Shown: one piece after another, positions 1-64,000 of the stretch
Numbering within the stretch: the first letter of the stretch is position 1
Layout: the number at the start of each line of letters is the position of its first letter
Virus record (IMG/VR): IMGVR_UViG_3300036770_008730
DNA: 64,000 nt
Reading direction: 5' to 3' (one strand)
Source of the DNA: a virus
Taxonomy: Duplodnaviria > Caudoviricetes
The notes under the pieces: model-generated
Databases searched by the model: none
What the model was told of the DNA's origin: nothing
Seen by the model: only the letters and a program-made list of their open reading frames with translations
Made by a program: the position numbers and the translations under genes

Positions 1-309
1 TCAGTTTTAACAAATCCTGATACTTATACATACATCGGCACTTGTATTGAAGGTCAATATAAACATGGTAAGAAATCTCATATCACAAAAGATGCTCAAT
101 CTGTTAAAGTATTCGATTTTATGTTGAATAGACTTAAAACAAATAACTTACCTGACTTTTTAGAAGTTTGGCACGAAGGTCATTGTGGTAAATGTGGTCG
201 TAGATTGACTGTTCCAAGTTCTATCGAGAATGGATTGGGACCAGAATGTATAAAAACTCTTAGTCTAGCAGACAAAAGAGATAAATTCTTAGAAGTGATT
301 TTAGCATGA
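1..309 (+). CDS. 5'-truncated Zn-ribbon protein (DUF6011-like)
   Basis: Frame is open from base 1. C-terminal GHCGKCGRRLTVPSSIENGLGPEC motif. Confidence 0.6.
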   Translation, partial: SVLTNPDTYTYIGTCIEGQYKHGKKSHITKDAQSVKVFDFMLNRLKTNNLPDFLEVWHEGHCGKCGRRLTVPSSIENGLGPECIKTLSLADKRDKFLEVILA

Positions 310-755
310 TAAAAGTAATATTATCGTTAATTAATATAATACTTCTTTTTGTAACTCTCTTTCGATTCAAAAGAGATATGAGGTGGCAACTAAGGTCTGG
401 CGCAAATTGTTATAATTGTAAAGAACCAATTGATAATGAAAATTCAAAAAGGTCTTTTTTAGATGAAGATTTTAGATTATGCCAACCCTGTGAAAGAGAA
501 AGAAAAATAAAAATTGTAAAAAATAAGTTTTCTATTGACACTATTTATATTAAAAAATATTTCTTATCGAAAAAGTTTCACAATGTTCAGTGGTATATGA
601 TATTTTTTATGATGGTCCTTTTATCAGTTGATTTGTTTGTCTCTATCAATTATAATTCAAATTTAGTTGGATATATTAGCACTAGCTTCAATACCATTTT
701 TTATATACTTTGGATTTACTCGGTCAATTTAGCCAGAAAACCAAAAGGTAAATAA
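306..755 (+). CDS. Membrane protein with CxxC...CxxC Zn finger
   Basis: N-terminal TM segment, CYNC/CQPC pairs, two C-terminal hydrophobic segments. Confidence 0.6.
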   Translation: MIKVILSLINIILLFVTLFRFKRDMRWQLRSGANCYNCKEPIDNENSKRSFLDEDFRLCQPCERERKIKIVKNKFSIDTIYIKKYFLSKKFHNVQWYMIFFMMVLLSVDLFVSINYNSNLVGYISTSFNTIFYILWIYSVNLARKPKGK

Positions 756-756
756 A

Positions 757-783
757 AAACCCTCTATTTTTAGTAGAGGGTTT
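757..783. terminator. Intrinsic terminator between convergent genes
   Basis: AAACCCTCTA/TAGAGGGTTT inverted repeat with an upstream A-tract (U-tract on the minus strand). Confidence 0.7.
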
Positions 784-833
784 AGGGCCGACTTCTCGGG
801 ATCCACCACTTTGTTTTTTGAAAACAAAGAAAA

Positions 834-1037
834 TTACTTTACCTTTTCTATATATTTTATTATTCCACGAACAAAAAGTTCTTTAATTACCGACTCACAA
901 GTGTAAGTTTTATCAAAATAAAATTCTATGTTATCTCTAATATTTTCTAATCCTGCGTTATATAGTGTGTCAATTGCATAATTTTTAACATCTATATTTC
1001 TTTCAGAAAGAATTTCTTTTATTTTGTGTTTCATCAT
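834..1037 (-). CDS. Hypothetical protein
   Basis: 67-aa ORF directly downstream of uvsX on the same strand. Confidence 0.55.
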   Translation of the reverse strand: MMKHKIKEILSERNIDVKNYAIDTLYNAGLENIRDNIEFYFDKTYTCESVIKELFVRGIIKYIEKVK

Positions 1038-1051
1038 ATAGAAAATTAATT

Positions 1052-2278
1052 TTATTTGAATATATCGTCTGCGTCTGCTGAATCAACAAATCCATTTGAT
1101 TCATCATCGTCTCCTATCATTTGATTGAATTCATTTTCTACTTTATCCATTTCATCAATTGATTTGAATCTAAAATAATCATTTACAATTGGCGCCATTC
1201 TCTCAAGTACTTCTTGTGTGAAGACTTCGGAATTAAATAATTGCTTAGTAGTTAATGATTTATTTAAGTGTCTAACAAACCATCTGTTTCCGCCTGGAAC
1301 GAATTTAATTTCACCAGTTGACTTATCAACATCTTCTTTACCTTGAGCAATTCCAATTTGATTAAAATATTCTGGTCTACAGAAGGCATCTAAACCAGTA
1401 TATGGATTAAGACCATTTAAGAAAGAGATATCAAATCTTATTTTTTTAGGCTTTGCTAAACGATTCTTTTGAGTTTTGAAGAGAACTGAGATACCTGATT
1501 GACCTAAGTCCATATCGTCTTCTTCTCCTGTTTTTAATTTAGATTTAGAAAGGAATCCTAAAACTGATGCTGAATAAACAAGACCCATGCCACCTTTACT
1601 GATTTCCTTAGGGAATAAATCTTGTGTCAAATAGGTATGGTTGCAACAGATCATTGGAATATCAAGGTATCCGAGGTCAGAGCTTATACTTCTGAATAAA
1701 GCATTAAGCTGTTTAGCTCTAGTCATATCTTGTTTTATATCACCTTTTAATAAATCTGCTTTTTCTTTATTAGATGACATCATGCCGATTGAATCTAAAA
1801 CTATTAGAATTTTAGGAATTTCAAAACCACCCAGTTTAGCTTCTTTTAATTCATCTAATAATTGGGTTAAGGAAATATTGATATCTTCAACTTTATTAGA
1901 CCTAATTAGTCTGAATTTGTTAGGATCATTATCTATACCCATTTTGGTTATTCCTTCTAAATCAATTGAATTTTCAGTATCTATATAAATAACAGAGTAA
2001 CCATCTTTTTGAGATGATTTACATATTGAGTAAGCAATAAATGATTTACCAGCTCCTGATTCTCCTAATAGACCGAAAATACGACCTGCTAAGATTCCAC
2101 CGCCAACTAATTTAGCTGATAAGGCAGCGTCTAATAAATAAACACCGGTTGATATGTAGCTTCTTTCTTTAATTTCTTTTTCTATTTGAATTGGAACTGA
2201 TTTTGCTATGTTATCCAAAATAGTTCCTACTTTACTGAATTCAAATTTTTTTGAATCTTTTGATGTAGTCTTTGCCAT
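1052..2278 (-). CDS. uvsX: RecA/UvsX-like recombinase
   Basis: Walker A GESGAGKS, YIDTENS, IVLDSIG, KNR motif; T4 UvsX-like layout. Confidence 0.92.
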   Translation of the reverse strand: MAKTTSKDSKKFEFSKVGTILDNIAKSVPIQIEKEIKERSYISTGVYLLDAALSAKLVGGGILAGRIFGLLGESGAGKSFIAYSICKSSQKDGYSVIYIDTENSIDLEGITKMGIDNDPNKFRLIRSNKVEDINISLTQLLDELKEAKLGGFEIPKILIVLDSIGMMSSNKEKADLLKGDIKQDMTRAKQLNALFRSISSDLGYLDIPMICCNHTYLTQDLFPKEISKGGMGLVYSASVLGFLSKSKLKTGEEDDMDLGQSGISVLFKTQKNRLAKPKKIRFDISFLNGLNPYTGLDAFCRPEYFNQIGIAQGKEDVDKSTGEIKFVPGGNRWFVRHLNKSLTTKQLFNSEVFTQEVLERMAPIVNDYFRFKSIDEMDKVENEFNQMIGDDDESNGFVDSADADDIFK

Positions 2279-2392
2279 TGTAATTATTATTTTTTATACT
2301 TTATATATTAAAAATAGACCTCCTGTTTTATAATTGTGAATAATTTTTATCATAAATATCAAATGGTAGAACTAAAATTAATATATACTATT

Positions 2393-3457
2393 ATGAAAAA
2401 ACAATCATTTTTGGAAAAAGCGAGAAATAAACACGGTTATCGTTATGAGTATATTGATTTGCCTGATATAGTTATGCAAAAAGACCTTATAAAAGTAAAA
2501 TATAATGATTCAATTTATGAGCAAAGAGTATTGAAGCATTTGAAAGGTAGTAGGCCTGAGAAAAAAACCGTAAATAAGACCACTGAAGAATTTATAAGAG
2601 AGTCTGTGAAAGTTTGGGGAAATAAGTATGATTATTCTTTAGTTGATTATAAAAATGCAAAAACTAAAGTAAAAATAATATATGATAGCATAGTCTATGA
2701 GCAACTTCCAAACTCACATTTGATTGGATGTCCAGTCGAGGGATATTTAGATCAAGAAGTTTTTATACAAAAGTCCATAAAAAAGTGGAAAAACAAATAT
2801 GGCTACTCTTTAGTAGAATTTGTAAATGCTAATACTAAAGTAAAAATTATTTTTAATGATAAGATATATGAACAAACACCACATAATCATTTAAAATATG
2901 CTCCTGAAAAAAGATTAAATAAAAAAAGCACTGAAGAATTCATAGTTATGTCTAAGGAAATTCATGATAATAAATATACTTATGAAAAGACAAATTACGT
3001 TTCAGATAGAGCAAAAGTTATAATAACATGTCCACTGCATGGAGAATTTGAACAATCATGTAATGCTCACCTCAGAGGTCAAGGTTGTCCTAGTTGTAAA
3101 GAGTCAAGAGGTGAGAAGATAATTTCTTCATTTTTGAATAAATATGATATAAATTTTGTTAGGCAAAAAACATTTCCTGATTGCAAAGATGAAAGTCACC
3201 TTAGGTTTGACTTTTATTTACCAAGTGCTCGGACTTGTATTGAGTTTGATGGTATTCAACATTTTCAACCATTGAAATGCTTTGGTGGTCATGTATCTTA
3301 CTTTAAATTAAAAAATAGAGACAAAATCAAAAACGATTATTGTGAGGATAATTACATCAATTTAGTTAGAATCAGGTATGACCAGATAGATGATATTTAT
3401 CAGATTTTGTGGGAGAATTTAAAGAATTGGATAAAAGTTAGCAATAAGGTCAACTAA
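2393..3457 (+). CDS. Free-standing homing-type endonuclease (repeat DNA-binding units + PD-(D/E)xK nuclease)
   Basis: Three to four KYDYSLVxYxNxxTKVKII repeats, CPLHG...GCPSC Zn site, RFDFYLP...IEFDGIQHF nuclease core. Start moved to the ATG behind the AATATATA box. Confidence 0.8.
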   Translation: MKKQSFLEKARNKHGYRYEYIDLPDIVMQKDLIKVKYNDSIYEQRVLKHLKGSRPEKKTVNKTTEEFIRESVKVWGNKYDYSLVDYKNAKTKVKIIYDSIVYEQLPNSHLIGCPVEGYLDQEVFIQKSIKKWKNKYGYSLVEFVNANTKVKIIFNDKIYEQTPHNHLKYAPEKRLNKKSTEEFIVMSKEIHDNKYTYEKTNYVSDRAKVIITCPLHGEFEQSCNAHLRGQGCPSCKESRGEKIISSFLNKYDINFVRQKTFPDCKDESHLRFDFYLPSARTCIEFDGIQHFQPLKCFGGHVSYFKLKNRDKIKNDYCEDNYINLVRIRYDQIDDIYQILWENLKNWIKVSNKVN

Positions 3458-4042
3458 TTTATCCATTAATATTCCTATATTTTCCCTGGTTTCATAATTT
3501 ATTTCAAATGATTCTTTTAGGTATTTTGATAGAAATTCTACTTGTTTGAAATCTCTGTTATCTAGTGCTATATCAATTAGGTCATTGATTTCTCTTTTGG
3601 ACATATTTTCATAGTCTAATTCTTTGAGTTGTTTCCATTCTTCGCCTTCGGAATCCATTTGTTTTTTCATATCTTGAAGAAAATCTATTAGGAAGTGTAT
3701 TGATTTTTCTACACCTTCTTGAAATGATTTATCTATGAATATTGGTCGATTGGTTTTAAGAGTTTTATCGAATTTTTCGAGAATTACTCCTTTGAATTGT
3801 TCTGATAGAGATGGATGGTTATTTACTGATCCGGCAAACATTTCGAATAGAGTGTCGATTAGGTAGTCAGCCCCTTGTTCTAGTTTTTGTTTGTTATTAA
3901 CTATTCTTACCATTTTTTCTACTATGAATACTGGTTCGAGGCTTTTTACAATAGATTTTTTAATCGCCTCGACGCTTGCTTTGAATTCGTCATCGTTGTT
4001 TATGTTTTCTAGAAATAATTTCCAGTTTAATATTTTTTTCAT
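3419..4042 (-). CDS. Hypothetical protein with capsid-targeting-like leader (MKKILNWKLFLE)
   Basis: Leader motif; start moved to the second Met. Confidence 0.6.
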   Translation of the reverse strand: MKKILNWKLFLENINNDDEFKASVEAIKKSIVKSLEPVFIVEKMVRIVNNKQKLEQGADYLIDTLFEMFAGSVNNHPSLSEQFKGVILEKFDKTLKTNRPIFIDKSFQEGVEKSIHFLIDFLQDMKKQMDSEGEEWKQLKELDYENMSKREINDLIDIALDNRDFKQVEFLSKYLKESFEINYETRENIGILMDKLVDLIANFYPIL

Positions 4043-4084
4043 CTCTTTTTTATGGATTTTCATTTCAGATATGAATCATTGATT

Positions 4085-4753
4085 TTATTCCTTTTTTGGA
4101 TTAATCTTATAATAAAGAATAACTCCTAAAATTAAGATGTTAGTTGCGTAATTTAGTAATAAAGGTAAATCTAATTTATCATATACATATGCTAAGGCAA
4201 ACACTTCACCGAAAGTCCAAAGTAAAATGAATCCCCAAGAAATACCTTCAGAGTTTTTGTCTTTGTATGATTGCCAAGCTTGAGGTAATCCACATATTGC
4301 TAAACATATTGATCCTAACCAACCTAAGATTTCGAATATAGTCATTGATTTAACTTTATCTGTTATGGTGGATGCTGATACTTCTTCTAATTTATGTTCT
4401 GGTATTCTATACCCATATTTATCTTCAACATGGTTTATAAGTTTGTGAGATAGTTCTATTAATTTAGCGGAATCTTTATTTCCTAGATTAGTTTCAATTT
4501 CAAAAAGTATATTAGAAAGTTGTTCGTCATTGCTTTTAGTTTTTCTGATTGTTGAGATTTCTTTTACTTTATCTATTGTTTCTTTTGCATTTAATTTAGT
4601 CTCTGAAGATTGTTCAATTTGATTTGTATTAGATGCAATTGTTTGTTGAGGTTGTGATACTGCAAGAGTTGTTCCTAAGGCAGCTGTGGTTAGTGCTTTT
4701 CTGAGGTCAATTTCTTCATTGATGAAATCGTTATATCTTTTAACCTTTTGCAT
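4085..4753 (-). CDS. PQ-loop/SemiSWEET-like membrane transporter with N-terminal extension
   Basis: C-terminal ILGWLGSICLAICGLPQAWQSYKDKNSEGISW unit with three TM helices; leader MQKVKRYNDFINE. Confidence 0.75.
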   Translation of the reverse strand: MQKVKRYNDFINEEIDLRKALTTAALGTTLAVSQPQQTIASNTNQIEQSSETKLNAKETIDKVKEISTIRKTKSNDEQLSNILFEIETNLGNKDSAKLIELSHKLINHVEDKYGYRIPEHKLEEVSASTITDKVKSMTIFEILGWLGSICLAICGLPQAWQSYKDKNSEGISWGFILLWTFGEVFALAYVYDKLDLPLLLNYATNILILGVILYYKINPKKE

Positions 4754-4767
4754 TTCTAAAGTATATA

Positions 4768-5082
4768 TTAAAATTTATGTGGAAAAATACTTCTCCATTC
4801 ATGTCCTTGTGGAACATCTTTAGTTCTAACTCCGAATATCTTTTTTTCAGGACAAGTGTCTTTACCATCCATTAGGAAGTTATTATTACAAGCCCAAACT
4901 TCGGCAGTTCTATTTAGAATTTGACCAACTGAGAAGGGAAATCTCATTCCAGAGTTATTTTCAATGCTGGTGATTCTACCGTCAGGTGTTTTTGTTACGG
5001 TTATTTCAAGTCTTGAATTTCTTTTATGAGTGAATTTAACTTCTCTAAGATTTAGAGATTCAAAGTTTTTAAGATGTTTCAT
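4768..5082 (-). CDS. Hypothetical protein with MKHLKNFE leader
   Basis: Leader motif; start at the second Met. Confidence 0.6.
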   Translation of the reverse strand: MKHLKNFESLNLREVKFTHKRNSRLEITVTKTPDGRITSIENNSGMRFPFSVGQILNRTAEVWACNNNFLMDGKDTCPEKKIFGVRTKDVPQGHEWRSIFPHKF

Positions 5083-5519
5083 TTTATTACTCCCCAAATG
5101 GTATCAACATTTATATTGTAGTCAATTAGGATATTCTCAATCTCTTGAAAGTTGATATCATTATATCCTATTACATTTACAAGTCTATCACTATACCAGC
5201 CTTTAAATATATCCCAATTATCACAATAATCAAAATTACCATCTTCATTAGATGTTAAATATTCAACGGCATCATCTAGTGTTTCATGAACAGAAGTATA
5301 GCAACTATAATCTATATTGATCATCATATATTTTCCCATTTCGCCTGGATTTTCCCATGATGATATACTTTCTGAAAGTTCTATAAATAGGACCGAATAA
5401 ACACGGTTGATAGGTAACTTATCGACTTGTGGTGATAATTTAGATTTCATAAGAGCCAACTCTAAGGAATTTGCTTGCTGTGGACTTAGATTCTCATTAA
5501 AATTTTTCAAATGTTTCAT
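5079..5519 (-). CDS. Hypothetical protein with MKHLKNFNE leader
   Basis: Leader motif; AATATATA box 5 nt upstream of this ATG. Confidence 0.6.
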   Translation of the reverse strand: MKHLKNFNENLSPQQANSLELALMKSKLSPQVDKLPINRVYSVLFIELSESISSWENPGEMGKYMMINIDYSCYTSVHETLDDAVEYLTSNEDGNFDYCDNWDIFKGWYSDRLVNVIGYNDINFQEIENILIDYNINVDTIWGVIK

Positions 5520-5535
5520 AGTGTATATATTAAAA

Positions 5536-6408
5536 TTAAAGACAAGATAAATATCTTTCACCTCTATCACATAGTATAGTTATGATATTTCCATCCATAT
5601 CTGGATACTTTTCTAAAAGTCTTTCTGATGCTAATATATTGGCTCCTGAACTAATTCCAACAAATAGACCTTGTTCTTTAGCAAGTCTTTTAGCTCTCGC
5701 TTTAGCTTCTTCAGTTGAAATAATTATAATATCATCAACTTCTTTTAAATCTACTAAAAACTTGGATCCATCTCCAATACCTTGTATTCCGTGAAGACCA
5801 GGTAATCCACCAGACATAACAGGTGATTCAGCTGGTTCAACCGCCACTGTCTTCATATTATGGTTATACCACTTTAAAACACGAGAAGTACCCATAAGAG
5901 TACCTCCTGTTCCTGTTCCATCAACAAATGCAGCAATTCTGTTTGTATGTTGGTGTAAAATCTCAACAGCTGTTCCTTTTTCATGCGCTTCAATATTTAA
6001 AGGATTACTAAATTGTTTAGGATTAAAATATCCATTTTCCTCAGCTAATTTGTCTCTAAGTGCAATAGCCTCATCAAATTTACCATCTTCTACTTCAATT
6101 AGTTCAGCACCATATAATCTTAACATTTGTTTACGTTCTTCAGACATATTTCTTGGCATAACTATAATACATTTATATCCTCTTTCTGCTGCTAAGAAAG
6201 CAAAGGCAATTCCAGAGTTTCCAGATGTCGCTTCAATAATTGTATCACCTTTTCCAATAAGATTATTCTTCTCGGCGTTATTAATTATATAGGAAGCCAT
6301 TCTGTCTTTTATTGATCCGCTTGGATTTTGTCCTTCGAACTTTGCAAATATTCTATCTGATATTTTTATTAACGGGGTGTTGCCTACTTGATTGGAGAGT
6401 TGTTTCAT
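5536..6408 (-). CDS. cysK: Cysteine synthase (PLP-dependent, CysK/CysM family)
   Basis: KFEGQNPSGSIKDR (PLP lysine), EATSGNSG, GTGTGGT, QGIG, GISSGAN, DRGERYLS. Confidence 0.93.
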   Translation of the reverse strand: MKQLSNQVGNTPLIKISDRIFAKFEGQNPSGSIKDRMASYIINNAEKNNLIGKGDTIIEATSGNSGIAFAFLAAERGYKCIIVMPRNMSEERKQMLRLYGAELIEVEDGKFDEAIALRDKLAEENGYFNPKQFSNPLNIEAHEKGTAVEILHQHTNRIAAFVDGTGTGGTLMGTSRVLKWYNHNMKTVAVEPAESPVMSGGLPGLHGIQGIGDGSKFLVDLKEVDDIIIISTEEAKARAKRLAKEQGLFVGISSGANILASERLLEKYPDMDGNIITILCDRGERYLSCL

Positions 6409-6492
6409 AAAGAGATTTATTTTGTAATTTATATATTAAAATGGTTTATTTTGACGGATAAAATTCGTAAATTTGTATATAATATTTTAGAT

Positions 6493-7071
6493 ATGGACAT
6501 TTGGTTTATTTCAGATACGCATTATGGGCACACAAACATTACCGGGTCTGATATTTCTCGTTGGAAAAGTGGATATAGAAACTTCAAAACACTTCATCAA
6601 ATGAATAAGGTTTTGGTAGATGGTATAAACAAATATGTCAAAGAAGATGATGTGCTTTATCATTTAGGTGATTGGAGTTTTGGAGGAGTTGATAACATAA
6701 AATTATTTAGAGATAGTTTGATATGTCAAAATATACACTTGATTAGAGGAAATCATGATGATAACATAGAAGGGTCTCAGATTGATTTATTTTCATCTGT
6801 TCAAGATGTACTAACTTTGAAAATTGGTAAAATGACTATTTTCCTTTCTCACTATTCACATCGTGTGTGGTTAGGTAGTCATAAAGGTGTTATTCATTTA
6901 TATGGACACAGTCATGGTTCAATTCCGGATATTGGAAAGTCAATGGATGTTGGTGTGGATGTTGCTTATAAAATGTTTGGTGAATATCGACCCTTTAATA
7001 TATCAGATATAAATAGAATTATGGAAAAGAGAGAAATACATAAAATTGATAGTCATGTTAGAGAAGAATAA
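6493..7071 (+). CDS. Calcineurin-like metallophosphoesterase
   Basis: SDTHYGH, HLGD, GNHD, HGHSH motifs. Confidence 0.88.
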   Translation: MDIWFISDTHYGHTNITGSDISRWKSGYRNFKTLHQMNKVLVDGINKYVKEDDVLYHLGDWSFGGVDNIKLFRDSLICQNIHLIRGNHDDNIEGSQIDLFSSVQDVLTLKIGKMTIFLSHYSHRVWLGSHKGVIHLYGHSHGSIPDIGKSMDVGVDVAYKMFGEYRPFNISDINRIMEKREIHKIDSHVREE

Positions 7072-7228
7072 TATAGTAAGTAAATTAGGTAAATCTAATT
7101 TGAAAATGTTAATAAATTCAATTTATGGTTCAATTCCAGGTGCTGATAATTTATGGCATAATATGTATAAAAAATATACTAGAACTGAATTTAGAAAACA
7201 AAAAATTAAAAACATTTTAAATGATTGA
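7055..7228 (+). CDS. Small protein with PolB motif-B-like segment and RxxKIxxIL tail
   Basis: KMLINSIYG followed by RKQKIKNIL; ORF overlaps both neighbours. Confidence 0.55.
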   Translation: MLEKNNIVSKLGKSNLKMLINSIYGSIPGADNLWHNMYKKYTRTEFRKQKIKNILND

Positions 7229-7844
7229 TATTTTTGATAAAAATAATATAGACCTAAGTAATATCATTTGTCATAGTGGTGGTGCTGTTGGTGCTGATAC
7301 TTATTGGGAAGAGATTGGTGAAAAGTTTGGAGTAAAGACAAGTGCTTATTCTTATAAGACTAAATATCACACTTCTGTAAATAAAGTTGAGATTAGTAAT
7401 GAAGATTTTATTGAAGGTATAGAGCAAGTTAATAAGGCAAATCTTAATCTTAAACGATATGGTATTCATAAGTTTATTAATTTACTTGCCCGAAATTGGG
7501 CACAGGTAAAATACTCAGAACAGATATTTGCTATTGGAACATTTTTAAAACCCGGTGAAAAAGATTCAAAGGGCTATGTTAATAAAGGAACTATTGATGT
7601 TGTTTCTGGTGGGACTGGATATGCTGTAATGATGGGTATTAATAATGAAAAAGAAGTATTTCTTTTTGACCAGGTTAGAGATTCTTGGTATAGATGGTCT
7701 TATACTTCAAATTCTTTTGTGGTATTGAAAAATTGTCCAAAAATTACTAAACAGAATTTTGCTGGAATTGGCACTAGAGAAATAAAACAAAATGGTATAG
7801 AACAGATAGAAAAGGTTTACGGACTTACTTTTAACAATGAGTGA
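7221..7844 (+). CDS. SLOG/YspA-like Rossmannoid protein
   Basis: HSGGAVGAD, GGTGYAV and FAGIGTR motifs. Confidence 0.55.
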   Translation: MIDIFDKNNIDLSNIICHSGGAVGADTYWEEIGEKFGVKTSAYSYKTKYHTSVNKVEISNEDFIEGIEQVNKANLNLKRYGIHKFINLLARNWAQVKYSEQIFAIGTFLKPGEKDSKGYVNKGTIDVVSGGTGYAVMMGINNEKEVFLFDQVRDSWYRWSYTSNSFVVLKNCPKITKQNFAGIGTREIKQNGIEQIEKVYGLTFNNE

Positions 7845-8118
7845 TTATTTTATAAAATATAAAAATTTAGCAATTTATGCTGAGGAGTCTCGCAAATTAG
7901 TGAGAAGAAATTACAAATGTCAAGTAGTTGCCACAGAGGCTGATACTTTATTTGATAAATATAAAACTAAGAATCCATATGCTCAATGTCGTAAATTAAC
8001 TATTGAAAGTGTTGAGAATTTGCTTCCGGTAAATCTAAAATTAGGCTTACTTGAACTGCCTGAAGTTCAAGCTTTAATCAGAGAAGATAAAATAAATAAG
8101 ATTATAGAAAATGATTAA
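7837..8118 (+). CDS. Hypothetical protein (RxxKIxxII tail)
   Basis: Overlapping operon ORF ending REDKINKII. Confidence 0.55.
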   Translation: MSDYFIKYKNLAIYAEESRKLVRRNYKCQVVATEADTLFDKYKTKNPYAQCRKLTIESVENLLPVNLKLGLLELPEVQALIREDKINKIIEND

Positions 8119-8590
8119 TATAAAAAAATGGTTTAGTTATGACCCCTTTGAGTGGAAAGTAAAAGTTTCAGCAGGTGTTATAATTATTTTAAGGAATGAA
8201 AAGATACTACTTTGTCATCCAACTGGTCATCCATGGAATGATAGTTATTCTTTTCCAAAGGGTGGAGTTGATGATGGTGAGTCGAATATTGATGCAGCAA
8301 TAAGAGAATTAAAAGAGGAGACTTCTTTAGTTATTGATGAGTCTCAAATTGATAATATAAATAGACCAATAATCGTAAATTATAGAAATAAAAAAGGTCG
8401 TAAATATAAAAAGGTTATTTTATATACGGTGAGAATTTCTTCGATATCAGAGGTCGGACTTGACAGAGATATTATAGAAAGAGAAAGATTACAACTTGAT
8501 GAAGTTGATTGGTGTGGATTTCTAACTAAACAAGATGCTCATCCAAAGATATTTCATCGATTTGCTCACTTACTTGATTTAATAAAATGA
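8111..8590 (+). CDS. Nudix hydrolase
   Basis: Nudix box GGVDDGESNIDAAIRELKEETS. Confidence 0.9.
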   Translation: MINIKKWFSYDPFEWKVKVSAGVIIILRNEKILLCHPTGHPWNDSYSFPKGGVDDGESNIDAAIRELKEETSLVIDESQIDNINRPIIVNYRNKKGRKYKKVILYTVRISSISEVGLDRDIIERERLQLDEVDWCGFLTKQDAHPKIFHRFAHLLDLIK

Positions 8591-8919
8591 AAAATGAATT
8601 AGATTTATCAAATCCTATATTTGTAATCTATGTAAATACACAGATTGCAACAGAACCTTCTAAATACTTAAATGAGGTTAAGAGTATGTTTGATATTTAT
8701 AATAATGTGACATTTTGGATAGTTTCTTCTGATGAAAATAGAATTGAGTGTGTTTGGGATGCTAAAGAGGGAGATAAAATTGAAGAACAAAAAAGACTAT
8801 TAAATGAGATAAATGCGAAAGTTAAATTATTTTCCGAGTCTAAAAATATCGAAGAGTTCAAAATGAACTTTAGAAACTGGACAATAGATGAATTAGTGTA
8901 TGGCGATAAAGAAGAATAA
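8587..8919 (+). CDS. Hypothetical protein
   Basis: Operon-coupled ORF. Confidence 0.55.
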   Translation: MKNELDLSNPIFVIYVNTQIATEPSKYLNEVKSMFDIYNNVTFWIVSSDENRIECVWDAKEGDKIEEQKRLLNEINAKVKLFSESKNIEEFKMNFRNWTIDELVYGDKEE

Positions 8920-9265
8920 AATAGAATTATTAGATATTCAGTTTTTGAAAACTGAAATGGAAAATTACTATAATCATATAGAATCTCTATATGATGATTT
9001 CTATTATTATGACCTCTGTGATTACTATTGTGAATGTGATGATTGTATGTCAACTTACACTTATTTATCAACACAGAAATCAAATTTAATTTATCGAGTT
9101 GGTAGAAAGCAAATGCGTTTTGTAGGTGAACCAATACTTGGTCAAATGATTGATATGAAATCTTTTTATCCAAAGGATGTTATTAGACAACTTAGAATAG
9201 ATTATTTACTTGGAATAAAAAATGAATTTACTAAACCAACGATAGGGGATATTTTTAATAAATAG
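8900..9265 (+). CDS. Hypothetical protein, Cys/Tyr/Asp-rich patch
   Basis: Operon-coupled ORF; CDYYCECDDC; RQLRIDYLL. Confidence 0.55.
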   Translation: MAIKKNKIELLDIQFLKTEMENYYNHIESLYDDFYYYDLCDYYCECDDCMSTYTYLSTQKSNLIYRVGRKQMRFVGEPILGQMIDMKSFYPKDVIRQLRIDYLLGIKNEFTKPTIGDIFNK

Positions 9266-9269
9266 TGTT

Positions 9270-10427
9270 ATGAAAAATATAGAAATTTTTGAAGGTAATT
9301 TTACAGTTGAACAAGTAAATTCAAATCCAGGTAAAATATTTGTAGTTAGTGATAATCTAATGAAAGCTGGTGTAAATCCATTTAGAGATCTTCCAAATGT
9401 GATTACATTAAAAATAAAAAAAGGATCTAGTAATAAGCCAGCCGCTTACTATTCTAGTTCCGAATGTGATTTATTTAGTAAAAATTTACTCACAGAGATT
9501 GTTAAAATAAAAATAAATTTATTACAAGATAAAAAGATAGTTTTCTCAAATGCTGGATATGGCAATGTTGAAAAAATTGATGTTTTTGGTCCTAAGATAA
9601 AAGAATTATTGAATCAATCTCTAAAGTCTAATTTTAATTTTGATAACAATGTTGGTAAAAAGTTTGTAAAAATACCATCTTATAGTGATATACAATTAGC
9701 TATTCCACTTCAATTAGACACTTTGGTTTATAACACACTCAGTTCACCACAGATTATACAGGCAATTTTACTTCAAAAAAAGTTAGCTTTTACTATAAAT
9801 AGTCAAGTTGAAGTTAATACACTAATAAAATTAATTTCTTCTAAATCTAAAGATGTTATTGTTTGTAGAGTTACTAATTGTCACTCTTGTGTAGATATAA
9901 CTCCTGAGAATTGGTCATTGTTAGAACTTAGTGATGTTAGAAATTATGATCCTAATAAATTTCAAATATTTACTGAATTTATTTGTTCAGTGAACCCATC
10001 AGGTCTTATGAATTTTAATAGTGAAATATTTGGAAATCAGAAAAAAATTCAACAAAAGACTGATGTGAAAGACCAACCTGTTCAATCCACATCTACTAAT
10101 GAAATTAATATCCCCGAAAATAAAACCGATATGGAAATTCAACCATCAAATAGTCAAATTATAGAACTTTTACAGTCTATTGAATCTAAGCTTGATTTAC
10201 TTATTGAGAAAAAAAGCTCGAAAAAGCTCAACCTATTTAACATAAAGAACTTTTTTCAAAAAAAGACACTTAATGAAATTTTATTTGATGAAAATATTTC
10301 TGGAGAAGTAAAAGATATTGGTGATGGAACATATGAAATTGTAACTGATGACAAAATACTATTTGTTAAATTAAACAAAGGTTTATTCAAAAATTCTATA
10401 AAAGTAGTTTTAACAAAGTCAAAATAG
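9270..10427 (+). CDS. Hypothetical multidomain protein
   Basis: 385-aa ORF continuing the operon. Confidence 0.65.
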   Translation: MKNIEIFEGNFTVEQVNSNPGKIFVVSDNLMKAGVNPFRDLPNVITLKIKKGSSNKPAAYYSSSECDLFSKNLLTEIVKIKINLLQDKKIVFSNAGYGNVEKIDVFGPKIKELLNQSLKSNFNFDNNVGKKFVKIPSYSDIQLAIPLQLDTLVYNTLSSPQIIQAILLQKKLAFTINSQVEVNTLIKLISSKSKDVIVCRVTNCHSCVDITPENWSLLELSDVRNYDPNKFQIFTEFICSVNPSGLMNFNSEIFGNQKKIQQKTDVKDQPVQSTSTNEINIPENKTDMEIQPSNSQIIELLQSIESKLDLLIEKKSSKKLNLFNIKNFFQKKTLNEILFDENISGEVKDIGDGTYEIVTDDKILFVKLNKGLFKNSIKVVLTKSK

Positions 10428-10429
10428 AT

Positions 10430-10460
10430 TTTGTAAATCTATAAATTATCCTTATATTTG
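10430..10460 (+). promoter_or_regulatory. Bacteroidota sigma70-type promoter
   Basis: TTTG (10430-10433), 19-nt spacer, TATATTTG (10453-10460). Confidence 0.75.
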
Positions 10461-10514
10461 TATTAATTCAAGGTCCAGTTCCTTTTACGGGACCTCTAAC
10501 GGAATTTACCTATT

Positions 10515-10922
10515 ATGAGTAGAAAACTTAAAAAAATAAAAAAGTGGATTGAAAATAGTGGTTACTTATTCAAACTCGGTAATGTCGACCAGGTATGCTA
10601 CGACAATCTTGAGGTAACCATAAGTTCAAGACAAAAAGATAAAAATAAAATCTTTTCCGCACTTCACGAGTGTGGGCATATTATACTTGCTAATAAAAGA
10701 AATTATTCTAAAATGTATAAGGCTATTGAGAAATCATATTTCGATTCAAGAATAAAGAGGTCGGATTTATTTAAATATCAACATTTAAAAGAAGAAATTG
10801 ATGCTTGGCAAAGAGGATTAAAACTTGCTAAATCATTGAATATAAAAATAGACAAAGATGAATATGATAAATACGCAGCCAAATGTGTAAAAACTTATAT
10901 TCAACTTTACGGAACAAAATAA
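10515..10922 (+). CDS. HExxH zincin (ImmA/IrrE-like) metalloprotease-fold protein
   Basis: ALHECGH plus downstream EEIDAW. Confidence 0.65.
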   Translation: MSRKLKKIKKWIENSGYLFKLGNVDQVCYDNLEVTISSRQKDKNKIFSALHECGHIILANKRNYSKMYKAIEKSYFDSRIKRSDLFKYQHLKEEIDAWQRGLKLAKSLNIKIDKDEYDKYAAKCVKTYIQLYGTK

Positions 10923-10993
10923 GGTCTGGTGGTCGAGCGTTTAGACGGAGGATCGCAAATCCTTTTACGGTGGTTAGAATCCATCCCAGACCT
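10923..10993 (+). tRNA. trnC: tRNA-Cys(GCA), non-canonical; no encoded CCA
   Basis: Acceptor GGTCTGG/CCAGACC, anticodon stem GAGGA/TCCTT with GCA at 10955-10957, T-arm GGTGG-TTAGAAT-CCATC, U73 discriminator. Confidence 0.8.
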
Positions 10994-11007
10994 CTAATAT
11001 AATATTT

Positions 11008-11625
11008 ATGGCTCCTGGTATGCGCGCGATGGCGACTGATAGACTCAGTAAAGAAGAACTAATTTCCGAGAATAGAAATTGGAAGTTAAAAGTTCTTCAT
11101 GGTGAAATTAAATTTGCTTTTGATAAAAAACAAATTGATAAATATATTGATAGGCTTAATTTCATTTATGAAAATTTTCCAAATGAGATAGTTAGTGGCT
11201 CATTAGCCTTAAATCTATTTGGTCTAATTAGTAGACACTCAAATGATATAGATATTCTTATATCTGATAAAAATAAATTCTCAGGATATACTCTATCAAC
11301 TTATGGTGATGAAGAAATTAAAACACCTAATAGATTGGGTTATATTGAATATAAATGGAAATCTAACATTTTTTCTGAGACTCGTCATTATGAAGTTGAC
11401 TTCTTTGAGGATCCAGAGGCTAATTTTATTGAGTTAAAATTTGGAATGCTTAATAATAAAACTTTGAAAATACATAATCCAGTTGATATTGTGGGGTATA
11501 AGTTAAAATTGGCCTTGAGTGGTCAGGGATTTTCATCAACTCGTATTAAACATAATACAGACTTAACTTATATTTTTGGTCAAAATCCTTGGCAACTTGT
11601 GTTGAAAGGAGACTTGATAATTTAA
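11008..11625 (+). CDS. Pol-beta superfamily nucleotidyltransferase-like protein
   Basis: VSGSLAL...NDIDIL (GS/DxD) motif. Confidence 0.6.
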   Translation: MAPGMRAMATDRLSKEELISENRNWKLKVLHGEIKFAFDKKQIDKYIDRLNFIYENFPNEIVSGSLALNLFGLISRHSNDIDILISDKNKFSGYTLSTYGDEEIKTPNRLGYIEYKWKSNIFSETRHYEVDFFEDPEANFIELKFGMLNNKTLKIHNPVDIVGYKLKLALSGQGFSSTRIKHNTDLTYIFGQNPWQLVLKGDLII

Positions 11626-11641
11626 TTTTAATTTCATATAT

Positions 11642-12283
11642 TTGTATATGCCAAAATACGAAAATTACAGATATATCTATCCACCAAGACCTAAAAATGC
11701 CATTCCTGACTCTGAATTAGATTTTTGGGATAATGGTAGTTTAATTGCTCAGCCTAAACTAAACGGATCAAATTGTCTTATCTTCACAAATGGTCAAAGA
11801 TTTGTTGTTATGAATAGACATAGCCAGAGATTAACTAATTTTCAACTTTCTGAAAATGAGATTAAAGATATTTACAGAGGTGATGGTTGGATGATTCTCA
11901 ATGGTGAGTATTTAAATAAAAATAAAAATGATGAAACTGGTCAATCATTTAATCATAAATTTGTGATATTTGATATACTTTGTTATAATGGTGAATATTT
12001 ATTAGGAAAGACATTTTCAGAAAGAGTTGAACTACTTGATAGTTTATTTGGAAAAATTGAATCTGAAAAGAGTTATCTTTATAAGATTACTGAAAATGTA
12101 TATAGAGTGAGATCTTTTGACACAGGATTTAAGCCTTTATATGACACTTTGACACCTATTGATGTTATTGAGGGATTGGTGATGAAGAGAAAAAATGCCA
12201 GATTAGAAGTAGGTGCTACTGAGAATAATAATATAAAAAGCCAATTAAAATGCAGAAAGCCAACAAAAAATTACAAATTTTAA
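11642..12283 (+). CDS. ATP-dependent ligase-type nucleotidyltransferase (adenylation domain only)
   Basis: Motif I PKLNG, motif III LNGEY, IIIa FVIFDIL, IV EGLVMK, V QLKCR; no OB domain. Confidence 0.75.
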   Translation: MYMPKYENYRYIYPPRPKNAIPDSELDFWDNGSLIAQPKLNGSNCLIFTNGQRFVVMNRHSQRLTNFQLSENEIKDIYRGDGWMILNGEYLNKNKNDETGQSFNHKFVIFDILCYNGEYLLGKTFSERVELLDSLFGKIESEKSYLYKITENVYRVRSFDTGFKPLYDTLTPIDVIEGLVMKRKNARLEVGATENNNIKSQLKCRKPTKNYKF

Positions 12284-12285
12284 TT

Positions 12286-12301
12286 TTGGCACAATATTTG
12301 T
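12286..12301 (+). promoter_or_regulatory. Sigma54-like -24/-12 element
   Basis: TTGGCAC-AATAT-TTGT upstream of the UVR-domain gene. Confidence 0.5.
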
Positions 12302-12337
12302 TAATATATAAAAAAATAAAAAAAATAATATAAAACT

Positions 12338-12772
12338 ATGAACAACAGAAATTTTTTCGGAGACTTCGATTCATTCTTTAATGAATTCGATTCATTTTTT
12401 AATCAACCATTCAACATTATGGGTGAGACAAAAACAGAAAAAGGACAAGACTCAAAAGGTGAGTGGGTAAAACAAACTTTTACATCAAAAGATGGTTCTA
12501 TTAGAACTACTACTTTTGTAAGAACCGTAGGTTCAAATAAAACAAAAAGCGCATCTTCAGTAAAGATTGGTGATCTGAAATCAGAATTAGAAGCTTGTGT
12601 AGAAAAACAAGAATTTGAAAAAGCGGCTGAGCTTCGTGACCTAATTAAGTCAATTGAAAACAACAAACAAAAAATTGATGATTTAAATAGTGAATTAGAA
12701 GTTGCTGTAAAAAATCAAAACTTTGAAAAGGCAATTGAACTTAGAGATAAGATTAAAAAATTGCAAAAATAA
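12338..12772 (+). CDS. UvrB/UvrC (UVR) coiled-coil domain protein, two repeats
   Basis: LEACVEKQEFEKAAELRD and LEVAVKNQNFEKAIELRD. Confidence 0.85.
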   Translation: MNNRNFFGDFDSFFNEFDSFFNQPFNIMGETKTEKGQDSKGEWVKQTFTSKDGSIRTTTFVRTVGSNKTKSASSVKIGDLKSELEACVEKQEFEKAAELRDLIKSIENNKQKIDDLNSELEVAVKNQNFEKAIELRDKIKKLQK

Positions 12773-12793
12773 ATCTAATCAAATATTTTTTAT

Positions 12794-12819
12794 AACCCAC
12801 TTAAAGAGTGGGTTTTTTT
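12794..12819 (+). terminator. Intrinsic terminator
   Basis: AACCCACT/AGTGGGTT hairpin followed by a T-tract. Confidence 0.8.
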
Positions 12820-12854
12820 ATTTAATATATAAGATAAATCCTTAATATCAGAAG

Positions 12855-13424
12855 ATGGAAAAGTTTAGCAAGTTAAAACCAAAAGATGGTTTGAATATTG
12901 ATAGTAAAGACAAAGTAGTTTTTGACAGTGACCATTTTAAAATAGTTGATTTTGAGGATTGGCAAGTATTGAAGGATAGAGATTGTGTTGTTTGCATTCC
13001 ATACTTGATTGAAACAAATCAATTTGTTGTTAGATATGAATATATTCCTACCTTCAAATATGTAGATGGTCAAGAATATCATGTTACTGTTGTTGGTGGT
13101 GGTATTGAACTTGGTGAAACTCCACAGAAAGCAATGCTTAGAGAGTTAGAAGAAGAAGCCGGTATTGTTTTAAGAGAAGATTATAAATTAGAGGATATGA
13201 AACCTCTTTTTATCAGTAAGTCACACGCTAATAAGTATTATCCTTTTATTATTCCTCTTAATGATAGAGACTATCATGAGGTGATTGCGACTGGTGATGG
13301 TTCCGAAATTGAAAAGATTAGTAAATCAGTAAAAGTAGATATAAAGTATTTAAGTAATTTGAATCCTTCTGATTTAATCACTGATTATATGTTAATGAAA
13401 CTAAAAGAATACTTGAACATTTAA
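12855..13424 (+). CDS. Nudix hydrolase
   Basis: GGGIELGETPQKAMLRELEEEAG. Confidence 0.9.
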   Translation: MEKFSKLKPKDGLNIDSKDKVVFDSDHFKIVDFEDWQVLKDRDCVVCIPYLIETNQFVVRYEYIPTFKYVDGQEYHVTVVGGGIELGETPQKAMLRELEEEAGIVLREDYKLEDMKPLFISKSHANKYYPFIIPLNDRDYHEVIATGDGSEIEKISKSVKVDIKYLSNLNPSDLITDYMLMKLKEYLNI

Positions 13425-14809
13425 CGAAGTCCTGTATTGCCTTTTTCTAGATATCTTTTAAGTTCCGAAATTATTTCCTCATTTAGTTGTTTGTTATCAA
13501 CATGTCCATAATCTGAAAAGTATGGATCTAATTCATTTCTAAAGTAAGATTCATCACCCCACTCCACTAATAGAGTTCTTAATGATTTTGAGTTAATAGA
13601 ATCAGCATCAACTGATTCTAACCAATCATTAGTATATGGTAGAATATAATAAGTCATTTCTACTTTATATTCTTTCTTTTCCTTTTCACCTTCTTTATTT
13701 GTTATGAAGTAGTGTTTAGTTATTTCTTTTGTTGTCTTTTCAAAAGAACCAATATCATTACTAACTACTCTATCAAATGCTTGTACAATGTCTTTGTAGT
13801 TTTGATAAGCGTGTGCATCACACTCTGCTTGAGCAACTGCTGAAGTAACATCTCTCCAAACATCAGAGTCATTAAATTCTGTTTTAATCCATTTTTTTAA
13901 CAATTCATTGAATCTTTCATTTACAAAAAACTCAACAAGTTCTTCTTCTGTTTGAAAATCTTTTGGAAAACTATTTTTTGCTGATGTAACACTATTTTTT
14001 TCCCATTTTTTTACTTCTTCAAATCCACCAAATTCTTTAATAAGAGATTTTGCTAATAACTCTTTTGTTTCTTTATCAAATACATATGAAAACAAGCTGT
14101 TGATATCTTGCTCATAATCAACAGAGTAATAGTTGTCCCAGAAATCATCAATAGGTCCTTTGACTAATACATCTTTATAGCTTGATTTACTACTTAGTAA
14201 TATATCTGCCATATCTTCTATACTAACGTGTAGAAATACTTTATCACCTCTGAGCTCTGTATTTTCATCGATTTTTATATTGTAGTAATCTATGATGTCT
14301 TTTTCGGTCAGTTTAACTTCTTCTTTTTGTTTCACAAAAAGTGCGATATAATCATCTGCTCCTATATCTGAATCGCCACCTATTGAACTTTCATCAATCC
14401 ACAATCCACCTTTTATTCTAATTCTATCTAGTTCTAATTCACTAGATGAATCGTAAATACCTATGTCAGTGTTTGCCTCAACTGATATATAACTAACTGC
14501 AAATTTTAGGTTTGATGTTACATCTTCGTCCGTTATTTTATCTCCAGAAAATATCTTAATAAAGATGGCTGGTCTTTTATATTCACCTGCTAAAACCTTA
14601 TCAGTGAATACATCTTTACCCACATTAGATCCAAGTTTTGTCGTCATATTTCCTTTTTCAACAAATCCGAATTCAATTTCTAAAAAGTATCCTTCATCAG
14701 TAGATTCTAAAAACAATTCTTCAATGTCTTCTTTTGACATATTCCAAATTGATTTTTTAGATTCCTCAACTGATTCTTTTATGAAGTCGATATACTTTTT
14801 AAGTTTCAT
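13421..14809 (-). CDS. Acidic hypothetical protein with MKLKKYIDFIKE leader
   Basis: Long ORF; leader motif; AATATATA box 8 nt upstream. Confidence 0.65.
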   Translation of the reverse strand: MKLKKYIDFIKESVEESKKSIWNMSKEDIEELFLESTDEGYFLEIEFGFVEKGNMTTKLGSNVGKDVFTDKVLAGEYKRPAIFIKIFSGDKITDEDVTSNLKFAVSYISVEANTDIGIYDSSSELELDRIRIKGGLWIDESSIGGDSDIGADDYIALFVKQKEEVKLTEKDIIDYYNIKIDENTELRGDKVFLHVSIEDMADILLSSKSSYKDVLVKGPIDDFWDNYYSVDYEQDINSLFSYVFDKETKELLAKSLIKEFGGFEEVKKWEKNSVTSAKNSFPKDFQTEEELVEFFVNERFNELLKKWIKTEFNDSDVWRDVTSAVAQAECDAHAYQNYKDIVQAFDRVVSNDIGSFEKTTKEITKHYFITNKEGEKEKKEYKVEMTYYILPYTNDWLESVDADSINSKSLRTLLVEWGDESYFRNELDPYFSDYGHVDNKQLNEEIISELKRYLEKGNTGLR

Positions 14810-14842
14810 TATATAATATATATTAAAAATTATCAATATTAA

Positions 14843-15703
14843 ATGAAGTATTTGAAATTATATGAGGATTTTATGGAAGGTGAATCACTTCCAGGAGTTG
14901 ATATATCTCCGGATGAACAAAAAGAGCTACCGAGACCCTCAAAACAAATACTTTTAGATGGAACTTCAAGTTCTGGTAAAAGTGTAGCTTTAAAGAATTT
15001 AGGATCTGACTGGTGTGTTTTGGCGGCTGATGAGTTTTATGACTTGATTGGTGAAGATTTAGGTAAAGTTAATTTCAATAATAAACAAACTATTAGTGAG
15101 GTTTATCCAGATTGTCCTTATAAATTCTCAGAACCGGGTGGTGATAACTATGAGTTTGCTTGTAGGTGGTATATGGCTCAAGAAGTCAAATTTGGAAAAG
15201 TAAAATCTCTGGGTATGATTTCAAGAAATAAAAATATGGGTAGAAGTGATGAACAGATGAATATAATATATGATGATGTTCAGGGAACAATATTGAATGA
15301 GGTAACAAAAGCCGGACTTGCTAAACCAAAATGGATTTTAGTTCATGCTCCAATCGATCATTTAATCTCAAATATATTAAGCAGACCCGAAGGTGACCGC
15401 AGAGATCCAGAAGGTGTATTTTGTGGAGCTTATTGTTTTAAGTATGAAGCAAAACCTGAAAAAGGAGGAGTTGATCCTGAAAAATCTTGGACTATATCTT
15501 CGGTAAAAGAATTATTTAAAGATCAAAATTGGACCAATCTATTCTTAGATAAAGTCGGAATTAAAGAAGATGGTGTTGAATACTGGATGCATATTAAAAA
15601 TATGCCAGAAGGAACATATGATGTTATAGTAAATACAAGAAATGATGAAGGTGGTCAAAAGACAATTAGTGAAGTGGCTTCGGAAGTTAAAAGACATTTC
15701 TAA
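14843..15703 (+). CDS. P-loop kinase (chloramphenicol-phosphotransferase/NMP-kinase-like) with MKYLKLYE leader
   Basis: ILLDGTSSSGKS Walker A, ADE, YDDV. Confidence 0.6.
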   Translation: MKYLKLYEDFMEGESLPGVDISPDEQKELPRPSKQILLDGTSSSGKSVALKNLGSDWCVLAADEFYDLIGEDLGKVNFNNKQTISEVYPDCPYKFSEPGGDNYEFACRWYMAQEVKFGKVKSLGMISRNKNMGRSDEQMNIIYDDVQGTILNEVTKAGLAKPKWILVHAPIDHLISNILSRPEGDRRDPEGVFCGAYCFKYEAKPEKGGVDPEKSWTISSVKELFKDQNWTNLFLDKVGIKEDGVEYWMHIKNMPEGTYDVIVNTRNDEGGQKTISEVASEVKRHF

Positions 15704-15735
15704 AAAAAAGAGAGACTCAAAGGTCTCTCTTTTTA
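15704..15735. terminator. Bidirectional intrinsic terminator
   Basis: A-tract, AGAGAGAC/GTCTCTCT hairpin, T-tract; between convergent genes. Confidence 0.85.
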
Positions 15736-15764
15736 TTTTATAAGCTGTTCGTCAATTTTAATTT

Positions 15765-16724
15765 TTAGATTTTAGATAATAATTCTGCCTTTTTTGATGA
15801 GAATTCATCATCTGTTAAAATGCCAGCTGAGTGTAACTCACCTAACTTTTTAATTAACTCGATTATTTCACCAGACTCTCTTTTTAAGATATCTTTTGCC
15901 ATAACTTTATTTAGACTTCCTTTTATCTCTTTGATTTCAGCTGGTTTTCTACTTTCAGGAAGTAATTGAATGATAGTAGAAGCGATATAATTCGTCTCAA
16001 AATCCATATCAACTTCTGTAAATTTTTGTGAAGATACACTACCCTTTTCTATTCTACCAGTTTCGATTGATGCTGAATTAGTTGTAATAGTTCCAGTTGT
16101 GTTATTAAAAATATCCCCATTGGTTGTTGTATATGTTCCAATTGAACCTTTAAGATCTGAGTAATTTACATTGGTTGTTGTAACGATACCACCAGTATTA
16201 GTTAAATTATATGATGATGGATTACTACACCACACAGTGAATGGTTGATAAGCTGGATAAGATGGGTAGTATACCGGATACCATCTTTCAACTATTACTC
16301 TATCAAATCTTTTTTTCCAATCTTTAATAGAGACAACATCTTCTTTATAGAAAAATACTTCTAATAATCCATTATCTGATGTTGCTTCTAAAGAAACTTC
16401 GGTGTTTTCAATTTCATATGTTTTAAATATGAATTTCTTTTTATCATCAATAAAACAATCAAGATAGATTCTTTGACCTGGTTTTATCACAAGTCCTGTT
16501 TTAGAAATTGATTGACCATTTAATTTGATATCTGCTAATACAGAAACTTTAAGAGGATTGAATAATTCTATTTCGAATTCTTCATCATTTTGTAGATAGA
16601 CTTTTCCGGATGTAGATTCAGAACGATGTCCTTCTGAACTTTTTATTGATTTTCTTCCTTTGTCTTTAGGATTTACGATCCAAGCACCTGGGCTTGAACT
16701 AGTTTGTGCAATTGTTTTTGCCAT
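15765..16724 (-). CDS. Hypothetical protein with C-terminal SHOCT domain
   Basis: IKKLGELHSAGILTDDEFSSKKAELL at the C-terminus; Thr-rich linker. Confidence 0.7.
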   Translation of the reverse strand: MAKTIAQTSSSPGAWIVNPKDKGRKSIKSSEGHRSESTSGKVYLQNDEEFEIELFNPLKVSVLADIKLNGQSISKTGLVIKPGQRIYLDCFIDDKKKFIFKTYEIENTEVSLEATSDNGLLEVFFYKEDVVSIKDWKKRFDRVIVERWYPVYYPSYPAYQPFTVWCSNPSSYNLTNTGGIVTTTNVNYSDLKGSIGTYTTTNGDIFNNTTGTITTNSASIETGRIEKGSVSSQKFTEVDMDFETNYIASTIIQLLPESRKPAEIKEIKGSLNKVMAKDILKRESGEIIELIKKLGELHSAGILTDDEFSSKKAELLSKI

Positions 16725-16837
16725 AGTTATTCTTTTTATTTTTTTGACCTATATCATTGATTCATTTCTAAATCTCAAAGGCATCCAAATGATACCTGAC
16801 ATAAGTTAGCGAACAGCTAGATTATATATTGAAAATT

Positions 16838-17389
16838 TTAGTTTTGTTTTAATTTAGTTCCACAATTTGGACAAAATGCAAAAGAGTCATTTGGTGTTCC
16901 GCAGTTGAAACAGAATTTTATATTTGAAATAATAAGTGATTCACTCTGTTGATTTTGAGTCACTGCTTCACTTTTATTGTAGCTATTTCTTGATGCAATA
17001 ATTATGTAATTTGTAGTCTTTATTTGTGGACTTCTTAGACCCGATATTTTTATTTCAGGTGTTTCAATTGTTGAATTCCAATTCTCACCCATATATCTAG
17101 TAAAAACATTGGCTTTTTTCAAAGATTCATCTTTATCACCACTAATTAACATGATAACTCTATTACCTCCAACTTTATCCATGTGTTCTTTACATATTTC
17201 AGATAGAACTCTCATAGTTCTAAAAATTTCTATAATTGGTGCGTTTCCGGAAGGTCGTATAAATTCAATAGTCCATAGACCAGATTTATGAGATGATTCT
17301 CTCATTTTTATCATATAAGTCGCTCCGGAATCTGATGTGAATTTGTAGAGACCATCCCAACTTAAACTTCTATCAATACTATAAGCCAT
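16838..17389 (-). CDS. Hypothetical protein with C-terminal double Zn ribbon
   Basis: KFCFNCG...FCPNCGTKL. Confidence 0.7.
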   Translation of the reverse strand: MAYSIDRSLSWDGLYKFTSDSGATYMIKMRESSHKSGLWTIEFIRPSGNAPIIEIFRTMRVLSEICKEHMDKVGGNRVIMLISGDKDESLKKANVFTRYMGENWNSTIETPEIKISGLRSPQIKTTNYIIIASRNSYNKSEAVTQNQQSESLIISNIKFCFNCGTPNDSFAFCPNCGTKLKQN

Positions 17390-17423
17390 ATTCTATATAT
17401 TTAATAAATAAACCTCTCAATTA

Positions 17424-17454
17424 TTTGACAATTCAAAATAATTGCTTATATTTG
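17424..17454 (+). promoter_or_regulatory. Bacteroidota sigma70-type promoter
   Basis: TTTG (17424-17427), 19-nt spacer, TATATTTG (17447-17454). Confidence 0.75.
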
Positions 17455-17473
17455 TATTATAAATTATAATATA

Positions 17474-18661
17474 GTGATTAAAAGCAAAGATTTCATACTC
17501 AATACATTTCTAACTCTTACCTCAGAAACTTATCCTTATGGCACTGAAAGTGTTATCTTTGATAAAATGGTAAAAGAAAATCTATTACCAGAAACTGTTC
17601 AGACCGACCAACATGGAAACTATTTCTTAAAGATTGGAGAATCTCGTACAATTTTCGCATCACATCTTGATACTGTTTGTAAAGAACACACACAGGTTGT
17701 TCACCAATTTGATGGTGATCTTATAAAAACTGATGGTAAAACTACACTTGGTGCTGATGATAAAGCTGGTGTAACTATCATGCTTTGGATGATTAAACAT
17801 AATATACCTGGATTATATTACTTTTTTATAGGCGAGGAAGTTGGTTGTATTGGTAGTGGATTAGCTGCTAAATATGGTGACTTCAAAGGTAAATATGATA
17901 GAATTATTTCGTTTGATAGAAAAGGTACAAATTCGGTTATTACTTATCAATCCTCAAGTCGTTCTTGTTCTGATGATTTTGCAAAACAATTGGCAAAAGA
18001 ATTGAACAAAAGTGGTCTTTCATATAAATTAGATGATACTGGTGTTTATACCGACTCGGCTGAGTTTGTTGATGTTATACCAGAGTGTACTAATCTTTCA
18101 GTAGGTTATTATTCAGAACATACATTTAGAGAAAGTCAAGATATAAAACATTTGACTAAATTGGCAAATTCTTGTCTTTTAGTTGATTGGGAAAATTTAG
18201 TCACAAAAAGAGATATGTCCAAAATGGAATTGAAGAGTATGTATACCAATACTTACTCAACTTATGAAACTTCTGATTGGAGAAATCGTGACCATGATTA
18301 TGGATACTCTTCCGGTTCAAGAAAAAAAAGAAATAGAAGAAGTAAATCTAAAAGTAGATACCATGATGATTGGTATGACCAAAATACCAGTTACAATAGT
18401 TACAACAACAATTGGACTTCTTTTGTTCCAGCTGGTAAATCTTATTATGATGGAGTTGATGGATTAGTAGAAGTAAAAAAATCTGATGAAAAAAACTTCT
18501 CATACTACTCTTATGATTGGATCATGACTAAATTTACCAACAAAGATTTAGATTATGATACTTTAATGACTATTAAAGACCAATACTTAGATATGAATAA
18601 TCCATCTGACAAAGAGTTTTATAAATATTTGTTAGATGTTGCTAGCGAGCAAAGTCTATGA
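17474..18661 (+). CDS. M20/M28-family Zn peptidase
   Basis: SHLDTV, LGADDKAG, GEEVG, FDR, TDS, NLSVGY..EH. Confidence 0.82.
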   Translation: MIKSKDFILNTFLTLTSETYPYGTESVIFDKMVKENLLPETVQTDQHGNYFLKIGESRTIFASHLDTVCKEHTQVVHQFDGDLIKTDGKTTLGADDKAGVTIMLWMIKHNIPGLYYFFIGEEVGCIGSGLAAKYGDFKGKYDRIISFDRKGTNSVITYQSSSRSCSDDFAKQLAKELNKSGLSYKLDDTGVYTDSAEFVDVIPECTNLSVGYYSEHTFRESQDIKHLTKLANSCLLVDWENLVTKRDMSKMELKSMYTNTYSTYETSDWRNRDHDYGYSSGSRKKRNRRSKSKSRYHDDWYDQNTSYNSYNNNWTSFVPAGKSYYDGVDGLVEVKKSDEKNFSYYSYDWIMTKFTNKDLDYDTLMTIKDQYLDMNNPSDKEFYKYLLDVASEQSL

Positions 18662-18854
18662 TGTCTGAAATATTTATATCTTCTTCAGGTGCATTAAAAA
18701 TTTTAGATTGTTCAATATTATGAGATATTTTGTATTTTCTTTTAGAAACTTTTTCAAGTATCTTTACAGGTGTAATCATATCATTATACCAGTATTGAAT
18801 AAGAACAATATCACCTTCTTTATAAAATGATTTATACTCTAATAAAAACTTCAT
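18642..18854 (-). CDS. Small SH3/KOW-like protein with MKFLLEYKSF leader
   Basis: GDIVLIQY...PVKIL...KYKI beta pattern; AATATATA box 6 nt upstream. Confidence 0.5.
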   Translation of the reverse strand: MKFLLEYKSFYKEGDIVLIQYWYNDMITPVKILEKVSKRKYKISHNIEQSKIFNAPEEDINISDIIDFAR

Positions 18855-18869
18855 AAAACTATATATTAA

Positions 18870-19832
18870 ATGTTTACTACACTTATTTTTGATGATGAAA
18901 TGTTAGATTTCATTTGTAATTGTCCGAGTAGAAAAATTGCTGAACTTTTACTTGATGGTAATACAGAAAATGGTTTGATTAGTTTACCTGGTAATTTTAT
19001 TAGACGAGAGGATGGTCCCAATGAGATTGATGTTCTTTCATATCTTCCAAAATCAAAACAAATTGATGGTGATCAATCACCGTGGGAAAAGGGAATAGGT
19101 CGAACCAAAATAAGAATAGGTAGATTTTTAAGAAAGTTTTTATCTGAATCATCTATTCAACAATACAACATTTTAGATAAAGACATTGAACAATTTGTTA
19201 ATTTTTACAAATCATATTTCAATAGTTCAACCTCTGATATAAAAATAGTTGAAGGTTCTGAAATTCTAAATCTATACTTAGAAGAAAACTATTATAAACC
19301 AAATGGTCAGAGAAAAGGCACTCTTTGGAATTCCTGTATGAGATACAGAGATAGGAATAAGTTTATGAAATTATATGCTAATAATTCAAATATTAAAATG
19401 GCTGTTCTTTATGAAGATGGTTTAGTAAGAACAAGAGCTCTTTTATGGACTGATGTTAAAGATTCGGACGGCAATGAATACAAAGTTATGGATAGGATTT
19501 ATTCTGTTTATGACCACGATTTTTTACTATTCAAAAAATGGGCACATGAAAATGGGTATCTTCCTAAGTTTCATCAAACTGCAAAATCTGAAAAAGTATT
19601 TGATGTGGCTGGTTTTCCAGTAAATAAAGACTTAGTAGTTAAATTAGAAAACTATGACTTTAGTTATTACCCATATTTAGATACATTTAAATTCTTTAAC
19701 TTTTATAAAGGCACATTTGCGAACTCAACCTACTTTAACTATGATTATGTTCTAGTTCAAAGTAATGGCGGCTTAGAACCAGAACCCGAGCCAGAAGAAC
19801 CAGAATATTATGATGATAATGAATGGAATTAA
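18870..19832 (+). CDS. Conserved phage hypothetical protein (NSCMRY motif)
   Basis: LWNSCMRY, RALLW, MDRIY, YPYLDTF. Confidence 0.65.
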   Translation: MFTTLIFDDEMLDFICNCPSRKIAELLLDGNTENGLISLPGNFIRREDGPNEIDVLSYLPKSKQIDGDQSPWEKGIGRTKIRIGRFLRKFLSESSIQQYNILDKDIEQFVNFYKSYFNSSTSDIKIVEGSEILNLYLEENYYKPNGQRKGTLWNSCMRYRDRNKFMKLYANNSNIKMAVLYEDGLVRTRALLWTDVKDSDGNEYKVMDRIYSVYDHDFLLFKKWAHENGYLPKFHQTAKSEKVFDVAGFPVNKDLVVKLENYDFSYYPYLDTFKFFNFYKGTFANSTYFNYDYVLVQSNGGLEPEPEPEEPEYYDDNEWN

Positions 19833-20842
19833 AGTCCGTTTTGGTATTTTAGTTTTTTATTTTGTTTAAGTATTAAATTTTCTAATAGGTATTCTTTTTT
19901 TCTTTTTTTTATCCAGATATAAAATCTATACGAGTTTTTTATAAAATCACCAAGATAAATATATTTTTCAGTTTCTTTTTTTGCGGATTCTTCGGTAATT
20001 CCTCCTCTTTTCTTCATATGTGATGTGAATTTATTAATAGATTTGAGATTTAAAAGTTTAGTATATATGCCTATATTTTCTTTTCTAAATTCTGAAAAAT
20101 CTTCATATTTATTACATATCTCCCTAATTGAATCATCACTCAATATCAATTTCGAAATCTCATTCATCTCAATTTTTATGTCGAATATTGTTTTTTCATC
20201 AATTTTTTTGAATTTTCCTATGATGTTTAGATTTTCAACCAGCTGTTGTTTTATATCTAACTCATAATTTCTATTTCGTTCTTTTATTTTAATTAATGTT
20301 ATTCCCTTTCTATAACATATATCAACTTTATTAATTTTATCATTCAAGTGCCATGCCTTTCCGTCATATTCGAACGCCAATTTTATCGATGGAAAATAGA
20401 TATCTAATTCATAGGGATTTATTATTTTTCTTGTATTATACATATAGTCATTTCCAAATATTTTTTCTAAAATTTTAGATAAAATAACTTGTGGTGTGCT
20501 TATATTTTTTCTCACCATATGATTGCAAATTGCACCAAGTATTCCCGAAGTTCTAGCGATAGTATAAGCACTTGGATCATTTTGCTGAAAATCAGATCTT
20601 GTTTCATATTTTAATGCAATTTCTTTTAGAAAGTCGAATGTTAAATTTCTTCCCACCATTTTATTTCTTTTTGATATCATTTTAGATTTATGCATTTTTG
20701 ATTTTTTCAATCCCAAACGAAAAGACTTTGATCGTATTGATTTTATTGACTTATTTAAAAATTTTGATAGTTCCAAATCTGTTTTATCTGAATAGTTCAT
20801 TTTAATGTAATCTATTTCTTCACTTGTCCAAAATGTATTCAT
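19829..20842 (-). CDS. Free-standing homing-type nuclease (very-short-patch PD-(D/E)xK core)
   Basis: ELDIYFP...LAFEYDGKAWH core flanked by helical DNA-binding repeats. Confidence 0.7.
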   Translation of the reverse strand: MNTFWTSEEIDYIKMNYSDKTDLELSKFLNKSIKSIRSKSFRLGLKKSKMHKSKMISKRNKMVGRNLTFDFLKEIALKYETRSDFQQNDPSAYTIARTSGILGAICNHMVRKNISTPQVILSKILEKIFGNDYMYNTRKIINPYELDIYFPSIKLAFEYDGKAWHLNDKINKVDICYRKGITLIKIKERNRNYELDIKQQLVENLNIIGKFKKIDEKTIFDIKIEMNEISKLILSDDSIREICNKYEDFSEFRKENIGIYTKLLNLKSINKFTSHMKKRGGITEESAKKETEKYIYLGDFIKNSYRFYIWIKKRKKEYLLENLILKQNKKLKYQNGL

Positions 20843-20925
20843 TTTTGTTTTTTCTTTTATATATTAAAAAAGAAAACCGAAAAACTCGCCAATGTTTAAT
20901 TTATTATATAAAAGAAAAAAGTATT

Positions 20926-21684
20926 ATGGGCAGTCGAGAAAAAAATAAAATAAATAAAGAAATTACCGAGGGTATTTCTGATTATCGAAAAAGTAAGATA
21001 ATTAAAAGAAGCTCTTTAACAAGAGAATTCTTTCAGAATACTTCAAAATCGATTATTTTAAGTGATAAACAAAATGAACTTTATAAGAGTATTAGAAATA
21101 ATATTTTGACTGTAGTTCATGGACCTGCTGGAACAAGTAAAACTTTTACAAGTTGTTATGCTGCTCTTGCCTTACTAGCTGATAAAAAAATAGAACAGAT
21201 AATAATCACTAAACCAAATATAGAGAGTGGACCTTCTTTAGGTCTCTTACCTGGAACCATAGAGGAAAAAATAGATCCGTATAAACAATCCTATTACACA
21301 AATTTTTGTAAAATATTAGATAAACAGACAATAGATTTTCTATTTGCCACAGAAGAAATAAAGTTTGAACCATTGTCCTATATGAGGGGATCCACATATG
21401 ACAATTGTTTGATGTTACTTGATGAGTGTCAGAATTCTTCTATATCACAGCTCATGCTTTGGAGTACTAGATTGGGTAAAAATTCGAAGGCTGTGATGAT
21501 GGGTGATACATCACAATATGATGTTAAGAAAAAAGATTCCGGATATGTTGATTTCATTAAAATGACGGAAGAAATGGAAAATCTATACATTTTTCAATTT
21601 CAGAATGAGGATATCGTTAGAAACAAATTTTTAATTGAATTGACGAATCGATATGATAAATATCGATTCGAAAATGAGAAATAA
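20926..21684 (+). CDS. phoH: PhoH-like ATPase
   Basis: GPAGTSKT, LGLLPGTIEEKIDPY, YMRG, LLDECQN, R(L)GKNSK, GDTSQYD. Confidence 0.92.
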   Translation: MGSREKNKINKEITEGISDYRKSKIIKRSSLTREFFQNTSKSIILSDKQNELYKSIRNNILTVVHGPAGTSKTFTSCYAALALLADKKIEQIIITKPNIESGPSLGLLPGTIEEKIDPYKQSYYTNFCKILDKQTIDFLFATEEIKFEPLSYMRGSTYDNCLMLLDECQNSSISQLMLWSTRLGKNSKAVMMGDTSQYDVKKKDSGYVDFIKMTEEMENLYIFQFQNEDIVRNKFLIELTNRYDKYRFENEK

Positions 21685-21736
21685 GTTGTTGTATATCATA
21701 AGTTTTAATATATAAACATAAATTGATTTTACAACA

Positions 21737-21952
21737 GTGAAGTCTGAAGATGATTTGATTTATGACTTAATTTTCTCAGAAAAGTCAACCTTCAATATAG
21801 ATATCTCCGAATATATTGTGGATATCTATGAGTATGAAGATTTTGTTGACCATTTAAGAAATATTCTAAAGAAGTCAAAAGTTAAAATATTAAAAAGTTC
21901 GGTTATTGTTGATAGTAAAACAGTTGTTTGGGATTTAAAAGTAAAAAAATAA
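21737..21952 (+). CDS. Hypothetical protein
   Basis: ORF behind an AATATATA box, coupled to the next gene. Confidence 0.55.
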   Translation: MKSEDDLIYDLIFSEKSTFNIDISEYIVDIYEYEDFVDHLRNILKKSKVKILKSSVIVDSKTVVWDLKVKK

Positions 21953-21955
21953 ATT

Positions 21956-24900
21956 ATGTGGAATTATAGTACTGATTTTAATAAGTGGTTTAGTTATAAA
22001 GATGAACTAACACTAGATAATTATAATTTTTATAAACAAGAGTTACAATCGGTAAGATTTTATTCTAAATGTCTCAGTGGTGCGACTTATCTTCCTGTAG
22101 TTGATACAGATAATATTTACGACATATTGAGTAGTTATCAGCCAAGAAATTGGTATGTTAGTTTTGATGGCTCTCCATATACAAATACATTGATTCCTTC
22201 TCAATTTGCAAATCCTATAAATGCAACATCTTCATATGATTTTTATCAAAGAAGTTTAGCTGAATATGGTTTGACTTTAAAGAATCATTTCACACCGAGA
22301 AGGATAATAAAAGAATCAGCTAATAACTACATTGAGGTTGATGTTTCAACCACAACACAAATAGATTTAAATTTACCTATTTCAGTTATAGATAATGTTG
22401 CTTTGGTTACTGGACATAAAGTTTTAGTAAAAGACCAACAGAGTACTATTGTGTTGCTTAACACAGAAAATCCAAATGATTTTATACCTGGAACTTTTTC
22501 AGTTTTAGAAAGCTTTGGAGCTACTATAGAATATATTTTTTATGATAGTTCTAATGGAATTTATGAGTTTGATGGTACTAATTTAGTAAAACTTGACATA
22601 CTTGATGATTATCAGAATTGTGTAAGACTAAGTATTCTTGTGAAGTTGGGTGATACCAACAAAGAAAAGCAATTTCATCTATCAAGACTTAGAAATGGAT
22701 ATTTTCCAACCTCATTTAAACAGGAACCTATGCAATTTGTTGAGAAAAAAAATTGGTTACTAAGAAATAGAGTCGATTATAATAATCTTTTTGAAATAAA
22801 TTATTATGATGTTGTTAAATACTCTACACAGTCATATTATTTAGATGGTGTTACCTATAGCATACCAACAAGAACTATTGCAATTGGAGAATTTGGAATA
22901 ATATTAAATACTCAAGATGGAGTTTCTAATATCATAAATAATAAGTATAAAGTAAATCTTAGGTCTATATCTCAGACAGAAAAATACTACTGGATATGTG
23001 GAGATGATGGAATTCTACTTAGAGTAAGAAAACATGATTTTACAATAGAAAGGATAGAAGTGGATTGTCAGTGTCCAAGAAATTTGATTACAACTGATTT
23101 ATATTCTATTTCTTTCTTTAATGACTTGAAAGGAGTAGCGGTAGGTGAGCTTAATACAGTTTTAATTACTAAAAATGGAGGAACAATTTGGGAAAGACTC
23201 AGAATTCCTGATTTTGATGCTTTTACATTTAAACAAGCATTGTATTACTCATTAAATTCATTCTTTGTTGCTGGTAATAATGGTATATTCTTAGAGTTTA
23301 TAGAAGATATATCAGGATGGAATGCCGTCAGAAGAAGAATATCGAGATTCATAGATGATGATGATGAGTATGTATTAGTAGATAATATAAATCAGATTTT
23401 TAGAACAACTATTAATACCTGGGGCCTAAGTTATTCTTACTCTACACAAAGCACAATTGGTAGTAAAGATTTACTTTTTATTGTAGCAGATGATAGTAAA
23501 ATAATAGCATATGATATAAATGAAAGTATACCAGATCAAACATTTCTATACATTGATTTTCCAAGTCAATATGGTGATATAAAAACCATAACAAGAAAAA
23601 ATAACACAAATATTTTTTATTTTACTGGTTCTGATCCTTCTAATGATTATGATGCGATATATTCCTTTGATTTGTCAAATCACTTATACATAGGAGTTGG
23701 TAACTCATATTCAAATACCATCATTGGTATTACTCCATCAACTGAGGCTATTGATATTAGTCCGAATAAAATTTTTGATTACGAGTCTCAGAATTTTTTA
23801 TTATGTGGTAATAACTCATTATTATTGAGCTCATCTTATAGTGTTTTAAATTTAGAACTATTGGACTCGGAATTTGAATCTAAATTAAAATCAAAGATGT
23901 TATTTTTAGATTACGATATTGGATCAAAATTATCTTTTTTTACTGATTTTGGTGAATACCGATTGCCTAATTCTACAACATTTAGTTCACTTTCATTTTC
24001 TTCTGCAAGTAGTTTAATATTTTCTCCTATAATTTATTCAGCAGCTACTCCTAGTTTTTTGACTCAATCAGAGACTAACTGGTTTACATATTGGCAAGAT
24101 GTTAATAAAACATTCGAGTATTATTCTATCACACCAATGTCTGAATCTACAAAAGTTTTAATATCAACTACATTTTCATTTACTGGAATTACTTCTTCTT
24201 ACATAATAAGTCCTACTAATAGTGGTACTTGGTCGACTGCTACTTCAAGTATACTTAGTTTGGCACCGACTATTGCTAATCCAACAAGTTCTATAATCGC
24301 CTATAGTAGATTTGATGGTAATGGACTTACTCCTATAACTGCTCCTACTGCAAGTTTTGATTTCTATTTATGTGATTATATGATGATTGCACGATTTATA
24401 TCTGGTGGATTTTCAGTTGAAGTAGGTGATTTGATATATTTCCAGAGTTCTGTTGTTGATGCTAAATTATTAGTAAATAGAATAGAGACCTTCTCAGGAT
24501 TTGATTATGTTTATATGTTCAATAGTTTTAATGGTCAAATGATTAATGAAATTTCTGGTACTACTCATTCTATTAGCTTTACCAACTTAAATAGGTATAG
24601 CAATCTAAATGAACTAGTGATTAGATTTCAAGAACATCCAATATCAAACGGATATAAACTAGAGTCATTCACATCTTCAAATATTGTAGAAATATCAGCT
24701 TTGTTTAATAATCGAACAGCCTATTATAACTTAGCCACTAATGTAGAGTTGACAGGTGATTTTAAAACAATGTCATATACATCTGGATTTTTAAATTTTG
24801 GTTATACACCAACTTACAATCTTTTAGATTATTTAGAAAATATAAATGATAAAACAAGTCTGAATCCTACGTTTTTTGCAGATAAAGAATTTTATTCAAT

Positions 24901-27115
24901 GCCTGAATTTATTGCTATTCCACTTCAAGGAGTTGGAAATTTTACTTCTGATATATGTTATATTGATTATAATGGTATAACCTATTCTCAGACAACCGGA
25001 AATACAATATATTTTGGATTAAATAGAAAATTAGAATGGGAAAGTCTACTAATAAATACATTTGTTGATGTGACATTATATCACACAACAACTTGGGGAA
25101 CTTCTCCTTATTTAACAGAAAGGCTATTAATAACGAATAAGTACTATAAATCTGATGAGGGTTATTATGTAATTGAATTTCATAAGAATTTTAATTTTAA
25201 CTTGACTTTTCCTCTTTACTATGTTGATATTAGAAGTCGTAGAAAACTATGGGAGATAAGTTCTGATTTACAAGAACTTAACAATATACAAAGACCTCGA
25301 TTACAAAAAAGAAATCTTTTCTTGGGTAGTGAATTTACTAACTATGAAAGAGAGTTAAATTATAAAATAAACACGGATTCTTATGCTAAGGTTTTATTGT
25401 CAGATGTTGATGTTGTAAAAAATCTCAGTGCTGTAATCTATACCGATTATAAGAACGAGTTATCCATGAATATAACAAATCTTGGAAAAGATTATAATAT
25501 ACCTATATTAAACACATCTAATTTTGCTGGTCAGTTATTTATAACTTGTGGTGAAAAACATGAATTAACTAATGGAGAAGGTGTGGTTTTAGAATTTAAT
25601 GGAGGTACTGGCTCATCACAGGAACTTAATCAACAATATTTTGGTTATTTTCCAGTTAATGTTGTTTCTGATTATAACTTTACAATAACAATGCCTTTCG
25701 GTACAACTCCAATTGTTGGTAATGATTCTGGTTTTGTAAAATACTCTAAGAAAGATCCATTTTTAAATTATCAACCAGTTGATGTTATTGATTTGGGTAT
25801 CGACAAGAGAGGAAAACAGTCTGTAGAATTAAAGATTGAAAATGTTGTCTTACAAGATAACAAATTTAGACTTAGTGGTGTTGATTTTACAAAATATAGA
25901 TTTAGACTTGTTGATTTATTGAATGTCGAAACTCTATCTGAAAAATATCCTTGGATACTTGAGGCTGAAATTTCAGATGCTATTTTAGGACAAGATAGTA
26001 ATGGTTTGGTTTGGTATAAGGGAACTTGGGAATGTGGTAGATGGTTCGGTGGAACTTGGATATCAGGTGCTTGGATATCAGGTGATTGGTATACTGGATT
26101 ATGGAGGTCATTGACAATTAATGACAAAATTTTATCAGTTGAAATAGATGAAAAATCATCAAATACTTTGAGTTCTACTTGGTTTGGTGGAAGATGGTAT
26201 GACGGAACATGGCAAAATGGATTGTGGGTAGATGGTAGATGGTATGGTGGTACCTGGACTGATGGTCTATGGTATAACGGAATTTGGAATGATGGAAATT
26301 GGCTCAATGGAAGTTTCACCGGGGGTGTTTGGATTTTAGGAAATTGGGATAATGGAATATTCAATTGTGATAATAATCCAGCTTATTGGTTAGATGGTAA
26401 GTGGTTCGGAGGTGATTTTGAAAATGGTATGTGGTACAATGGTTTATTTGATGAGAAAGATCTTAATAATCAACGATTGATTGTTCCAAAAAAATCAAGA
26501 TTTGGAACAAAATCATACAATAGTAGAACTTCGACTTGGCATGGTGGTAAATGGGCACGAGGTAGTTTTTATTCAAGTATTAATATAAATGATGATGGTA
26601 AAGAAGATGTTAGTGATGTTCATAAATACTCGATATGGTATACTGGTCAGTGGTTAAGTGGCAATTGGTATGGTGGTATAGCTTATAATATTGATTTCAA
26701 GTCGGGAACTTGGCATGGTGGTATTTTAGATGATATTCAAATAATAGGAATGGATAGCACTGATAATTACTTTATTGCTAATGGTATTTTTAAATTTAAT
26801 ATTGGTGATGAAATTACTGTGACTGATAACAGACTTGATTCACCATTGGGTAGCTCCTATGGAACTAATTTTATACCAAAAAGATATACTGTGCTTTATA
26901 CAGTAGAAGATACTCTAAATAAATGGACAAAGATTTATGTTTCTTCAAACATAGTTGATAATGTTACAGCACCTACTTATACTGGATTATGGATAGTAAG
27001 TAGATTTAAAAATGCCAATTGGAAATCCGGAATTTGGACTAATGGTGTTTATGAGTCTGGCAATTGGGAGGGTGGTATTTGGTATAATGGTATATTTGAA
27101 GCAACTTGGATGTAA
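21956..27115 (+). CDS. Large virion protein (fibre-type N-terminal motif, BNR/Ycf48-like propeller, Trp-rich GxWxx repeats)
   Basis: 1719 aa. TTTQIDL..IDNV...GHKVLVKDQ..NGIY; GDDGILL/GELNTVLITKNGGTIWE; many G-x-W-x-x units in the C-terminal part. Confidence 0.6.
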   Translation: MWNYSTDFNKWFSYKDELTLDNYNFYKQELQSVRFYSKCLSGATYLPVVDTDNIYDILSSYQPRNWYVSFDGSPYTNTLIPSQFANPINATSSYDFYQRSLAEYGLTLKNHFTPRRIIKESANNYIEVDVSTTTQIDLNLPISVIDNVALVTGHKVLVKDQQSTIVLLNTENPNDFIPGTFSVLESFGATIEYIFYDSSNGIYEFDGTNLVKLDILDDYQNCVRLSILVKLGDTNKEKQFHLSRLRNGYFPTSFKQEPMQFVEKKNWLLRNRVDYNNLFEINYYDVVKYSTQSYYLDGVTYSIPTRTIAIGEFGIILNTQDGVSNIINNKYKVNLRSISQTEKYYWICGDDGILLRVRKHDFTIERIEVDCQCPRNLITTDLYSISFFNDLKGVAVGELNTVLITKNGGTIWERLRIPDFDAFTFKQALYYSLNSFFVAGNNGIFLEFIEDISGWNAVRRRISRFIDDDDEYVLVDNINQIFRTTINTWGLSYSYSTQSTIGSKDLLFIVADDSKIIAYDINESIPDQTFLYIDFPSQYGDIKTITRKNNTNIFYFTGSDPSNDYDAIYSFDLSNHLYIGVGNSYSNTIIGITPSTEAIDISPNKIFDYESQNFLLCGNNSLLLSSSYSVLNLELLDSEFESKLKSKMLFLDYDIGSKLSFFTDFGEYRLPNSTTFSSLSFSSASSLIFSPIIYSAATPSFLTQSETNWFTYWQDVNKTFEYYSITPMSESTKVLISTTFSFTGITSSYIISPTNSGTWSTATSSILSLAPTIANPTSSIIAYSRFDGNGLTPITAPTASFDFYLCDYMMIARFISGGFSVEVGDLIYFQSSVVDAKLLVNRIETFSGFDYVYMFNSFNGQMINEISGTTHSISFTNLNRYSNLNELVIRFQEHPISNGYKLESFTSSNIVEISALFNNRTAYYNLATNVELTGDFKTMSYTSGFLNFGYTPTYNLLDYLENINDKTSLNPTFFADKEFYSMPEFIAIPLQGVGNFTSDICYIDYNGITYSQTTGNTIYFGLNRKLEWESLLINTFVDVTLYHTTTWGTSPYLTERLLITNKYYKSDEGYYVIEFHKNFNFNLTFPLYYVDIRSRRKLWEISSDLQELNNIQRPRLQKRNLFLGSEFTNYERELNYKINTDSYAKVLLSDVDVVKNLSAVIYTDYKNELSMNITNLGKDYNIPILNTSNFAGQLFITCGEKHELTNGEGVVLEFNGGTGSSQELNQQYFGYFPVNVVSDYNFTITMPFGTTPIVGNDSGFVKYSKKDPFLNYQPVDVIDLGIDKRGKQSVELKIENVVLQDNKFRLSGVDFTKYRFRLVDLLNVETLSEKYPWILEAEISDAILGQDSNGLVWYKGTWECGRWFGGTWISGAWISGDWYTGLWRSLTINDKILSVEIDEKSSNTLSSTWFGGRWYDGTWQNGLWVDGRWYGGTWTDGLWYNGIWNDGNWLNGSFTGGVWILGNWDNGIFNCDNNPAYWLDGKWFGGDFENGMWYNGLFDEKDLNNQRLIVPKKSRFGTKSYNSRTSTWHGGKWARGSFYSSININDDGKEDVSDVHKYSIWYTGQWLSGNWYGGIAYNIDFKSGTWHGGILDDIQIIGMDSTDNYFIANGIFKFNIGDEITVTDNRLDSPLGSSYGTNFIPKRYTVLYTVEDTLNKWTKIYVSSNIVDNVTAPTYTGLWIVSRFKNANWKSGIWTNGVYESGNWEGGIWYNGIFEATWM

Positions 27116-27147
27116 AATTTGGTTTTCATAAAAAAATATATATCTAT

Positions 27148-27645
27148 ATGAAAAAGTTTAGCCAAATAGAAAGCCAAAATGAAGGTCTTAAAGAAAAGAT
27201 AGTTAGTGGTTTAGCTGGACTATCTATGTTAGTTTCCTCTTGTCAATCAATAACACCTGAAGAAAAACAAAGATTACAGACTGAGATTGAACATCTTAAT
27301 CAACAGCAGGATCATGATAAGAAAATGGTTAATTACTATGATGCTCAATCTAAAGATAGAATGTCGAAGGTTAGAGAACTTGAAGATGAAATAGGTGAGT
27401 TAGAAAAGAAATTAGGAATTCTAAAAACTGGAAAAAAACCTAAATTTATACTAAAGCTTCACCTTGAAGAAGGTGGATTGGACAATATTGGAAATTTTGA
27501 TAGATTACAATTTGATATTGAAATCCCTGTTGATGAAGAATATTTTAAAAAGTGTAAAGTTGGTGAGGAGCTAGCAAAAGATGTTAGACTTACAAACATA
27601 TTTCAAAACTGTAATCTGACTGTTGAAGATAAAAGAATGGAATAA
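27148..27645 (+). CDS. Putative lipoprotein, coiled-coil, with leader MKKFSQIESQNE
   Basis: IVSGLAGLSMLVSS-C lipobox-like segment; AATATATA box 6 nt upstream. Confidence 0.55.
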   Translation: MKKFSQIESQNEGLKEKIVSGLAGLSMLVSSCQSITPEEKQRLQTEIEHLNQQQDHDKKMVNYYDAQSKDRMSKVRELEDEIGELEKKLGILKTGKKPKFILKLHLEEGGLDNIGNFDRLQFDIEIPVDEEYFKKCKVGEELAKDVRLTNIFQNCNLTVEDKRME

Positions 27646-27649
27646 CTCT

Positions 27650-28039
27650 ATGATAAAAAGATATTTAAATTTTATAGTTGAGGCTGATGAGGTTAACGTT
27701 GATAAATTGGAAACCGATCAATCTTCTTCATCCGATTTTATCGAGGTTAAGGATGAATTAATGTCGATGATTGAAGAAACTGCAAAAAAACAAAAACAAG
27801 AACCAAATTCATTTTTGAAAGAATTTCTAAAAAATCCAAAAGATGTTAAGATAGACGGTCTAGTAACAGATTCTGATGTATTTGAATTTTATAAAAAATG
27901 GGGAAATGATATTGATGAAATTTTGAATAAGATAAAATTTTTCAATGAAAGACCAAGTGATTTGAATGCAATAGGTTTATATAAATATCTAATAATTGCA
28001 ACCGAAAAGGCTATAGTAGAATTCCTAAAAACAAAATAA
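27650..28039 (+). CDS. Hypothetical protein with MIKRYLNFIVE leader
   Basis: Leader motif; start at the second Met. Confidence 0.6.
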   Translation: MIKRYLNFIVEADEVNVDKLETDQSSSSDFIEVKDELMSMIEETAKKQKQEPNSFLKEFLKNPKDVKIDGLVTDSDVFEFYKKWGNDIDEILNKIKFFNERPSDLNAIGLYKYLIIATEKAIVEFLKTK

Positions 28040-28486
28040 TCATTTCATTAAATATTGTAAGATATCGAAATGTATATGAAAGTGATTTATTATTAATAAA
28101 ATATAAGTTGAGACTTTAACGACTAAAAATGAAATTGATAATATTTTTATCAAAATATTATATCTTATGGATTTTGTAGATAGATTTATTATTAGCGAAC
28201 ATATCAAAATTGCTAAATAGACATACCAAGATTTAGTTAAAAGACCACCAAATAAAAGAAATAACTCTAAAAAATTTATAATTCTATAAGCGGAAAGTGA
28301 ATTGTATTCTTCTTCTTCTCTAAAGTCTTCTTTATTGGCTTTTTTACCTGTAACCTTCTCATATTTGTCAAACCATTCTTCAATATTTTTAATTGAAAAA
28401 AATTTTGAAATTATGCCTAAAAGTAAAAAAGATGTAAAAAGTGCGTATATGTAAAATACATGTCCCATTGGTCTGTTATATACCAA
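28040..28486 (-). CDS. Multi-pass membrane protein
   Basis: Three to four hydrophobic segments. Confidence 0.6.
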   Translation of the reverse strand: MVYNRPMGHVFYIYALFTSFLLLGIISKFFSIKNIEEWFDKYEKVTGKKANKEDFREEEEYNSLSAYRIINFLELFLLFGGLLTKSWYVYLAILICSLIINLSTKSIRYNILIKILSISFLVVKVSTYILLIINHFHIHFDILQYLMK

Positions 28487-28568
28487 TAATTTTTTTTGTT
28501 TAATTTTTTAAAAGTAAACAGAAAGTGTTTTTTAATATATATAGTTAATAAAATTATTTTTATTTTTA

Positions 28569-31262
28569 ATGGCATCTACACCACTTTATAAAAAAATTAA
28601 ATCCAACGGAACAACATTTTATGCTTTTCCTGGTGCGTCGGAAGACATCTCATCAGCTTATCAGAATAGTAACTACAAAATGTATTTTTCAAAATATATT
28701 TTGTTGAATCTTCCTAAGCAGAACTTAAATGCAGGAACTCAATCAAATCCTATATACTTTGATTTTGATAATTCTTTTGCTAAATCATCTGTTGCTCAAG
28801 CAGCATCTAATTATCAAGATGCTATAGTAGAGTCTCTTAGAAATTATGTAGCAAATCAAGAAGTGGTCATTCGTGAATCAAGATTAAACAATACTGATTA
28901 TTATTATGATACAAATGTTTTAGAAACATCTTCTGAGAAAATATTCTGGAAATGGTGTAAAAAATTAAACATAATTCAATTTGAACCATCTATTCCAGAT
29001 GATGAGTATTTTCCAAATTTACCTGAGTTTGGTTCTAAAAATATAAATGATGATGAATTCTTTCCTGAGATTCTTTGGAAAGAAAGAGAAGTCATTTCCT
29101 ATGATACACTTTATTATTATGAGTCCGGTGAGGTTGGATATTCTTCTAAGTTAGAAGTTGAATTTTCCGGTGTTACTAATTTTAAAGTTGGTGATACGGT
29201 AAATATATTTAATGTATCGAACTCTACCATAACCGCCAATTCAAGTTCTCCAGTGTCTTTAGCTGAAGCAGGAACTGAACAAGGTTACAATACGAAAATT
29301 TTGAAAATAATACCATCTGGTGCTACTCAAGGACAGAGAATTATATTTGATATCGAATCTTATTTACCAAAAAATTCAGAATTTGATGGTCAAGCAAAGT
29401 TAGTATATCACAGATTAGTTCAATATATAGGTGAGGTTAATGGTATTAGTAATGTTGCAGAGGCTAACAGGTCATATACTGAAGTTTATGCTCATATTCC
29501 TGACCATACTGGAATGACTCCTGATATTTTATTTCGAACAAAATATGATGTTAATTATCGACCCAATTTAACTTTCCCGATTATACCTGGACAATATCAA
29601 CCAGAAATTGTCGGAGCTGAAAATTTTAATTTTCCTATAGTTTCCACACCACAAGATTATCCTGGTTCATATTTTGGACAATTTGATACATTAGACTTTA
29701 CCTATGAGACATCAACTGGTGATGAAATAAGAAGAAGTGGTGATTATTTTGGTGTTACTGGTGATACTAATGTTCCAATAACTTACGCTACTGATCTTGA
29801 TGGATTGACTGTTGATTTCAATCCTAGTCATTATGTGAAAATGAATATTTTTAATAGAGAAGTTACAAATTTTGATCAGTTTAATGCACAAGAGGTTAAT
29901 AATGAACCACCTCGTGATTTCGAATTTAATGCCATATTATGGTATTATACTGTTGAAAATATAAACGGTCAATCTACTACTAATTTATATGGTATAACAT
30001 TTTTAGATAATCCAGATAACAATTTGATACCTGAAGAAGTGGGTTTAAGATTTCCAACATATAAGAAGTTAGTATCAAATGGTCAGCAGGATGGAACATC
30101 TTTTGCTTTTAGTTTGATGTTGAACTTTAATATTATTAATGATAACGTTCAAGATTCTTATAATCCAGAAGCTATAAATTCACTATTCTCAATGAATTTA
30201 TTCAATAATGCTATGTCAAGATTGGCATCTTTGAATGATAGCTTTTTGAATATTCTAGCTGAAAATGGGGCTCTAAGAGATGAGATTTTAAACATAAAAA
30301 GCTTATTATATACTCAGAACGATTTGAACACTATTAACACAAAGATAGCTAGTCTTGAAAATCTGTTAAAATTATACTCAACGAATCAAATTGTGAGTAG
30401 TCCAACAGTAGAAGTTTCTACTTCTTTTGGGAGTCCACCTCAAATACAATTAAATTCTATAGATACTGCTTATAGTAAAATAGACACATTATTAACTTCT
30501 CAAATGTATAATAATGTAGGTGTGATACCTATTAATGTTTCTGTTCCATTAAATAAAAGTTTTCTTGTTTCAGTTATAAATAATGATGAGGTTGAGGTAC
30601 AGTTTGCTCAACCAGAAAATCTTACAATTATATTAGATAGAGAATTAGATATAAATCAAACCTGTGAATTTTTAATTACGGCTAGTGAGTTTTCTTCTCA
30701 AAATAAAAAAATTGATATTTTAGTTAGAAATTCATTAAATGGTCAATTAACTGAGACTCTAATCTTAGGAGATATAGATTTACCAGTATTTTACAATACA
30801 ACAACTCAATTAGCAAATTCATCATTTCTTTGGAAGGATTTCAATTTTGAAATTGATTTGACTCAGCCTATAAATTTGGATGGTAATTTATTACTTGAGG
30901 TTCCTTTTGCTGGAAACACTACTATTATTAATAACTCTATAAAAGTTGGTGATGTTTTATACTTGAATAACTTTTTTGTCGGAACTGTTTCTGTTTATGA
31001 TTTTTCTGGCCAGTATGAAGTGAACTCATCTATTGGGTCTACAAGCTCATACTTTAGATTTGATATAAGTTCTAATCCAGACTTTATTGCTTATGGTAGC
31101 TCAGCATCTCTTCCTTTACAATTACACGGCACATCTTCTACACTACTTTCAAATAATCCTTATTTCTCTCTTAACAAGGGTAAGAAAATAAAGCTTTATA
31201 GAGTTAGTAGTTCAAATATATTCAGTGAAAGATACAGGATTGAAACTCAAGATATAAATTAG
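28569..31262 (+). CDS. Putative virion structural (baseplate/tail) protein
   Basis: 897 aa, central coiled coil, beta-rich; AATATATA box upstream; structural gene cluster. Confidence 0.55.
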   Translation: MASTPLYKKIKSNGTTFYAFPGASEDISSAYQNSNYKMYFSKYILLNLPKQNLNAGTQSNPIYFDFDNSFAKSSVAQAASNYQDAIVESLRNYVANQEVVIRESRLNNTDYYYDTNVLETSSEKIFWKWCKKLNIIQFEPSIPDDEYFPNLPEFGSKNINDDEFFPEILWKEREVISYDTLYYYESGEVGYSSKLEVEFSGVTNFKVGDTVNIFNVSNSTITANSSSPVSLAEAGTEQGYNTKILKIIPSGATQGQRIIFDIESYLPKNSEFDGQAKLVYHRLVQYIGEVNGISNVAEANRSYTEVYAHIPDHTGMTPDILFRTKYDVNYRPNLTFPIIPGQYQPEIVGAENFNFPIVSTPQDYPGSYFGQFDTLDFTYETSTGDEIRRSGDYFGVTGDTNVPITYATDLDGLTVDFNPSHYVKMNIFNREVTNFDQFNAQEVNNEPPRDFEFNAILWYYTVENINGQSTTNLYGITFLDNPDNNLIPEEVGLRFPTYKKLVSNGQQDGTSFAFSLMLNFNIINDNVQDSYNPEAINSLFSMNLFNNAMSRLASLNDSFLNILAENGALRDEILNIKSLLYTQNDLNTINTKIASLENLLKLYSTNQIVSSPTVEVSTSFGSPPQIQLNSIDTAYSKIDTLLTSQMYNNVGVIPINVSVPLNKSFLVSVINNDEVEVQFAQPENLTIILDRELDINQTCEFLITASEFSSQNKKIDILVRNSLNGQLTETLILGDIDLPVFYNTTTQLANSSFLWKDFNFEIDLTQPINLDGNLLLEVPFAGNTTIINNSIKVGDVLYLNNFFVGTVSVYDFSGQYEVNSSIGSTSSYFRFDISSNPDFIAYGSSASLPLQLHGTSSTLLSNNPYFSLNKGKKIKLYRVSSSNIFSERYRIETQDIN

Positions 31263-31305
31263 TTTATTAATTTTAATATATATGTTAAAATTAAAAACTT
31301 AAATT

Positions 31306-32457
31306 ATGTCTGTTTGTGGTGCATCGCTTTTTGGAAATACAAGTCAATATATTAAAATTAATAATGGAGACTTTATAGCTATCCAAGGTTCAGATACGAG
31401 AGAAAGGCTTATAACTTCTGATTTAAGAATGCCTTACAAACAAATTCTTAAAAGTAGAGTTATTCTAAAACCTGGTCAAATTAACTATCTTCTAAATCAT
31501 TTAGGTCTGGGTGATAATGCTACATTTTTAGCTCTAAGAGCTACTTACGACCCTAAATCGGTAATAGCTGAAGACAATTATATCAGTTGGTCTTATTATG
31601 ATGACTTAACAAGAATAAACAATTTTGCACAATTATTGGTATTGACTGGTAATTCTGCAAAAAGAATACCTCAATTATATCTTACCAATCCTAATACAAA
31701 ATATCAAGTTTTAATTGATGTTATGGTCGCATCAATAGATGATACGTACTCTATATTTACTGACACTTTGAATCAATCAGGTACTTCTTTTGTTGGATTA
31801 GAATATACAGATATTAAATCTTATGTAGTTGGAGAGTCAATAGTTTTCTTTGACAAAAGTTCTCCTAAGCGCCCTTTGATATATGTTGATTTGACAAATA
31901 TAGATGCAATTACTAAAAATGGAAGTATATTAGTTATAGATGATGGAACTCTTGGAACTTTATTTTTTCAATTCAAAACAGAATATGATGCTAATCAAGC
32001 CAATTCTTTATTAAATTATGTTTTAGTAAATCCAAATGTAGATATAGATAGTCTTTCTCCTTTAGCTGATGATGAGGTTCCTGTAATTAATTTCAATTCT
32101 ACATCAGGTATTGGTGGTGATTACATCTCATTTAATGGTGCTACCTCCGGTGTTCCATACAATACATCTGTTGGATTCACATTTTCGACTTCTATTTCTC
32201 TTTCAACATTTGGAACTGTATCAGGTCCAAATACTGTTATAGATAAACAAAAATTGATAGATTTAATAATTGCATCAGCTTCTGATAATAGAGATGGAAT
32301 CATATTGGTTCAACCTTCAAATTTAATACTAAGTGGCACATCTGGTGTTGTGAATACAATAATACAAACAGGAAGTTATTCATTAACTTTTGATATTAAA
32401 GATATTGCACAAAATAATATGACTGGTTATATTTTGAATTTAGATATTATTTCTTAA
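31306..32457 (+). CDS. Putative virion structural protein
   Basis: Beta-rich 383 aa; AATATATA box upstream; precedes the fibre genes. Confidence 0.5.
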   Translation: MSVCGASLFGNTSQYIKINNGDFIAIQGSDTRERLITSDLRMPYKQILKSRVILKPGQINYLLNHLGLGDNATFLALRATYDPKSVIAEDNYISWSYYDDLTRINNFAQLLVLTGNSAKRIPQLYLTNPNTKYQVLIDVMVASIDDTYSIFTDTLNQSGTSFVGLEYTDIKSYVVGESIVFFDKSSPKRPLIYVDLTNIDAITKNGSILVIDDGTLGTLFFQFKTEYDANQANSLLNYVLVNPNVDIDSLSPLADDEVPVINFNSTSGIGGDYISFNGATSGVPYNTSVGFTFSTSISLSTFGTVSGPNTVIDKQKLIDLIIASASDNRDGIILVQPSNLILSGTSGVVNTIIQTGSYSLTFDIKDIAQNNMTGYILNLDIIS

Positions 32458-32473
32458 AAAAATAAAAAAATAG

Positions 32474-34981
32474 ATGAGTTTTAGTCACGATAAATTTCTT
32501 AAACCGATTACCTCAAAAGATAGGTATATTCAAATTTTAGATGATAATGGGGTTACCAAACATCTAATTAATCCATTTTCCATTATTAATGTAATGGTTT
32601 CAAATAATCTTTTGAGAATAAATCTTAGGGAGAATAAATTTATATCTATATTATTTAATTCGATAAACGAGTCTAAGCTTGCATTAGTCAATATACAAAT
32701 TCAAATTGAACAACTTACTACTAAAGTTCCTTTTAATATAGAGAAATCTGTTGAAAATTATATACTCGATAAAACTAATATAAATTATGGAAATGGTTTA
32801 AGTTTAACAGGAGCGACATTAAGTGTTGGTGGTGATCTTACAGATACATTATATATAAATGGTCAGTATAATAATTTAATTGGCGTTGGATTTGATATTA
32901 TATCTTTCACATCATCTGTTTTTGATGTTGTTTCAGATTTTATAAGTTTAGATTCCATTGATAATATTCAGATTTTGGCACAAAATGATCTTGTGATAGA
33001 TGCTGGACAAGTTATTTCTATAAGTGGTAGTAGTTCTTTAGTATCTATAAGTGATGGAAGAGGGTTGGTATATCAGTCAGATTATTCTTCTAGTTTCGTT
33101 ACTCAGTCAATTGTAGATAAATTATATGTTGATAATAAAGTAACTAATATATCCGAAATAAATAGCACAACTTTTAGTATAAATTCTGCAAATACGATAG
33201 TAGATGGCCATATTTTACCATCTCTAAATCTTACTTACGATTTAGGTTCAACTTCATCACAATGGAGAAGTTTACATGTTGGTTCTGGTTCTATTTATAT
33301 AGGTGGTGTAACATTGTCTAGTTCTGGTGATAGTTTAGTTGTTAATAGCATATCTGTCGGTGGTCCAGATTCTAATTTAGTTATTTCATCTGGTAATAAT
33401 AATCTTAATGTTTCTGGAGACTTGGTTGTTGATGGTAATATGACAGTAAATGGCACTACATCAACAATAAATACTGAAAATCTTATAGTAAAAGATGCAC
33501 TTATTTTATTAGCCTCTGATCAATCAGGAACACCGACATTGGATAGTGGTATTCTTATAAATAGAGGAACTGGATTGACCCAAGGGTTCGTCTGGGATGA
33601 ATCAGAAGGTCATTTTGCTTTATTATCAACAGAACAGTCATCTTTACTTGAACAAGAGATTCTAATTTCCTCATATTCAGATTTAAAGTTGAATAACTTA
33701 AAATCTCAGACAATTCAAATAACAGAGGGAGCTCAAAGTGATTATATTTTAATATCCGATGTTGATGGAAATGCTAGTTGGACGGCATCGATACCAGGAA
33801 CTTCCGGTACATCCGGTTCTAGTGGTAGTTCTGGGACATCTGGTTCTAGTGGTAGTTCTGGAACATCCGGTTCTAGTGGTAGTTCTGGAACATCCGGTTC
33901 TAGTGGTAGTTCTGGGACATCTGGTTCTAGTGGTAGTTCTGGGACATCCGGTTCTAGTGGTAGTTCTGGAACATCCGGTTCTAGTGGTAGTTCTGGTGCT
34001 AATGGTACATCTGGCACATCAGGTATCGGTACAAACGGCACATCTGGTACTTCAGGTATTGGTACAAATGGTACATCTGGAACTTCTGGAATAACTCCTA
34101 TTACTGCAGCGGTTAACTATAGCCAAAATAAAGGTATCAAAGTTACTGTACCAAGTGGAGCTTCTTTACCTTATACTATTATATCTACATCAATAACTAC
34201 TAATGGTGGTCCTGTGCAAGTCATTGTTAGTGGTGATGCCAACCCCGCATCACCTGGATGGGGTAGAATATCTATTTATAGGGATAGTACAGAAATTGGA
34301 CAAAGAGTTCAGTTTGAATCTGATGGTGGGAATGAAAACAATCCATATTGTTTACAAGTTATAGATACGCCATCGAGCGGAACCTACACATATAGTTTAA
34401 AATTAACAAATCAAAGTGCAACTAATGTTGACTTTGGTGAAGATCAAGGACCTATTATTTCAGTAATTGAATTACAGAATGTAATTGGGGCGACCGGTGT
34501 TACTGGAAGTACCGGAGTCGCTGGGACCTCGGGAACCAGTGGAACAACTCCGACCACAAGTCTATCCTTATCAGAGAACTTAACAGTCAGTGGAACTTCA
34601 TCTTTCAATGGACTAACTGTTTTACAAGAGGTTATAGAGGTTATAAATTCAACTCCTGGGGCTACCGCATCTACAGTTTTTTATGACTTTACTACTGGTT
34701 CTAACTGGTATCACTCCTCCGCTACTACAAACTATACGGCTAACTTTACAAATGTACCTACAACAGATAATAGAGCTATTACAGCCACAATTATTATAAA
34801 TCAAGGATCAACAGCCTATATACCAACTTCTGTTCAGATAAACAGTGTTTCACAAACAATTAAATGGTCTGGTGGTACTGCTTCAGGTAATGCTAATCAA
34901 GTTGATATAGTTGGATTCACATTTATCAGAAGTGGTGGTTCTTGGGCACAAGTCTTAGGACAAATAAACACTTTTGATTAA
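32474..34981 (+). CDS. Tail fibre-like protein with Gly-X-Y (G/S/T) collagen-like stalk
   Basis: TINTENLIVKD..I.L / DSGILINRG / FVWDES fibre motifs; GTSGSSGSS repeats. Confidence 0.7.
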   Translation: MSFSHDKFLKPITSKDRYIQILDDNGVTKHLINPFSIINVMVSNNLLRINLRENKFISILFNSINESKLALVNIQIQIEQLTTKVPFNIEKSVENYILDKTNINYGNGLSLTGATLSVGGDLTDTLYINGQYNNLIGVGFDIISFTSSVFDVVSDFISLDSIDNIQILAQNDLVIDAGQVISISGSSSLVSISDGRGLVYQSDYSSSFVTQSIVDKLYVDNKVTNISEINSTTFSINSANTIVDGHILPSLNLTYDLGSTSSQWRSLHVGSGSIYIGGVTLSSSGDSLVVNSISVGGPDSNLVISSGNNNLNVSGDLVVDGNMTVNGTTSTINTENLIVKDALILLASDQSGTPTLDSGILINRGTGLTQGFVWDESEGHFALLSTEQSSLLEQEILISSYSDLKLNNLKSQTIQITEGAQSDYILISDVDGNASWTASIPGTSGTSGSSGSSGTSGSSGSSGTSGSSGSSGTSGSSGSSGTSGSSGSSGTSGSSGSSGTSGSSGSSGANGTSGTSGIGTNGTSGTSGIGTNGTSGTSGITPITAAVNYSQNKGIKVTVPSGASLPYTIISTSITTNGGPVQVIVSGDANPASPGWGRISIYRDSTEIGQRVQFESDGGNENNPYCLQVIDTPSSGTYTYSLKLTNQSATNVDFGEDQGPIISVIELQNVIGATGVTGSTGVAGTSGTSGTTPTTSLSLSENLTVSGTSSFNGLTVLQEVIEVINSTPGATASTVFYDFTTGSNWYHSSATTNYTANFTNVPTTDNRAITATIIINQGSTAYIPTSVQINSVSQTIKWSGGTASGNANQVDIVGFTFIRSGGSWAQVLGQINTFD
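33806..33994 (+). repeat. Coding tandem repeat, 7 x 27 nt (GTSGSSGSS)
   Basis: GGNACATCYGGTTCTAGTGGTAGTTCT counted seven times, followed by GTNGTSGTSGI variants. Confidence 0.95.
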
Positions 34982-37028
34982 TATGTTAAGTAGGTTATCT
35001 TCTTTTTCTGGTCCTAAGTCTGTTTTATTCAAAATACCTGGTGGGTTTACACTTTCTGGATTAATATTGAGATATCTTATATCAGACACTGATTCATATT
35101 CGGGAACAACTACGGTAACTGACTTAAAGAGTAATTCGAACGCAACACTTAGCGGTGGTCCTACTTTTTCAGGTAATGGATATTTAAATTTTGATGGTGT
35201 AAATGATTATTTACTTACAAGTACATCACTTGATCCTGTTTTATCACCTGTTAATACATCCACTATAATTTCTTATTTTCTTTGGATTTACCCACAGGAT
35301 AATGGTGTCATAGTTAATGAGTTAGGATCATCGAGTATATTAGCAGGATGGCATGATGCACAGATTGAAATGGTTTCGGGAACTCTTAGATTTGCTGTTT
35401 GGCCTCACTTAGGAGGTTACATTACATCTTCTGTATTAACTCCGTTAAACAATTGGTATTATGTTGGGTTAACATATGATGGCTCGACATTAAGAGCATG
35501 GGTAAATTCACAATTAGCAGGAAGTCTTACAATTACAAGACAATCACCCAATAGTGGTGGTGCTGATTTATTTTATGGAATTGCAGTAGCTGATACTACT
35601 AATTTAGGGGATGGCTCATATGCCAAAATGAAATTTGGTGATTTTCATGTTTACAACATTGCTTTATCATCCCAACAAATTCTTAATAATTACAATGCTA
35701 CTAGAAATAATTATATCTTTACAACTGGTATGTTAATCTGGATAGATGCAAATGATCCTCAAAGTTTTTCAGGCGGTTCAATTAGTGATTTAAGTGGTAA
35801 TAATTACACACATACTTTAGCATCAGGTGCTACCTCATCTAATGTTTATGGATTCAAATCATTTAATTGCACAGCTGTTTCAAATAGCTCTATCAGAGTA
35901 AATGGCACAGGACCGACACTTTCTACAACCGGATACACTTATGTGACCTGGGCAAGAATAAAGTCCGATTCTTCTACATATAGAACTCTTTTTAGAAGTG
36001 CTCCTAATGACCATGCTATTTTAGTTGATATAAATACAGATAATTTAGGATTCTGGGATAATGACTCTGGTGTTTCAGGGTTCAAAGATTCTGGGTATGA
36101 TGTTACTTCAATCGAGGAAAAATGGGTTCAATATTCTGTTGTTGGTGATTCTTCAAGTAGTATATTTTATATAAATGATGTACAAGTTGGTTCTGTTTCT
36201 TTTGGTGCAGGTGGTAATAAGCATGATTATTTTGGATCAATTGATGGCCAACCTTTTGGATATGTTGGAAACATGATGTTATATAATAGAAAGTTAACAC
36301 AGACTGAGATTAAACAAAATTATGATGCTCTTAAAAATGTTTATGCTAATGGTGATTTTGTAAGCAATAATTTGATACTATATTATAATCCGGCTAGTTA
36401 TTTAAGCTATTCTGGTTCTGGAACGAATGTATCAAACTTATCATCTAATTCACTAAACGGCACTTTATCAAATGTTACTTTTGGAAAAACATACTTTACT
36501 TTCAATGGATCCAATTCTCAAATTACTATTAATGATAATAGTTTGTTAGAACCCGGATCTGGCGATTGGACTATGGAGGTTTGGATTAAACCTACATCTC
36601 TCTCAGCACCCGGACAAGTAGTTTTGGGTAAGTTTGATCCTGGTGGACTTTCAGCTGATATTTCTTATGCTATAAGAATTTCTAGTAGTAATGTTAGAGC
36701 TGATTTTAGTAATGGTACAAGCGCAGTAGTTACATCCAATTATACTCTTACCTTAAATACATGGACACATTTAGTTTATGTATTCAATAATGTTGCAAAT
36801 AATAATATAATAACATATGTAAATGGTGTCTCTTACAGTACAACAACTCATAGTTTTGCTAGTATATTAAATACATCAGCTAACCTTTATTTAGGTTCAT
36901 ATAATGGTGGAGAATATTCTCAATATTTTACTGGTCAGATGGGAATAGTAAGATTATATAATTCTGCTTTAAGTGCCTCTGATGTTTCTAAAAACTTTGA
37001 GGCAAATAGATTAATTTACGGTATTTGA
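34974..37028 (+). CDS. LamG/concanavalin-A-like domain protein (receptor-binding or decoration)
   Basis: Three tandem units: FDGVND...WYYVGLTYDG, WVQYSVV, WTHLVYVF...LYNSALS. Confidence 0.8.
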   Translation: MINMLSRLSSFSGPKSVLFKIPGGFTLSGLILRYLISDTDSYSGTTTVTDLKSNSNATLSGGPTFSGNGYLNFDGVNDYLLTSTSLDPVLSPVNTSTIISYFLWIYPQDNGVIVNELGSSSILAGWHDAQIEMVSGTLRFAVWPHLGGYITSSVLTPLNNWYYVGLTYDGSTLRAWVNSQLAGSLTITRQSPNSGGADLFYGIAVADTTNLGDGSYAKMKFGDFHVYNIALSSQQILNNYNATRNNYIFTTGMLIWIDANDPQSFSGGSISDLSGNNYTHTLASGATSSNVYGFKSFNCTAVSNSSIRVNGTGPTLSTTGYTYVTWARIKSDSSTYRTLFRSAPNDHAILVDINTDNLGFWDNDSGVSGFKDSGYDVTSIEEKWVQYSVVGDSSSSIFYINDVQVGSVSFGAGGNKHDYFGSIDGQPFGYVGNMMLYNRKLTQTEIKQNYDALKNVYANGDFVSNNLILYYNPASYLSYSGSGTNVSNLSSNSLNGTLSNVTFGKTYFTFNGSNSQITINDNSLLEPGSGDWTMEVWIKPTSLSAPGQVVLGKFDPGGLSADISYAIRISSSNVRADFSNGTSAVVTSNYTLTLNTWTHLVYVFNNVANNNIITYVNGVSYSTTTHSFASILNTSANLYLGSYNGGEYSQYFTGQMGIVRLYNSALSASDVSKNFEANRLIYGI

Positions 37029-37145
37029 TACATTTAATTAATTTTTATTCTTTTTTATTTTTAATATATAGTTTATCAAAAATTATTAACCACTATGAGT
37101 AAAATTTGGGTAAGAATTGCCTGGGATGGTACTGCATGGTAATTT

Positions 37146-37153
37146 AATATATA
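37146..37153 (+). promoter_or_regulatory. AATATATA box (putative phage late promoter; representative copy of about 20)
   Basis: Same octamer lies about 5-35 nt upstream of many start codons on both strands. Confidence 0.55.
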
Positions 37154-37157
37154 CACT

Positions 37158-38117
37158 ATGATTAAAAGATATCTTCAGTTTATAAAAGAAGGTCAAATAG
37201 AAGAATTCAATTCACTTGGTGAGTGGATTGAATCTTTATATAGTGATGATTATATCAAAAATTTAGTTGCTAGGTATACAAAGGAAATCGACCCTACAGT
37301 TAGACTGGCTAATGCAATTAACATTTTAGAGGACTTAGATAAAAAAGAATTAAAATCTCAAGTAGAATATTATCTAAAGAATGGTATTGAAGAAAAAGAA
37401 CCTAAATTTTTAATTTCTACTGATTTAGAACCTTTAACAGAATCAGAAATATCTGTAGCTGGTAAAGGTATATTTACTTCCTTTTTGAAATGTCTTACAA
37501 GCTTAGGACAGAAGGAAAAAGAACCAGATTGGAAAATGTGTCCTGATAACTTTTTACTATTCTACTATTTTCCACTTTTAGAATCTAATGTAGTAAAACA
37601 AATTTTTACAAGATTCAAATCTCTTTCTTATTATTTAGACTTAATTGATTATCAAAAAAATGAAACAAGTTTATATTTTGGTATTAGATGTGATGGTTTA
37701 TTTGAATATGGTTTGCATTATGAGACTTTCACACCAATAGGTCAATTCAAATTATCTAAATCAGTTATGAAATGGATATGTCAATTAGAATCTAAATCAG
37801 CATCATCTCTTAAAAAACAATTAGTTAATTTAACTTATGGAGATATAATAACTTTAGGTTCAATTAAAAATGATATGAAAATTTTTACACCTGGTTATCA
37901 CGAAAAGAAAATCACACCTTGTTTAAATGATAGAGTTATTAGTTTTGGTTATTATGGGTGTGGTAAATGGGATAATGGAAGATTAGACGAAGGAGAACTT
38001 AGTAATATAAAATCTAATTTTTCAACATTTGCTTTAAGTAGAAAATGGGGAGATAAGATACTAATAAGTATAAAACCAGAATCTTTCTGGATAAAAATAC
38101 ATATCAAATTGAAATGA
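37158..38117 (+). CDS. Hypothetical protein with MIKRYLQFIKE leader
   Basis: Leader motif; AATATATA box 5 nt upstream. Confidence 0.65.
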   Translation: MIKRYLQFIKEGQIEEFNSLGEWIESLYSDDYIKNLVARYTKEIDPTVRLANAINILEDLDKKELKSQVEYYLKNGIEEKEPKFLISTDLEPLTESEISVAGKGIFTSFLKCLTSLGQKEKEPDWKMCPDNFLLFYYFPLLESNVVKQIFTRFKSLSYYLDLIDYQKNETSLYFGIRCDGLFEYGLHYETFTPIGQFKLSKSVMKWICQLESKSASSLKKQLVNLTYGDIITLGSIKNDMKIFTPGYHEKKITPCLNDRVISFGYYGCGKWDNGRLDEGELSNIKSNFSTFALSRKWGDKILISIKPESFWIKIHIKLK

Positions 38118-38440
38118 GACTTATAAAAAAATTTGAAAATTATGCTCAAGATTTACCAGAGCAACTTCCATATAAAAGAGATGAGGAATCTGTAAATATT
38201 TTTCCAAAAGAAGAACTATCTGAAGAAATTCAATATGAGGAAGATGATGAATTTGTTATTACTAAAATTGTTGAAAATTTCCCATTTGATGAGGTAAAAT
38301 CAAGAATTGAAGATGAATCAGAAGATGATAAAGAAACAGTATTGTTAGATATGATTGTTTGGTTCAGAGATACCTTTGGTAAAGAAATTAAAAATGAAGA
38401 TTATATTCTCGATAGATTAAGAGAAGAATATAGTATTTAA
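38114..38440 (+). CDS. Acidic hypothetical protein with MRLIKKFE leader
   Basis: Leader motif; coupled to the previous ORF. Confidence 0.6.
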   Translation: MRLIKKFENYAQDLPEQLPYKRDEESVNIFPKEELSEEIQYEEDDEFVITKIVENFPFDEVKSRIEDESEDDKETVLLDMIVWFRDTFGKEIKNEDYILDRLREEYSI

Positions 38441-38490
38441 TAAACAACTGATGAAAACTTTTCTATAATAAAGAAAAGTTTTTTTGTTTT

Positions 38491-38991
38491 ATGAATAAAC
38501 CAAGTAAAGAAGATATAATAAACAAATGGTCATCTATTTTAGGACCTATGGGTATTACTGGATCTCAATTAGCTAATATATCTCAGTTAGTCGAAAATCA
38601 ATCAAATCACATTTTAGAAAATCAGTTAGAAAATGAAGAAGCTAGCATCGACTTTTCTTCTCTTCTACCAATTGCTATGAAAGTTGCTTCTAAAACAATC
38701 TCAAATGAATTAATATTTGCTTCTCAAGAAGAAATTGACCAAATTAAAAATAAAGTCCAATCTGAAAATCGTGATGGTAAAATTGAATCTATTGTTGAAG
38801 GTTCAGAGTTTACTGAAAAGAAATTAGAAGATGATGAAGAGTATAAAAAACTAATGAAGAAAGGAGTTTCACCTTTATCTGCTCCCTCTGGAGTATTACA
38901 TTATTTAGATTATACTTATAATGATAATTCAAAAACTAAAACACATAAGAAAACGAGAAGAGCTGGAAAAAAACATAAGAAAAATGGGTAA
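38491..38991 (+). CDS. Truncated major-capsid-protein-like (gp23 N-terminal) protein
   Basis: KWSSIL...LLPIAMKVASKTISNELI...VSPLSAPSGVLHYLDYTY; only 166 aa. Confidence 0.55.
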   Translation: MNKPSKEDIINKWSSILGPMGITGSQLANISQLVENQSNHILENQLENEEASIDFSSLLPIAMKVASKTISNELIFASQEEIDQIKNKVQSENRDGKIESIVEGSEFTEKKLEDDEEYKKLMKKGVSPLSAPSGVLHYLDYTYNDNSKTKTHKKTRRAGKKHKKNG

Positions 38992-39166
38992 ATTTGTGAG
39001 TCCTGGAGTTTATGTAAAAGAAGTTGATATCTCAACTTGGATAGTCTATAAAAATATTCAAAGAAAGAAAAAAATAGCGAAAATACTTGGAATTGATTAC
39101 TCTCCTAATGTGATTATAACTTCTACACCAAAAGGTGGTCTTGTTAACTTTCCTCAAATTTGGTAA
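38984..39166 (+). CDS. Mini-protein with tail-sheath N-terminal motif
   Basis: MGKFVSPGVYVKEVDIS; 60 aa from the ATG at 38984. Confidence 0.55.
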   Translation: MGKFVSPGVYVKEVDISTWIVYKNIQRKKKIAKILGIDYSPNVIITSTPKGGLVNFPQIW

Positions 39167-39198
39167 GAGAATCATGTTGAGTAGATATATACATTGTT

Positions 39199-39531
39199 AT
39201 GTACAATGTGTATCTCATATGCTCTGAAATCGAAGGTAAAAATCTTTACAAAATTGGATACACTAGAAGAGAAATAGAGAAACGAATAAAAGAATTCAAA
39301 ACAGGAAACGCTTCTTCTTTTTATATTGTAGATTCATTTCAATCAGAATGGGGAACAAAAATCGAAGCGAGATTACACAGAGTTTTCAATCATAAAAAAA
39401 TAAGTGGTGAATGGTTTGATCTAGATGAAAATGATATAAAAGAGTTTTCTAAAATTTGTAATTCTCTACACTCTAATTTTAAATTAATATCAACTCAAAA
39501 TACTTATTATTTAGATAGAGGTGATTTTTAA
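39199..39531 (+). CDS. GIY-YIG / T5orf172-like nuclease domain protein
   Basis: VYLI...YKIGYT...EKRIKEFKTGN...IEARLH...GEWF. Confidence 0.8.
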   Translation: MYNVYLICSEIEGKNLYKIGYTRREIEKRIKEFKTGNASSFYIVDSFQSEWGTKIEARLHRVFNHKKISGEWFDLDENDIKEFSKICNSLHSNFKLISTQNTYYLDRGDF

Positions 39532-40668
39532 TGCCTCATTTATTTTATCAATTACCATTTCAGCAGTTATTTGCTTAGTACATTCAAACTGTCTTTCTGT
39601 TCCTTTATGTAGGGGACACCAATTCCAATCTCCAGCATCTAATTTGTGAGTATTAAAGCAACCATTACAAACACTTTCATTAAAAACTCTAAATGTATTT
39701 GTTGTTGTTTCACTATATGGTTTACTAAATCCCGAAATTAAAACAACTGGTAGTCCACAAGACCAAGCTAACCAAGATAAACCAGACCCCAATCCAATAA
39801 ATAAATCACATGTAGATAAATCATCAATAACTTCTTGTAAAGACCCACCTTTGAATTTAGTAGTACCTTTTGGATGAAAGTTACCCATATATCCATCATT
39901 TTCTTTTGAATAGATAACAACTTCATATCCTATACTTTTTAAGTAATCAACTACTCTTTGCCAACCACCTGAATTATTCCAATATTTAGCCTGTGCTGTT
40001 GAGTGTAGACCTAATCCCACTTTCTTTTGTTTTTGTATATTTGGTTGTTTAAGTAGAGGTTTAATTTCAGTATATTCTAGACCAAGTATATCACAGATTG
40101 TTTGTTGTAGAGGTAGTAGTTTGAAATCTCTTGGATTTTGAGATGATTTAAATTGATCATTTTCATAATACCAACCAATTTTATACATCGCATAGATATT
40201 TTGAACTACTTGACCAGGATTTACAAATTGAATATTATTGTATTGTTCAATAAATAAATAATTGTGAAAAGTTGAAACTATAATCTCACAGTTGTGTTTT
40301 TTTCTGAACTCTTCAACATACGGAATCCAAGCTAGTGTATCACCAATTGAATTAGAATCAAATGCAATATAAACTCTTTTATTTTCAAAATTGACATTAT
40401 AATCTAAAATAATTTCTTTTGATTTAGAGTTATGAATTTTTATATTCCAATTTACAAAGTATTTGATACCTGATCTTGACCACATGTTTTTTTTCAGTTT
40501 AGATTGATAATGCAATTTACCATCATTAAACATTTGTATTGTGTATTCATCATCAATATCGCAATCAATTATTTCTACAAAAGCACCATCAACGAAATTG
40601 ATGGATATTTTAGGTAAAATTACTTTTTTGATTATTTTTTGATTTTTTGTTAAGTTATCATATATCAT
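39511..40668 (-). CDS. Aah/TibC-like O-heptosyltransferase (GT9-related)
   Basis: RVYIAFDSNSIGDTLAW, PLQQTICDILGL, STAQAKYWNN..GWQ.VVDYL, FIGLGSGLSWLAW, CNGC...CP..QFEC. Confidence 0.8.
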   Translation of the reverse strand: MIYDNLTKNQKIIKKVILPKISINFVDGAFVEIIDCDIDDEYTIQMFNDGKLHYQSKLKKNMWSRSGIKYFVNWNIKIHNSKSKEIILDYNVNFENKRVYIAFDSNSIGDTLAWIPYVEEFRKKHNCEIIVSTFHNYLFIEQYNNIQFVNPGQVVQNIYAMYKIGWYYENDQFKSSQNPRDFKLLPLQQTICDILGLEYTEIKPLLKQPNIQKQKKVGLGLHSTAQAKYWNNSGGWQRVVDYLKSIGYEVVIYSKENDGYMGNFHPKGTTKFKGGSLQEVIDDLSTCDLFIGLGSGLSWLAWSCGLPVVLISGFSKPYSETTTNTFRVFNESVCNGCFNTHKLDAGDWNWCPLHKGTERQFECTKQITAEMVIDKINEALKITSI

Positions 40669-40746
40669 GACTATTTTATTAACTTATAAAAATTTGTTTA
40701 CTAAACATATTGAAATTTAATAAATATAAAAAACAATAAATTAATT

Positions 40747-41019
40747 ATGCAATCATTAAAAGAAAGTTTTATCAGAGAGTACATAACACAAATAGATTTC
40801 AAAAGAGATAATTGGAAATTATCTAAAATGAAAGAAGATATGAGAAAATTCTTGGGCGAAGAACCAGGTATAGAAGTTGTCTATAGAAAAGATGTTATGA
40901 TTAATGAAACCACTCAAGAGCCGGTTGAGTTTGTTGATGTTGATAAAATAGAAATTATCTTTACCGATCTTGATAATAGATTCAAAAAATTGGAATTTCA
41001 CGTAAATCAAACATTATAA
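40747..41019 (+). CDS. Hypothetical protein
   Basis: First ORF of the operon leading to the gp46-like gene. Confidence 0.6.
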   Translation: MQSLKESFIREYITQIDFKRDNWKLSKMKEDMRKFLGEEPGIEVVYRKDVMINETTQEPVEFVDVDKIEIIFTDLDNRFKKLEFHVNQTL

Positions 41020-41020
41020 A

Positions 41021-41236
41021 ATGAAGATAGAAAATTATTATTTAAATTTAGAAAAAGTAAATACACTTACTAAAGAAGATAAGGATTATATTCATAGATA
41101 CTATCAAGATATGATGCATCATTTTATGGAGGGTAGAACAACTATTGCTCAATCTTTATTTCTTACTTTGATGAATCATGACTGTCTAATTGATGTTAGA
41201 GATAAAAAATTATCAAAAATCTTAGATGAAAGTTGA
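41021..41236 (+). CDS. Hypothetical protein (RDKKLSKIL tail)
   Basis: Operon-coupled ORF. Confidence 0.55.
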   Translation: MKIENYYLNLEKVNTLTKEDKDYIHRYYQDMMHHFMEGRTTIAQSLFLTLMNHDCLIDVRDKKLSKILDES

Positions 41237-41582
41237 TATTTTAGATTATTTAGGAACAATTCAGAACGGAGCATTGGTTCTCATTTCAATAGTTTATGAA
41301 AATGAGTACTATGAGGGCACGTTCTATTACAATAAAGATAATATTCTTGCATTAACTGTTGAAGAGAGATTAGAAAAGGTTTTAGGATGTTCTATTGAAG
41401 AATGGAGAGATTATAATGAAATTATGATCAGTCTTATAAAAAGAGTTGTTCCTGTCAATGAGATCGTTTCAAGATTGGATGAGATAGATATTAAAAAATA
41501 TACTATTGATGCTATAAATAAACAAATAGTTTATGTTGAGAGTGAAGAAAGTCCACTAAACCCAACTCAATCTGAAATATAA
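41226..41582 (+). CDS. Hypothetical protein
   Basis: Operon-coupled ORF. Confidence 0.6.
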   Translation: MKVDILDYLGTIQNGALVLISIVYENEYYEGTFYYNKDNILALTVEERLEKVLGCSIEEWRDYNEIMISLIKRVVPVNEIVSRLDEIDIKKYTIDAINKQIVYVESEESPLNPTQSEI

Positions 41583-41607
41583 TAATTTTTTAAATTTTTT
41601 CCAATTC

Positions 41608-41697
41608 TTAATCATCATATCTATCTTTGCATTCACCTCTACCTTTATTAAAGAGTGTCTCTTCCTTTTCTAAATCACATTTTTTACAAACCTTCAT
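41608..41697 (-). pseudogene. Remnant of a homing-endonuclease-type N-terminal Zn finger
   Basis: Manual translation MKVCKKCDLEKEETLFNKGRGECKDRYDD*; AATATATA box upstream. Confidence 0.35.
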
Positions 41698-41752
41698 AAC
41701 AAATATCGATGTTTTTACTATAACATATATATTAAAAAATAATTATTTATAG

Positions 41753-43498
41753 ATGATAATAGGTGAGATTGGTATAAGGGGATTTAAGTCCTTTGGTAAT
41801 AACGAAACTGTACTAAAACTAAATACAGAGAAAGGAGAACTAATTCTCCTTGTTGGTAACAATGGCGCTGGTAAATCATCATTATTAGATTCTTTTGATT
41901 ATACTCTTTATGGTAAGGTTAGAGGAAAGAAAAAAAGATGGACCACTCTTTCTACTTTACCCAATCGTATAAATGGTGAATTACTTAATCGTATTAAATT
42001 CATTTCAAATTCTACCGAAGTAGAAATAAAAAGAGGTATATCTCCAAATCTTTTAGAGTTATATGAGAATGGTCTTTTAAATGAAAGAGCTGGCAAAGCT
42101 AATCTTGATGAGAAAATAGAAAAGTATATTGGTATGGATATTGAAACATTTAAATCATTTATCTCCATGTCAATTAATGATTTTAAGAACTTTATTTCAC
42201 TATCAAATGAAGAAAAACAACTACTTCTAGATAAGTTATTTAATTTAGAAGTTATCAACATTTTAAATTCTATTTTGAAAGATATTAATAAAGGAAATAA
42301 AATTAGAATGGCTTCAATTGATAGTGAAATTAAAACACTTGATGAATCAATACAGTCAATTAAAAGGTCTATTGAAAAGGCACTTGAAAGAGAAAGAGAA
42401 GAACAGAGATTAGCACTTGAAAGAGAAAAAGAAGATATTCAATTTGAGATTGATAAATTGACTACCGAGATGAGTTCAAAAAAGGATGACTACAAAACTC
42501 TTAAAGACAAAGTAGAAAAAATAAAAAATAAAGAAACCGAACTTAGTGATGAATTAGAGATTGAAAAAAAACAACATCTAAATACACAAAACGATATTAA
42601 AAATGTTCAAAAAGAAATTGACCTTTATGATTCTGGTAAATGTCCTACTTGTAAGACAGATTTCAACTCAGTTCATTTCTCAAGCTTAAGAACATCACTT
42701 GTTGATAAAAAAACAGCTTTTGAAAATATCAAATTAGAAATTGAGGAAAATATAAGAAAGATTAAAGAAAAACAACAAAAACTTAAAACACTTTCAGAAT
42801 CAACAACTACTGCTTTCAATGACTTAAACTATCTTCTTAAAAACATAAAAGCAGAAATTGATAAACTTACTCAGAAAAAAACCACACAAACAGTTTCTGT
42901 TAAATCATCACCATCAATTAATACTAAAGAATTTCAAAATACTATAGATGAGCTAAATGATAAGAGAGTTGTTGCTAAGGAACAAGATACAATCTGTAAG
43001 GAAAAAGAACTTTACTACAAAGAGTTGAATAGAATTTTTAGCGAAGATGGTGTTAAAAAGTCAATTATCTCTGGTATTATTAAACCGATTAATCATTTTA
43101 TCTCCGATAACATTAAAAAGATGTCAATGAATTTTGATGTAAGATTAGATGAAACTTTTACAGCCGAAATTAAACAACTAGGTAGTATAATTGAACACGA
43201 TTCTCTTAGTACGGGAGAAACTAAGAAAATCAATATTTCAATTTTGATAGCTTACTTAAAATTAATAAGAACAAAAAGGCATATCAATATTTTATTTTTA
43301 GATGAAGTTTTCTCTTCAATCGACATTGAGGGTATTGATTCAATTTTGACATTGTTGAAGTCGTTTGCTAACGACTACAACATTAATATATTTGTAGTAC
43401 ATCATGCTATATTAAACCAAGAAATGTTTGATAGAATAATTAAAATCAATAAAGAAGTTTTTTCCTCAATTGAAGAAGTTTTATTAGATAATATATAG
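41753..43498 (+). CDS. gp46/SbcC/Rad50-like recombination ATPase
   Basis: GNNGAGKSS, CPTC Zn hook, LSTGE signature, LFLDEVF, VVHH. Confidence 0.92.
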   Translation: MIIGEIGIRGFKSFGNNETVLKLNTEKGELILLVGNNGAGKSSLLDSFDYTLYGKVRGKKKRWTTLSTLPNRINGELLNRIKFISNSTEVEIKRGISPNLLELYENGLLNERAGKANLDEKIEKYIGMDIETFKSFISMSINDFKNFISLSNEEKQLLLDKLFNLEVINILNSILKDINKGNKIRMASIDSEIKTLDESIQSIKRSIEKALEREREEQRLALEREKEDIQFEIDKLTTEMSSKKDDYKTLKDKVEKIKNKETELSDELEIEKKQHLNTQNDIKNVQKEIDLYDSGKCPTCKTDFNSVHFSSLRTSLVDKKTAFENIKLEIEENIRKIKEKQQKLKTLSESTTTAFNDLNYLLKNIKAEIDKLTQKKTTQTVSVKSSPSINTKEFQNTIDELNDKRVVAKEQDTICKEKELYYKELNRIFSEDGVKKSIISGIIKPINHFISDNIKKMSMNFDVRLDETFTAEIKQLGSIIEHDSLSTGETKKINISILIAYLKLIRTKRHINILFLDEVFSSIDIEGIDSILTLLKSFANDYNINIFVVHHAILNQEMFDRIIKINKEVFSSIEEVLLDNI

Positions 43499-43501
43499 AC
43501 T

Positions 43502-44305
43502 ATGAAACACTTTTTAATTTTTTTATTTTTACTGTTATTTAACAATATTATTGCACAAACCGATACTTCTAAATTAAACATCATTTCCTGGAATATTCAA
43601 AATTTTGGTAGATCAAAATCCGAATTGGTAGATGTTATGAATTATATTGCTTCTAAAGTAAAATCATATGATATAGTAGCTGTTCAAGAAGTTTCAACTT
43701 CTGAATTTGGATCACAAGCTGTCGCCAAATTAGATGATTTGTTGGATAGAACTGGTTCATCTTGGGACTATATTGTATCAAATCCTACTACTGGACAAGG
43801 TTCAGAAAGATATGCTTATTTATACAAAAAACATAGAGTGTCTTTAAAGTTTGCTGATTTGGAAAAATCATTACAGGATTCACTTAATCGAGAACCGTTT
43901 AGAGCGATTTTTATATTCAAAGGACAAGAATATTTTCTTTTTAATTTACACTTAGTGCCAACCAATAAGCACCCAGAAATAGAGGCCCAAAAATTAGGCC
44001 ATTTAAATAAAACCTATTCTGGTAAAAGAATAGTCCTGATGGGTGATTTAAATCTTAGTCAATCAAATTCTGGATTCAATAGTCTAAAAAAATTTACTAA
44101 ACCAACTTTAATTAGTAAAAAAACATCATTAAAAATGAAAGAAGATGGTGTTTCACCAATGAATATGGAATATGACAACTTTTTTATATCAACAAATATA
44201 AATTTAACAAAGTCTGATGTAATCGAGTTTTGGAAAGACTACAAAGATCTGAAATCGGCAAGAAAGGTATCAGACCACTGTCCAATATATTGTATAATAA
44301 AATAG
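43502..44305 (+). CDS. Secreted EEP-family (DNase I-like) nuclease
   Basis: Signal peptide MKHFLIFLFLLLFNNIIA-Q; SWNIQNF, VQEV, ERYAYLY, REPF, MGDLN, YDNFF, SDHCP. Confidence 0.88.
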   Translation: MKHFLIFLFLLLFNNIIAQTDTSKLNIISWNIQNFGRSKSELVDVMNYIASKVKSYDIVAVQEVSTSEFGSQAVAKLDDLLDRTGSSWDYIVSNPTTGQGSERYAYLYKKHRVSLKFADLEKSLQDSLNREPFRAIFIFKGQEYFLFNLHLVPTNKHPEIEAQKLGHLNKTYSGKRIVLMGDLNLSQSNSGFNSLKKFTKPTLISKKTSLKMKEDGVSPMNMEYDNFFISTNINLTKSDVIEFWKDYKDLKSARKVSDHCPIYCIIK

Positions 44306-44312
44306 TTTTATA

Positions 44313-44504
44313 ATGATAGTTATAAAAATTGACGATAAAAATTCTCTTGAAAAAGCTCTTAAGAAATATAAGAGAAAATTTGATAATCTTAAAATAGTTA
44401 AACAACTTAGAGAGAGAAAAGAGTTCAAAAAGATATCAGTAAAAAGAAGAGAACAGATTAAAAAGGCTCAGTATATTGAGAACAAATTTAGAAATATCGA
44501 ATAA
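44313..44504 (+). CDS. rpsU: Ribosomal protein bS21
   Basis: SLEKALKKYKRK...VKQLRERKEFKKISVKRRE..KKA. Confidence 0.88.
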   Translation: MIVIKIDDKNSLEKALKKYKRKFDNLKIVKQLRERKEFKKISVKRREQIKKAQYIENKFRNIE

Positions 44505-44505
44505 C

Positions 44506-44706
44506 ATGGCTTGTCCAAAATGCGATTCTTTAAATGTGAAGCGAAGATTTTACGCGCCTGTTTCAAAATATGGTCATTTACCTACACCGCCTGTTGATTT
44601 TTGTGATGATTGTGGATTTAAATCACAAGAATCATTTAGTTCTATAAACTTCAGACATCAAAGAGATTATAAATTAGAACAAATATTACAAAATGGGGTT
44701 CAATAA
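44506..44706 (+). CDS. Small Zn-ribbon protein (RDYKLEQIL tail)
   Basis: CPKC...CDDC; start moved to the ATG at 44506. Confidence 0.55.
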   Translation: MACPKCDSLNVKRRFYAPVSKYGHLPTPPVDFCDDCGFKSQESFSSINFRHQRDYKLEQILQNGVQ

Positions 44707-44899
44707 AAGATACATCAGTCGAGAAAATTTATCTTACTATAAAGTAAGAACAGTCAAAGAATTAATTTCTTTTATAAAGAATCCAGATTGTTTAATAATT
44801 GAGGATTCTTATTCAGAAAAAATTTGTAATATAGTTAATAATACAAAACAAGAATTTTTATATTCAAAGTTAAAAGAAATTGGATTTTATGAATCTTAA
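44693..44899 (+). CDS. Hypothetical protein
   Basis: Operon-coupled ORF. Confidence 0.55.
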   Translation: MGFNKRYISRENLSYYKVRTVKELISFIKNPDCLIIEDSYSEKICNIVNNTKQEFLYSKLKEIGFYES

Positions 44900-45608
44900 T
44901 AAGAACTATTATAAAATTTTAGAAGTTGATTCTTCTTCTGATGAAAAGGTAATAAAAAAATCCTACTATAAGTTATCATATAAACATCATCCTGATAAAA
45001 AAGGAGATCCTATTGTCTTTGCTGAAATCACAGAAGCTTACAACATACTTTCTACTGACAAAAGAAAAGAGTATGACTTAAAAAGTAAGTTTGGAAAGAA
45101 TTATAATGAGTATTTTGAACTCTTTGAGATTAATTTTGAATTAGATCAAAAAAAAGAAAAAGAGAGATTTGAAAACTTCAAAAAAAATGATATTGATAAT
45201 ATTGTAATTAAGATTGATGATAGTTTTGACGGAACATTAGAATATGAAAGATGGATAAAGTGTAAAACTTGTGGAGGAACTGGAAAGGACAATTCAGCAA
45301 AAATTTTAATTAAAGACACAAATGGTAATGTTATTAAAACATTTGATGCTGATGATGGTTGTGATTTTTGTGAGGGAACTGGAAAAGACTATACCGGTTC
45401 TGATTGTAGTTTCTGCCATGGTAAAGGTAAAGTAGGACTTAATAATTGCAAAAATTGCAATGGTGAGAAAAGAATTCTTGGAAAACAAAAACTCAAAGGA
45501 ATCAAATTAAATGGAAAAGAAACAAAATTAGACGCTATGGGTCATCATTCTAAAAATGAAGTAGGAAAAGTTGGATATCTTCTATTGATAAATACTGAAA
45601 ATTATTAA
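44880..45608 (+). CDS. dnaJ: DnaJ-like co-chaperone (J domain + Cys-rich Zn fingers)
   Basis: YYKILEV...HHPDK; four CxxCxGxG-type repeats. Confidence 0.88.
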   Translation: MDFMNLNKNYYKILEVDSSSDEKVIKKSYYKLSYKHHPDKKGDPIVFAEITEAYNILSTDKRKEYDLKSKFGKNYNEYFELFEINFELDQKKEKERFENFKKNDIDNIVIKIDDSFDGTLEYERWIKCKTCGGTGKDNSAKILIKDTNGNVIKTFDADDGCDFCEGTGKDYTGSDCSFCHGKGKVGLNNCKNCNGEKRILGKQKLKGIKLNGKETKLDAMGHHSKNEVGKVGYLLLINTENY

Positions 45609-48600
45609 TCCATTAAATCTATTACACTAGGACCGGAGATATCTTCTATTCCAATTCCACCACCAGAAGATGAAGGTGCAGAGAATCCTATTCCAGCTCC
45701 GATTCCACTTACAGCAACATTAGATGCATTAACAGAGAAACTATCTAATCCGATTGAAACATTATCTAAAAATTGAAAATTAGCATTTGAGTAGTCTATA
45801 AATGGTGCAATTCCTTGATATGGTATTTCAATTCCAAAATTGATATTATTAGTAGTAAAGTATTGAAAGAAAGGTATCATATCTACTTCATAATATTTCA
45901 AATTATCAATTAAAATCGATGCGGTAAGCGCACCATACCAACCAGAACCCCTGAAGTTCATAGAGAGATTAGTTTTATTGAAAAAATACTCTATCTTTTT
46001 TGAAACTGGTGTTAGTATGTGATTTACATTTTGATATACTGGAAAGAAAGACGCATTTACTGTTGTTGAAAATGTGCCTATAGCCGAACCATAATATATA
46101 TCTCTTGTTACTACATTTAAATTATCAAAGTGAAGAATTGGTTGTGATAATGTCTCCTCCTTATATAACGTTGTAATTTTAGATATTGTAGAATCATTAG
46201 ACTCATAGTAAGGTGTTTGTGCACTCCATCTAGCTAAATTAAATTCAACCATTGTATATCTAGACTTTGATACTTTTTCAGATACTCTAAAATTTGTTAT
46301 TTCCGATGGTTCTGAAATATTTAATACACCGCCTGATGAAATTGCATCTATTTGCATCTCACTACCCACAAGTAAATCTTCTCTTACATTTGTCCAAGAA
46401 TATGAAAACCCCGATCTAGAGATGTTTTTTGCTTTTGTCTCAATACTTCTTGAAAATACAATGGAGTTCAAACCACCAGATGAATAGGTCCAACCTAAAT
46501 TCAAAAAATCTGTTGCGTCTACATTTGTTGGATCAAAATAATTTTCAAAATTCGAAGCTTCACCAATATAGTCATTGAAAATTTTATACTTTGTTCCAAG
46601 ACTATAAGATAGTTCTAAGTTATTATAACTATTTCTGAAATAAGATGTACTTGAAAGCACATCATCTGTAGGATATCCATACAGATTATTCTGTGAGTAT
46701 TCTTTCAATGAAATGTTGTTTCTAATTGTATTTGGTCTTCCTATATTTACGGCAGAGTATGTATAATAGTTTACATCTAGCCACGAATTGTATAAAAACA
46801 CCGCATCAGAATCTAAATAATCTACTGATGATAGTTTTGATGTGTTGTTACTTTTAAAGGTGAAATTTTGAACTAAACCAGTTGAAATTCCAGTATAAAT
46901 CGAACCACTCTCACTCTGTGTAGGTTCTGTACCATAATCTTTATCCGTTATAATTTGATACTCATTTGTTACAGTAACAACTGATGCTGTTCCATCATAA
47001 GATGAATTTATGCCTTTATTATCTTTATCTATATAAATCAGGTCATTTGTATAGAGTTTATGTGGTTGTGAGAAAGAAAGACCTAATTTATTACCTTTAG
47101 TAAAATATGTATTTGAAAAAGTTACAGAATAAAGTTGGCTAGAAAAATGACCACCATCAAATGTCCCATCGATCCAACTTGAATCAAACATTTCGGTTAT
47201 TAGTGGATAACCTTTGAACAGACCGGAGTTCCATATTCCAGTATAATATCCATTTAGGAAAACGCCCGATAACCAAACATTTTTTGTAATTTTAATTCTA
47301 TGAAATGGAGAATCTTTCTCAATTCTCTTCAATGGAAAGTTATTTATTAACTCGACCACGAAGGAATTTGAGTTTTTATTTATTATTGTGAAATAACCTT
47401 TTAATAATTTCCTATCTTCGTTGAAGTCAATTGCAACTATGTTTCCTAAAGATACCTTATCACCAATATTGAATTTTTCAATTGTTAATGGTGGTCCGAT
47501 TATCTGAAATCTCCAAATTTTACCTCTATCCAGGCTAAAATATTGACCAATATCATATAATTCGTAGACCACCTCATCATATCTCCAACCGCTATTCCAT
47601 ACACCATTTTCCCAAATACCGGCCATGAATTTTCCATTTCCAATTTTTGAAAAAATCTGTTGAACATCTAATGATTGTGTTGCATTATATGTATTTCCGG
47701 TACCAGTATAAGCTGAAAAAGTTGCACCTGTTAATCCAATTGGCGTTAATGATGTTGGATTCAAGTATAAATTACTATTAGTTGTTAGATACCTTCTATT
47801 GTTACCAGACCAATAACCACCTTCTATGTTAATATTTGATAATGCTTGAATAGTAGATGTGTCTGTAGTTCTCGCTTTTATTATCAAGTATTGTTTTCCA
47901 GTAAGTCCAAAGTATGCACTAAATGTAGATGATCCACTCATTCCACTTTGTGTATAACTAGCAAGTAGTTCAGCAGTATCGGGTATAAATTGAGGCGAAT
48001 TTAGAATGTAATAGTCATTACTCGGTTTCTCTTGAGAAAGATATATGTCTATTCCATCATTGACGGAACCAGATGCCTTTGTGTAAGTGAATGATAAGTT
48101 GAATTTACCATAGTCAATATATTTTACTAAATAATTCAATGATGCTGATCCTATTACTACTCTTGCCTTTACGAAACCACCATATAGATTTGCTTCAACA
48201 ATTTGAGCTGGGAAAATTGTTCCAGCCACATCATCATACCAGATATATGAGTTTGTATCTGGATAATAACACCATCCTCTTCCATCAGTTGATGCTGAGA
48301 ATGATATTGCGGTAGATTGAGTTCCACTATTACCGTCTCTCCACCATGCAAAACCTTGAATATCAAAATCTATTTCATTTATTCTTGTTTCGTATAAAGC
48401 TTCTGAATTTCCACCCAATCCAAATGCATTATTAGCCTTGTAAATTACATAGTCGTTTGATGTTATATTTGTGCTTGGATTTGAATAAAAATATAGGAAA
48501 CCATTTCCTGGTGATGGTGGTTCCATTCCAGCAACAAAACTATTTCTATCAACATTTGAATAATCAATGCTATCACCCCAGACTGTATTTGCTGAAAATG

Positions 48601-48865
48601 ATGCGGAAGAGTTGAAGAAATTACCAACGTAAGTTGTATATTGATATGTTTTTTTACTATTGAATGTTGTCGCTGTAGGATTCCTATAAATTAATTTTGG
48701 TAAATTTCCAGGAAATGGATATGATATATTTACTCCTAAACCAGTTCCGGTCAATGTCCAATTAGGAATACTTGAGTCAAAGTAGCTAGTTGCCCAATAG
48801 TATCCACTACTTGGTAATCCAAATGATATTACTGCTGACATTGGAGGCGCACTAGGAAATCCCAT
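45605..48865 (-). CDS. Large putative virion protein with G-x-W repeats
   Basis: 1086 aa, S/T/G/N-rich; GIWENGVWNSGW, GIWNSGLF, WIDGTFDGG. Confidence 0.55.
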   Translation of the reverse strand: MGFPSAPPMSAVISFGLPSSGYYWATSYFDSSIPNWTLTGTGLGVNISYPFPGNLPKLIYRNPTATTFNSKKTYQYTTYVGNFFNSSASFSANTVWGDSIDYSNVDRNSFVAGMEPPSPGNGFLYFYSNPSTNITSNDYVIYKANNAFGLGGNSEALYETRINEIDFDIQGFAWWRDGNSGTQSTAISFSASTDGRGWCYYPDTNSYIWYDDVAGTIFPAQIVEANLYGGFVKARVVIGSASLNYLVKYIDYGKFNLSFTYTKASGSVNDGIDIYLSQEKPSNDYYILNSPQFIPDTAELLASYTQSGMSGSSTFSAYFGLTGKQYLIIKARTTDTSTIQALSNINIEGGYWSGNNRRYLTTNSNLYLNPTSLTPIGLTGATFSAYTGTGNTYNATQSLDVQQIFSKIGNGKFMAGIWENGVWNSGWRYDEVVYELYDIGQYFSLDRGKIWRFQIIGPPLTIEKFNIGDKVSLGNIVAIDFNEDRKLLKGYFTIINKNSNSFVVELINNFPLKRIEKDSPFHRIKITKNVWLSGVFLNGYYTGIWNSGLFKGYPLITEMFDSSWIDGTFDGGHFSSQLYSVTFSNTYFTKGNKLGLSFSQPHKLYTNDLIYIDKDNKGINSSYDGTASVVTVTNEYQIITDKDYGTEPTQSESGSIYTGISTGLVQNFTFKSNNTSKLSSVDYLDSDAVFLYNSWLDVNYYTYSAVNIGRPNTIRNNISLKEYSQNNLYGYPTDDVLSSTSYFRNSYNNLELSYSLGTKYKIFNDYIGEASNFENYFDPTNVDATDFLNLGWTYSSGGLNSIVFSRSIETKAKNISRSGFSYSWTNVREDLLVGSEMQIDAISSGGVLNISEPSEITNFRVSEKVSKSRYTMVEFNLARWSAQTPYYESNDSTISKITTLYKEETLSQPILHFDNLNVVTRDIYYGSAIGTFSTTVNASFFPVYQNVNHILTPVSKKIEYFFNKTNLSMNFRGSGWYGALTASILIDNLKYYEVDMIPFFQYFTTNNINFGIEIPYQGIAPFIDYSNANFQFLDNVSIGLDSFSVNASNVAVSGIGAGIGFSAPSSSGGGIGIEDISGPSVIDLMD

Positions 48866-48899
48866 TTACTATTTATTAATTTTTTATTATTCTCTATCC

Positions 48900-51800
48900 T
48901 CACGGGGTAAATATTACTGCCATTGGAGGCCCAGGAATAGGTGGTGGAAATGGTGAAGGAGGCGGTGGAGGAGGCGGTGTTGACACCGGAGCATCTATAC
49001 TATCATCTATAAATGGTGTCGATGCGGTAGTAAATATCTCAAATCCTTCACTCTGATATTCAAAAATATTCCAAATATGACAAGATGAAGTTCCTGACCA
49101 ACTCATACCTCTAAATAAAATTTGCTTTGTAAAGTCATCATTTATGTTTCCACCCAATTCAAATGCTGATCCATACCAGTTTCCATTTCTCCATAATCCA
49201 TCTTCCCAAAAAATGTTAAAAGCATTCATATAATTTGAAACTCCAGTTTTCCAAATCATTCCATAACCAGTTCCTATTATAAAGTTTCCTTTATTCCACT
49301 TTGATATAAAAAAGTCACCATTTTCAAAATTCCCATCTTCCCAAATACAACTATCATCAATATTAAAAGATGCTGTAGGTGATATTTTAACTATTAAATT
49401 ATCAATTGTAAGACTACCTGTTTGTCCGAAAGTTGTTACATATAATGATAAATTCCCACCCAACAGATTCACCTCAACTTTATTAGTTCCTATGTTACCT
49501 GATGTTACTGGATTTAATAATGTAGAAGTTGTTCCACCATTACCTACATAGACCGCAAGATTATTATTTATACTTGAAAATGTTACAACATCAAATGTTA
49601 TTTCATACTTACCAGCCGCTAAAGAAGTTGATGAATTTGTTAAATACAGAGCTGGAGCATTTGACTCCGCGATGAAATAAGCTTGATTTGATACCAAACT
49701 AAATGTAGAGTATTTGCCTGAAGAATTACCACTACCAGCAACCCAACCACCTAATGATGATGTGAACGAACCATTTGAAATCAAATCATTCTGAGTAGAA
49801 TAATCCCAAACATACATTGGACTTACATTTCTTCTTACATATGGATTAAATGAACTCGCATAAAATTTACCCTTATCAAAAGTACCATTCAACCAAACTA
49901 TATTATTGGTTTCACCGCTTTGATGACTAAATGTGCCGTTAAGCCATAACGCATTTGAAATTTTAGTTGGTGTATAAGTTCTTCTTAAATTTGAAACTTC
50001 ATTTCTTTCTAACTTAGAATATAGTTTTTTGTCTTTAATTAATTTGTCTTTCTGGTCTGTAAAATAACCATCTCTCCATAGACCATAGAAACTATTTCTA
50101 AATGAGTCTACGAAACTATTTGCGGCTGATGCTGATGATCCACCAACACTTGAAACTTTTGAACTTCCTTGAAACTCACCTTTTTCAAAAATACCATTAT
50201 TCCAAACTCTGCCTTTGAAAATTCCATTGTTGAACTCTCCATAGTACCAAGTAGAGTTAGTCAATCCTTCTGCATTTCCAAATTCACCTCCGTTAAATGT
50301 TCCATTTTCCCATCCGTAGATACTTGCTGAGGCTGAATCGCTTTGTGTCCATCCATAACCAGAAGTAAATTTACCACCATTAAATGTTCCTTTTTTCCAT
50401 TTAGCTAATGAAACAAATTGACCACCATTAAACTCACCATTATACCAAGTTGCTGTATTTGAAGCAGTAGTTTGTTGATAGTTGGTTCCAAATAAACCAT
50501 CATTAAATATTCCGTTTTGCCAAATTATATTATTTGTTGTTGATTCTTGTAGACTGGTATCGGATGCATAGAAGCTAGCATTTTCAACAATAACATTACT
50601 TACAGTTGCATTATAAACAACTGTATCTTGTGTGTCTATACCAGAATCTCCAAAAATACCACCATTTATTAGTCCATTGTACCACTTTGAGTAGTAAAAT
50701 TTACCACTTTCAAAAGTTCCATTCTCCCAATCACTTTTATAAAAATCAGACGCTCTATTTCGACTACCTAATCTAAATATTCCATTTTGCCAAGAATATC
50801 TATCATTTGAAATTGTTGCAGTTGTTATACCATCTTTGTAATAAGAAAGTGTATTTTCTGTGTAAAAATTTTCCTCATTTTGAGTAGGCTCACCATTAAA
50901 TGTTCTAGATTCATAAAAAGTACCACTATTAAATAATCCATCAACCCATCTTGATTCTTTTATTACACCATTTGAAAATGTCATGTTATTTATTACTGAC
51001 TTCTGTATAATACCATTTGTCCAAGTATTATCACCTCCAACAAAATTTGAATAAAGATAAGTAGCATTTGATAAAAAATTTCCATTACTTTTAAATAGAC
51101 CATCAGCAATAACTAAGTTTCTAATTCTTGAAAGATTGATATAATCCTTATCATCAACATTATATTCATCATTCTCAATCAAAGAATTAGTAATATAAGT
51201 TCTTCTAAGAATTCCTGATTTGATTTTAGTTTTATTAAATCTAGTTTTATAAATGTATCCGTATCTGTTACTTGCTCCAGGTGTATTAAAAAATCCAAAT
51301 GGTAACAACGTATTAAACACACTTGTCGTTCCAGTAACTATAAGTTCCTGTAGTCCTAATCCACCTGCAAAATCATTCGATATAACCTTATAATTAGAAG
51401 GAAGTAGTGTTACTGATGATGTTACGGAAGTTATTTGTGCTATCCCATCAAAAGATCCATCTTGTATCGTTACCAAATCACCAATTTGATATCCTATACC
51501 TGGTTGGTTTATGTATATAGAATCAATCGTTCCTAATGGAGCATCTATATTCACAATTAATCCTGTTCCTGCCCCACCAGATACTGCAACACTAGAAGTA
51601 CTAGTGTAGATAGTTCCTGGATTTGAAACTGTTATACCAGTCACATAATTTTCAACTGTATAATAAACCGAATTTAGATATACTATATTTCCAATTTCTA
51701 ATGATCTATCATCAGAATTTGGATTAGAATAATCATAGGTTGTTGTTACACTAAGAATTGAACTTGAAGTGGACGAAATCGACATATTATAATAACCACC

Positions 51801-54116
51801 ACTCAGTGTAGTAGTTGGAAATAAAGAAGTCGGAATTGTTATATTTAAGTCATTATTGTAACTTATGTTATTACCATTTATCCAATTTGATGTTTCAATC
51901 AAACCACTCTCTAATTCCGAATCAACTATGTAAGCATTTGAAATGTCTACTATTTCTCCTAAGTAATTTGACATTGTAGGAGAAGTGACTGATGACGTAG
52001 CTAAATCTCTGTTGAAATTTATGTGAGATAATGCATAACTATTAGTATCTATTGTTTTAATTATTAAATCAACTGAATATCCAGATTTCTCGTTTTCTGA
52101 AGTAATTGCGGTTGAATAACTTCCAAAAGCTCCAACACTGGTCAATTTATACGAATTTTCCAATGGTGTTGAAAGGTAAGCTGTATATTCAATGCCTCTT
52201 TTACAGAAACTATATGTTGCTGGGTTTATTTCATCTATATTTTCAGTCCATGATGATAATGTGAACTTTGTGTCAAAGAAATTAAGAACTTCTTTTGATT
52301 GATTGTTAATTATTAGACCTTTTATATAGAAATAGTCTTTATTTTTTAACCTTTCGTAGTTGCTTCTAGAAATATAGAACTTATAGATTTTATTTGACGC
52401 ACCATTTGCATAAGGATTAAACTCGGTTGCGCTATACTCATCATAGTCTGTTATTTTTATTATATTATCACTTATTACACTTGAATCTTTAATAAACGAT
52501 TCGGTCAGTTTGGAGTTAACAATTTTACTTTTAACAAATCTTGTGTTATAAGCTCTTGAATTACTTACTTCTGAGTTTCCAATTAAAACATCATTCAAAT
52601 AACAACCTTCAAAAAAACCTTTGTTTGTTTTGTTAGTAAAGGTTGTCAATGTTGAAGTCAAATAGTTTTCAACTACTGAGTAGGTCGCTGATTGTGTGCC
52701 TAAAGAAGAATTTATTATACTACCATTGTTGATTATTGAACTTTGTAGTATTGAATCATATATAAAATTATATCCCTTTCCATCATTATTTGTTTGACTT
52801 GCTTTTTGAAAAGGAATACCATTTTCATCAAAACTAGAGTAAAAACTTTCCTTTGATGTGTATTTTGAATTTATTAGTCCTTTTGTCCAAAAGGAATTAA
52901 GTAATGTTCCAGTTTGCCACTTAGAATCACCACCATCCCAAATAATCATTTTATCTTGTCTACCAAAAAGTCCTGTATTCCACTTACCTTTGAAATTCCC
53001 ATCTCTAAAATTCGCCTTAGTAATAAATGGTTTATGATAAGTTACATCGACCATCCATTCTGATTGAGTTGGTCCAATATTCCATTTATAAATATATCCT
53101 TCTTGAAACGTCTTATTATTGTAATTAAAACTACCATTTATAATTTTTAATCTATTGTTGTTACTATATGTTGGCGATAATGCAATTGAAAATGAACCTA
53201 TTATAAATGAACTTGTAATGTCTATCCAATTAGCTGGATTAGTTGAGCTGTCTCTTACATAGAATCCAGCTGATGTGATTGCGTTACAATCACCCCAACC
53301 AGTAGTTAATGGTGAGTATAAGTCATCTACATAAATTATGCTATTTTGATATTGTTCAAATTTATTACTGACAGAGGCACCTCTAGTTGTAATTTGTCTA
53401 TTTATTTGTAGTAACTCTTGACGATCCCTGATATAGTGAACTTTTATAAAATCATCAACTTCATCATCATTATATGGTAAAACTCCTGTATAATTAATGT
53501 CTAAAACTATTTTACATCTGTCTATATCTAGTATTTTATAACCATCTCTTCCTTTTTTATATTTATCGGCCTTTATAAGAAGATCATTATCATAATTTCC
53601 ATTTATTATAAATACTCTATCTCCTTTTTTTAATCCTGAGTCAACATCAGTATAGAAAAGTGTTTTATTGAATCCACTTAAATCAAATGGTTCTACCCAA
53701 TTAAGAATTCTTGGACTAAAAGATTTATCGTAGATATCTACTTCTATATTTTCTCTATTAAAAGAGACAAGCTTTACAAGACCTTTTGCTTTTTTTATTT
53801 CTTGTTTTTGAACCAATACTGGTTTAAGAGAAACCAATCCCCTAACTGTTTGAGGAGTAACAGCTTTTGGATTATTAAAAATAGATTGTATATTATCCGG
53901 TATTATTGCACCATTATTAAATACTGGTTTAGAATCTAATTCCTGAATAAGTTGATTATATTGAGTCAGTGTAATTTCACCATTTTTTAGCTTAATCGAA
54001 AGCTGACTCTTTTTTAGGTTGATTTTTTCTGTATCAAGCCTCTCATCGGAATTCATAATAGTTGGAATACTTGGTAGGTCAAAACCTAATAGTGAACTTG
54101 CTGAGAATGTTGCCAT
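48900..54116 (-). CDS. Very large putative virion protein with Trp/Phe pentapeptide repeats and Pro-rich tail
   Basis: 1738 aa; many W/F-x-N-G-x units; Ig-like 'PGTIY...GYQIGD' module; C-terminal poly-Pro. Confidence 0.55.
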   Translation of the reverse strand: MATFSASSLLGFDLPSIPTIMNSDERLDTEKINLKKSQLSIKLKNGEITLTQYNQLIQELDSKPVFNNGAIIPDNIQSIFNNPKAVTPQTVRGLVSLKPVLVQKQEIKKAKGLVKLVSFNRENIEVDIYDKSFSPRILNWVEPFDLSGFNKTLFYTDVDSGLKKGDRVFIINGNYDNDLLIKADKYKKGRDGYKILDIDRCKIVLDINYTGVLPYNDDEVDDFIKVHYIRDRQELLQINRQITTRGASVSNKFEQYQNSIIYVDDLYSPLTTGWGDCNAITSAGFYVRDSSTNPANWIDITSSFIIGSFSIALSPTYSNNNRLKIINGSFNYNNKTFQEGYIYKWNIGPTQSEWMVDVTYHKPFITKANFRDGNFKGKWNTGLFGRQDKMIIWDGGDSKWQTGTLLNSFWTKGLINSKYTSKESFYSSFDENGIPFQKASQTNNDGKGYNFIYDSILQSSIINNGSIINSSLGTQSATYSVVENYLTSTLTTFTNKTNKGFFEGCYLNDVLIGNSEVSNSRAYNTRFVKSKIVNSKLTESFIKDSSVISDNIIKITDYDEYSATEFNPYANGASNKIYKFYISRSNYERLKNKDYFYIKGLIINNQSKEVLNFFDTKFTLSSWTENIDEINPATYSFCKRGIEYTAYLSTPLENSYKLTSVGAFGSYSTAITSENEKSGYSVDLIIKTIDTNSYALSHINFNRDLATSSVTSPTMSNYLGEIVDISNAYIVDSELESGLIETSNWINGNNISYNNDLNITIPTSLFPTTTLSGGYYNMSISSTSSSILSVTTTYDYSNPNSDDRSLEIGNIVYLNSVYYTVENYVTGITVSNPGTIYTSTSSVAVSGGAGTGLIVNIDAPLGTIDSIYINQPGIGYQIGDLVTIQDGSFDGIAQITSVTSSVTLLPSNYKVISNDFAGGLGLQELIVTGTTSVFNTLLPFGFFNTPGASNRYGYIYKTRFNKTKIKSGILRRTYITNSLIENDEYNVDDKDYINLSRIRNLVIADGLFKSNGNFLSNATYLYSNFVGGDNTWTNGIIQKSVINNMTFSNGVIKESRWVDGLFNSGTFYESRTFNGEPTQNEENFYTENTLSYYKDGITTATISNDRYSWQNGIFRLGSRNRASDFYKSDWENGTFESGKFYYSKWYNGLINGGIFGDSGIDTQDTVVYNATVSNVIVENASFYASDTSLQESTTNNIIWQNGIFNDGLFGTNYQQTTASNTATWYNGEFNGGQFVSLAKWKKGTFNGGKFTSGYGWTQSDSASASIYGWENGTFNGGEFGNAEGLTNSTWYYGEFNNGIFKGRVWNNGIFEKGEFQGSSKVSSVGGSSASAANSFVDSFRNSFYGLWRDGYFTDQKDKLIKDKKLYSKLERNEVSNLRRTYTPTKISNALWLNGTFSHQSGETNNIVWLNGTFDKGKFYASSFNPYVRRNVSPMYVWDYSTQNDLISNGSFTSSLGGWVAGSGNSSGKYSTFSLVSNQAYFIAESNAPALYLTNSSTSLAAGKYEITFDVVTFSSINNNLAVYVGNGGTTSTLLNPVTSGNIGTNKVEVNLLGGNLSLYVTTFGQTGSLTIDNLIVKISPTASFNIDDSCIWEDGNFENGDFFISKWNKGNFIIGTGYGMIWKTGVSNYMNAFNIFWEDGLWRNGNWYGSAFELGGNINDDFTKQILFRGMSWSGTSSCHIWNIFEYQSEGFEIFTTASTPFIDDSIDAPVSTPPPPPPPSPFPPPIPGPPMAVIFTP

Positions 54117-54356
54117 TTACAAAAACTGTCTTTTACCTATATATAAATAATTGAGGACTTTCTATGTAGACTAAGAATTTTTTATTAATTTTAACCTGTA
54201 GTATTTTTATGAAAGAAATTAAATATCAAAGATTTATTGACAGACTTAGTACCTCTTTAAGAAAATCTAAAAAAAATAGATTAAGAGTTTTCCAAAGAAA
54301 AATTAAAATTATTAGCATTTTCAATTCTTAATATATAAGAAAACTTATTTATTTTT

Positions 54357-54911
54357 ATGAATTTACAGGAATTACTTAATAAATGGAATATCAAATGTGA
54401 TGTCAATATCTTATTATCTATGTGGAATGAATCACATAGACACTATCATAATCTTGACCATCTTAATGATTTAATACAACAAATCAATGAAAACAAATCA
54501 AAATATTCGGAAAAGCAGTATGATAAATTGATATTGACTTCACTTTTCCATGATTGTATTTATGAACCAACTCAGAATGATAATGAAGAGAGATCAGCAA
54601 AGTTTTTTGAGGACTGTTGCATAGATAAGACAAATTCTGATATACAAGAAATTAAACAAGCTATTTTAGATACAAAAACTCACAATGCGACAACTAATCT
54701 TTCAGAGTCATTTAATTACTATGATATGAATATTGTAGAAAGAGATTTTAATCAATTATTAGAATGGGAAAGAGGAATAAGAGAAGAATATAAAGCATAT
54801 GGTGAAGCTTATAAAGAAGGAAGAGTAAAATTCTTAGAATCTTTATTAGATAAATATCCTCACAATACTGAGAACTTAATTAAGTTATTAGAATTTGTAA
54901 AATTAAACTAA
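54357..54911 (+). CDS. HD-superfamily metal-dependent phosphohydrolase (COG4339-like)
   Basis: HRHYHNLDHL...LFHDCIYEP...NEERSA. Confidence 0.8.
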   Translation: MNLQELLNKWNIKCDVNILLSMWNESHRHYHNLDHLNDLIQQINENKSKYSEKQYDKLILTSLFHDCIYEPTQNDNEERSAKFFEDCCIDKTNSDIQEIKQAILDTKTHNATTNLSESFNYYDMNIVERDFNQLLEWERGIREEYKAYGEAYKEGRVKFLESLLDKYPHNTENLIKLLEFVKLN

Positions 54912-54957
54912 AAACTTTTTGAACTACATCTTATACCATTATAAAATAATATAAATA

Positions 54958-55869
54958 ATGGAACAACAAGTAGAAGTAGTATTAAGTGGTAGAATTCCAA
55001 AATATATGTTTGGAGTTTTACAAGAAAAATATAGAGATGAAGTAAAAAAAGGATTAGAACTTTGTAAAAATGATGAAATTGAAACTCCAAGTCAATTTTT
55101 AAGTTTAATCTTTGGAATTACACTAGAAGGATTTAGAGATCCAAAAGAGGAATTATTCGAATCAATTTCAAAAGAAGATTTAGAAAAATTACCAAATCTT
55201 AACGAACTAGTAAATGATTTTATAGAAAACGGTGGATCTCATTTTGAGATGTTAGATTGTCTTTTAGACTATCCAGAAGAAGGATATGGATATAGTCAAG
55301 CTTGCGTATCAATTATCGAAGATGATGCAACCTTATCAATCTATGTTGATGATAAACCTATGATTAAGGATGTTAAATTAAAAGAATTTGCTAATTGTGA
55401 ATTATTGGGAAATGCAGAAGATGATAAAGAAACAGATGAGTTCAAAAGAGTTAAATCACTTATAGAATCATCAAATGCTCAATTTGTATTTTCTGATCCT
55501 GATGAAGGTGGTCCGAGTTGGGGTATAAATAAACATGGAGCTATGTTCTTAAATGATTGGATTTCATTCACAAACTGGGAAGAGTTTTGTGATGCTAATG
55601 AGAGAGAACATTTTGTTACAATATATTTTGATGATATCACAACTTGGTCTTTTTATTTTGAAACCGAGAATTTTGATATTAAAGATTTGACTTTTGTTAA
55701 TCACAACAATACTGAAGAATTTAGAAATAGTAGATATATTGTTTTTAGTTATCTTTTCTATAAAAATGAACAGATTGAACCATCTGAAAATTGGTTTAGA
55801 GATAAAGGAATCAATCTTAACTATGGTGATAATCGATTAGAAGATTTAAACTTTTTCTTATACGCATAA
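54958..55869 (+). CDS. Acidic hypothetical protein
   Basis: 303-aa ORF. Confidence 0.65.
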   Translation: MEQQVEVVLSGRIPKYMFGVLQEKYRDEVKKGLELCKNDEIETPSQFLSLIFGITLEGFRDPKEELFESISKEDLEKLPNLNELVNDFIENGGSHFEMLDCLLDYPEEGYGYSQACVSIIEDDATLSIYVDDKPMIKDVKLKEFANCELLGNAEDDKETDEFKRVKSLIESSNAQFVFSDPDEGGPSWGINKHGAMFLNDWISFTNWEEFCDANEREHFVTIYFDDITTWSFYFETENFDIKDLTFVNHNNTEEFRNSRYIVFSYLFYKNEQIEPSENWFRDKGINLNYGDNRLEDLNFFLYA

Positions 55870-55896
55870 AAAAAGAGGTCAGAAGACCTCTTTTTT
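55868..55896. terminator. Bidirectional intrinsic terminator
   Basis: AAAAAGAGGTC-AGAA-GACCTCTTTTTT between convergent genes. Confidence 0.85.
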
Positions 55897-55900
55897 ATTT

Positions 55901-56626
55901 TTAGTAATTCATAATAATATATTCAGTTCCCATTAAAGTCATTTTTTTATCAAATCTACAATTAGGATATAATTCTTCTAATCCGTCAAAGTTATAGTAA
56001 CTAAGAATAAATTTTCCTTTTATTTTAATAAGTTTATCAGCTAATTCTTTATGAGTATTTTCGGTAAAGTCGTGATTGATATAGTATTTTTCTTTACCCA
56101 TATAAGGTGGATCTAAATAGAAGAATGTTGATTCCGAATCATACATTTCTATGATTTGATTGTAATCTAAATTATGTATGCTGTTAATTCTATCTAAGTG
56201 AAATTTATAAGCCTTATACTTTAATTTGAAAATTTCGAACTCATTAGAATTTCTCCAAGAATCTTTTCCAACCTCATAAGGAGATCCACAGGTTAATATA
56301 ATTAACCAATAAAGAGCTAAGAGACTTTGATCATTTTCAATAAATATCTTTTTAAGAGAATTATCATAAATCTTTTTATCCACTTTTGTTTTTTTAACTA
56401 ACTCAATAAATGATGAGTCATTTTTCATCTTATCGAATAAAAGATAGTTTAAGTAATTTTTATCATTATAAATAAATTTTACTTCTTTGTATTTACTAAA
56501 ATCTAAAGAAAAAAAAACACCAAACATTCCACCGAAAGGTTCCACATAAGTGGAAATTTCTTTAGGAATGTTTGGTGTTATAAAATGAGATAATTTTTCT
56601 TTATTTCCTAGGTAAGGTATTAACAT
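55901..56626 (-). CDS. dam: DNA adenine methyltransferase (Dam/D12 class)
   Basis: YLGNK, YVEPFGG, IYND, FYLDPPY. Confidence 0.85.
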   Translation of the reverse strand: MLIPYLGNKEKLSHFITPNIPKEISTYVEPFGGMFGVFFSLDFSKYKEVKFIYNDKNYLNYLLFDKMKNDSSFIELVKKTKVDKKIYDNSLKKIFIENDQSLLALYWLIILTCGSPYEVGKDSWRNSNEFEIFKLKYKAYKFHLDRINSIHNLDYNQIIEMYDSESTFFYLDPPYMGKEKYYINHDFTENTHKELADKLIKIKGKFILSYYNFDGLEELYPNCRFDKKMTLMGTEYIIMNY

Positions 56627-56864
56627 TTTTTTTAGTAGTTTCTTTAATTTCCTTATGAATCTTTTTGAAAATATCTTTTACTTGAGCAAATTTCATTTTA
56701 CCACTAATTGCATCTACATAAGCAGATTCCAATTTTGTGATATTAGATTTTAATGTTTCTGTAGAATCAACTTTAGTTTCAGCTTTTTCAGTTGTCTTTT
56801 TTGTTTCAGGTTTAACTTTCTTTGTAGTTGCCTTTACTGCCGGTTTTTTTGTTTTCTTTTCCAT
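56601..56864 (-). CDS. Lys-rich small protein (possible DNA-binding)
   Basis: KKTKKPAVKATTKKVK low-complexity N-terminus. Confidence 0.5.
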   Translation of the reverse strand: MEKKTKKPAVKATTKKVKPETKKTTEKAETKVDSTETLKSNITKLESAYVDAISGKMKFAQVKDIFKKIHKEIKETTKKNVNTLPRK

Positions 56865-56876
56865 TTTAAATTGTTA

Positions 56877-57989
56877 TTATTTTTTTTTGAACTCTTTTTT
56901 ATCATTAGAAATATATAAATTGTCAAAGTTATAATACTTATCAAATATTTCTCTAATTTTTTTTGGTTTTACTTCATCTAAGATTTCATAAACTGACCAA
57001 TCTTTTGGATTAATCCATTGATTAACATTTTTATATCTTAAGATTTCTTCTTTTTGTTTTCTTACACCATAATATTCCTTTACTATATTAAACCTATCTT
57101 TAGTTAAGTATTTACCTGGATTATCTAAAACTATTTTAATTGAATCAACAACAGCATTAAAGTTTTTATTTGAAGTTTGTGTTGATATAGTATTGATACC
57201 TTGATTATTTAGTCTTGATTGGTAACAGTGAACATAATATACCAATCCTCTTTTCTCACGAATCTCCTGATAAAGAGGTGATTTCAATCCTAAAGAAAGC
57301 ATTGCATTTATAAAATGAATATAAGCAAAGTCTTCATTAATTACCGGTGAAAGAATTGAAATAGAGGTCTTATCTTTGAAATCATTATTTAACTCTAATG
57401 GAACTTTATGGTCACCATAGGTAGTGTCTTTAACGATTATTCTGTCAGTAAAATCTAAAGTATTGTTTTTATACTTTTTGTTTTTACTAACATTAATTAC
57501 TTTAGTAGGTTTTGAATATTGAAGTTCAAAGTAGTTCAAACAATCCATAAATTTAAGATTTACTAAATCCTCTTTTAAACCAATAGGATCATAATCGTTA
57601 AATAATTTTCTCGAAAGATTTAACATATGTGATTGAGATTGGTCATTAAAGCAATCCATATATTCTTCTAATACGATGTTTCTTTCATTTTCAAACTGTT
57701 CTTTAGTAACATTGAACTGACCAAGTAAGTCCATAAACTCACCTTTCCACTTATTTACTTTTTCATCTAATCCTGTTAGATAAAACACTATTTCATTTGA
57801 TGAAGTGTAGGCATTCCATTCGATACCATCTTTATCAAAATCTTCTTGAAGATGGTCAAAGTTTTTGCACATAAGATGCTCCATTAAGTGTGATATACCA
57901 TACCACCCTTTTTTCTCTAAATTAGTCGAGCCTTCATAAACTATGTAAAAGCCAGATAAGTCTGTTTGAGATTTTAAATTAATGATCAT
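56877..57989 (-). CDS. M16 (insulinase-like) Zn peptidase
   Basis: GISHLMEH, NAYTS, ERNIVLEE, SPLYQEIREKRGLVY. Confidence 0.9.
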   Translation of the reverse strand: MIINLKSQTDLSGFYIVYEGSTNLEKKGWYGISHLMEHLMCKNFDHLQEDFDKDGIEWNAYTSSNEIVFYLTGLDEKVNKWKGEFMDLLGQFNVTKEQFENERNIVLEEYMDCFNDQSQSHMLNLSRKLFNDYDPIGLKEDLVNLKFMDCLNYFELQYSKPTKVINVSKNKKYKNNTLDFTDRIIVKDTTYGDHKVPLELNNDFKDKTSISILSPVINEDFAYIHFINAMLSLGLKSPLYQEIREKRGLVYYVHCYQSRLNNQGINTISTQTSNKNFNAVVDSIKIVLDNPGKYLTKDRFNIVKEYYGVRKQKEEILRYKNVNQWINPKDWSVYEILDEVKPKKIREIFDKYYNFDNLYISNDKKEFKKK

Positions 57990-58038
57990 TGTTGAATAAA
58001 TAGTTTATTACTATTTATATAATTTTAAAATGTTAAGT

Positions 58039-58968
58039 TTATAAAACTTCATCTAATAAGATAATTTCATTACCGGTATCTTTAAATTTAAGTTTCACAC
58101 CATTATCAGATAATGATTTTGCAATCTTTGCTATTAAATCTTCTCTGTTCATTTCTGTAAAATAAATTTGTCCAACATCTGAATTATGAATCTCCTCTAA
58201 TAGGTCATTTACACTTATTATCAATCTGTCAAAGTCTACCATGAAGAAATTTTCCATATCAATTCCTTCAAAGTCAATATCTTCGATGATTTTACTTTTT
58301 AAACTATTCAAACTTCTTTCAACAAAATCTTCTCTTAAAACACCAGCTTGTTTTAACATAAGCTCTCCGTACTTAGTATGATGATAACCATAAGAGTATC
58401 TGATTAGAACCTCTTCATCATCTGTAACATATTCACACCAACCACCTCCACCTAATTCCACAATGTTAGGATCGTGACCTAGCTTTTCAGCTAATTTGTA
58501 AAGATAAATATCAACTAATCCATTTTGATTATCTAGTCCATAGGAGTTTATGAAATCCTGGAATTGTTGAAATGTTAAAGCATTGATTTCTTGTGAAAAT
58601 AAATTTTGTATAGATTGCATATTCCAACCACAATCCTCTTCAATTTCTTTTTGAATTAGTTCAAAATCTTTATCTGGATCATCTTTCTTTTTACAAAGAT
58701 CGGAATAAGACCTTCCCATTGCACAATTTTTTATTGACTCAGCAAAATCTTCTCTCAAATAACTTAACCAGTCTTGATGATTAGTAGTAATTTGTTCATA
58801 ATTATCACCTTCGAATTTTCCAATATATTTGACCGCTGATATATTGTTCGATGAATAGTTTAAAATCAATCCCCAGTGAGTGCCCGATGTTGCTAAAAAA
58901 TCATCAACTGAATTGTAGTTGAATTGATTATTCTCTTTCAGAAATTGGTTGTATCTGTTTAATTTCAT
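58039..58968 (-). CDS. Hypothetical protein with MKLNRYNQFLKE leader
   Basis: Leader motif; 309 aa. Confidence 0.65.
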   Translation of the reverse strand: MKLNRYNQFLKENNQFNYNSVDDFLATSGTHWGLILNYSSNNISAVKYIGKFEGDNYEQITTNHQDWLSYLREDFAESIKNCAMGRSYSDLCKKKDDPDKDFELIQKEIEEDCGWNMQSIQNLFSQEINALTFQQFQDFINSYGLDNQNGLVDIYLYKLAEKLGHDPNIVELGGGGWCEYVTDDEEVLIRYSYGYHHTKYGELMLKQAGVLREDFVERSLNSLKSKIIEDIDFEGIDMENFFMVDFDRLIISVNDLLEEIHNSDVGQIYFTEMNREDLIAKIAKSLSDNGVKLKFKDTGNEIILLDEVL

Positions 58969-59092
58969 TTGTTAACTTTTCTTTTTCTTCTTCTTCGGAA
59001 TCAATGAAAATTATTTGTTCATTTTTATCAAGAAAATCCTCATCAATATATCCTATATCGCTGTCATTAAAATAGGGAAATCTTAGTTTCAT
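58928..59092 (-). CDS. Small acidic ORF missed by the track (54 aa)
   Basis: MKLRFPYFNDSDIGYIDEDFL...EEEEKEK; AATATATA box about 22 nt upstream. Confidence 0.4.
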   Translation of the reverse strand: MKLRFPYFNDSDIGYIDEDFLDKNEQIIFIDSEEEEKEKLTNEIKQIQPISERE

Positions 59093-59123
59093 AAAAATAT
59101 AAAAGGTTTTAAGTATATATTAT

Positions 59124-60089
59124 TTAATACTTTCTATTTTTTAGATGTTTTAGGAAATCAAAAGAATCATCAAATTTATTTTTCAACAAATCTTCGATAG
59201 ATTCTACTTTTGTTAATTCTGATAAAAATCTTTCTTTTTCAAAGATATGCTCAGCAGCATCTTTTGCAAATTGACTTAAATAGATATTACATTTAATTTT
59301 ATATTCTTCAAAAAAATGTTTCAAAATAGCCGATGTTCTAAGACCCACTTGGTCATTATCAGAAAATATATTTATAACCGATGGCCTTTTTTTAAGTAAT
59401 TTATAAAGTTGTATTCCTGTCCACATTGCAGAAGAACAACTAACTGTTTTTTTATTCATCTTTATCATGGCCATCATATCAAACAAACCTTCTGTCATCC
59501 ATATTTCATCTCCCTCACTGATGTTATTCAATCCCCAGACCGGAATATCAGGACATGCTAAGCTATATTTAAGTGATTTTGATGAGTTGATTTTTCTAAC
59601 CGAGCAGTTTATTAACAGCCCATCTTCAAAAAGAGGTATGATTATACCCCCACTTTCAATACCATCATCTAAAACTTTATTAAGAATTGGATGACAAGTA
59701 GCTCCTATTATTTCTAAGTGTTTTTTATCTTTTATAGATGATAGACCAAGTATTGACCATTTTAAGATTGTTTCATCTCCAATTCCCCTATTAGTGAGAA
59801 ATTCATATTCTTTCTCATTAAAGTTTCCAACATTATCCCTTATTAACTTGGTAAGAGATTGTAAGTCTTGTTTTGTAACAATGATGTCTTTTACTTTTAA
59901 GTTGAGTTCTTTCTTTTTAACTTCAACCATTCTTTTATCATTATTGAAGTTATTTCTACACTTTTCTAAAATTGATTCAACATCATTAAGTATGTTTGGA
60001 TTTATTGAATTATCAATAAAGTTAGCTACGACTCCTTTTACAGATCTGTTATTGTAAAGAATAAAAGCTAATTCTTCATTAGTCCACAT
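59124..60089 (-). CDS. DnaG-like Toprim primase-domain protein
   Basis: YEFLTNRGI, IIIPL...R, MTEGLFD, FSDNDQVG. Confidence 0.75.
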   Translation of the reverse strand: MWTNEELAFILYNNRSVKGVVANFIDNSINPNILNDVESILEKCRNNFNNDKRMVEVKKKELNLKVKDIIVTKQDLQSLTKLIRDNVGNFNEKEYEFLTNRGIGDETILKWSILGLSSIKDKKHLEIIGATCHPILNKVLDDGIESGGIIIPLFEDGLLINCSVRKINSSKSLKYSLACPDIPVWGLNNISEGDEIWMTEGLFDMMAMIKMNKKTVSCSSAMWTGIQLYKLLKKRPSVINIFSDNDQVGLRTSAILKHFFEEYKIKCNIYLSQFAKDAAEHIFEKERFLSELTKVESIEDLLKNKFDDSFDFLKHLKNRKY

Positions 60090-60628
60090 TAGTTATATGC
60101 TTGAAGCTTTATTATATAGTTATAACCCAATACCTCTTCAAATCCATATTCTTTTATTGTTGAGATATATTCGTTTTCAATTATATTCACTATATCCTCA
60201 AAGGTTAGATTTTCTTCTTCAAAATTTTCTACTTCTTCTGTCTCTATATCATATACCGATAACATAGCATCATAATTTGTATCATTAACTCTGATAGATA
60301 AAATTATCATATAATTTTCATCTGCTAGAATGAAAGCGTGATATTTATGTTCCTCATCATATCTAACCATGATATTAAAATTCTCAGTTTCAATAATACC
60401 ATTTGGTTCTTTATCCGCCTGAATAAATACTGAAATAAATGGATATTTATAATTGACTATTTTCAAAAGAAGAGTTTCAATTGTTTTTTTATCTGGTGTG
60501 TAATCAACCTTATTATATTTACTGTAATTTTTACTTAAATAGTCAATTTCAGCTGATGGATCTGTTGAAAAAACTAAGTCTTTGATTTCTTCACTATCAA
60601 ACAACTCATTAAACTTTTTTATCTTCAT
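60089..60628 (-). CDS. Hypothetical protein with MKIKKFNE leader
   Basis: Leader motif; AATATATA box about 24 nt upstream. Confidence 0.6.
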   Translation of the reverse strand: MKIKKFNELFDSEEIKDLVFSTDPSAEIDYLSKNYSKYNKVDYTPDKKTIETLLLKIVNYKYPFISVFIQADKEPNGIIETENFNIMVRYDEEHKYHAFILADENYMIILSIRVNDTNYDAMLSVYDIETEEVENFEEENLTFEDIVNIIENEYISTIKEYGFEEVLGYNYIIKLQAYN

Positions 60629-60678
60629 ACTTGTTTTTTTTATTTATTATGTATATATTTGTATTCTAAAATAGAATT

Positions 60679-61263
60679 ATGTTAAAAGTAGCACTAACAG
60701 GTAATCGTTTTTCTGGTAAGAATAGAGTTTCTAAATTATTTAATTCTATTAGTATTCCAGTTTTTGACGCTGATACTTGTATAAAATACTTAATTTGTCA
60801 CAATTTCGAATTTTCTACTAAAGTCAAACAAAAAATGGTAAACTTCTTTAATGATGATAATAAAATCGACCCAGGAAGAGTTAATACCTCAGCACTTGAC
60901 CATTGTATAGATATAATTGAGCCCGAAATATTCAGACTTTATGAAAAATATTGTGAAAAAAATAGTCATTCAGTTTATGTAATTTTCAAATCTTCAATTA
61001 TCTTTGAAAGAGGTTGGAATAAAAAGTTTGACTATACGATAAATGTATTTGCTCCGGTTCACTATAGGATTGAAAGATGTCATAAAATAGATAAAACTGA
61101 TTACGAAGATATCTATGAATTTGCAAATGGTGAAATCTTAGATGAAAAAAAGAATATGAGTTCTGATTTTGTTGTACATAGCTATGATGGTGCTCCTGAT
61201 ATAATAAAATCTATAAACGAAATTGATACAAAAATTATTGACCACTATTTAAATAAAAATTAA
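60679..61263 (+). CDS. coaE: Dephospho-CoA kinase
   Basis: VALTGNRFSGK, PVFDAD, RI.R, SDFVV; TATATTTG promoter at 60654-60661. Confidence 0.75.
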   Translation: MLKVALTGNRFSGKNRVSKLFNSISIPVFDADTCIKYLICHNFEFSTKVKQKMVNFFNDDNKIDPGRVNTSALDHCIDIIEPEIFRLYEKYCEKNSHSVYVIFKSSIIFERGWNKKFDYTINVFAPVHYRIERCHKIDKTDYEDIYEFANGEILDEKKNMSSDFVVHSYDGAPDIIKSINEIDTKIIDHYLNKN

Positions 61264-61264
61264 T

Positions 61265-61984
61265 ATGATTGTAGTTTGTAAAAAAGCAACAAAAAAACTT
61301 GTAAAGGGATTAAGATATGAAGTTCAAAATCTTTGGAATGATGGAGGAAATCAACGATGGTTAGAATCAAAGATTGAAATAAAAGGAATTGGTCGTTATT
61401 CGGTTGATAACTTTACTGATACAGATGGTAAATCTTTGCCTAAAATTAATTTTTTAACTCCAAGACCTGTCTACAGAACATTAACTTTTGAAGAATTAAA
61501 AGAGGGTGATATCTTAGTTTGCACATGTGATTCTTACAAAACTTTAGCAAAAGACTCTATGTATAGAATTAGTAAACTCATAACAAAATCAACAGATTAT
61601 AGAGGTTATAATGGAACTATTCATCAAAGGGTTGATAAGAATGTTCAATTTGAAGGGATAAAAAGAGCTATCAAATTCTCTAGTTGGAAATTTAGAAAAC
61701 TTAGTTCAGAGGAATCTCGTGAAATACAATTATCTTCTATTTTGAATGGTGAGAAGCCACCAGTTATTATTACATCATCTGCAAGAAAAATTGATTTAGT
61801 TACAAACAAAGATCGAGTTTTAATGAACTTACTAGCTAAATCAATTTTGGACTCAAATAGACATCATCTTTCGATATTAGAATGGGCTATTCAAAAAGTA
61901 GGTAATAACTATTCAATAACAGAAGAAGATTATAAATCTTTACTCAATCTTTCACTGAAGGAAGTTTTGGAAAAACTGAAATAA
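61265..61984 (+). CDS. Hypothetical protein
   Basis: 239-aa ORF coupled to coaE; contains REIQLSSIL. Confidence 0.6.
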   Translation: MIVVCKKATKKLVKGLRYEVQNLWNDGGNQRWLESKIEIKGIGRYSVDNFTDTDGKSLPKINFLTPRPVYRTLTFEELKEGDILVCTCDSYKTLAKDSMYRISKLITKSTDYRGYNGTIHQRVDKNVQFEGIKRAIKFSSWKFRKLSSEESREIQLSSILNGEKPPVIITSSARKIDLVTNKDRVLMNLLAKSILDSNRHHLSILEWAIQKVGNNYSITEEDYKSLLNLSLKEVLEKLK

Positions 61985-61997
61985 TTCCTTATCTTTG
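61966..61997 (+). promoter_or_regulatory. Bacteroidota sigma70-type promoter
   Basis: TTTG (61966-61969), 20-nt spacer, TATCTTTG (61990-61997). Confidence 0.65.
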
Positions 61998-62001
61998 TCT
62001 T

Positions 62002-62742
62002 ATGTATAATAAGATATATGATTTCTGCAAAGTCCGTAATTTTGGCAATGTCTATAAAAACGGCGATATTCCCACTCCACGTGTAGAGTTTTTACTTAAT
62101 CTTCTTACTAAAGAAGGTATTGATTTTGAATTAGATAAATTCCCAATCAACGAGACTTTTGGATATAATATTATCCTCAAAGGAACATCATCTAGAATGG
62201 TAGTTGCTCATCATGATATTGTTAATCCAAACATAGATAACGCAAACGATAATTCGGCTTCGGTTATCAATGCAATCGCACTGAAGAAGTTACTTCCTGA
62301 AATCACCGTTGTTTTACTTGATGGTGAAGAGTTGGGTGGATTAGGTTCTCAGAGATTATCAGATAGAATAAATGATAGTGATTTTGGACAGATTGATTGG
62401 GTTCTCAATTTAGAACTTACTGGTCGAGGCGGTAAACATTTTTTCATTGGTGATTATCCTGGTAAGCTCACTGACCATATCAAATCAGTCTTTGACTGTC
62501 CTATAACTTCAACACCATACAATGATTCCGTAACTTTTAGAAGAAATGGTATTGACTCTGTTGTTATTAATCCTTTGCCACCTTTGAATGAAGGAACATC
62601 GAAAGTAAAATGGAATGATACTACTTACTTAGATTATTCTATGTTATATAACTGTCATTCACAAAAAGATAGTATAGATACTATAAGTGTTGATGATATG
62701 AAAGAGTTTGTTGAAGATGTTTTACTTAAAATATTAAAATAA
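62002..62742 (+). CDS. M28-family Zn peptidase
   Basis: VAHHD, ANDNSASV, DGEE, NLEL, YND, CHSQKD. Confidence 0.8.
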   Translation: MYNKIYDFCKVRNFGNVYKNGDIPTPRVEFLLNLLTKEGIDFELDKFPINETFGYNIILKGTSSRMVVAHHDIVNPNIDNANDNSASVINAIALKKLLPEITVVLLDGEELGGLGSQRLSDRINDSDFGQIDWVLNLELTGRGGKHFFIGDYPGKLTDHIKSVFDCPITSTPYNDSVTFRRNGIDSVVINPLPPLNEGTSKVKWNDTTYLDYSMLYNCHSQKDSIDTISVDDMKEFVEDVLLKILK

Positions 62743-62743
62743 A

Positions 62744-62769
62744 AAACCCTCAGATTTCTCTGAGGGTTT
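62744..62769. terminator. Bidirectional intrinsic terminator
   Basis: AAACCCTCAGA/TCTGAGGGTTT hairpin between convergent genes. Confidence 0.85.
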
Positions 62770-62774
62770 CTTTT

Positions 62775-63854
62775 TTATGCCAATGTTAAGAAAATCTTTC
62801 TGTTTCCTCTATCAACTGATAAAACCTTAGTTTTAATTTGTTGACCGGATTGAAACTTTTTACCAAGTTTCTCCATTTCAGAAGTGTGAATTAATCCGAT
62901 TGTTTCATCGTCTAATTTCACAAGTGTTCCAAACTGTTTAACATCTTTTACAACACCATCTAATGTTTGACCATTTTTAATGGTGTCCCAAAGAGTTTCT
63001 CTTAAGATTTGAGTAAGGATAATTTTATCCTTAATAATCTCTTTTACATAGAATTCGATTCCAAATCCTGGTTTAATGTCACCAAGTTTATCTTGCCAAT
63101 CAGGGTCGATATTTGCTTTGTGAATCATTCCAGTTAAACAATCGTTGAATTCCACGAATACTCCAAAAGGAGTTGTTCCAGTTACAAAGCCACGGTATAC
63201 ATAGTTGTATTCTAATTCTTTAATTGCCGCTGGAATTAAAGATTGTAGATACTTTCTACGACTTACAATGTAAGTTCCTTCTTGGTCAGAGAACGATTCG
63301 ATCATTACTTCGAATGTTTGACCTACGATAGAATTAACATCGTAAAGTTTGTTAATACCGGCCAATGTGTTTGGCATAAATGCTGGTAGTGTTACACCAC
63401 CGTGAGAAATTTCAACATCATAACCTGCTGGGTTAACAGATTTAATGAATGCTGTTACTGATTGTCCTTCTTCTAAGGATTTCAGATTCTCGTGAGCTCT
63501 TGTTTCGTAAAGAGCTGCGATGCTACCTCTGATAAAATAATTATCATGGTTTACATCAACGATCAAAACATCGATAAAGTCATTAATTTGACTATTTTTA
63601 AGATACTTTGATTCAGATAACCTATCGTCAATTCTTACACAATCTTTATATCCAGGTACGCTAAAAAGATAATGTCCTGAAAGTTGTCCGCAATATCTTG
63701 CTGATACTACTTCACCTTTGACAGGGGATTTGATGACTTCAAGGTCATACAATTTAAGAAGGTCCATGTCTAGTTTTTTAGTTAGACCTTTTTTTCCTAC
63801 AGCTTCATCAAAGATAGAAGCTAATTCGGGGTTTCCGATTACTGTGTTTGTCAT
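62775..63854 (-). CDS. Ribosomal protein bS1-like protein (about four S1/OB domains)
   Basis: Repeated S1 motifs: GFVTGTTPFGVFVEF...GMIH, GVVKDVKQFGTLVKL...GLIHTSE, IVSRRKYL. Confidence 0.82.
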   Translation of the reverse strand: MTNTVIGNPELASIFDEAVGKKGLTKKLDMDLLKLYDLEVIKSPVKGEVVSARYCGQLSGHYLFSVPGYKDCVRIDDRLSESKYLKNSQINDFIDVLIVDVNHDNYFIRGSIAALYETRAHENLKSLEEGQSVTAFIKSVNPAGYDVEISHGGVTLPAFMPNTLAGINKLYDVNSIVGQTFEVMIESFSDQEGTYIVSRRKYLQSLIPAAIKELEYNYVYRGFVTGTTPFGVFVEFNDCLTGMIHKANIDPDWQDKLGDIKPGFGIEFYVKEIIKDKIILTQILRETLWDTIKNGQTLDGVVKDVKQFGTLVKLDDETIGLIHTSEMEKLGKKFQSGQQIKTKVLSVDRGNRKIFLTLA

Positions 63855-63912
63855 ATTTATTTTTTGTGAGTTACAATTGTTTTATGTTTAAGAAACTAAA
63901 AGTTTACAAAAT

Positions 63913-63999
63913 TTAAAGTTTTTTTATTCCCTTTCTTGCCATGTAGTCTCTTATTCGAGCAGCGTCTTCATATTGCTCATTTTTGATACACTCGTTCAA
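63913..63999 (-). CDS. 5'-truncated protein ending in a UVR motif
   Basis: Manual translation LNECIKNEQYEDAARIRDYMARKGIKKL*. Confidence 0.65.
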   Translation of the reverse strand: MNECIKNEQYEDAARIRDYMARKGIKKL

Positions 64000-64000
64000 T

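What the first reader, a model, noticed from the sequence alone, without database searches (positions are those of the whole stretch)
306..61984. Shared R-x-x-K-(I/L)-x-x-(I/L)-(I/L) helix on about 10 unrelated proteins, three of which carry fragments of core phage proteins: candidate decoy/mimic system
Seen in the sequence: RERKIKIV (306), RKQKIKNIL (7055), REDKINKII (7837), RQLRIDYLL (8900), RDGKIESIV (38491), RKKKIAKIL (38984), RDKKLSKIL (41021), RDYKLEQIL (44506), REIQLSSIL (61265), and possibly RNWTIDELV (8587). The proteins are otherwise unrelated and often end just after the motif. In three of them it is joined to an isolated signature of major capsid protein, tail sheath or PolB polymerase. 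Established knowledge: several bacterial defence systems detect conserved phage structural or replication proteins. Inference: the helix is a shared docking or localisation tag, and the fragments act as decoys for host sensors or as dominant-negative inhibitors of competing phages. I know of no description of such a system.
Basis: partly seen in the sequence, partly recalled or inferred. Interest (0 to 1): 0.88.

Follow-up and report, generated by a model that had tools for sequence, protein, structure and literature searches.

The report
Shared C-terminal helix tag, huge phage
In one clade of huge (400-600 kb) phages that probably infect Bacteroidota, about one protein in ten ends in the same ten-residue helix, and some of these are tiny proteins copied from signature pieces of the capsid, tail sheath, DNA polymerase and terminase; the motif is real and undescribed, but what it binds is unknown.

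Summary
Nine of the ten strings fit the pattern; RERKIKIV at 495 does not. The strict pattern occurs 6 times against 0.4 expected, and 5 of 9 loose hits lie within 6 residues of a C-terminus.

In the closest near-complete relative (385 kb), 46 of 467 crude gene calls end in R-[DNE]-x-K-[IL]-x-[KQ]-[IL]-[LFI]. Shuffled proteins give 0-4 and reversed proteins 2. These 46 fall into 43 unrelated sequence clusters. Codon use shows the constraint is on the protein. Orthologues keep the motif. A distant Bacteroidota jumbo phage has none.

The "core fragments" are real. ORF 38491 is a paralogue of capsid-protein residues 1-125. ORF 38984 carries the sheath N-arm. ORF 7046 keeps polymerase motif B (K, N, Y, G invariant). 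Relatives add small ORFs carrying the capsid spine helix and the terminase Walker A.

Best reading: a modular, exposed C-terminal docking helix on unrelated small proteins, partner unknown. The decoy or dominant-negative idea is neither supported nor excluded. One fold test against the capsid protein gave no answer.

The scan holds one unchecked first-reader note of a similar array, with a different tag, in another genome.

The parts
277..303 (+). Motif RDKFLEVIL, one residue from the C-terminus of ORF 1-309 (DUF6011-type protein, cut by the window edge).
   Evidence: Nine orthologues end KRDKFL.LIL[AGS]*. The Pfam DUF6011 domain ends before the tail.
495..518 (+). RERKIKIV in ORF 306-755: rejected as an instance. 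The spacing is wrong, it is internal, and the protein is a predicted membrane-like protein.
7046..7228 (+). Small ORF of 57-60 aa. It has a PolB motif-B-like KMLINSIYG (7103-7129) and the C-terminal motif RKQKIKNIL (7193-7219), followed by ND*.
   Evidence: 12 syntenic orthologues. Invariant columns are K17, N21, Y24, G25, R47 and K50. hhalign places it on T4 gp43 residues 555-580, E = 0.003.
7837..8118 (+). ORFan of 93 aa with motif REDKINKII (8080-8106), followed by END*.
   Evidence: No orthologue found.
8558..8584 (+). Doubtful instance RFAHLLDLI at the C-terminus of the NUDIX gene 8111-8590.
   Evidence: Only moderately conserved, and there is no K at position 4.
8587..8919 (+). 110-aa protein with motif RNWTIDELV (8872-8898), 6 residues from the C-terminus.
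   Evidence: Orthologues read IRDWRI[ND]ELV. Only close, unnamed homologues exist in the large protein database.
8900..9265 (+). 121-aa protein with the internal motif RQLRIDYLL (9185-9211), followed by G-I and a second short helix.
   Evidence: Orthologues keep LRQKRINHILGI...kPTigDIL.
38491..38991 (+). 166-aa paralogue of the N-terminal ~125 residues of the major capsid protein. It has an inserted helix ENRDGKIESIVEG (motif 38770-38796) and a basic tail.
   Evidence: phrog_138, profile positions 3-76, E = 5e-4. blastp to the real capsid protein of the relative, E = 2e-4. The family alignment shares LLPIAMKVAAQTIGLDLVSVKP and PSGxLFYLDYKYG with the capsid protein; one homologue lacks the insert and ends RKRKINNIF.
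38984..39166 (+). 60-aa protein. Residues 1-17 are the sheath N-terminal arm (GKFVSPGVYVKEVDIS), followed by motif RKKKIAKIL (39062-39088) and then IITSTPKG..NFPQIW.
   Evidence: 7 orthologues; P7, G8, D15, R27, K30 and I31 are invariant. hhalign to residues 4-24 of the real 1314-aa sheath, E = 2.3e-4. blastp E = 2e-4.
39199..39531 (+). Context: 110-aa T5orf172/MUG113 (GIY-YIG-like) gene. It is conserved in place in relatives, so it is probably not an active mobile endonuclease.
41021..41236 (+). 71-aa protein with motif RDKKLSKIL (41198-41224), followed by DES*.
   Evidence: 13 orthologues with R60 and K63 invariant. 136 clusters in the large library. AlphaFold2 gives a compact domain at 1-58 with pLDDT above 90, and a motif helix at 59-70 with pLDDT 67 falling to 53.
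44506..44706 (+). 66-aa zinc-ribbon protein with motif RDYKLEQIL (44662-44688), 5 residues from the C-terminus.
   Evidence: Orthologues and paralogues end R.xKI[NE]QIL.
61718..61744 (+). Internal helix REIQLSSIL in the 239-aa ORF 61265-61984. It is conserved, but position 4 is S/Q/N rather than K. Whether it is the same motif is open.
   Evidence: 88 homologues: R invariant, E/D/N at position 1, L at 4, [ILV] at 7, L at 8.

Best explanation
The motif is a modular, protein-level short linear motif. It is an amphipathic helix of about ten residues with consensus R-[DNE]-x-K-[IL]-[KNDE]-[KQ]-[IL]-[LFI]-[NKD]. It sits 0-8 residues (mostly 1-4) from the C-terminus of many unrelated small proteins. 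It is confined to one clade of huge phages whose capsid protein is about 70% identical to that of the 634-kb and 642-kb 'uncultured phage' genomes; the hosts are probably Bacteroidota.

Shown:
- It is non-random, C-terminal, clade-specific and conserved in orthologues.
- It is not a nucleotide signal.
- It is attached to different folds, and it is separable from the domain in front of it.
- One subclass of 55-90-aa proteins has a more basic tail, R-K-E-[KT]-I-K-R-[IL]-F. This subclass joins the tail to copies of signature segments of hallmark proteins: PolB motif B, the TerL Walker A, the capsid spine helix and the capsid N-terminus. Two others (38491, 38984) carry the capsid N-terminal region and the sheath N-arm.

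Inferred: the helix is a common docking peptide. Its invariant Arg, the Lys three residues on, and the hydrophobic 5/8/9 face would insert into a groove of one shared partner. That would tether or route a diverse set of small effector or mimic domains to one hub, either phage or host. The hub is unidentified.
For: - Enrichment.
- Positions outside the regex are strongly biased only at C-terminal instances. Position 1 is D/N/E in 39 of 46 (p = 2e-20), and positions 5, 6 and 9 give p = 1e-10 to 1e-15.
- Information content is confined to positions 0-9, and the 46 proteins form 43 BLAST clusters.
- Codon choice at the motif mirrors genome usage.
- Orthologue conservation.
- Clade limits: 0 of 132 genes in Tenacibaculum phage PTm1, 0 of 47 in LR756501, 6 of 68 in LR745206, and 0 in the eight distant loci.
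- Different folds. One family is an alpha domain whose motif helix has low confidence. Another is a beta domain with a long C-terminal helix. A third is a zinc ribbon by its CxxC pairs (weak hits).
- The tail is absent or degenerate in some distant homologues of the 41021 family, and it lies beyond the DUF6011 domain.
- In the 38491 family the motif is either inserted internally or placed at the C-terminus.
Against: - No partner is known.
- The one complex prediction (capsid protein plus the 41021-family protein) gave no answer.
- In the 108-aa family the helix is predicted with high confidence and may pack on its own domain, so a purely structural role is possible in some families.
- A short amphipathic helix with Arg and Lys could arise convergently.
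- Orthologous loci are not independent samples. The independent count is about 30-45 families, not 138 ORFs.
- Gene calls are crude (longest ORFs).
Confidence: 0.6

Rival explanations
1. The helix is a docking or localisation tag, and the hallmark-protein fragments act as decoys for host immune sensors or as dominant-negative inhibitors of competing phages.
For: - Fragments of capsid protein, sheath, PolB and TerL joined to the motif are real and conserved.
- The copied segments are the most conserved parts of hallmark proteins.
- The 38491 family keeps the stretch that aligns with the capsid N-arm region. In T4 this region holds the Gol peptide sensed by the Lit protease (my own knowledge, not tested here).
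- The scan holds an unchecked note of a similar array in another genome.
Against: - Most of the ~46 tagged proteins per genome show no core-protein similarity.
- Known sensors such as Avs recognise whole folds, not 30-residue segments (my own knowledge).
- A PolB motif-B helix is not an interaction surface.
- A decoy that resembles a trigger could just as well set off a defence.
- No host, sensor or competitor could be examined.
Confidence: 0.15
2. Virion or prohead incorporation signal. The helix would work like the C-terminal coat-binding helix of scaffolding proteins, or like encapsulin cargo-loading peptides, and would load small proteins into the giant capsid.
For: - The P22 scaffolding protein ends ...YRKLKAKLKGIR*. 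Its R293 and K296, spaced i and i+3 as here, bind acidic residues of the coat N-arm (PMC9965877).
- Several relatives end R-D-x-K-L-K-E-L-G-I*.
- Capsid-derived fragments carry the motif.
Against: - The same genomes have a separate, T4-CTS-like N-terminal tag, MK[YH][LI]KxYK[IL]FES, on about 28 proteins. That set hardly overlaps the C-tag set: 1 protein has both.
- The tagged genes lie among DNA-metabolism genes and ORFan arrays, not in head modules.
- The element is a single helix, not a helix-turn-helix.
- The capsid-protein complex test gave no answer, so it counts neither way.
Confidence: 0.12
3. C-terminal degradation or turnover signal. It would give a set of early small proteins a short, timed life through a host or phage AAA+ protease.
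For: - Position at the extreme C-terminus.
- Basic-plus-hydrophobic make-up, like the MuA-type ClpX signal RRKKAI* (my own knowledge).
- The carriers are mostly ORFan small proteins in tight arrays, as early phage genes are.
Against: - Conserved internal copies (8900, 38491 and 38984 families) would not work as C-terminal degrons.
- The residues after the motif vary in number and are often acidic.
- No protease was identified or tested.
Confidence: 0.12
4. No common partner. The motif is a convergent or recombination-spread structural ending: a stable, capped amphipathic helix, or a self-association helix, favoured in this clade's small proteins.
For: - In the 108-aa family the helix is long and confidently predicted.
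- K/I/L/N/D-rich composition makes such helices easy to evolve.
- Other jumbo phages in this scan have conserved C-terminal helices that proved to be fold cores.
Against: - Invariant Arg and Lys, and the biased polar positions 1, 5, 6 and 9, across 43 unrelated clusters are hard to explain by stability alone.
- PTm1, with the same base composition, has none.
- The helix has low confidence and is detached in the 41021 model.
Confidence: 0.15
5. Nucleotide-level signal, for example a translation re-initiation or regulatory site for the next gene, that happens to be read as this peptide.
For: In the five C-terminal window cases the next gene's ATG lies 2-5 nt after the motif. Motif genes are followed by overlapping or adjacent genes more often than other small genes: 74% against 51%.
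Against: - Codons at every motif position follow genome-wide usage, with I/L and synonymous variation.
- 10 of 38 motif genes with a same-strand downstream gene have gaps above 15 nt, and 8 have none downstream.
- Conserved internal copies lie far from any start codon.
Confidence: 0.03

Closest known systems
T4 capsid targeting sequence (CTS) of internal proteins IPI-III
   Same: A roughly ten-residue terminal peptide shared by otherwise unrelated phage proteins, acting as a routing tag.
   Different: The CTS is N-terminal and is cleaved at [LI]-x-E by the prohead protease. Here the tag is C-terminal, helical and of different sequence, and these genomes carry a separate CTS-like N-terminal tag on a different set of proteins.
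C-terminal coat-binding helix of the P22 scaffolding protein gp8 (R293/K296)
   Same: An extreme C-terminal amphipathic helix with Arg and Lys spaced i and i+3, ending ...K-G-I-R* in P22 and ...L-G-I* in some relatives here. In P22 the two basic residues dock on an acidic N-arm (PMC9965877).
   Different: In P22 it is one protein with a helix-turn-helix, encoded next to the coat gene. Here a single helix sits on about 46 unrelated proteins scattered over the genome. Binding to the capsid protein is untested.
Encapsulin cargo-loading peptides and microcompartment encapsulation peptides
   Same: Short terminal peptides that route many unrelated cargo proteins to the inside of a protein shell. 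Microcompartment peptides are amphipathic helices with an [IL]-x-x-[IL]-[IL] face.
   Different: Different consensus: there is no G-S-L core. No shell genes other than the capsid are known here, and there is no evidence of encapsulation.
Lineage-specific small-protein expansions of jumbo phages
   Same: About a tenth of the genes of a jumbo phage share a conserved C-terminal helix.
   Different: Those are one diverged paralogous fold. Here the carriers are unrelated in sequence (43 clusters of 46) and in predicted fold, and only ten residues are shared.
T4 Srd and Srh (small phage proteins resembling segments of host sigma factors)
   Same: Small phage proteins that resemble a piece of a larger protein.
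   Different: Those resemble host proteins and carry no shared tag. Here the models are the phage's own hallmark proteins. This comparison rests on my own knowledge, not a test.

Membership tests
Single expanded paralogous family (shared fold core) | Members detectably related beyond the motif, with the same fold | tested here: not met
   46 motif proteins form 43 BLAST clusters at E < 1e-3. There is no information content upstream of the motif. The predicted folds differ. 19 of the 20 proteins scanned (19 larger carriers and a DUF6011 orthologue of ORF 1-309) share no Pfam domain.
T4-type capsid targeting sequence | N-terminal position with an [LI]-x-E protease site | tested here: not met
   The motif is C-terminal. 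There is no enriched Glu just before or after it. A distinct N-terminal MKYLKxYKIFES tag exists on other proteins.
P22-type scaffolding coat-binding domain | C-terminal helix with Arg and Lys at i and i+3 | tested here: met
   Invariant R and K at positions 0 and 3. P22 sequence checked. Roles of R293 and K296 from PMC9965877.
P22-type scaffolding coat-binding domain | Helix-turn-helix of about 30 residues that binds the major capsid protein | tested here: inconclusive
   Only one helix is conserved. The complex prediction with the capsid protein gave no answer.
Encapsulin cargo-loading peptide | C-terminal extended peptide with a G-S-L / L-x-I-G-S-L core | tested here: not met
   The consensus is R-[DNE]-x-K-[IL]-x-x-[IL]-[LFI] and the peptide is predicted helical.
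PIP-box or T4 gp45 clamp-binding tail | Q-x-x-[LIM]-x-x-[FY]-[FY], or [ST]-L-D-F-L-[FY], at the C-terminus | tested here: not met
   The h-x-x-h-h spacing is shared, but there is no Gln, and an aromatic residue appears only in the minority with F at position 8. The T4 gp43 tail reads ...ASLDFLFG.
Fragments of hallmark phage proteins (gp23-type capsid, sheath, PolB, TerL) | Significant, position-correct similarity to the parent protein | tested here: met
   - Capsid: Pfam Gp23 at 34.9 and 29.1 bits against a cut-off of 24.4 for small ORFs of relatives. ORF 38491 against the real capsid protein, E = 2e-4, plus shared blocks.
- Sheath: E = 2e-4 at the N-terminus.
- PolB: motif B, E = 0.003, with invariant K, N, Y and G.
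- TerL: Walker A, E = 0.002, conserved in at least 10 genomes.
- The PolB and TerL matches are short and individually weak.
Immune decoy or dominant-negative mimic | Binds a sensor or the parent protein's partner and changes the infection outcome | not testable with these tools
   No host genome, no cultured member, no expression data.

The most novel reading that the evidence does not exclude
A clade of huge Bacteroidota phages runs a 'tagged microprotein' system. About 40-50 small proteins per genome are routed by one C-terminal helix to a single hub. The set includes miniature copies of the signature segments of terminase, DNA polymerase, major capsid protein and tail sheath. At the hub the hallmark-derived pieces act as molecular mimics: decoys for host sensors, competitive inhibitors of rival phages, or brakes on the phage's own assembly and replication.
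Probability: 0.2. Interest if true: 0.9.

Novelty: new variant of a known kind. Interest (0 to 1): 0.75.

Why it matters
Huge phages are known almost only from metagenomes, and most of their genes have no known function. A ten-residue tag that marks about a tenth of the proteome would give a handle on dozens of these genes at once. One pull-down with the peptide could name the hub and assign a common destination or fate to all carriers.

The tagged small proteins copied from terminase, polymerase, capsid and sheath would, if functional as mimics, be a new class of phage regulators or counter-defence proteins. They bear directly on how bacterial immunity that senses hallmark phage proteins can be evaded.

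If the helix proves to be a capsid-loading peptide, it would link phage internal-protein packaging to encapsulin and scaffolding-type cargo loading.

Tried and rejected
1. Chance or composition: rejected by shuffles, reversed proteins, position bias and the PTm1 control.

2. One hidden paralogous family: rejected.

3. DNA or RNA signal for the next gene: disfavoured.

4. Decaying gene fragments left by a homing endonuclease next to 38984. The T5orf172 gene and both fragment genes are conserved in the same order in many relatives, with the signature residues invariant, so this is not simple decay.

5. ORF 7046 as part of a PolB gene split locally: its neighbours are a phosphoesterase and a DprA-like gene.

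6. Search for the missing C-terminal half of PolB in two near-complete relatives. I used a YGDTD pattern, a motif-B pattern, the T4 gp43 C-half, phmmer and regexes. Nothing was found.

7. Complex prediction of the capsid protein with the 41021-family protein: no answer. It is evidence neither way.

8. Foldseek of both models against the PDB: nothing significant.

9. Pfam and PHROGs on the motif proteins: almost all have no match.

10. Close relatives in the annotated phage collection: none for 38-62 kb, and only the unannotated LR745206 for the UvsX gene.

11. No whole genome is held for the window.

12. Long multi-repeat hits to the 41021 profile (856 and 1140 aa) are translated repeats, not relatives.

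Full report
WHAT THE WINDOW IS. The window is 29% G+C and densely coded on both strands. It carries T4-type genes: a UvsX-like recombinase (1052-2278), an SbcC-like gene (41753-43498), and collagen-like and other virion and tail-fibre genes. No whole genome is held. The window's own protein 61265-61984 is recorded on a contig of 598,435 bp. Syntenic relatives are IMG/VR contigs of up to 508 kb. The major capsid protein of the closest near-complete relative (385 kb, called G001 here) was compared with annotated phages. It is 72% and 70% identical to the 634-kb and 642-kb 'uncultured phage' genomes LR745206 and LR756502, 53% to the 735-kb genome, about 30% to the Prevotella Lak phages, and 26% to Tenacibaculum phage PTm1. 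So this is a member of a clade of huge phages whose cultured distant relatives infect Bacteroidota. At least 247 IMG/VR contigs encode a relative of this capsid protein; the 80 listed are at least 70% identical.

THE OBSERVATION. All ten strings are present in frame. RERKIKIV lacks a spacer residue and is not an instance. The other nine are the only matches to the loose pattern in 70 ORFs and 20,636 residues.
- Within-protein shuffles give 0.40 (strict) and 0.82 (loose) matches, against 6 and 9 observed. None of 1000 shuffles reaches these counts. Reversed proteins give 2 and 0.
- Five of the nine lie 2-6 residues from a C-terminus (p = 4e-5).
- Two further C-terminal near-matches exist: 1-309 and, doubtfully, the NUDIX gene.

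IT IS A CLADE-WIDE C-TERMINAL MOTIF.
- Window plus 60 related loci: 138 of 1126 ORFs carry the pattern within 8 residues of the C-terminus. Reversed sequences give 2 and shuffled sequences about 4. The distance to the end peaks at 1-4 residues. The eight loci from more distant phages have none.
- I fetched G001 whole. Of 467 crude gene calls, 46 (10%; 58-289 aa) end in the motif. Shuffles give 0-4 and reversed proteins 2.
- These 46 form 43 BLAST clusters. An alignment anchored on the Arg shows information only at positions 0-9, giving R-[DNE]-x-K-[IL]-[KNDE]-[KQ]-[IL]-[LFI]-[NKD].
- Positions that were not part of the search pattern are strongly biased. Position 1 is D/N/E in 39 of 46 (p = 2e-20), and positions 5, 6 and 9 give p = 1e-10 to 1e-15. 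Internal pattern matches are near background.
- Controls: 100 kb of PTm1 (30% G+C) has 0 of 132 genes with the motif, 50 kb of the 735-kb phage has 0 of 47, and 50 kb of LR745206 has 6 of 68.

PROTEIN LEVEL, NOT NUCLEOTIDE LEVEL. Codons at each motif position follow genome usage. Arg is AGA in 42 of 46, against 86% genome-wide; Ile uses both ATA and ATT; Leu uses TTA, CTA, CTT and TTG. In the window the next gene's ATG overlaps the tail. In G001, however, 10 of 38 motif genes that have a same-strand downstream gene show gaps above 15 nt, and 8 have no such gene. Conserved internal copies also exist in the 8900, 38491 and 38984 families.

CONSERVATION AND MODULARITY. Orthologues at 35-75% identity keep the motif.
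- KRDKFL.LIL* (1-309) and IRDWRI.ELV (8587).
- LRQKRINHILG (8900).
- R[DSN]EKI[ED]QILS* (41021) and R.xKI[NE]QIL (44506).
- ENRD.KI[ED].I.E (38491).
- R.[IK]KI..I[LF]G (38984).
- R[KR].KIK.IF (7046).

Relatives hold further families that the window lacks, many ending RDxKLK[ED]LGI*.

AlphaFold2 on the 41021 family gives a compact domain (residues 1-58, pLDDT above 90), followed by the motif helix (59-70) at pLDDT 67 falling to 53. That indicates a helix with no fixed position. The 108-aa family is a beta domain with a long, confident C-terminal helix. Neither model matches a solved structure. Some distant members of the 41021 family lack the Arg/Lys motif. The tail of the 1-309 family lies beyond its DUF6011 domain. 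Of the 19 larger G001 carriers scanned, only one has a Pfam domain, a glycosyltransferase, and I judge its match to the motif pattern to be chance.

THE CORE-PROTEIN FRAGMENTS.
(a) ORF 38491. Its family aligns with the N-terminal ~125 residues of the real capsid protein: K.W..[IV]L..MG[VM]TG, LLPIAMKVAAQTIGLDLVSVKP and PSG.LFYLDYKYG. PHROG E = 5e-4; blastp E = 2e-4. A conserved helix holding the motif is inserted, and a basic tail follows. One homologue has no insert and ends RKRKINNIF....
(b) ORF 38984. All seven orthologues keep the sheath N-arm [SR]PG[VI][YHF]..E.D. It aligns with residues 4-24 of the real 1314-aa sheath (E = 2e-4). By eye, its end also resembles the next sheath block.
(c) ORF 7046. 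Twelve syntenic orthologues have as invariant columns exactly K, N, Y and G of PolB motif B, plus the motif's R and K. hhalign places it on T4 gp43 residues 555-580, E = 0.003.
(d) In relatives, ORFs of 66-86 aa pass Pfam's Gp23 threshold (34.9 and 29.1 bits) with the capsid spine helix, and end RKKSINKIF. The real capsid protein reads SKQIVAKIF at the aligned place.
(e) A family of 44-86-aa ORFs conserved in at least ten genomes carries K[SAG]RQ[TSV]GKS, with flanks that match the real terminase Walker A (residues 96-123, E = 0.002). It ends RKETIKRLFNI*.
(f) Weaker cases copy capsid residues 54-71 and a piece of a 712-aa gene that lies beside the capsid gene.

These very small proteins share an especially basic tail, R-K-E-[KT]-I-K-R-[IL]-F. 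The gene order 38491, 38984, T5orf172, 40747, 41021, 41226, SbcC is conserved. That argues against fresh debris from a homing endonuclease.

WHAT IT MOST LIKELY IS. The evidence fits a modular docking helix. It is short, terminal, and exposed in at least one fold. It has an invariant Arg, a Lys three residues on and a three-residue hydrophobic face, and it has been added to, moved within, and lost from otherwise unrelated small proteins. What it docks to is not shown.

I considered five readings:
- A scaffolding-like capsid-binding helix. P22 gp8 ends YRKLKAKLKGIR*, and its R293 and K296 bind the coat N-arm.
- A degron.
- A partner-less structural helix.
- A nucleotide signal.

The capsid idea is weakened by a second tag. 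MK[YH][LI]KxYK[IL]FES is N-terminal and T4-CTS-like, and it sits on about 28 other G001 proteins. Only one protein carries both tags (also noted by other first readers on this genome). The single complex prediction allowed (capsid protein plus the 41021-family protein) gave no answer and counts neither way. The decoy reading remains possible for the hallmark-fragment subclass, but nothing here tests it.

NOVELTY. I found no description of this motif or of hallmark-fragment small proteins in the paper search. The annotated collections hold only unannotated relatives. The scan's notebook holds an unchecked first-reader note of a similar 'tagged mini-protein' array with a different tag in another genome, and two followed-up cases of capsid fragments joined to a Tat signal. 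The RaK2-type families found earlier are a different thing: one paralogous fold.

LIMITS.
- Gene calls are longest-ORF heuristics.
- Orthologous loci are not independent samples.
- The PolB and TerL similarities are short.
- There are no expression data, host or partner.

Noticed in passing
window, 17 sites, e.g. 2302-2311(-), 28532-28541(+), 31273-31282(+), 37144-37153(+), 54328-54337(+): TTAATATATA (usually TTTAATATATA) occurs 17 times against 1.7 expected. It lies 15-35 nt upstream of many gene starts, for both DNA-metabolism and structural genes, so it is probably the main promoter element of this phage.
   Followed up: partly
L068:232-1932 (G001) and L067:406-1932 (G002): The PolB gene of two near-complete relatives encodes only 566 and 508 aa. 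It covers the exonuclease, motif A and the first fingers helix, then stops. No C-terminal half with motifs B and C was found by five kinds of search. The only K-x3-N-S-x-Y-G in G001 is the 62-aa orthologue of window ORF 7046.
   Followed up: partly
G001 (L083-L102), e.g. genes starting at 310047, 310752, 311195, 311706, 312089: A second shared tag, at the N-terminus: MK[YH][LI]KxYK[IL]FES on about 28 proteins, clustered at 300-340 kb. It resembles the T4 capsid targeting sequence with an I-F-E protease site. It shares only one protein with the C-terminal-motif set.
   Followed up: partly
window 39199-39531: A 110-aa stand-alone T5orf172/MUG113 (GIY-YIG-like) domain gene is conserved in the same position at 58-68% identity in 18 relatives. 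This is unlike a mobile homing endonuclease.
   Followed up: partly
L063:1725-2963, L066:1743-2978, L064:53-622: A 411-412-aa protein with no family match is present in several copies per genome and ends ...VTVHDSII...LYEEFGLI. Two copies directly follow the small ORFs that carry the capsid spine-helix fragment.
   Followed up: no
window 38446-38490: An inverted repeat GAAAACTTTTC...GAAAAGTTTT followed by a T run lies just upstream of ORF 38491. It looks like an intrinsic terminator after gene 38114-38440.
   Followed up: no
window 5536-6408(-), 4085-4753(-), 15765-16724(-): Auxiliary genes: a PLP-dependent enzyme (PALP family, E = 6e-70), a PQ-loop membrane protein, and a protein with a SHOCT C-terminal domain.
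   Followed up: no
window 48900-54116(-) and 45605-48865(-): Two giant ORFs (1738 and 1086 aa) have no PHROG match. The first ends in a proline-rich tail (PPPPSPFPPPIPGPP...).
   Followed up: no
L058:7220-7504: A 94-aa C-tagged protein has an N-terminal half (GTNSVVGGYNNIVIGNSNTITG) that looks like adhesin or tail-fibre head repeats. It may be another fragment-plus-tag case.
   Followed up: no

Follow-up and report, generated by a model that had tools for sequence, protein, structure and literature searches.

A lineage-specific C-terminal tag on many otherwise unrelated small proteins of huge Bacteroidota-associated phages

HK97-fold encapsulin shells load their cargo via C-terminal peptides, whereas the capsid-targeting signals known from phages sit at the N-terminus and are cleaved. 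In Clp proteolysis, the ClpC N-domain normally takes adaptors. Here we describe a ten-residue tag, h-R-[D/E/N]-x-K-[I/L]-x-x-[I/L]-[L/G], found at protein C-termini in a clade of ~600-kb huge, Bacteroidota-associated phages, which comprises LR745206, LR756502 and the phage of the window (the whole 64,000-nucleotide stretch that was analysed). Acting like a conserved address label, the tag terminates about 17% (about one sixth) of the predicted ORFs of this clade and is carried by about one third of those 80-150 residues long; these shares are approximate because ORFs were called crudely, by taking the longest non-overlapping frames of at least 40 aa.

A strict pattern, R..K[IL]..[IL][ILV], was counted against residue-shuffled proteins, and ORFs were scored with a 13-position tag matrix, a score of at least 10 counting as a match. 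The window contains 6 strict matches against 0.41 expected (none of 300 shuffles reached 6) and 9 matches to a loose pattern against 0.92. Enrichment was also strong in the two syntenic whole genomes, with 85 strict matches versus 4.66 +/- 2.05 in LR745206 and 81 versus 4.71 +/- 2.12 in LR756502. The matrix placed a tag no more than 10 residues from the C-terminus in 172 of 990 and 175 of 1009 ORFs of these genomes, respectively, in 7 of 75 window ORFs, and in about one of 2074 shuffled ORFs. The motif is genuine, and its signal far exceeds what a preliminary description of the window, which listed ten peptide strings, could show. All ten are present in plus-strand ORFs (Table 1), but the coordinates given with them mark ORF starts, not the motif. 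Nine reach the matrix threshold; RERKIKIV, one residue short, fails.

Position in the protein is strongly biased. In LR745206 and LR756502, 167 and 168 matches fall in the C-terminal 24 residues, 3 and 1 at the N-terminus, 3 and 4 in the middle, and reversed sequences give 0. That the proteins often end just after the motif, as first described, is borne out by five of the ten strings, which lie at most 6 residues from the stop, and by the relatives, where 72 of 85 and 68 of 81 strict matches lie within 10 residues (median 2). The tail between tag and stop has 0 to 11 residues, most commonly one (152 of 349); in the consensus form 0-6 residues precede the stop. There are also ~30-40 internal tag-like sites per genome, some of them conserved, which a signal confined to C-termini leaves unaccounted for. 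AlphaFold2 predicts a poorly packed terminal helix: in the model of ORF 41021..41236, the body has a pLDDT of ~90 and the tag forms helix 59-69 with a pLDDT of 50-60.

The constraint is on the protein and not on the DNA. Arginine codons inside the motif match the genome average (AGA 0.72 vs 0.73, CGT 0.08 vs 0.07), information content drops to background beyond the motif's nine codons, and 22 of 139 carriers (16%) face a convergent neighbour gene. Orthologue comparison indicates purifying, amino-acid-level selection on the tag: orthologues of tagged ORFs are also tagged in 87-100% of cases at a body identity of only ~40%, as compared with just 0-3.5% for orthologues of untagged ORFs. Carrier bodies diverge quickly (40% vs 52% identity) and are unrelated, as had been proposed; with the tag removed, BLAST sorts 144 strict carriers into 129 clusters, and one paralogue cluster has six members. 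Nearly all carriers are small sequence orphans of unassigned function, 40-731 aa long and almost all below 200 residues. A Pfam domain was found in only 3 of 60 larger carriers, and the few domains seen among carriers are riboflavin kinase, BtpA, DUF6011, zinc ribbons and a capsid N-arm. Tagged genes form arrays, with 62 and 68 adjacent pairs in the two relatives versus ~30 expected. The next gene starts at a median of -1 nt from the carrier, and five window motifs finish 1-4 nt ahead of the next ATG.

Individual window proteins could be compared with relatives W01 and W02. The tag of ORF 41021..41236 is retained in all six database homologues and in the W01 orthologue. Orthologues of ORF 8587..8919 carry RDWRLKEII and RNWRLGELL, and the W01 orthologue of ORF 8900..9265 carries RERKIDQILGL; the C-terminal half of the latter ORF resembles a sheath-like mini-ORF of W02 (L002; local alignment, E=0.002). 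No homologue of ORF 7837..8118 was found in W01 or W02. ORF 44476..44706 is a zinc-ribbon ORF with weak zinc-ribbon matches. The internal site of ORF 61265..61984 is conserved, reading REISLNHIL in W01 and RELQLSSVL in W02. In ORF 306-755, which has a zinc ribbon and membrane segments, orthologues show REERLNIL and RDEKINLV at the RERKIKIV site, i.e., a similar shortened form is conserved. ORF 1-309, cut by the window edge and absent from the preliminary description, encodes a DUF6011-like zinc-ribbon protein (with a DUF6011 match within its orthologue set), and its W02 orthologue terminates in RDKKLKTILG. ORF 39199..39531 has PHROG matches down to 3e-16, one to a family labelled homing endonuclease, and 65-66% identity in W01 and W02; visually it resembles a T5orf172/GIY-YIG-type gene.

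Table 1. Tag instances and context genes in the window.
Feature	Position	Strand	Matrix score	Remarks
RDKFLEVIL, C-terminal tag	277..303	+	14.0	ORF 1-309; 1 residue before stop
RERKIKIV	495..518	+		ORF 306-755; doubtful internal variant, one residue shorter, below threshold
RKQKIKNIL, C-terminal tag	7193-7219	+	17.1	60-aa ORF 7046..7228; 2 residues before stop
REDKINKII, C-terminal tag	8080-8106	+	20.9	93-aa orphan ORF 7837..8118; 3 residues before stop
RNWTIDELV, degenerate C-terminal tag	8872-8898	+	10.8	110-aa ORF 8587..8919; 6 residues before stop
RQLRIDYLL-GI	9185-9211	+	14.4	121-aa ORF 8900..9265; 17 residues before stop
N-R-D-G-K-I-E-S-I-V	38770-38796	+		166-aa ORF 38491..38991; within insert of capsid paralogue
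RKKKIAKIL-GI	39062-39088	+	15.6	60-aa ORF 38984..39166; 25 residues before stop
Homing-endonuclease-like 110-aa ORF	39199..39531	+		context; directly downstream of two fragment ORFs
V-RDKKLSKIL, near-consensus C-terminal tag	41198-41224	+	21.7	71-aa orphan ORF 41021..41236; 3 residues before stop
RDYKLEQIL, C-terminal tag	44662-44688	+	20.8	76-aa ORF 44476..44706; 5 residues before stop
RKIKIISIF	54296..54322	+	11.6	near end of doubtful, unsupported 40-aa ORF 54209-54331
M16 (insulinase-type) zinc peptidase	56877..57989	-		PF00675, PF05193; candidate tag reader or processor
REIQLSSIL, internal tag-like	61718-61744	+	14.2	239-aa ORF 61265..61984; 79 residues before stop

Three tagged window proteins had been described as carrying fragments of core phage proteins, which is upheld for the capsid and lacks profile or PDB-sequence support for PolB and sheath. 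ORF 38491..38991 is paralogous to a T4 gp23-type major capsid protein over the N-terminal ~115 residues of the latter; a ~45-residue insert interrupts it and holds the tag, and the C-terminal tail is basic. Its residues 6-74 match phrog_138 (E=4.9e-4), the orthologues in W01 and W02 match W02's full-length capsid protein (5.5e-20 and 7.8e-12), and the full-length capsid genes sit elsewhere in the relatives. It has 411 database clusters, with N93, R94, K97 and I98 invariant across 21 aligned members, and 21 homologues retain the tag. The mean AF2 pLDDT of 50 indicates that it is not a stand-alone fold.

ORF 7046..7228 contains a PolB motif-B-like K-M-L-I-N-S-I-Y-G (nt 7103-7129), and searches for PolB in Pfam, PHROG and PDB sequences gave no match. 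Its positional orthologue in W01 (52 aa) has K-I-S-I-N-S-Y-Y-G and R-K-S-K-I-K-N-I-W, conserving K-x3-N-S-x-Y-G. ORF 38984..39166 begins with the sheath-N-terminus-like F-V-S-P-G-V-Y-V-K-E-V-D-I-S (nt 38990-39034), again with no profile or PDB-sequence match to sheath; its W02 orthologue (60% identity over 35 aa) has R-F-V-S-P-G-V-Y-T-K-E-V-D-I-S and RRGKICRLLGI. Both assignments are signatures of 9-15 residues that look closer to the canonical versions than to the relatives' own proteins, in which the sheath starts K-R-P-G-I-F-I-E-E-F-D-Q-S and PolB is split, with N-G-S-Y-G. Conserved PolB motifs A and B recur in some tagged mini-proteins, among them a 49-aa ORF of W02 that joins motif A (PF00136, E=2.9e-4) to the tag. 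Other tagged mini-ORFs of the relatives contain parts of the portal, the prohead protease or the C-terminus of the capsid protein, or a ClpC M-domain (UVR) motif. Among the carriers, the capsid, PolB-like and sheath-like mini-proteins form a small group apart; the system is not built on them.

The tag is lineage-specific, and sister lineages have variant or wholly different C-terminal tags. By the tag matrix, the equally AT-rich LR756501 and LR756500 give just 0.3-0.4%, and phages MaF61 and PAU 0%. In LR756504 the variant E-[Y/H]-R-K-x-x-I-x-[D/E]-L-[L/I] occurs on at least 107 ORFs; the tags of LR756501 (41 ORFs) and LR756500 (15 ORFs) are D-P-Y-G-E-E-x-W and N-A-D-D-F-G-F-F-D-N, respectively.

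Promoter-like words differ between carriers and structural genes. The word [A/T]ATATATA, a late-type motif, immediately precedes the genes for capsid, portal, sheath and prohead protease. Tagged ORFs make up 6.6% of those behind it and 27.7% of those behind TAnnTTTG (odds ratio 5.4, p=4e-22), the -7 element of the Bacteroidetes primary sigma factor; 164 tagged ORFs have no assigned promoter-like motif. This preference for host-type motifs suggests that the carriers are probably mostly early proteins. The window's capsid paralogue and sheath-like ORF lie downstream of a late-type motif, and with the same words no promoter-tag association was found in LR756504 and LR756501.

We consider it likely that the tag is a modular C-terminal short linear motif acting at the protein level, a docking or sorting tag for one receptor. 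A shared docking or localisation helix had been suggested before, and amino-acid-level selection, C-terminal fixation, modularity, orthologue retention and the AlphaFold2 terminal helix all support it. As a short exposed terminal helix, the tag would be a common handle through which many accessory proteins come to share one fate. Our preferred guess at this fate, a tentative one, is that carriers are delivered or tethered to a proteolytic machine; early proteins might then be removed at a set time, or carriers might serve as adaptors. Candidate machines would be the relatives' ClpC-like unfoldase with two ClpP and ClpS, or the window's highly conserved M16 peptidase. The ClpC-like protein (V-G-F loop), two ClpP and ClpS occur in W01-W03 only, and the relatives' ClpC has no N-domain. 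With three genomes from a single clade behind it, this Clp-tag correlation may simply reflect common ancestry. If all tags do the same job, phage Clp is not the general reader, since ClpP and ClpS are missing from LR756501 and ClpC from LR756500, both of which have tags of their own. The M16 peptidase has an intact H-x-x-E-H motif (H-L-M-E-H in the translation) and is 80% identical in W01 and W02, 46-50% in W03 and W04, and absent from W05-W07; it has 1234 database relatives, with 80-100% identity among the 120 matches listed.

Other explanations fit parts of these data. The close spacing to the next gene and the sharp one-residue peak in tail length could point to a nucleotide or translational by-product, such as an in-frame AT-rich initiation region, promoter, terminator, small mobile element or nascent-peptide signal coupling the next gene. 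The DNA version is largely refuted by codon use, conservation limited to nine codons and the convergent neighbours, and with variable tails, conserved internal copies and absence from equally AT-rich phages the whole idea is extremely improbable. Gene arrays as for tandem duplicates, the six-member cluster and fast body evolution would suit common descent, in which one huge, fast-diverging paralogous family keeps only a recognisable C-terminus and has no shared reader. This is very unlikely: to retain ten residues and lose all others takes strong selection on the tag itself, the bodies vary in length, predicted fold type and domains, and the tag is also inserted within the capsid paralogue. 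The preliminary description proposed decoys, the tagged capsid, sheath and polymerase fragments absorbing host defence sensors or poisoning the assembly or replication of competing phages. The conserved capsid paralogue, the fragments in relatives, the W02 motif A fusion and the signature retained in W01 agree with this, and canonical rather than own-type signatures would suit action on foreign proteins. However, pieces of larger proteins are no commoner in tagged than in untagged small ORFs (9/380, 2.4%, vs 32/994, 3.2%), so that decoys do not account for the tag. There are ~350 tagged ORFs in the two relatives, no fragment is recognisable in the remaining ~97% of carriers, which are orphans, two of the three window fragments are without profile support, capsid-propeptide paralogues also exist untagged, and no defence sensor or competitor is linked to the fragments. 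As a general explanation decoys are thus improbable; because some tagged mini-proteins carry conserved core-protein pieces, that subset may act as decoys or dominant-negative inhibitors.

The tag could instead be a virion-loading and ejection signal that binds the procapsid interior or scaffold, with small effectors being packaged and injected with the DNA. The small size of the carriers would suit tail passage, a separate tag in each lineage is expected of a signal that fits that lineage's shell or scaffold, the one machine common to all these phages is the virion, tagged fragments derive from head proteins, and the capsid paralogue and the sheath-like ORF follow a late-type motif. On the other hand, tagged ORFs are fourfold depleted behind the motif that precedes the capsid, portal and sheath genes, ~170 different packaged species per genome would to our knowledge be unprecedented, and no conserved protease site accompanies the tag. 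We therefore regard loading as unlikely and favour docking to a receptor. As a loading signal, the tag would be likened to the T4 capsid targeting sequence and to encapsulin cargo-loading peptides; it shares the C-terminal position of the latter, unlike the known N-terminal, cleaved phage signals.

All ten peptide strings listed in a preliminary description of this DNA occur in plus-strand ORFs, and the coordinates given for them there mark gene starts. The strict pattern R..K[IL]..[IL][ILV] was found 6 times in 20,862 residues of the window, against 0.41 in shuffled sequences, and a looser pattern 9 times against 0.92. Because this enrichment was established post hoc, an independent test was done on the whole of two relatives, LR745206.1 and LR756502.1, by calling ORFs and counting the pattern. 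These uncultured phages of the 'Mahaphage' clade (634,780 and 642,428 bp) are syntenic with the 64-kb window, which has 29% G+C, and protein identities range from 30 to 80%. They belong to a group of huge phages with Bacteroidetes as predicted hosts (PMC7162821). The strict pattern was observed 85 times in LR745206.1 (4.66 ± 2.05 in shuffles) and 81 times in LR756502.1 (4.71 ± 2.12), which places the motif well above a shuffled-proteome null in the window and in both relatives.

The motif is a C-terminal feature. Strict matches lie at most 10 residues from the C-terminus in 72 of 85 cases in LR745206.1 and 68 of 81 in LR756502.1, with a median distance of 2. A 13-position score matrix, iterated on C-terminal windows of ORFs, detected a tag in 172 of 990 ORFs of LR745206.1, 175 of 1009 of LR756502.1 and 7 of 75 in the window, as compared to about 1 of 2074 shuffled ORFs. 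By region, the last 24 residues contained 167 and 168 matches in the two relatives, the first 24 contained 3 and 1, and the middle 24 contained 3 and 4; reversed sequences of both genomes gave no match. As a consensus the motif reads (K)-(S/Q)-x-h-R-[D>E,N]-x-K-[I/L]-[N/D]-[K/Q/E]-[I>L]-[L>I,G], located 0 to 11 residues from the free carboxylate, and a tail of one residue is the commonest. Nine of the ten strings originally proposed qualify by the matrix. The exception, RERKIKIV, lacks one residue and does not reach the threshold, although orthologues of its ORF retain a similar short form; an extra tag, absent from the preliminary description, ends the first ORF of the window. A sub-type in the tag lists of the two relatives ends in [L/I]-G-[I/L] (…K-L-x-x-L-G-I-stop), and the internal tags of window ORFs 8900 and 38984 (ORFs are named by their start) continue with the same L-G-I. 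We take this tripeptide to resemble the ClpP-docking loop motif of Clp ATPases.

Compositional chance as the source of the motif is ruled out by the residue shuffles and by equally AT-rich phages in which the motif is missing. A DNA-level signal, such as an initiation region, was put to the test because five motifs in the window end only 1-4 nt ahead of the next ATG. The Arg and Lys codons in the motif match genomic proportions (AGA 0.72 vs 0.73, CGT 0.08 vs 0.07), no information was present at third codon positions or at any flanking position, and a convergent gene comes after 22 of 139 carriers, the ORFs bearing the tag. Synonymous codon use, unconserved flanks and convergent neighbours thus rule out an initiation region, promoter, terminator or repeat, and the constraint acts on the protein, not on the DNA. 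An orthologue in the sister genome was found for 28-33% of the tagged ORFs; these orthologues are tagged in 87-100% of cases with bodies that are about 40% identical, versus 0-3.5% for orthologues of untagged ORFs. Descent from a single paralogous family is also ruled out, since 144 strict carriers stripped of the tag fall into 129 BLAST clusters, in agreement with the earlier statement that the proteins are unrelated. An AlphaFold2 model of ORF 41021 has a helical body with pLDDT around 90 and the tag as helix 59-69 with pLDDT 50-60, so that the tag is predicted to be a terminal helix that is not fixed to the body.

A Pfam domain was recognized in only 3 of 60 larger carriers (riboflavin kinase, BtpA and DUF6011). 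The tagged share is 30-36% of all ORFs of 80-150 residues, versus about 1% of ORFs longer than 300 residues. Carriers are arranged in arrays, with 62 and 68 adjacent pairs versus 30 expected, and in one 40-kb bin 48 of the 86 ORFs are tagged.

Two words are strongly enriched (10-20-fold) upstream of genes in LR745206.1 and LR756502.1: [A/T]ATATATA and TATATTTG(TA). The primary-sigma -7 element of Bacteroidetes is TAnnTTTG, which the second word fits, and it is hence called the host-type word. Among the genes checked, [A/T]ATATATA, the late-type word, immediately precedes those for capsid and sheath in both relatives, for the portal in LR745206.1 and for the prohead protease in LR756502.1. As a proxy for timing that uses promoter-like words only, each ORF was given the nearest upstream word on its own strand. 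By this proxy the tagged share in the two relatives is 27.7% for ORFs behind the host-type word and 6.6% for those behind the late-type one (odds ratio 5.4, p = 4e-22), with 164 tagged ORFs falling outside the assignment. For small ORFs only, the values are 37% and 9.9%. The same words gave no early/late contrast in LR756504 or LR756501. In the window, the capsid paralogue and the sheath-like ORF discussed below are both downstream of 37158, one of the positions that the late-type word precedes.

When the matrix derived from the two relatives was applied to the first 400 kb of other huge phages, it detected the tag in 7% of ORFs in LR756504 and in 0.3-0.4% in LR756501 and LR756500 (24-32% G+C); no tagged ORF was found in Flavobacterium phage MaF61 and Sphingomonas phage PAU. 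A de novo search, done per phage for patterns over-represented among the 16 C-terminal residues of ORFs, recovered R..K[IL] in LR745206.1 and LR756502.1. LR756504 yielded a variant related to it, E-[Y/H]-R-K-x-x-I-x-[D/E]-L-[L/I], on no fewer than 107 ORFs, and LR756501 an acidic-aromatic tag of an entirely different kind, D-P-Y-G-E-E-x-W, on 41 ORFs or more. In the latter, a 735-kb phage, the fuller form is …(F/I)-S-x-x-D-P-Y-G-E-E-x-W followed by 1-3 residues, and there are 67 internal copies besides, with none in shuffled proteins. In LR756500 a third tag, N-A-D-D-F-G-F-(F/L)-D-N, ends 15 larger ORFs with a median length of 257 aa, most of them behind the late-type promoter word; the acidic-aromatic look of this tag is reminiscent of clamp- or SSB-type tails. 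Nothing was found by this search in MaF61 and PAU. A different tag per lineage is what one would expect if the peptide and its reader co-evolve, and it suggests a general, so far undescribed organizing principle. We read the peptide as a docking or sorting tag at the C-terminus that is specific to the lineage and is borne by a large class of accessory proteins, most of them early.

The preliminary description had recognized fragments of the major capsid protein, tail sheath and family B DNA polymerase (PolB) in three tagged proteins, and had proposed a decoy system. Profile searches support the capsid fragment; the sheath and PolB pieces are short signatures without a profile match. ORF 38491 matches phrog_138 over residues 6-74 (E = 4.9e-4), and its orthologues in LR745206.1 and LR756502.1 match the full-length capsid protein of LR756502.1 (5.5e-20 and 7.8e-12). 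With 166 aa it covers only the first ~115 capsid residues, and a complete HK97-fold body (A and P domains, ~450-570 residues) was not found in it; intact 560-571-aa capsid genes are located some 90 kb away in the two relatives. Its tag lies within a ~45-residue insert, the family counts 411 database clusters and is ~160 residues long among the matches listed, and AlphaFold2 gave no stable fold for the protein alone (pLDDT 50). ORF 38491 is not itself a capsid protein; it is paralogous to the arm or propeptide at the N-terminus of the gp23-type capsid protein. The window phage has relatives on a JGI contig of 816,658 bp, and two copies of this capsid-arm paralogue are on that contig; its length exceeds that of the largest described phage genome as reported, 735 kb (PMC7162821).

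For ORF 38984 no Pfam or PHROG match to sheath was obtained at E ≤ 1, and a search against PDB sequences gave only chance matches. Its sheath-like signature of ~12 residues, S-P-G-V-Y-x-K-E-V-D-x-S, is retained in LR756502.1, and the relatives' own sheath starts differently. ORF 7046 has no Pfam or PHROG match to PolB, again with only chance matches among PDB sequences. Its sole PolB-like element is the motif-B-like K-x3-N-S-x-Y-G, and this and the tag are the two elements shared with its 52-aa positional orthologue in LR745206.1. A 49-aa ORF of LR756502.1 combines PolB motif A (PF00136, E = 2.9e-4) with the tag. The polymerase itself is split in both relatives into two genes ~100 kb apart on opposite strands; the break is between motif A and motif B, with coiled-coil-like ends on both halves. 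Other tagged mini-ORFs of the relatives contain parts of the capsid protein (from its C-terminus and from a central, spine-helix-like segment), of the portal and prohead protease, and of the ClpC UVR motif. Such fragments are no commoner among tagged small ORFs (9 of 380) than among untagged ones (32 of 994), and capsid-propeptide paralogues without a tag exist too, which argues against a fragment-based system. As an explanation of the tag, decoys are not supported; at best they could account for a small minority of carriers.

A ClpC-like unfoldase, two canonical ClpP proteins and ClpS are encoded by LR745206.1, LR756502.1 and LR756504. The unfoldase is without an N-domain; a UVR M-domain and a V-G-F loop for ClpP docking are present. 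LR756501, with its own tag, has only the unfoldase, without ClpP and ClpS, and LR756500 has only weak ClpP-like genes and no ClpC. Directly downstream of one ClpP gene of LR745206.1 there is a tagged 210-aa ORF. The window also encodes an M16 zinc peptidase with an intact H-x-x-E-H motif, which is 80% identical in LR745206.1 and LR756502.1, 46-50% identical in LR756504 and LR756501, and absent from the compared phages with few or no tags. Its conservation is far above that of most window genes, and among 1234 relatives in the database the closest 120 show 80-100% identity. A presence/absence screen returned 19 proteins of at least 120 aa that are common to LR745206.1, LR756502.1 and LR756504 and absent from LR756501 and three further comparison phages. 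These include a PrkA-type AAA+ protein (top), and RNase II-like, methyltransferase, NUDIX and HD proteins, with no standout receptor candidate among the 19. Of the candidate purposes, targeting or tethering to a protease is rated slightly above loading into the virion. A wider scheme, which we consider possible but rather doubtful, is a proteome-wide address code of huge phages in which the lineage tag would route up to ~170 unrelated and fast-evolving accessory proteins to one phage-encoded machine (protease or procapsid), with the tagged capsid, portal, prohead protease, ClpC and PolB mini-proteins serving as targeted adaptors, dominant negatives or decoys.

Genes of the window encode a RecA/UvsX-like protein, PhoH, SbcC, Dam methylase, a Toprim-domain (primase-like) protein, M16 and M28 peptidases, collagen-like fibre and virion proteins, numerous small orphans and, from sequence motifs in the translations, NUDIX and metallophosphoesterase proteins. 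A homologue of ribosomal protein bS21 (phrog_21469, E = 1.7e-4), conserved in LR745206.1 and LR756502.1, is directly followed by a tagged zinc-ribbon ORF. On the 3' side of the capsid-like and sheath-like mini-ORFs is a homing-endonuclease-like ORF, T5orf172-like by eye. The adjoining 385-aa ORF has homologues in LR756504 and LR756501 and not in the closer LR745206.1 and LR756502.1, as if it were mobile. For a 267-aa ORF, the search gave a weak match (E = 8e-5) to the PHROG family with the label cytolethal distending toxin B subunit, and the protein may have a DNase I-like nuclease fold; since it comes after SbcC, it may act as a partner nuclease and not as a toxin.

Coordinates of features in the window and in related huge phages, with tag sequences of selected carriers
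Feature	Sequence	Position (strand)	Details
ORF ending in extra tag	window	1-309	
PolB-like ORF	window	7046-7228	
Capsid paralogue	window	38491-38991	N-R-D-G-K-I retained in 21 aligned homologues; Asp and Gly each altered in one
Sheath-like ORF	window	38984-39166	
Homing-endonuclease-like ORF	window	39199-39531 (+)	
385-aa ORF	window	39511-40668 (-)	
267-aa ORF	window	43502-44305 (+)	
bS21 homologue	window	44313-44504 (+)	
Tagged zinc-ribbon ORF	window	44476-44706	
M16 peptidase	window	56877-57989 (-)	
Tag of ORF 8587	window		R-N-W-T-I-D-E-L-V; R-D-W-R-L-K-E-I-I and R-N-W-R-L-G-E-L-L in orthologues
Tag of ORF 8900	window		R-Q-L-R-I-D-Y-L-L; R-E-R-K-I-D-Q-I-L in orthologue
Tag of ORF 41021	window		retained in LR745206.1 orthologue and 6/6 database homologues
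Tag of ORF 61265	window		same-position REISLNHIL in LR745206.1 and RELQLSSVL in LR756502.1
Late-type word (AATATATA)	window	upstream of 21737, 28569, 31306, 37158, 48900	
Host-type word (TATATTTG)	window	upstream of 10515, 17474, 60679	
Split PolB	LR745206.1	232803-234344 (+); 130568-131992 (-)	
Split PolB	LR756502.1	253853-255391 (+); 120483-121907 (-)	
Clp set	LR745206.1	423224-425329; 123568-124089; 75197-75721; 180435-180641	equivalents in LR756502.1 and LR756504.1
Acidic-aromatic tag	LR756501.1	e.g. 499642-505983; 552104-560179	loci L098-L117, L194-L210
Third tag	LR756500.1		loci L118-L137, L190-L193

The tag is real and general, and full-text literature searches returned no description of it, so that as far as these searches go it is undescribed. 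Most genes of huge phages are orphans without a handle for study. A tag on about one-sixth of the proteome, and on about one-third of the 80-150-residue ORFs, places hundreds of orphans in one functional class, and its ten residues provide a bait for finding the receptor. If the reader is a protease, the early proteome would undergo programmed turnover via a virus-encoded degron system; if it is the procapsid, no larger set of packaged effectors than the carriers would be known. Either reader would make the tag a portable one for engineering.

Several known systems share features with the tag. PIP-box and other clamp-binding motifs, as in the partners of T4 gp45, also occur at the extreme C-terminus and bring many partners to one hub, and have the same h-x-x-h-h spacing, with basic flanks and, three positions upstream, a polar residue that is conserved. 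The tag lacks aromatic residues, its carriers are orphans rather than DNA enzymes, and neither a gp45-type nor a beta-type clamp was found when the relatives were searched with the Pfam models PF02916 and PF02768, for which phage clamps are often too divergent. Encapsulation peptides of bacterial microcompartments (BMC), amphipathic terminal helices with a length of ~10-18 residues, attach cargo to a protein shell, and the LR756504 variant (…E-Y-R-K-L-I-I-E-D-L-I) resembles PduD/PduP-type peptides in pattern. Microcompartment targeting is ruled out by the absence of the shell gene PF00936 from all five huge-phage genomes, with control genomes positive.

Degrons and tethers of AAA+ proteases (ssrA tag, MuA-type ClpX C-motif, SspB XB peptide) are likewise short, modular, transferable C-terminal peptides that serve one proteolytic machine, and the Clp proteins of LR745206.1, LR756502.1 and LR756504 are a candidate for such a machine. 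Known degrons differ in being few per proteome or added co-translationally, and the distance of the tag to the carboxylate varies; we know of no degron that is encoded in the genome as a 10-residue helix with an invariant Arg and stands on 17% of ORFs. Cargo-loading peptides of encapsulins are C-terminal, lineage-specific in sequence and unrelated to the cargo body, and they suffice to send various proteins to one HK97-fold shell, but they are extended, rich in G/S/L and restricted to one or a few cargo enzymes. In T4, the capsid targeting sequence is also a short terminal peptide for an HK97-fold shell, but it is N-terminal and cleaved. Compared to both, the tag is a helical Arg/Lys/Ile/Leu motif on ~170 ORFs per genome, and by the promoter-word proxy its carriers are depleted behind the word that precedes head genes. 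The number and nature of the carriers also recall the C-terminal signals of secretion-system effectors, such as those of type IV (Dot/Icm), where hundreds of unrelated, fast-evolving orphans, about a tenth of a proteome, are directed to one machine. For phage carriers we know of no translocation machine besides the virion, and the effector signals are loose compositional patterns in bacteria, whereas the tag is a sharp motif in a phage.

Follow-up and report, generated by a model that had tools for sequence, protein, structure and literature searches.

A T4-like N-terminal leader on many unrelated proteins of a huge phage and its candidate role in loading the head

[quoted passage not shown] Targeting requires residues Y4 and F7 of this peptide, and processing requires I8 and E10 (PMC9026906). 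The internal-protein loci of T-even phages are polymorphic: the CTS is conserved, and the cargo that follows it varies (PMC3012670; PMC9026906). In phiKZ-like giant phages such as SPN3US, ejection or inner-body proteins are trimmed by the prohead protease (PMC5694885; PMC10052503). Within T4, the N-terminus of the scaffold protein gp22, EQLIAE/A, resembles the CTS ending EFIAE/A. The phiKZ-like phages, for their part, rely on propeptides that are long and are cut at another motif, and they are not known to have a short common N-terminal tag. A literature search found no paper describing leaders of the present kind in huge phages.

The DNA analysed (the window) is a 64,000-nucleotide stretch of an uncultivated phage of ~600 kb, a Mahaphage-like huge phage of 29% GC, whose 68 ORFs (20,340 aa) were scanned and compared mainly with the 634-kb relative LR745206. 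An initial annotation had proposed a T4-like leader on about 12 unrelated proteins of the window and listed 13 N-termini, and all 13 are indeed present at the starts given (Table 1; genes are named below by their start coordinate). The resemblance to T4 is measurable; however, the 13 leaders are not of one type and only about seven are strictly T4-like. Ten pass objective tests, namely seven of class A together with class B leaders of the MKHLKxF- and IKKFNE-type, and three are weaker. Class A follows the pattern M-x-K-K-[YFW]-x-x-F-[IL]-x-E. Seven matches to the strict pattern [YFW]..F[ILMVY].E are present in the window, six of which begin within residues 5-7 of the encoded protein (starts 4753, 14809, 18854, 27650, 37158 and 58968). 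A position matrix was iterated on the N-termini of the window and LR745206, with its threshold of 8.5 placed where one internal-position hit and ~4 hits from shuffled N-termini are expected; 92 of 963 N-termini are positive, seven of them in the window, with 14843 joining the strict set, and the second Met of the 4042 gene is positive as well. Tyr, Phe or Trp is present in all 92 leaders, followed three residues on by Phe in 67. The class B pattern B1, MK[HY][LI]Kx[FY], which includes 5082, 5519 and 14843, is N-terminal in 79 of its 103 occurrences, and B2, the IKKFNE-type that includes 60628, in 29 of 34. The LIKKFENY type of 38114 (N-terminal in 4/6) and the MKKFSQI type of 27148 (6/6, across three genomes) are the weaker forms. 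Lack of enrichment at N-termini had been named beforehand as evidence against such a leader; of the called starts of the window, 13.2% carry a leader, vs 0.5% of the other ATGs that have 30 or more open codons behind them, and the figures for LR745206 are 15% vs 0.8%. Motif position, the matrix and these ATG-background counts together rule out chance or base composition as the source, and leader genes cluster, with 44 adjacent pairs against 19.5 expected. The leaders are hydrophilic (mean hydrophobicity -0.39 to 0.13) and moderately amphipathic, with a helical hydrophobic moment just moderately above that of shuffles. A Sec or lipoprotein signal peptide was considered and rejected, as no h-region lies in the first 20-25 residues except in 27148, where the h-region and Cys sit after the leader and not in it.

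Table 1. Leader-bearing genes of the window and the AATATATA boxes upstream of them.
Feature	Coordinates	Strand	Score, match or position
207-aa ORFan, leader MKKILNWKLFLE at second Met	3419..4042	-	matrix score 12.9 vs threshold 8.5
222-aa protein, class A leader MQKVKRYNDFINE	4085..4753	-	strict motif at residue 7; matrix score 18.1
104-aa ORFan, class B leader MKHLKNFESL	4768..5082	-	B1 match
146-aa ORFan, class B leader MKHLKNFNE	5079..5519	-	B1 and B2 match; box ends 4 nt before ATG
462-aa ORFan, class A leader MKLKKYIDFIKE	13421..14809	-	matrix score 21.4
286-aa P-loop kinase-like protein, leader MKYLKLYEDFME then disordered linker	14843..15703	+	matrix score 12.9
70-aa protein, class A leader MKFLLEYKSFYKE	18642..18854	-	strict motif; matrix score 13.3
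165-aa protein, weak leader MKKFSQIESQNE then lipoprotein-like h-region and Cys (LVSSC)	27148..27645	+	matrix score 5.4
129-aa ORFan, class A leader MIKRYLNFIVE	27650..28039	+	matrix score 17.4
319-aa conserved ORFan, class A leader MIKRYLQFIKE	37158..38117	+	matrix score 23.7
108-aa acidic ORFan, weak class B leader MRLIKKFENY	38114..38440	+	matrix score 5.4
309-aa ORFan, class A leader MKLNRYNQFLKE	58039..58968	-	matrix score 22.5; strict motif at residue 6
179-aa ORFan, class B leader MKIKKFNELFDSE	60089..60628	-	B2 match; box 23 nt upstream
AATATATA box	37146..37153	+	4 nt before ATG of 37158
Other AATATATA boxes	27135-27142, 14815-14822	+	
Other AATATATA boxes	14817-14824, 4762-4769, 5524-5531, 18860-18867, 60652-60659	-	

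The proteins behind the leaders are unrelated, as had been claimed: when the 13 bodies were compared all-against-all by BLASTP with the leader removed, every pair gave E >0.1. Pfam and PHROGs assign no function to most of the leader proteins of the window. The accompanying claim of very diverse folds is borne out in part, by the P-loop kinase-like fold of 14843, the C-terminal PQ-loop membrane domain of 4753 (PF04193, 5.7e-13; two TM-like segments) and the lipobox-like VSSC of 27148. In the AlphaFold model of 14843, residues 2-11 form a helix, pLDDT falls below 50 at residues 17-24, and the body, modelled above 90, has an adenylate- and uridine-kinase-like fold. For 37158, residues 1-14 have pLDDT <50, so the leader lies outside the modelled fold, and a fold search with this model gave no meaningful match (TM ~0.12). 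Orthologues in LR745206 are 66% identical for 5082 and 83% identical for 18854; that of 14809 (LR 273423-274772) is 36% identical overall and keeps the leader as MRLKKYLEFIKE, and that of 27650 (LR 285303-285713) begins MIKKYLQFIKE. Among the matches listed for 37158, M-I-K-[KR]-Y-x-x-F-I-x-E is kept in 119 of 120 homologues. The gene at 38114, whose leader type is [LI][KR]KFE[NSD][FY], starts in overlap with the stop of 37158-38117. In LR745206, 132 leader proteins match 18 different Pfam families, one protein each, among them Acb1, two NUDIX types, Rnl1, 2H phosphoesterase, CCA/polyA polymerase head domain, GH108 and peptidase M15. Judged by these annotations, such cargo would suit starter functions in counter-defence, RNA repair and wall cutting.

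The kinase family of 14843 is informative as to how the leader is joined to its cargo. The leader is present in all 45 full-length homologues (44-90% identical), the linker behind it varies by ~25 residues, and near-identical stretches of 21 residues, MKYLKLYEDFMEGESLPGVDI, stand on three different P-loop kinases. Orthologous kinases carry class A-like and class B-like leaders interchangeably before the same body, which is the sole basis for treating class B as equivalent to class A. It could instead be that only the ~7 class A leaders are CTS-like, and that the MKHLKxF, IKKFNE and MKKFSQI forms are a separate convention of this clade with another targeting role or none. Class B leaders do score only 3.6-5.4 or lower under the class A matrix, and their ending is F-N-E-S or L-F-E-S where class A has I-x-E. 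However, the interchange within the kinase family runs against such a separation, as does the restriction of both classes to N-termini and their common course of hydrophobic-K-K-aromatic and then Glu, and we regard it as decidedly unlikely.

At the nucleotide level, the initial annotation had linked most of these genes, or their operons, to an upstream AATATATA box, and such a box lies within 60 nt of eight of the 13 genes, while each of the other five comes immediately after a boxed gene of the same orientation. The gene at 3419..4042 is one without a box of its own, downstream of 4085-4753; its ORF has an alternative start at 4063. The expected co-occurrence of leader and box is also found (OR 3.5, p 6e-7 in LR745206; OR 9, p 0.012 in the window). 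The distance from box to ATG peaks at 4-6 nt and at 17-28 nt. The first of these peaks, together with the near-identical leader-linkers on different kinases, which suggest recombinational exchange, might indicate that the leader is a by-product of a portable promoter-plus-start cassette that recombination has spread or, given how commonly only 4-6 nt separate box and ATG, of the sequence needs of leaderless mRNA translation. However, 50 of the 85 matrix-positive leader genes of LR745206 have no box within 40 nt, and the leaders vary by conservative amino-acid replacements (Y/F/W, I/L/V/M). Further, synonymous codons at the conserved leader positions follow genome-wide usage (Phe TTT/TTC 49/18 vs 71/29% genome-wide; Leu spread over five codons), and therefore the constraint acts on the peptide. 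Nucleotide-level constraint on the leaders is thus ruled out by codon usage, and a by-product of this sort is very improbable. The leader is selected at the amino-acid level, is N-terminal, and is joined to unrelated proteins through a variable linker. As for timing, the box stands before the tube (gp19-like), portal (gp20-like) and protease-scaffold genes, and as the variant TATATATA before the capsid gene (gp23-like), from which late expression of the leader genes may be inferred. However, the box by itself does not establish that a gene is expressed late or as a structural gene, because uvsX, uvsW and gp46 also carry it; it is absent before the gp43, gp41, gp32 and gp47 homologues.

The likeness to T4 extends from the leader to the head machinery. 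The matrix, trained on megaphage N-termini with no T4 sequence included, scores IPII and IPIII at 13.3 and IPI at 9.7 among 207 T4 ORFs, and the four conserved leader columns correspond to the T4 determinants at positions 4, 7, 8 and 10. Putative Ile/Leu-x-Glu processing determinants are present in the class A leaders of 4753, 14809, 27650, 37158 and 58968; departures at the processing position are Tyr in 18854, F-M-E in 14843, and F-N-E or L-F-E in class B. Unlike the T4 peptide, the megaphage leader is 1-3 residues longer, has Lys-Lys before the aromatic residue and exists in a second class. The cargo has no sequence similarity to the T4 internal proteins: when every ORF of the window and of LR745206 was searched by phmmer with IPI, IPII and IPIII, there was no match at E up to 10. 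The head module lies outside the window and was read in four relatives; within the window, the gene at 17474-18661 was considered as a head protease and rejected, being a phrog_4191 peptidase with a weak M28 match and not S77-like. In the relatives, the order of portal, protease and major capsid protein is that of T4. Their protease domain is assigned as gp21-like because of the Pfam profile (S77, 1e-4), pairwise BLASTP to T4 gp21 (3e-4), the invariant motifs NRN.R.Y, GE..HP and VSSR.G, and gene order; phmmer with T4 gp21, gp22, gp67, gp68 and Alt against LR745206 gave no match. As in the T4 scaffold core (gp22, gp67 and gp68) with its gp21 rule of Ile/Leu-x-Glu, many hydrophobic-x-Glu sites are present. 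Unlike in T4, protease and scaffold are fused into one protein of 699-811 aa in all four relatives, and the scaffold bears 11-14 tandem Y-[ST]-[EN]-Y-[ILV]-A-E motifs in a 14-residue repeat. The repeat Y-S-E-Y-I-A-E closely resembles YQEFIAE, the core of the T4 tag, with its residues spaced as in the leader.

These observations allow a model in which the leaders are, on balance, favoured as the megaphage counterpart of the T4 CTS, docking during assembly, being cleaved, and their cargo being ejected with the DNA. The leader pattern aromatic-x-x-Phe-Ile/Leu-x-Glu would copy one unit of the scaffold's 14-residue repeat and so may dock cargo onto the scaffold core during prohead assembly; the scaffold-fused gp21-type protease would then cut after the leader Glu and free the cargo inside the head, where it would stay until it exits with the DNA at infection. 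Since many proteins share a tag that matches the T4 head-loading signal, the phage probably packs many different proteins in its head for delivery with the DNA. The initial reading of these proteins as late-made, head-packaged effectors is thereby supported in part, by the T4 likeness and by the protease-scaffold of the relatives; packaging, cleavage, ejection and late timing we infer from the comparison. As in T4, a short leader at the extreme N-terminus precedes unrelated cargo in clustered genes, with an aromatic residue, Phe three residues later, Ile/Leu, x and Glu, and with a gp21-type protease in the relatives. As in T-even internal-protein loci, diverse, fast-evolving cargo follows a conserved leader in tandem arrays, with a likely anti-defence role for some of it; however, the megaphage arrays are dispersed over the whole genome, and a membrane protein and enzymes of 300-660 aa are among what they encode. 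Like phiKZ-like phages such as SPN3US, these phages would have many head-internal species and a gp21-related protease, trimming here being predicted. In number they differ from T4, with ~10-13 leader genes in this 64-kb window and ~130 (15% of ORFs) in the 634-kb relative vs 3-4 in T4.

That number also speaks for an alternate scenario, in which the leader is a real protein tag with another use and no part in head loading: it could direct proteins to a different assembly or compartment of the phage's making, act as a pro-peptide silencing harmful enzymes until proteolysis, or serve as a stability or degradation signal. To our knowledge, ~15% of proteins as head cargo would be far more species than in any studied phage, the PQ-loop membrane protein and the lipoprotein-like protein are awkward head cargo, and the box is not confined to structural genes. 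However, the four conserved positions are those of T4 head targeting and gp21 processing, the head scaffold contains 11-14 copies of the motif, and the matrix recovers the T4 internal proteins; a different use is thus considered unlikely. In its broadest form, the head-loading model would have >100 proteins (~15% of the proteome) of ~600-kb megaphages loaded into the prohead by a scaffold-mimic leader, trimmed, and ejected as a starter kit, a proposal that is tentative and more apt to fail than to hold. If it is true, the kit would comprise RNA repair, anti-CBASS, NUDIX and wall hydrolysis along with many further functions.

We know of no defined site that has so far been pinned down for docking of the T4 tag, and the likeness between leader and scaffold repeat suggests how that tag might dock. 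Because most tagged proteins are ORFans, the tag is a first functional handle on much of the dark matter of huge phages. Should the leader act as its T4 counterpart does, it would provide a simple sequence rule for listing the capsid-carried, infection-delivered proteins of uncultivated huge phages, which would be the first to meet host defences.

All 13 of the short N-terminal peptides (leaders) quoted in the initial annotation are present where it had placed them, and the leader is a real feature of the window. Genome-wide tests were carried out on the complete genomes of two relatives, LR745206 and LR756504. Within the 20,340 residues of the window, the strict pattern [YFW]..F[ILMVY].E is found seven times, six of them beginning at residue 5-7; LR745206 has 47 instances, 21 of which are at residue 4-7. 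N-termini were also scored with an iterated position matrix. At a threshold corresponding to the 0.1% tail of internal positions, it selected 92 of 963 N-termini, where one would be expected from internal positions and about four from shuffled N-termini. The window genes above this threshold, named by start coordinate, are 4753, 14809, 14843, 18854, 27650, 37158 and 58968 (n = 7), and the second Met of 4042 also exceeds it. A second class, MK[HY][LI]Kx[FY], is N-terminal in 79 of 103 occurrences and takes in 5082, 5519 and 14843, while the IKKFNE type (29 of 34 occurrences N-terminal) takes in 60628; the weakest window leaders, those of 38114 and 27148, are of rarer N-terminus-restricted types. 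With all leader types counted, leaders follow 14.9% of called starts in LR745206 and 13.2% in the window; for the remaining ATGs with at least 30 open codons downstream, the shares are 0.8% and 0.5%. The leader is absent from all seven of the largest window proteins and from each of the 11 T4-core homologues, replication or structural, that were recognised. The window protein at 12338-12772 (+), which starts MNNRNFFGDFDSFFNEFDSFFN and repeats an FDSFFNE unit near its N-terminus, matches the loose motif and was rejected as a leader protein.

Synonymous codon choice at the conserved leader positions equals genome-wide usage, and the constraint therefore acts on the peptide. The leader-bearing proteins are unrelated, as had been proposed, the 13 bodies being without similarity to one another. 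Orthologues of six of the 13 are encoded by LR745206, and the leader is kept in all five for which the N-terminus was read, even at 36% overall identity. In the kinase-like family of 14843, the leader starts 45 of 45 full-length homologues (44-90% identical) and is followed by a linker of 0 to about 25 residues and then by an invariant P-loop body. The AlphaFold model of 14843 predicts a short helix for the leader (residues 2-11), a disordered linker and a confident body, and this modelled body resembles adenylate and uridine kinases, in line with the kinase first named among the cargo. A leader-linker of 21 residues is nearly identical on three different P-loop kinases, and sequence comparison points to recent exchange of this module among kinases. 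The metagenomic proteins P0047, P0048 and P0049 (shikimate- and adenylate-kinase-type) are nearly identical to window 14843-15703 over their first 21 residues and have a different body. For 37158, the form M-I-K-[KR]-Y-x-x-F-I-x-E is kept in 119 of 120 homologues among the matches listed, and the leader lies outside the modelled fold.

In the T4 record, the internal proteins IPII and IPIII start MKTYQEFIAE and IPI starts MKTFKEF. A leader matrix trained on megaphage leaders alone, when applied to 207 T4 ORFs, selected IPII, IPIII, IPI and gp61.1, plus three borderline others; the likeness to T4 first suggested from the sequence is recovered from the megaphage side. The hypothetical gp61.1 (54 aa; AF158101 18966-19130 (-)) begins MKTFKEFIKED, and its leader score of 19.9 is the top of all T4 ORFs scanned, above IPII and IPIII. 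The first 10 residues of IPIII are enough for packaging, and the T4 tag depends chiefly on residues 4 and 7 for targeting and on residues 8 and 10 for processing (reviewed in PMC9026906). These four residues, Y, F, I and E, correspond to the four conserved positions of the megaphage leader. However, class B leaders (MKHLKxF- and IKKFNE-type) are without the I-x-E ending of the T4 tag. Full-text literature searches returned nothing on huge-phage leaders, and the descriptions of the T4 tag that they yielded were confined to T4-like phages and a number of giant phages.

The window has a GC content of 29% and no Shine-Dalgarno sequences, and its closest records are the uncultivated huge phages LR745206, LR756502, LR756504 and LR756501 (634-735 kb), with which it has T4-type core genes in common; LR745206 also encodes homologues of gp20, gp23, gp19, gp41, gp43, gp47, gp32 and UvsW. 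One window protein is also recorded on a contig of up to 598 kb. T4 gp21, the prohead protease, aligns with the N-terminal 230 residues of a 707-aa LR745206 protein (Pfam S77 E 1e-4; BLASTP 3e-4), and NRN.R.Y, GE..HP and VSSR.G are invariant. About eleven tandem 14-residue repeats, YSEY[LI]AENLDKNI, occupy residues ~284-450 of the same protein, and prohead protease and repeat scaffold are also fused in LR756502, LR756501 and LR756504 (11-14 repeats). Y-S-E-Y-I-A-E, the core of the repeat, closely resembles Y-Q-E-F-I-A-E, that of the T4 tag, and its residues are spaced as in the leader. A relaxed motif was counted 11 times within the 707-aa protein; N-termini account for 22-24 further instances and the other 190,000 residues for about 55. 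Small leader genes lie 73 nt and ~1.9 kb downstream of the capsid gene end (LR745206 202508-202897 and 204294-204803), one product being very acidic (DDEDDDDEDY run), and they recall gp67 and gp68, core proteins of T4 encoded beside genes 21-23. A window peptidase at 17474-18661 (+) was rejected as the head protease (PHROG 4191, E 1e-70; weak M28 match).

Core and head genes of the window and of LR745206
Feature	Record	Coordinates	Arrangement
UvsX	window	1052-2278	
gp46	window	41753-43498	
Portal	LR745206	193127-194860	T4 gene order
707-aa protease-scaffold protein	LR745206	198546-200669	T4 gene order
Major capsid protein	LR745206	200752-202434	T4 gene order

Elsewhere in the window, a 370-aa protein (56877-57989 (-)) comprises the two halves of an M16 (insulinase-type) peptidase, unusual for a phage, and a 359-aa protein (62775-63854 (-)) ends in a C-terminal S1 RNA-binding domain. 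The stretch 32474-37028 (+) encodes a collagen-repeat fibre protein of 835 aa and, after it, a 681-aa protein that matches Laminin_G_3 three times; together they probably make up a module with a fibre or receptor-binding role. The best-conserved DNA relative to LR745206 and LR756502 (~70% identity over 3.2 kb) is the gene of an 897-aa protein (28569-31262 (+)) without Pfam or PHROG match.

The initial annotation also held that the cargo is made late, most of its genes or their operons being preceded by the box AATATATA. The box is indeed found at 8 of the 13 window leader genes, the remaining five coming after a boxed gene, and box and leader co-occur in both LR745206 (OR 3.5, p 6e-7) and the window (OR 9, p 0.012). 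Two distances upstream of the start codon are seen, 4-6 nt and 17-28 nt, and in the window and LR745206 the box ends 4-6 nt before the ATG of ~87 genes (e.g., window 37146-37153 and 5524-5531). If the box acts like the T4 late -10 element, the transcripts of these genes would lack a 5' leader entirely or almost entirely. In LR745206, AATATATA precedes the tube, portal and protease-scaffold genes, and a variant, TATATATA, the capsid gene; the box is also upstream of uvsX, uvsW and gp46, and absent upstream of the polymerase, helicase, gp32 and gp47 homologues. Assignment of leader and boxed genes to a late class fits these data, which do not amount to proof.

Leader genes are clustered, with 44 adjacent pairs observed versus 19.5 expected. 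About a dozen of the 132 leader proteins of LR745206 have a Pfam match, to 18 families each matched by a single protein, including Acb1, SMODS-associated NUDIX, NUDIX, Rnl1, RNase T, 2H phosphoesterase, polyA/CCA polymerase head domain, GH108, peptidase M15 and methyltransferases. The proposal that such proteins are head cargo meets with some doubt: a cargo set amounting to 15% of the proteome would be very large, and the leader proteins include a PQ-loop membrane protein (4753) and a lipoprotein-like one (27148). We infer a model in which the leader mimics one unit of the scaffold repeat, the leader-bearing protein would enter the scaffold core, and the protease fused to the scaffold would cut the leader after its Glu. 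On balance, we lean toward regarding the leaders as a variant of the capsid-targeting system of T4 that has two classes and is greatly expanded, with packaging as its putative role.

Follow-up and report, generated by a model that had tools for sequence, protein, structure and literature searches.

What does a phage gain from a 57-residue protein that carries motif B of a family-B DNA polymerase (PolB) and ends in a peptide found on many other small proteins? We examined this question for an open reading frame in a 64-kb stretch of phage DNA (hereafter the window, taken at its full length; G+C ~29%). The first-pass annotation had reported an exact KxxxNSxYG in the ORF at 7055-7228 and an RKQKIKNIL ending; the motif was correct in coordinates and sequence (K17-MLI-N21-S22-I-Y24-G25), and the ending is indeed present at 7193-7219, two residues (ND) before the C-terminus. 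The locus comprises the following features.

6493..7071, + strand: calcineurin-like metallophosphoesterase, the upstream operon gene (Pfam PF12850 and PF00149; phrog_547, E = 8e-42)
7046, + strand: alternative TTG start of the mini-protein gene, three codons upstream, which would give a 60-aa form
7055..7228, + strand: mini-protein gene P0001 (57 aa), translation MLEKNNIVSKLGKSNLKMLINSIYGSIPGADNLWHNMYKKYTRTEFRKQKIKNILND followed by a stop; evidence from ORF translation, homologues, dN/dS, synteny and an AF2 model
7103..7141, + strand: PolB motif-B-like segment K17-MLI-N21-S22-I-Y24-G25-SIP-G29, KMLINSIYGSIPG, at the C-terminal end of helix 1 and the turn
7103-7129, + strand: nonamer KMLINSIYG (K17-G25), an exact KxxxNSxYG
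7193..7219, + strand: C-terminal handle RKQKIKNIL, followed by ND and the stop codon; a tail common to other ORFs
7221..7844, + strand: DprA/SLOG-like gene, 207 aa, downstream in the operon (phrog_768, E = 2e-9)
7837..8118, + strand: small gene, 93 aa, ending in the same handle (REDKINKII-END; ORF list and tail pattern)

The genes of this operon are tightly coupled. The end of the phosphoesterase gene overlaps the start of the mini-protein gene by 17 nt, the ATG of the DprA/SLOG-like gene overlaps the last mini-protein codons (AAT GAT TGA / ATG ATT GAT), a Nudix gene follows the 93-aa gene, and there are no terminator-like sites between positions 6300 and 10600. A frameshift fusion of the mini-protein gene with the upstream phosphoesterase was considered and rejected, because the overlap varies among orthologues (17, 14, 8 and 1 nt). 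The only DNA-level relatives of the window in the phage collection were the uncultured phages LR745206.1 (634,780 bp) and LR756502.1 (642,428 bp), the largest of the freshwater/subsurface megaphages, whose sources are a sub-surface sample from Japan and a French lake (PMC9723777).

A word-indexed search recovered six homologues of the mini-protein (54-57 aa), and an exhaustive HMM/profile search of 1.84 billion representatives added eight more (42-64 aa), giving a family alignment of 15 members of 42-64 aa. The gene order CysK (minus strand), phosphoesterase, mini-protein, DprA/SLOG-like protein, 94-aa protein and Nudix is kept in four metagenome contigs, and LR745206 shows the same order with one extra tail-bearing ORF of 110 aa between the mini-protein gene and the DprA/SLOG-like gene. 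The phosphoesterase is syntenic in all related contigs. Among orthologues of the mini-protein gene, pairwise dN/dS lies between 0.12 and 0.52, and the codon for Ser22, TCA in most family members, is AGC in the LR745206 homologue. Judged by its evolution across the family, ORF 7055-7228 is a real, selected gene. No homologue of the family was found in LR756502, where other, unrelated genes stand between the phosphoesterase and SLOG-like genes; the mini-protein gene is therefore dispensable.

In addition, we searched more widely for relatives. An IMG/VR pattern search with the family alignment gave 225 pattern matches and no relative among them, and tblastn of P0001 against 50,697 phage records yielded nothing better than E ≥ 4. 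One of the six weak tblastn matches is the annotated DNA polymerase gene of a ~166-kb phage, and another tblastn match, in LR756501, was set aside as spurious since it sits within a 314-aa ORF. Pfam and PHROG scans of P0001 and its homologues returned no polymerase match and nothing else meaningful.

We then asked how far the likeness to motif B is a property of the family. That homologues might lose the NSxYG residues had been named beforehand as the outcome that would refute the idea, and N, S, Y and G were found to be invariant in all 15 members. The invariant columns of the first half of the alignment are N21, S22, Y24, G25, G29 and D31, and position 17 is Lys or, in 5 of the 15 members, Arg, so that the invariant columns together with K/R17 cover every fixed position of the extended motif K-x3-NS-x-YG-x2-G. 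The hypergeometric chance of finding at least five of six motif columns among six invariant columns of 30 is 2.4e-4. Taken alone, the five fixed residues K...NS.YG are weak evidence and do not rise above chance: the expectation is 0.037 copies of the pattern in 19,750 aa of window ORFs and ~0.4 in a 640-kb genome, and a six-frame translation of the window contains one.

When the family profile was searched against 177,635 distinct PDB sequences (E ≤ 10), 19 of the 21 matches were family-B polymerases, aligned on motif B. The best were T4 gp43 (residues 544-568, E = 0.012), RB69 gp43 (556-578, E = 0.072) and an archaeal PolB (E = 0.58), and enlarging the profile from 8 to 15 sequences had improved the PDB E-values from 0.028 and 2.6. 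The alignment with RB69 extends through N-x-K-x-L-I-N-S-x-Y-G-x-x-G-N-x-W-x-x-x-Y, and the likeness of the family to PolB thus reaches the flanks of the motif, with N-x-K upstream and G-N-x-W...Y downstream. These matches of the head to an internal block of a large core protein (E = 0.012-0.07 against solved PolBs) are borderline by E-value in any single search, and it is by specificity that the link between head and PolB appears strong. The relatives' own PolB gave no BLAST or HMM match to the mini-protein head.

The specificity of the nonamer was assessed in an IMG/VR sample of 116 loci containing 83 occurrences of KI[LF]INSxYG. The great majority (78 of 83) belonged to open frames of 300 aa or longer, DxxSLYP being present in frame in 41 of them, and the other five were in a single 225-aa frame or in frames truncated where the locus stops; no complete small ORF contained any of the 83 occurrences in these 116 loci. 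The strings KILINSIYG (15 times) and KILINSVYG (12 times), which P0012, P0013 and P0016 of the family carry unchanged, were always found in polymerase-type frames, and the exact KMLINSIYG coding pattern had no match in IMG/VR. The flanks were compared using 64 distinct PolB windows, in which real flanks scored 4.7 bits higher against the family profile than random flanks taken from the same proteins, although the PolBs are themselves interrelated and helicity was not matched in the random flanks. The difference was positive in 58 of the 64 windows, and the best window scored 31.9 bits. Because of the conservation within the family, the specificity of the nonamer and the similarity of the flanks, the motif is lifted above chance, and we consider it likely that the head is derived from, or kept to resemble, PolB motif B.

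The mini-protein lacks the remainder of a polymerase. Motifs A (DxxSLYPS) and C (YGDTDS), with their metal-binding Asp pair, are absent from the 57-aa sequence, there is no D..SLY-type site near the gene in the window, and none of the eight family members tested matched Pfam PF00136 DNA_pol_B (gathering score 23 bits), even at E = 10. Having neither motif A nor motif C, no Pfam match and only 57 residues, the mini-protein is, on sequence grounds, not a polymerase and carries no catalytic apparatus. In RB69 gp43, K560 is the proton donor, and K560 and N564 contact the triphosphate (PMC3564110). Since Lys17 is replaced by Arg in a third of the family and its RB69 equivalent is the proton donor, polymerase chemistry is not what is conserved; it is charge and shape that are kept.

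Nor is the mini-protein a fragment of the resident polymerase, judged by the two relatives. Both have a divided PolB, with finger helix N at the end of the N part (513 aa) and helix P at the start of the C part (474 aa), and the C part retains its own motif B, KLVLNGSYGAFAT; in LR745206 the mini-protein gene lies more than 30 kb from either half. Against the mini-protein family profile the KLVLNGSYGAFAT segment scored 6.5-6.7 bits, compared to 13.7-31.9 bits for canonical viral PolBs (13.7 for T4 gp43; sampled median 20.6), a comparison that uses the PolB of the relatives as the resident polymerase, the window phage's own PolB lying outside the window. This gap (~6.6 bits for the relatives' PolB) contradicts a copy of the phage's own polymerase, and by profile score the mini-protein is much closer to canonical phage polymerases than to the clade's own enzyme.

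Using the family alignment, AF2 predicted a helical hairpin with helices at residues 2-24 and 30-56 and a mean pLDDT of 72. Helix 1 is predicted to stop at Y24-G25, as helix P does at Y567-G568 of RB69 gp43 (PMC3564110). On a helical wheel, V8, G12, L16, L19 and I23 form a hydrophobic face, and K17, N21, Y24 and G25 are placed at 125-165 degrees from it, from which we infer that these four residues are exposed and face away from the hairpin core. A Foldseek search of the model against the PDB gave nothing below E = 6, and there were no ESM Atlas look-alikes of the mini-protein at 0.9 or above.

At the other end of the protein, the tail is conserved in 14 of the 15 family members, the exception being the truncated P0012, and K48, K50, I51 and K52 are at least 90% conserved in the family alignment. 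We described the tail by the pattern [RK]xx[KR][IL]xx[ILV][ILVFW] within the last 12 residues, which is conservative and misses looser tails. This pattern ends 4-5 ORFs of the window and, with crude ORF calls, 108 of 981 and 93 of 1004 ORFs of the two relatives (9-11%), most of them encoding small proteins. The tail codons differ synonymously among orthologues (AGA/AGG, AAA/AAG, ATT/ATA), which argues for selection on the peptide and not on a DNA signal, and for the same reason we discarded the idea that the tail sequence serves the next gene as a DNA-level signal. A role as the clamp-binding peptide of the polymerase was likewise rejected, since the PolB C part of the relatives ends in ...SVVMDIFGGFK, without the tail. 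To our knowledge the RKxKIxxIL tail has no known reader, and its sequence is unrelated to known tags.

Core-protein fragments joined to this shared helix had been noted before, and the relatives bear this out: their tail-bearing mini-proteins carry PolB motif A (twice) and fragments of gp23, prohead protease and topoisomerase II. We compared small ORFs (≤130 aa, n = 865) with large ones (≥250 aa, n = 456) across the two relatives and the window, and obtained 29 matches at E ≤ 1e-3, compared to none for reversed controls. Fourteen of these matches are to internal segments of the large protein, and six of the fourteen are tail-bearing (odds ratio 4.2, p = 0.014). According to Pfam and PHROG, the targets of the tail-bearing matches are the gp23 capsid protein, the prohead protease, Topo II-A, the PolB N part and a ClpB-like ATPase.

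The matches to PolB motif A come from two separate genes. A 79-aa tail-bearing ORF of LR745206 reads INMDFASLYPSTQRMHF where motif A of that phage's own PolB reads DFASLYPTTQRQFF (DFASLYPSTQR and DFASLYPTTQR, respectively). A 49-aa ORF of LR756502, which is not orthologous to it, reads ...MDYTSLYSNIILSHNIMPE-RVRRIAKIKRIL... and matched motif A of Pfam DNA_pol_B in an unbiased six-frame scan (E = 1.3e-4, profile positions 58-91); this protein (P0008) is a singleton in a 5.8-billion-protein database. PolB motif A has thus been copied twice, independently, in tail-bearing mini-proteins of the two relatives. In addition, a 75-aa ORF of LR745206 matched Pfam Gp23 (E = 2.7e-4) and holds the string KMVNNSYYG. 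As far as the alignments indicate, polymerase motifs have been set before the handle at least three separate times, and the recurrence of motifs A and B on the handle increases the prior probability that the resemblance of the motif-B head to PolB is genuine. The same comparisons place the mini-protein as one member of a class in which a core-protein fragment is joined to a common handle.

What had first been read from this locus is partly retained in the explanation that we favour: the observation itself, the reality of the gene, the conserved motif, the PolB-specific likeness and the shared tail all held up. We propose that this gene of a ~0.6-Mb freshwater/subsurface megaphage encodes a two-helix hairpin in which helix 1 would end in a copy of PolB motif B, the end of finger helix P (K-x3-N-S-x-Y-G-x2/3-G), and that this segment either derives from a canonical T4-type PolB or has been kept to look like one. 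The polymerase-specific polar residues would lie on the helix face that points away from the hairpin core, and helix 2 would end in the clade-wide handle R-K/D-x-K-I-x-x-I-L. Acting as a protein-fragment mimic, the mini-protein could use its exposed motif-B surface to engage whatever normally contacts or recognises the finger of a canonical polymerase, candidate targets being a host factor that senses or attacks phage polymerases, the replisome of a rival phage, or the other half of a split polymerase, and the handle may dock it to a partner common to the whole class. As a whole, a fragment mimic with a class handle appears the best explanation of the sequence comparisons, and we hold it with moderate confidence. 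A bolder version, which we regard as improbable, would make the class a library of bait-and-handle mini-proteins, in which the most invariant core blocks (PolB motifs A and B, capsid, protease, topoisomerase) are displayed on the handle and coupled through it to one shared phage machine. Their purpose would be to capture, inactivate or destroy immune sensors of the host, or factors of rival phages, that recognise these blocks; the motif-B mini-protein would then be bait for a factor that recognises canonical polymerases and that the phage's own diverged KLVLNGSYGAFAT escapes.

Several of these observations could be read differently. The protein might be an unrelated helical hairpin in which N-S-x-Y-G...G-x-D supplies a C-cap, a glycine turn and an N-cap, the likeness to PolB being structural convergence and only the tail being of importance. 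Where a helix ends in a turn, a hairpin would be expected to keep Gly, Asn, Ser and Asp for structure alone, and the invariant residues do all fall within the 11 residues (21-31) around the predicted turn. This reading also draws on the expectation of ~0.4 five-residue patterns per genome of such size, on the lack of a Pfam PolB match together with the borderline profile E-values, and on a second exact KxxxNSxYG, in the LR745206 mini-protein at 255010-255237, which is not kept in the LR756502 counterpart and indicates that such strings can arise by chance in AT-rich proteomes. We nevertheless consider convergence rather unlikely: the whole nonamer, including its hydrophobic positions, matches PolB strings that in the IMG/VR sample occur only in polymerases, the likeness continues upstream (N-x-K) and downstream (G-N-x-W...Y), 19 of the 21 PDB matches are PolBs, and unmistakable fragments of PolB motif A and gp23 are present in other mini-proteins that bear this tail. 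A functionless leftover of a polymerase gene, produced by recombination or a homing-endonuclease event, would account for a PolB fragment as well, given that mobile elements are known to insert into gene 43 of T4-related phages (PMC2988022) and that homing endonuclease genes are found in these megaphages. Decay of this kind is scarcely credible for a gene under purifying selection, with an invariant motif across 15 diverged members, and neither the constant size, the conserved tail nor the translational coupling within the operon fits it.

Two further readings accept the motif and assign it a different task. The mini-protein could regulate the phage's own split polymerase, as a helix-P surrogate that pairs with helix N and holds or blocks the N part until the C part arrives, the motif-A mini-proteins doing the converse on the C part. 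The split in PolB falls exactly between the two finger helices N and P, the split gp43 halves of T4-related phages reassemble into active enzyme (PMC2988022), and motifs A and B would both lie at the interface of the halves, as inferred from PolB architecture (PMC3564110). However, LR756502 has the same split PolB but no family member, the mini-protein is far closer to canonical PolBs than to the resident one, and the capsid, protease and topoisomerase fragments with the same tail are left unexplained, which makes this role decidedly improbable. Alternatively, the protein could belong to a counter-defence operon as a small nucleotide-binding or sponge protein, whose K/N/S/Y surface would bind a nucleotide or signal within an oligomer. 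Its operon neighbours (phosphoesterase, SLOG-like, Nudix) all have nucleotide-handling folds, the polar motif residues are predicted to be exposed, and K560 and N564 of RB69 gp43 touch the triphosphate (PMC3564110). A complete nucleotide site needs much more than one helix face, Arg freely takes the place of K17, Foldseek found no fold match to any known sponge, and the operon linkage is loose, with unrelated genes at this position in LR756502, so that we regard a sponge as very improbable.

Returning to the fragment mimic, we compared the mini-protein with known systems. Its closest point of reference is motif B of T4/RB69 gp43 (Region III, helix P; motif roles from PMC3564110), with which it shares the nonamer including the hydrophobic positions, the following Gly and N-x-W...Y, and the position of the motif at the C-terminal end of a long helix. 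Unlike gp43, it has 57 residues and not ~900, it is without exonuclease domain, palm, motif A, motif C and thumb, the catalytic Lys is Arg in the five members mentioned above, and beyond the motif there is a second helix whose tail is unrelated. The split gp43 (43A/43B) of Aeromonas phages 25 and 44RR, described by Petrov et al. 2010 as cited in PMC2988022, has a parallel in LR745206 and LR756502, where PolB is likewise made as two chains; neither of these is the mini-protein, and the C half retains a motif B of its own.

Other parallels concern proteins that carry one piece of a larger one. Eukaryotic microProteins and dominant-negative fragments, such as the Id proteins and plant LITTLE ZIPPER, are small, are related to one segment of a large multi-domain protein and lack its activity; they are expected to act by competitive binding, and the known ones copy dimerisation domains and not a catalytic-site helix. 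The phage mini-protein is likewise a single segment without the activity of its parent, but differs in copying a catalytic-site helix and in its handle, and we know of no microProteins with a common handle that is shared with ~100 other proteins. The Gol region of T4 gp23 and the Lit protease offer a precedent in which a host system recognises a conserved phage core protein through one short linear stretch of it. Gol acts inside the full capsid protein and triggers defence, whereas the mini-protein is a separate, selected phage gene. The handle has its own analogues in ssrA/SspB-type tails and F-box-like handles, which serve as address tags or constant-handle adaptors, and the RKxKIxxIL tail is similarly one short C-terminal peptide on many unrelated small proteins. 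Searches of the literature on phage decoys, microproteins and small proteins of huge phages found nothing comparable, and the class of core-fragment and handle mini-proteins appears to have no counterpart for phages in the literature searched.

If the proposal is correct, phages produce very small proteins in which the most invariant parts of the virus's own capsid and essential enzymes are reproduced and mounted on a common handle. The invariant pieces would then have readers that have yet to be recognised, such as host sensors, rival phages or assembly partners, and each mini-protein could be used as bait for them. For annotation, the finding shows that many of the ~40% of megaphage ORFs of ≤120 aa represent genuine genes that are under selection and follow a modular logic, and for polymerase biology the mini-protein provides a natural stand-alone helix-P peptide.

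With regard to expression of the operon, a sigma-70 promoter scan of the window was uninformative (27 sites, compared to 28.4 in shuffles), and no exact Bacteroidota-type site (TTTG-N17-21-TAnnTTTG) was found just upstream of the mini-protein operon. No RNA runs with the locus were listed among the sequencing runs searched; the runs that contain its DNA come from several freshwater and subsurface studies.

In both relatives, the megaphages LR745206.1 (634,780 bp) and LR756502.1 (642,428 bp), the family-B DNA polymerase (PolB) is encoded by two genes approximately 100 kb apart, in the same arrangement, with the split falling between finger helices N and P. The C part carries an unusual motif B, KLVLNGSYGAFAT, and in LR756502 its Pfam match extends 5' of the ORF across one TAG and one TAA. 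In LR745206.1 the two genes lie at the following positions of the extracted loci:

L005:385-1926, + strand, split-PolB gene
L004:442-1866, - strand, split-PolB gene

PolB motif A also occurs in small ORFs that end in the handle, the C-terminal tail shared by many small ORFs of these phages:

LR756502.1 523495-523644 (L009:1486-1635), + strand, 49-aa ORF, MAKTVKNIIKMDYTSLYSNIILSHNIMPERVRRIAKIKRILTEIENLNR
LR745206.1 83154-83393 (L019:3154-3393), + strand, 79-aa tail-bearing ORF that includes DFASLYPSTQRMHF

The 49-aa ORF fuses motif A to the handle; it matches positions 58-91 of the Pfam DNA_pol_B profile at E = 1.3e-4 and is a singleton, with no other member found in a database of 5.8 billion proteins. 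The 160-aa ORF 5' of it also ends in the tail (RRNDKLSKILGD). In the 79-aa ORF, DFASLYPSTQRMHF is a near copy of motif A in the same phage's PolB, DFASLYPTTQRQFF; the two motif-A ORFs are non-orthologous.

Internal blocks of the prohead protease, the gp23 capsid protein and topoisomerase II subunit A are likewise copied, by five tail-bearing mini-ORFs:

LR745206.1 460435-460686, - strand
LR745206.1 255010-255237, - strand
LR745206.1 572527-572802, - strand
LR756502.1 277261-277446, + strand
LR756502.1 501868-502047, - strand

In the protease copy the 51 aligned aa are 57% identical (E = 5e-15), and the gp23 copies are C-terminal blocks.

What lies between the phosphoesterase and DprA/SLOG-like genes differs by genome (window 6493-8590; L001/L002 1900-3700): only the 57-aa motif-B mini-protein gene in the window, this gene plus a tail-bearing 110-aa ORF in LR745206, and three unrelated ORFs (108, 302 and 86 aa) in LR756502.

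A further window ORF resembles the PolB N part:

21737-21952, + strand, 71-aa ORF immediately 5' of a 1719-aa gene

It has 63% identity to ORFs at the same position in both relatives and lacks the handle. A comparison with all large ORFs gave E = 0.002 for its 69-aa match (35%) to residues 82-148 of the N part, the region surrounding the first exonuclease motif. T4 gp43 (PDB 9e5y) contains a second NSxYG-like string in its exonuclease domain, LLNSMYGSV (residues 148-156), which inflated the whole-sequence gp43 score in the first PDB search.

Finally, the relatives encode proteins with SprB repeats or with a CHU_C or CHU_C-like type IX secretion signal domain, which fits a Bacteroidota host:

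LR756502.1 514378-519390, + strand, 1670-aa protein containing SprB repeats as well as a CHU_C domain
LR756502.1 597508-597858, - strand, small ORF with a CHU_C-like domain only
LR745206.1 498837-499217, + strand, small ORF with a CHU_C-like domain only
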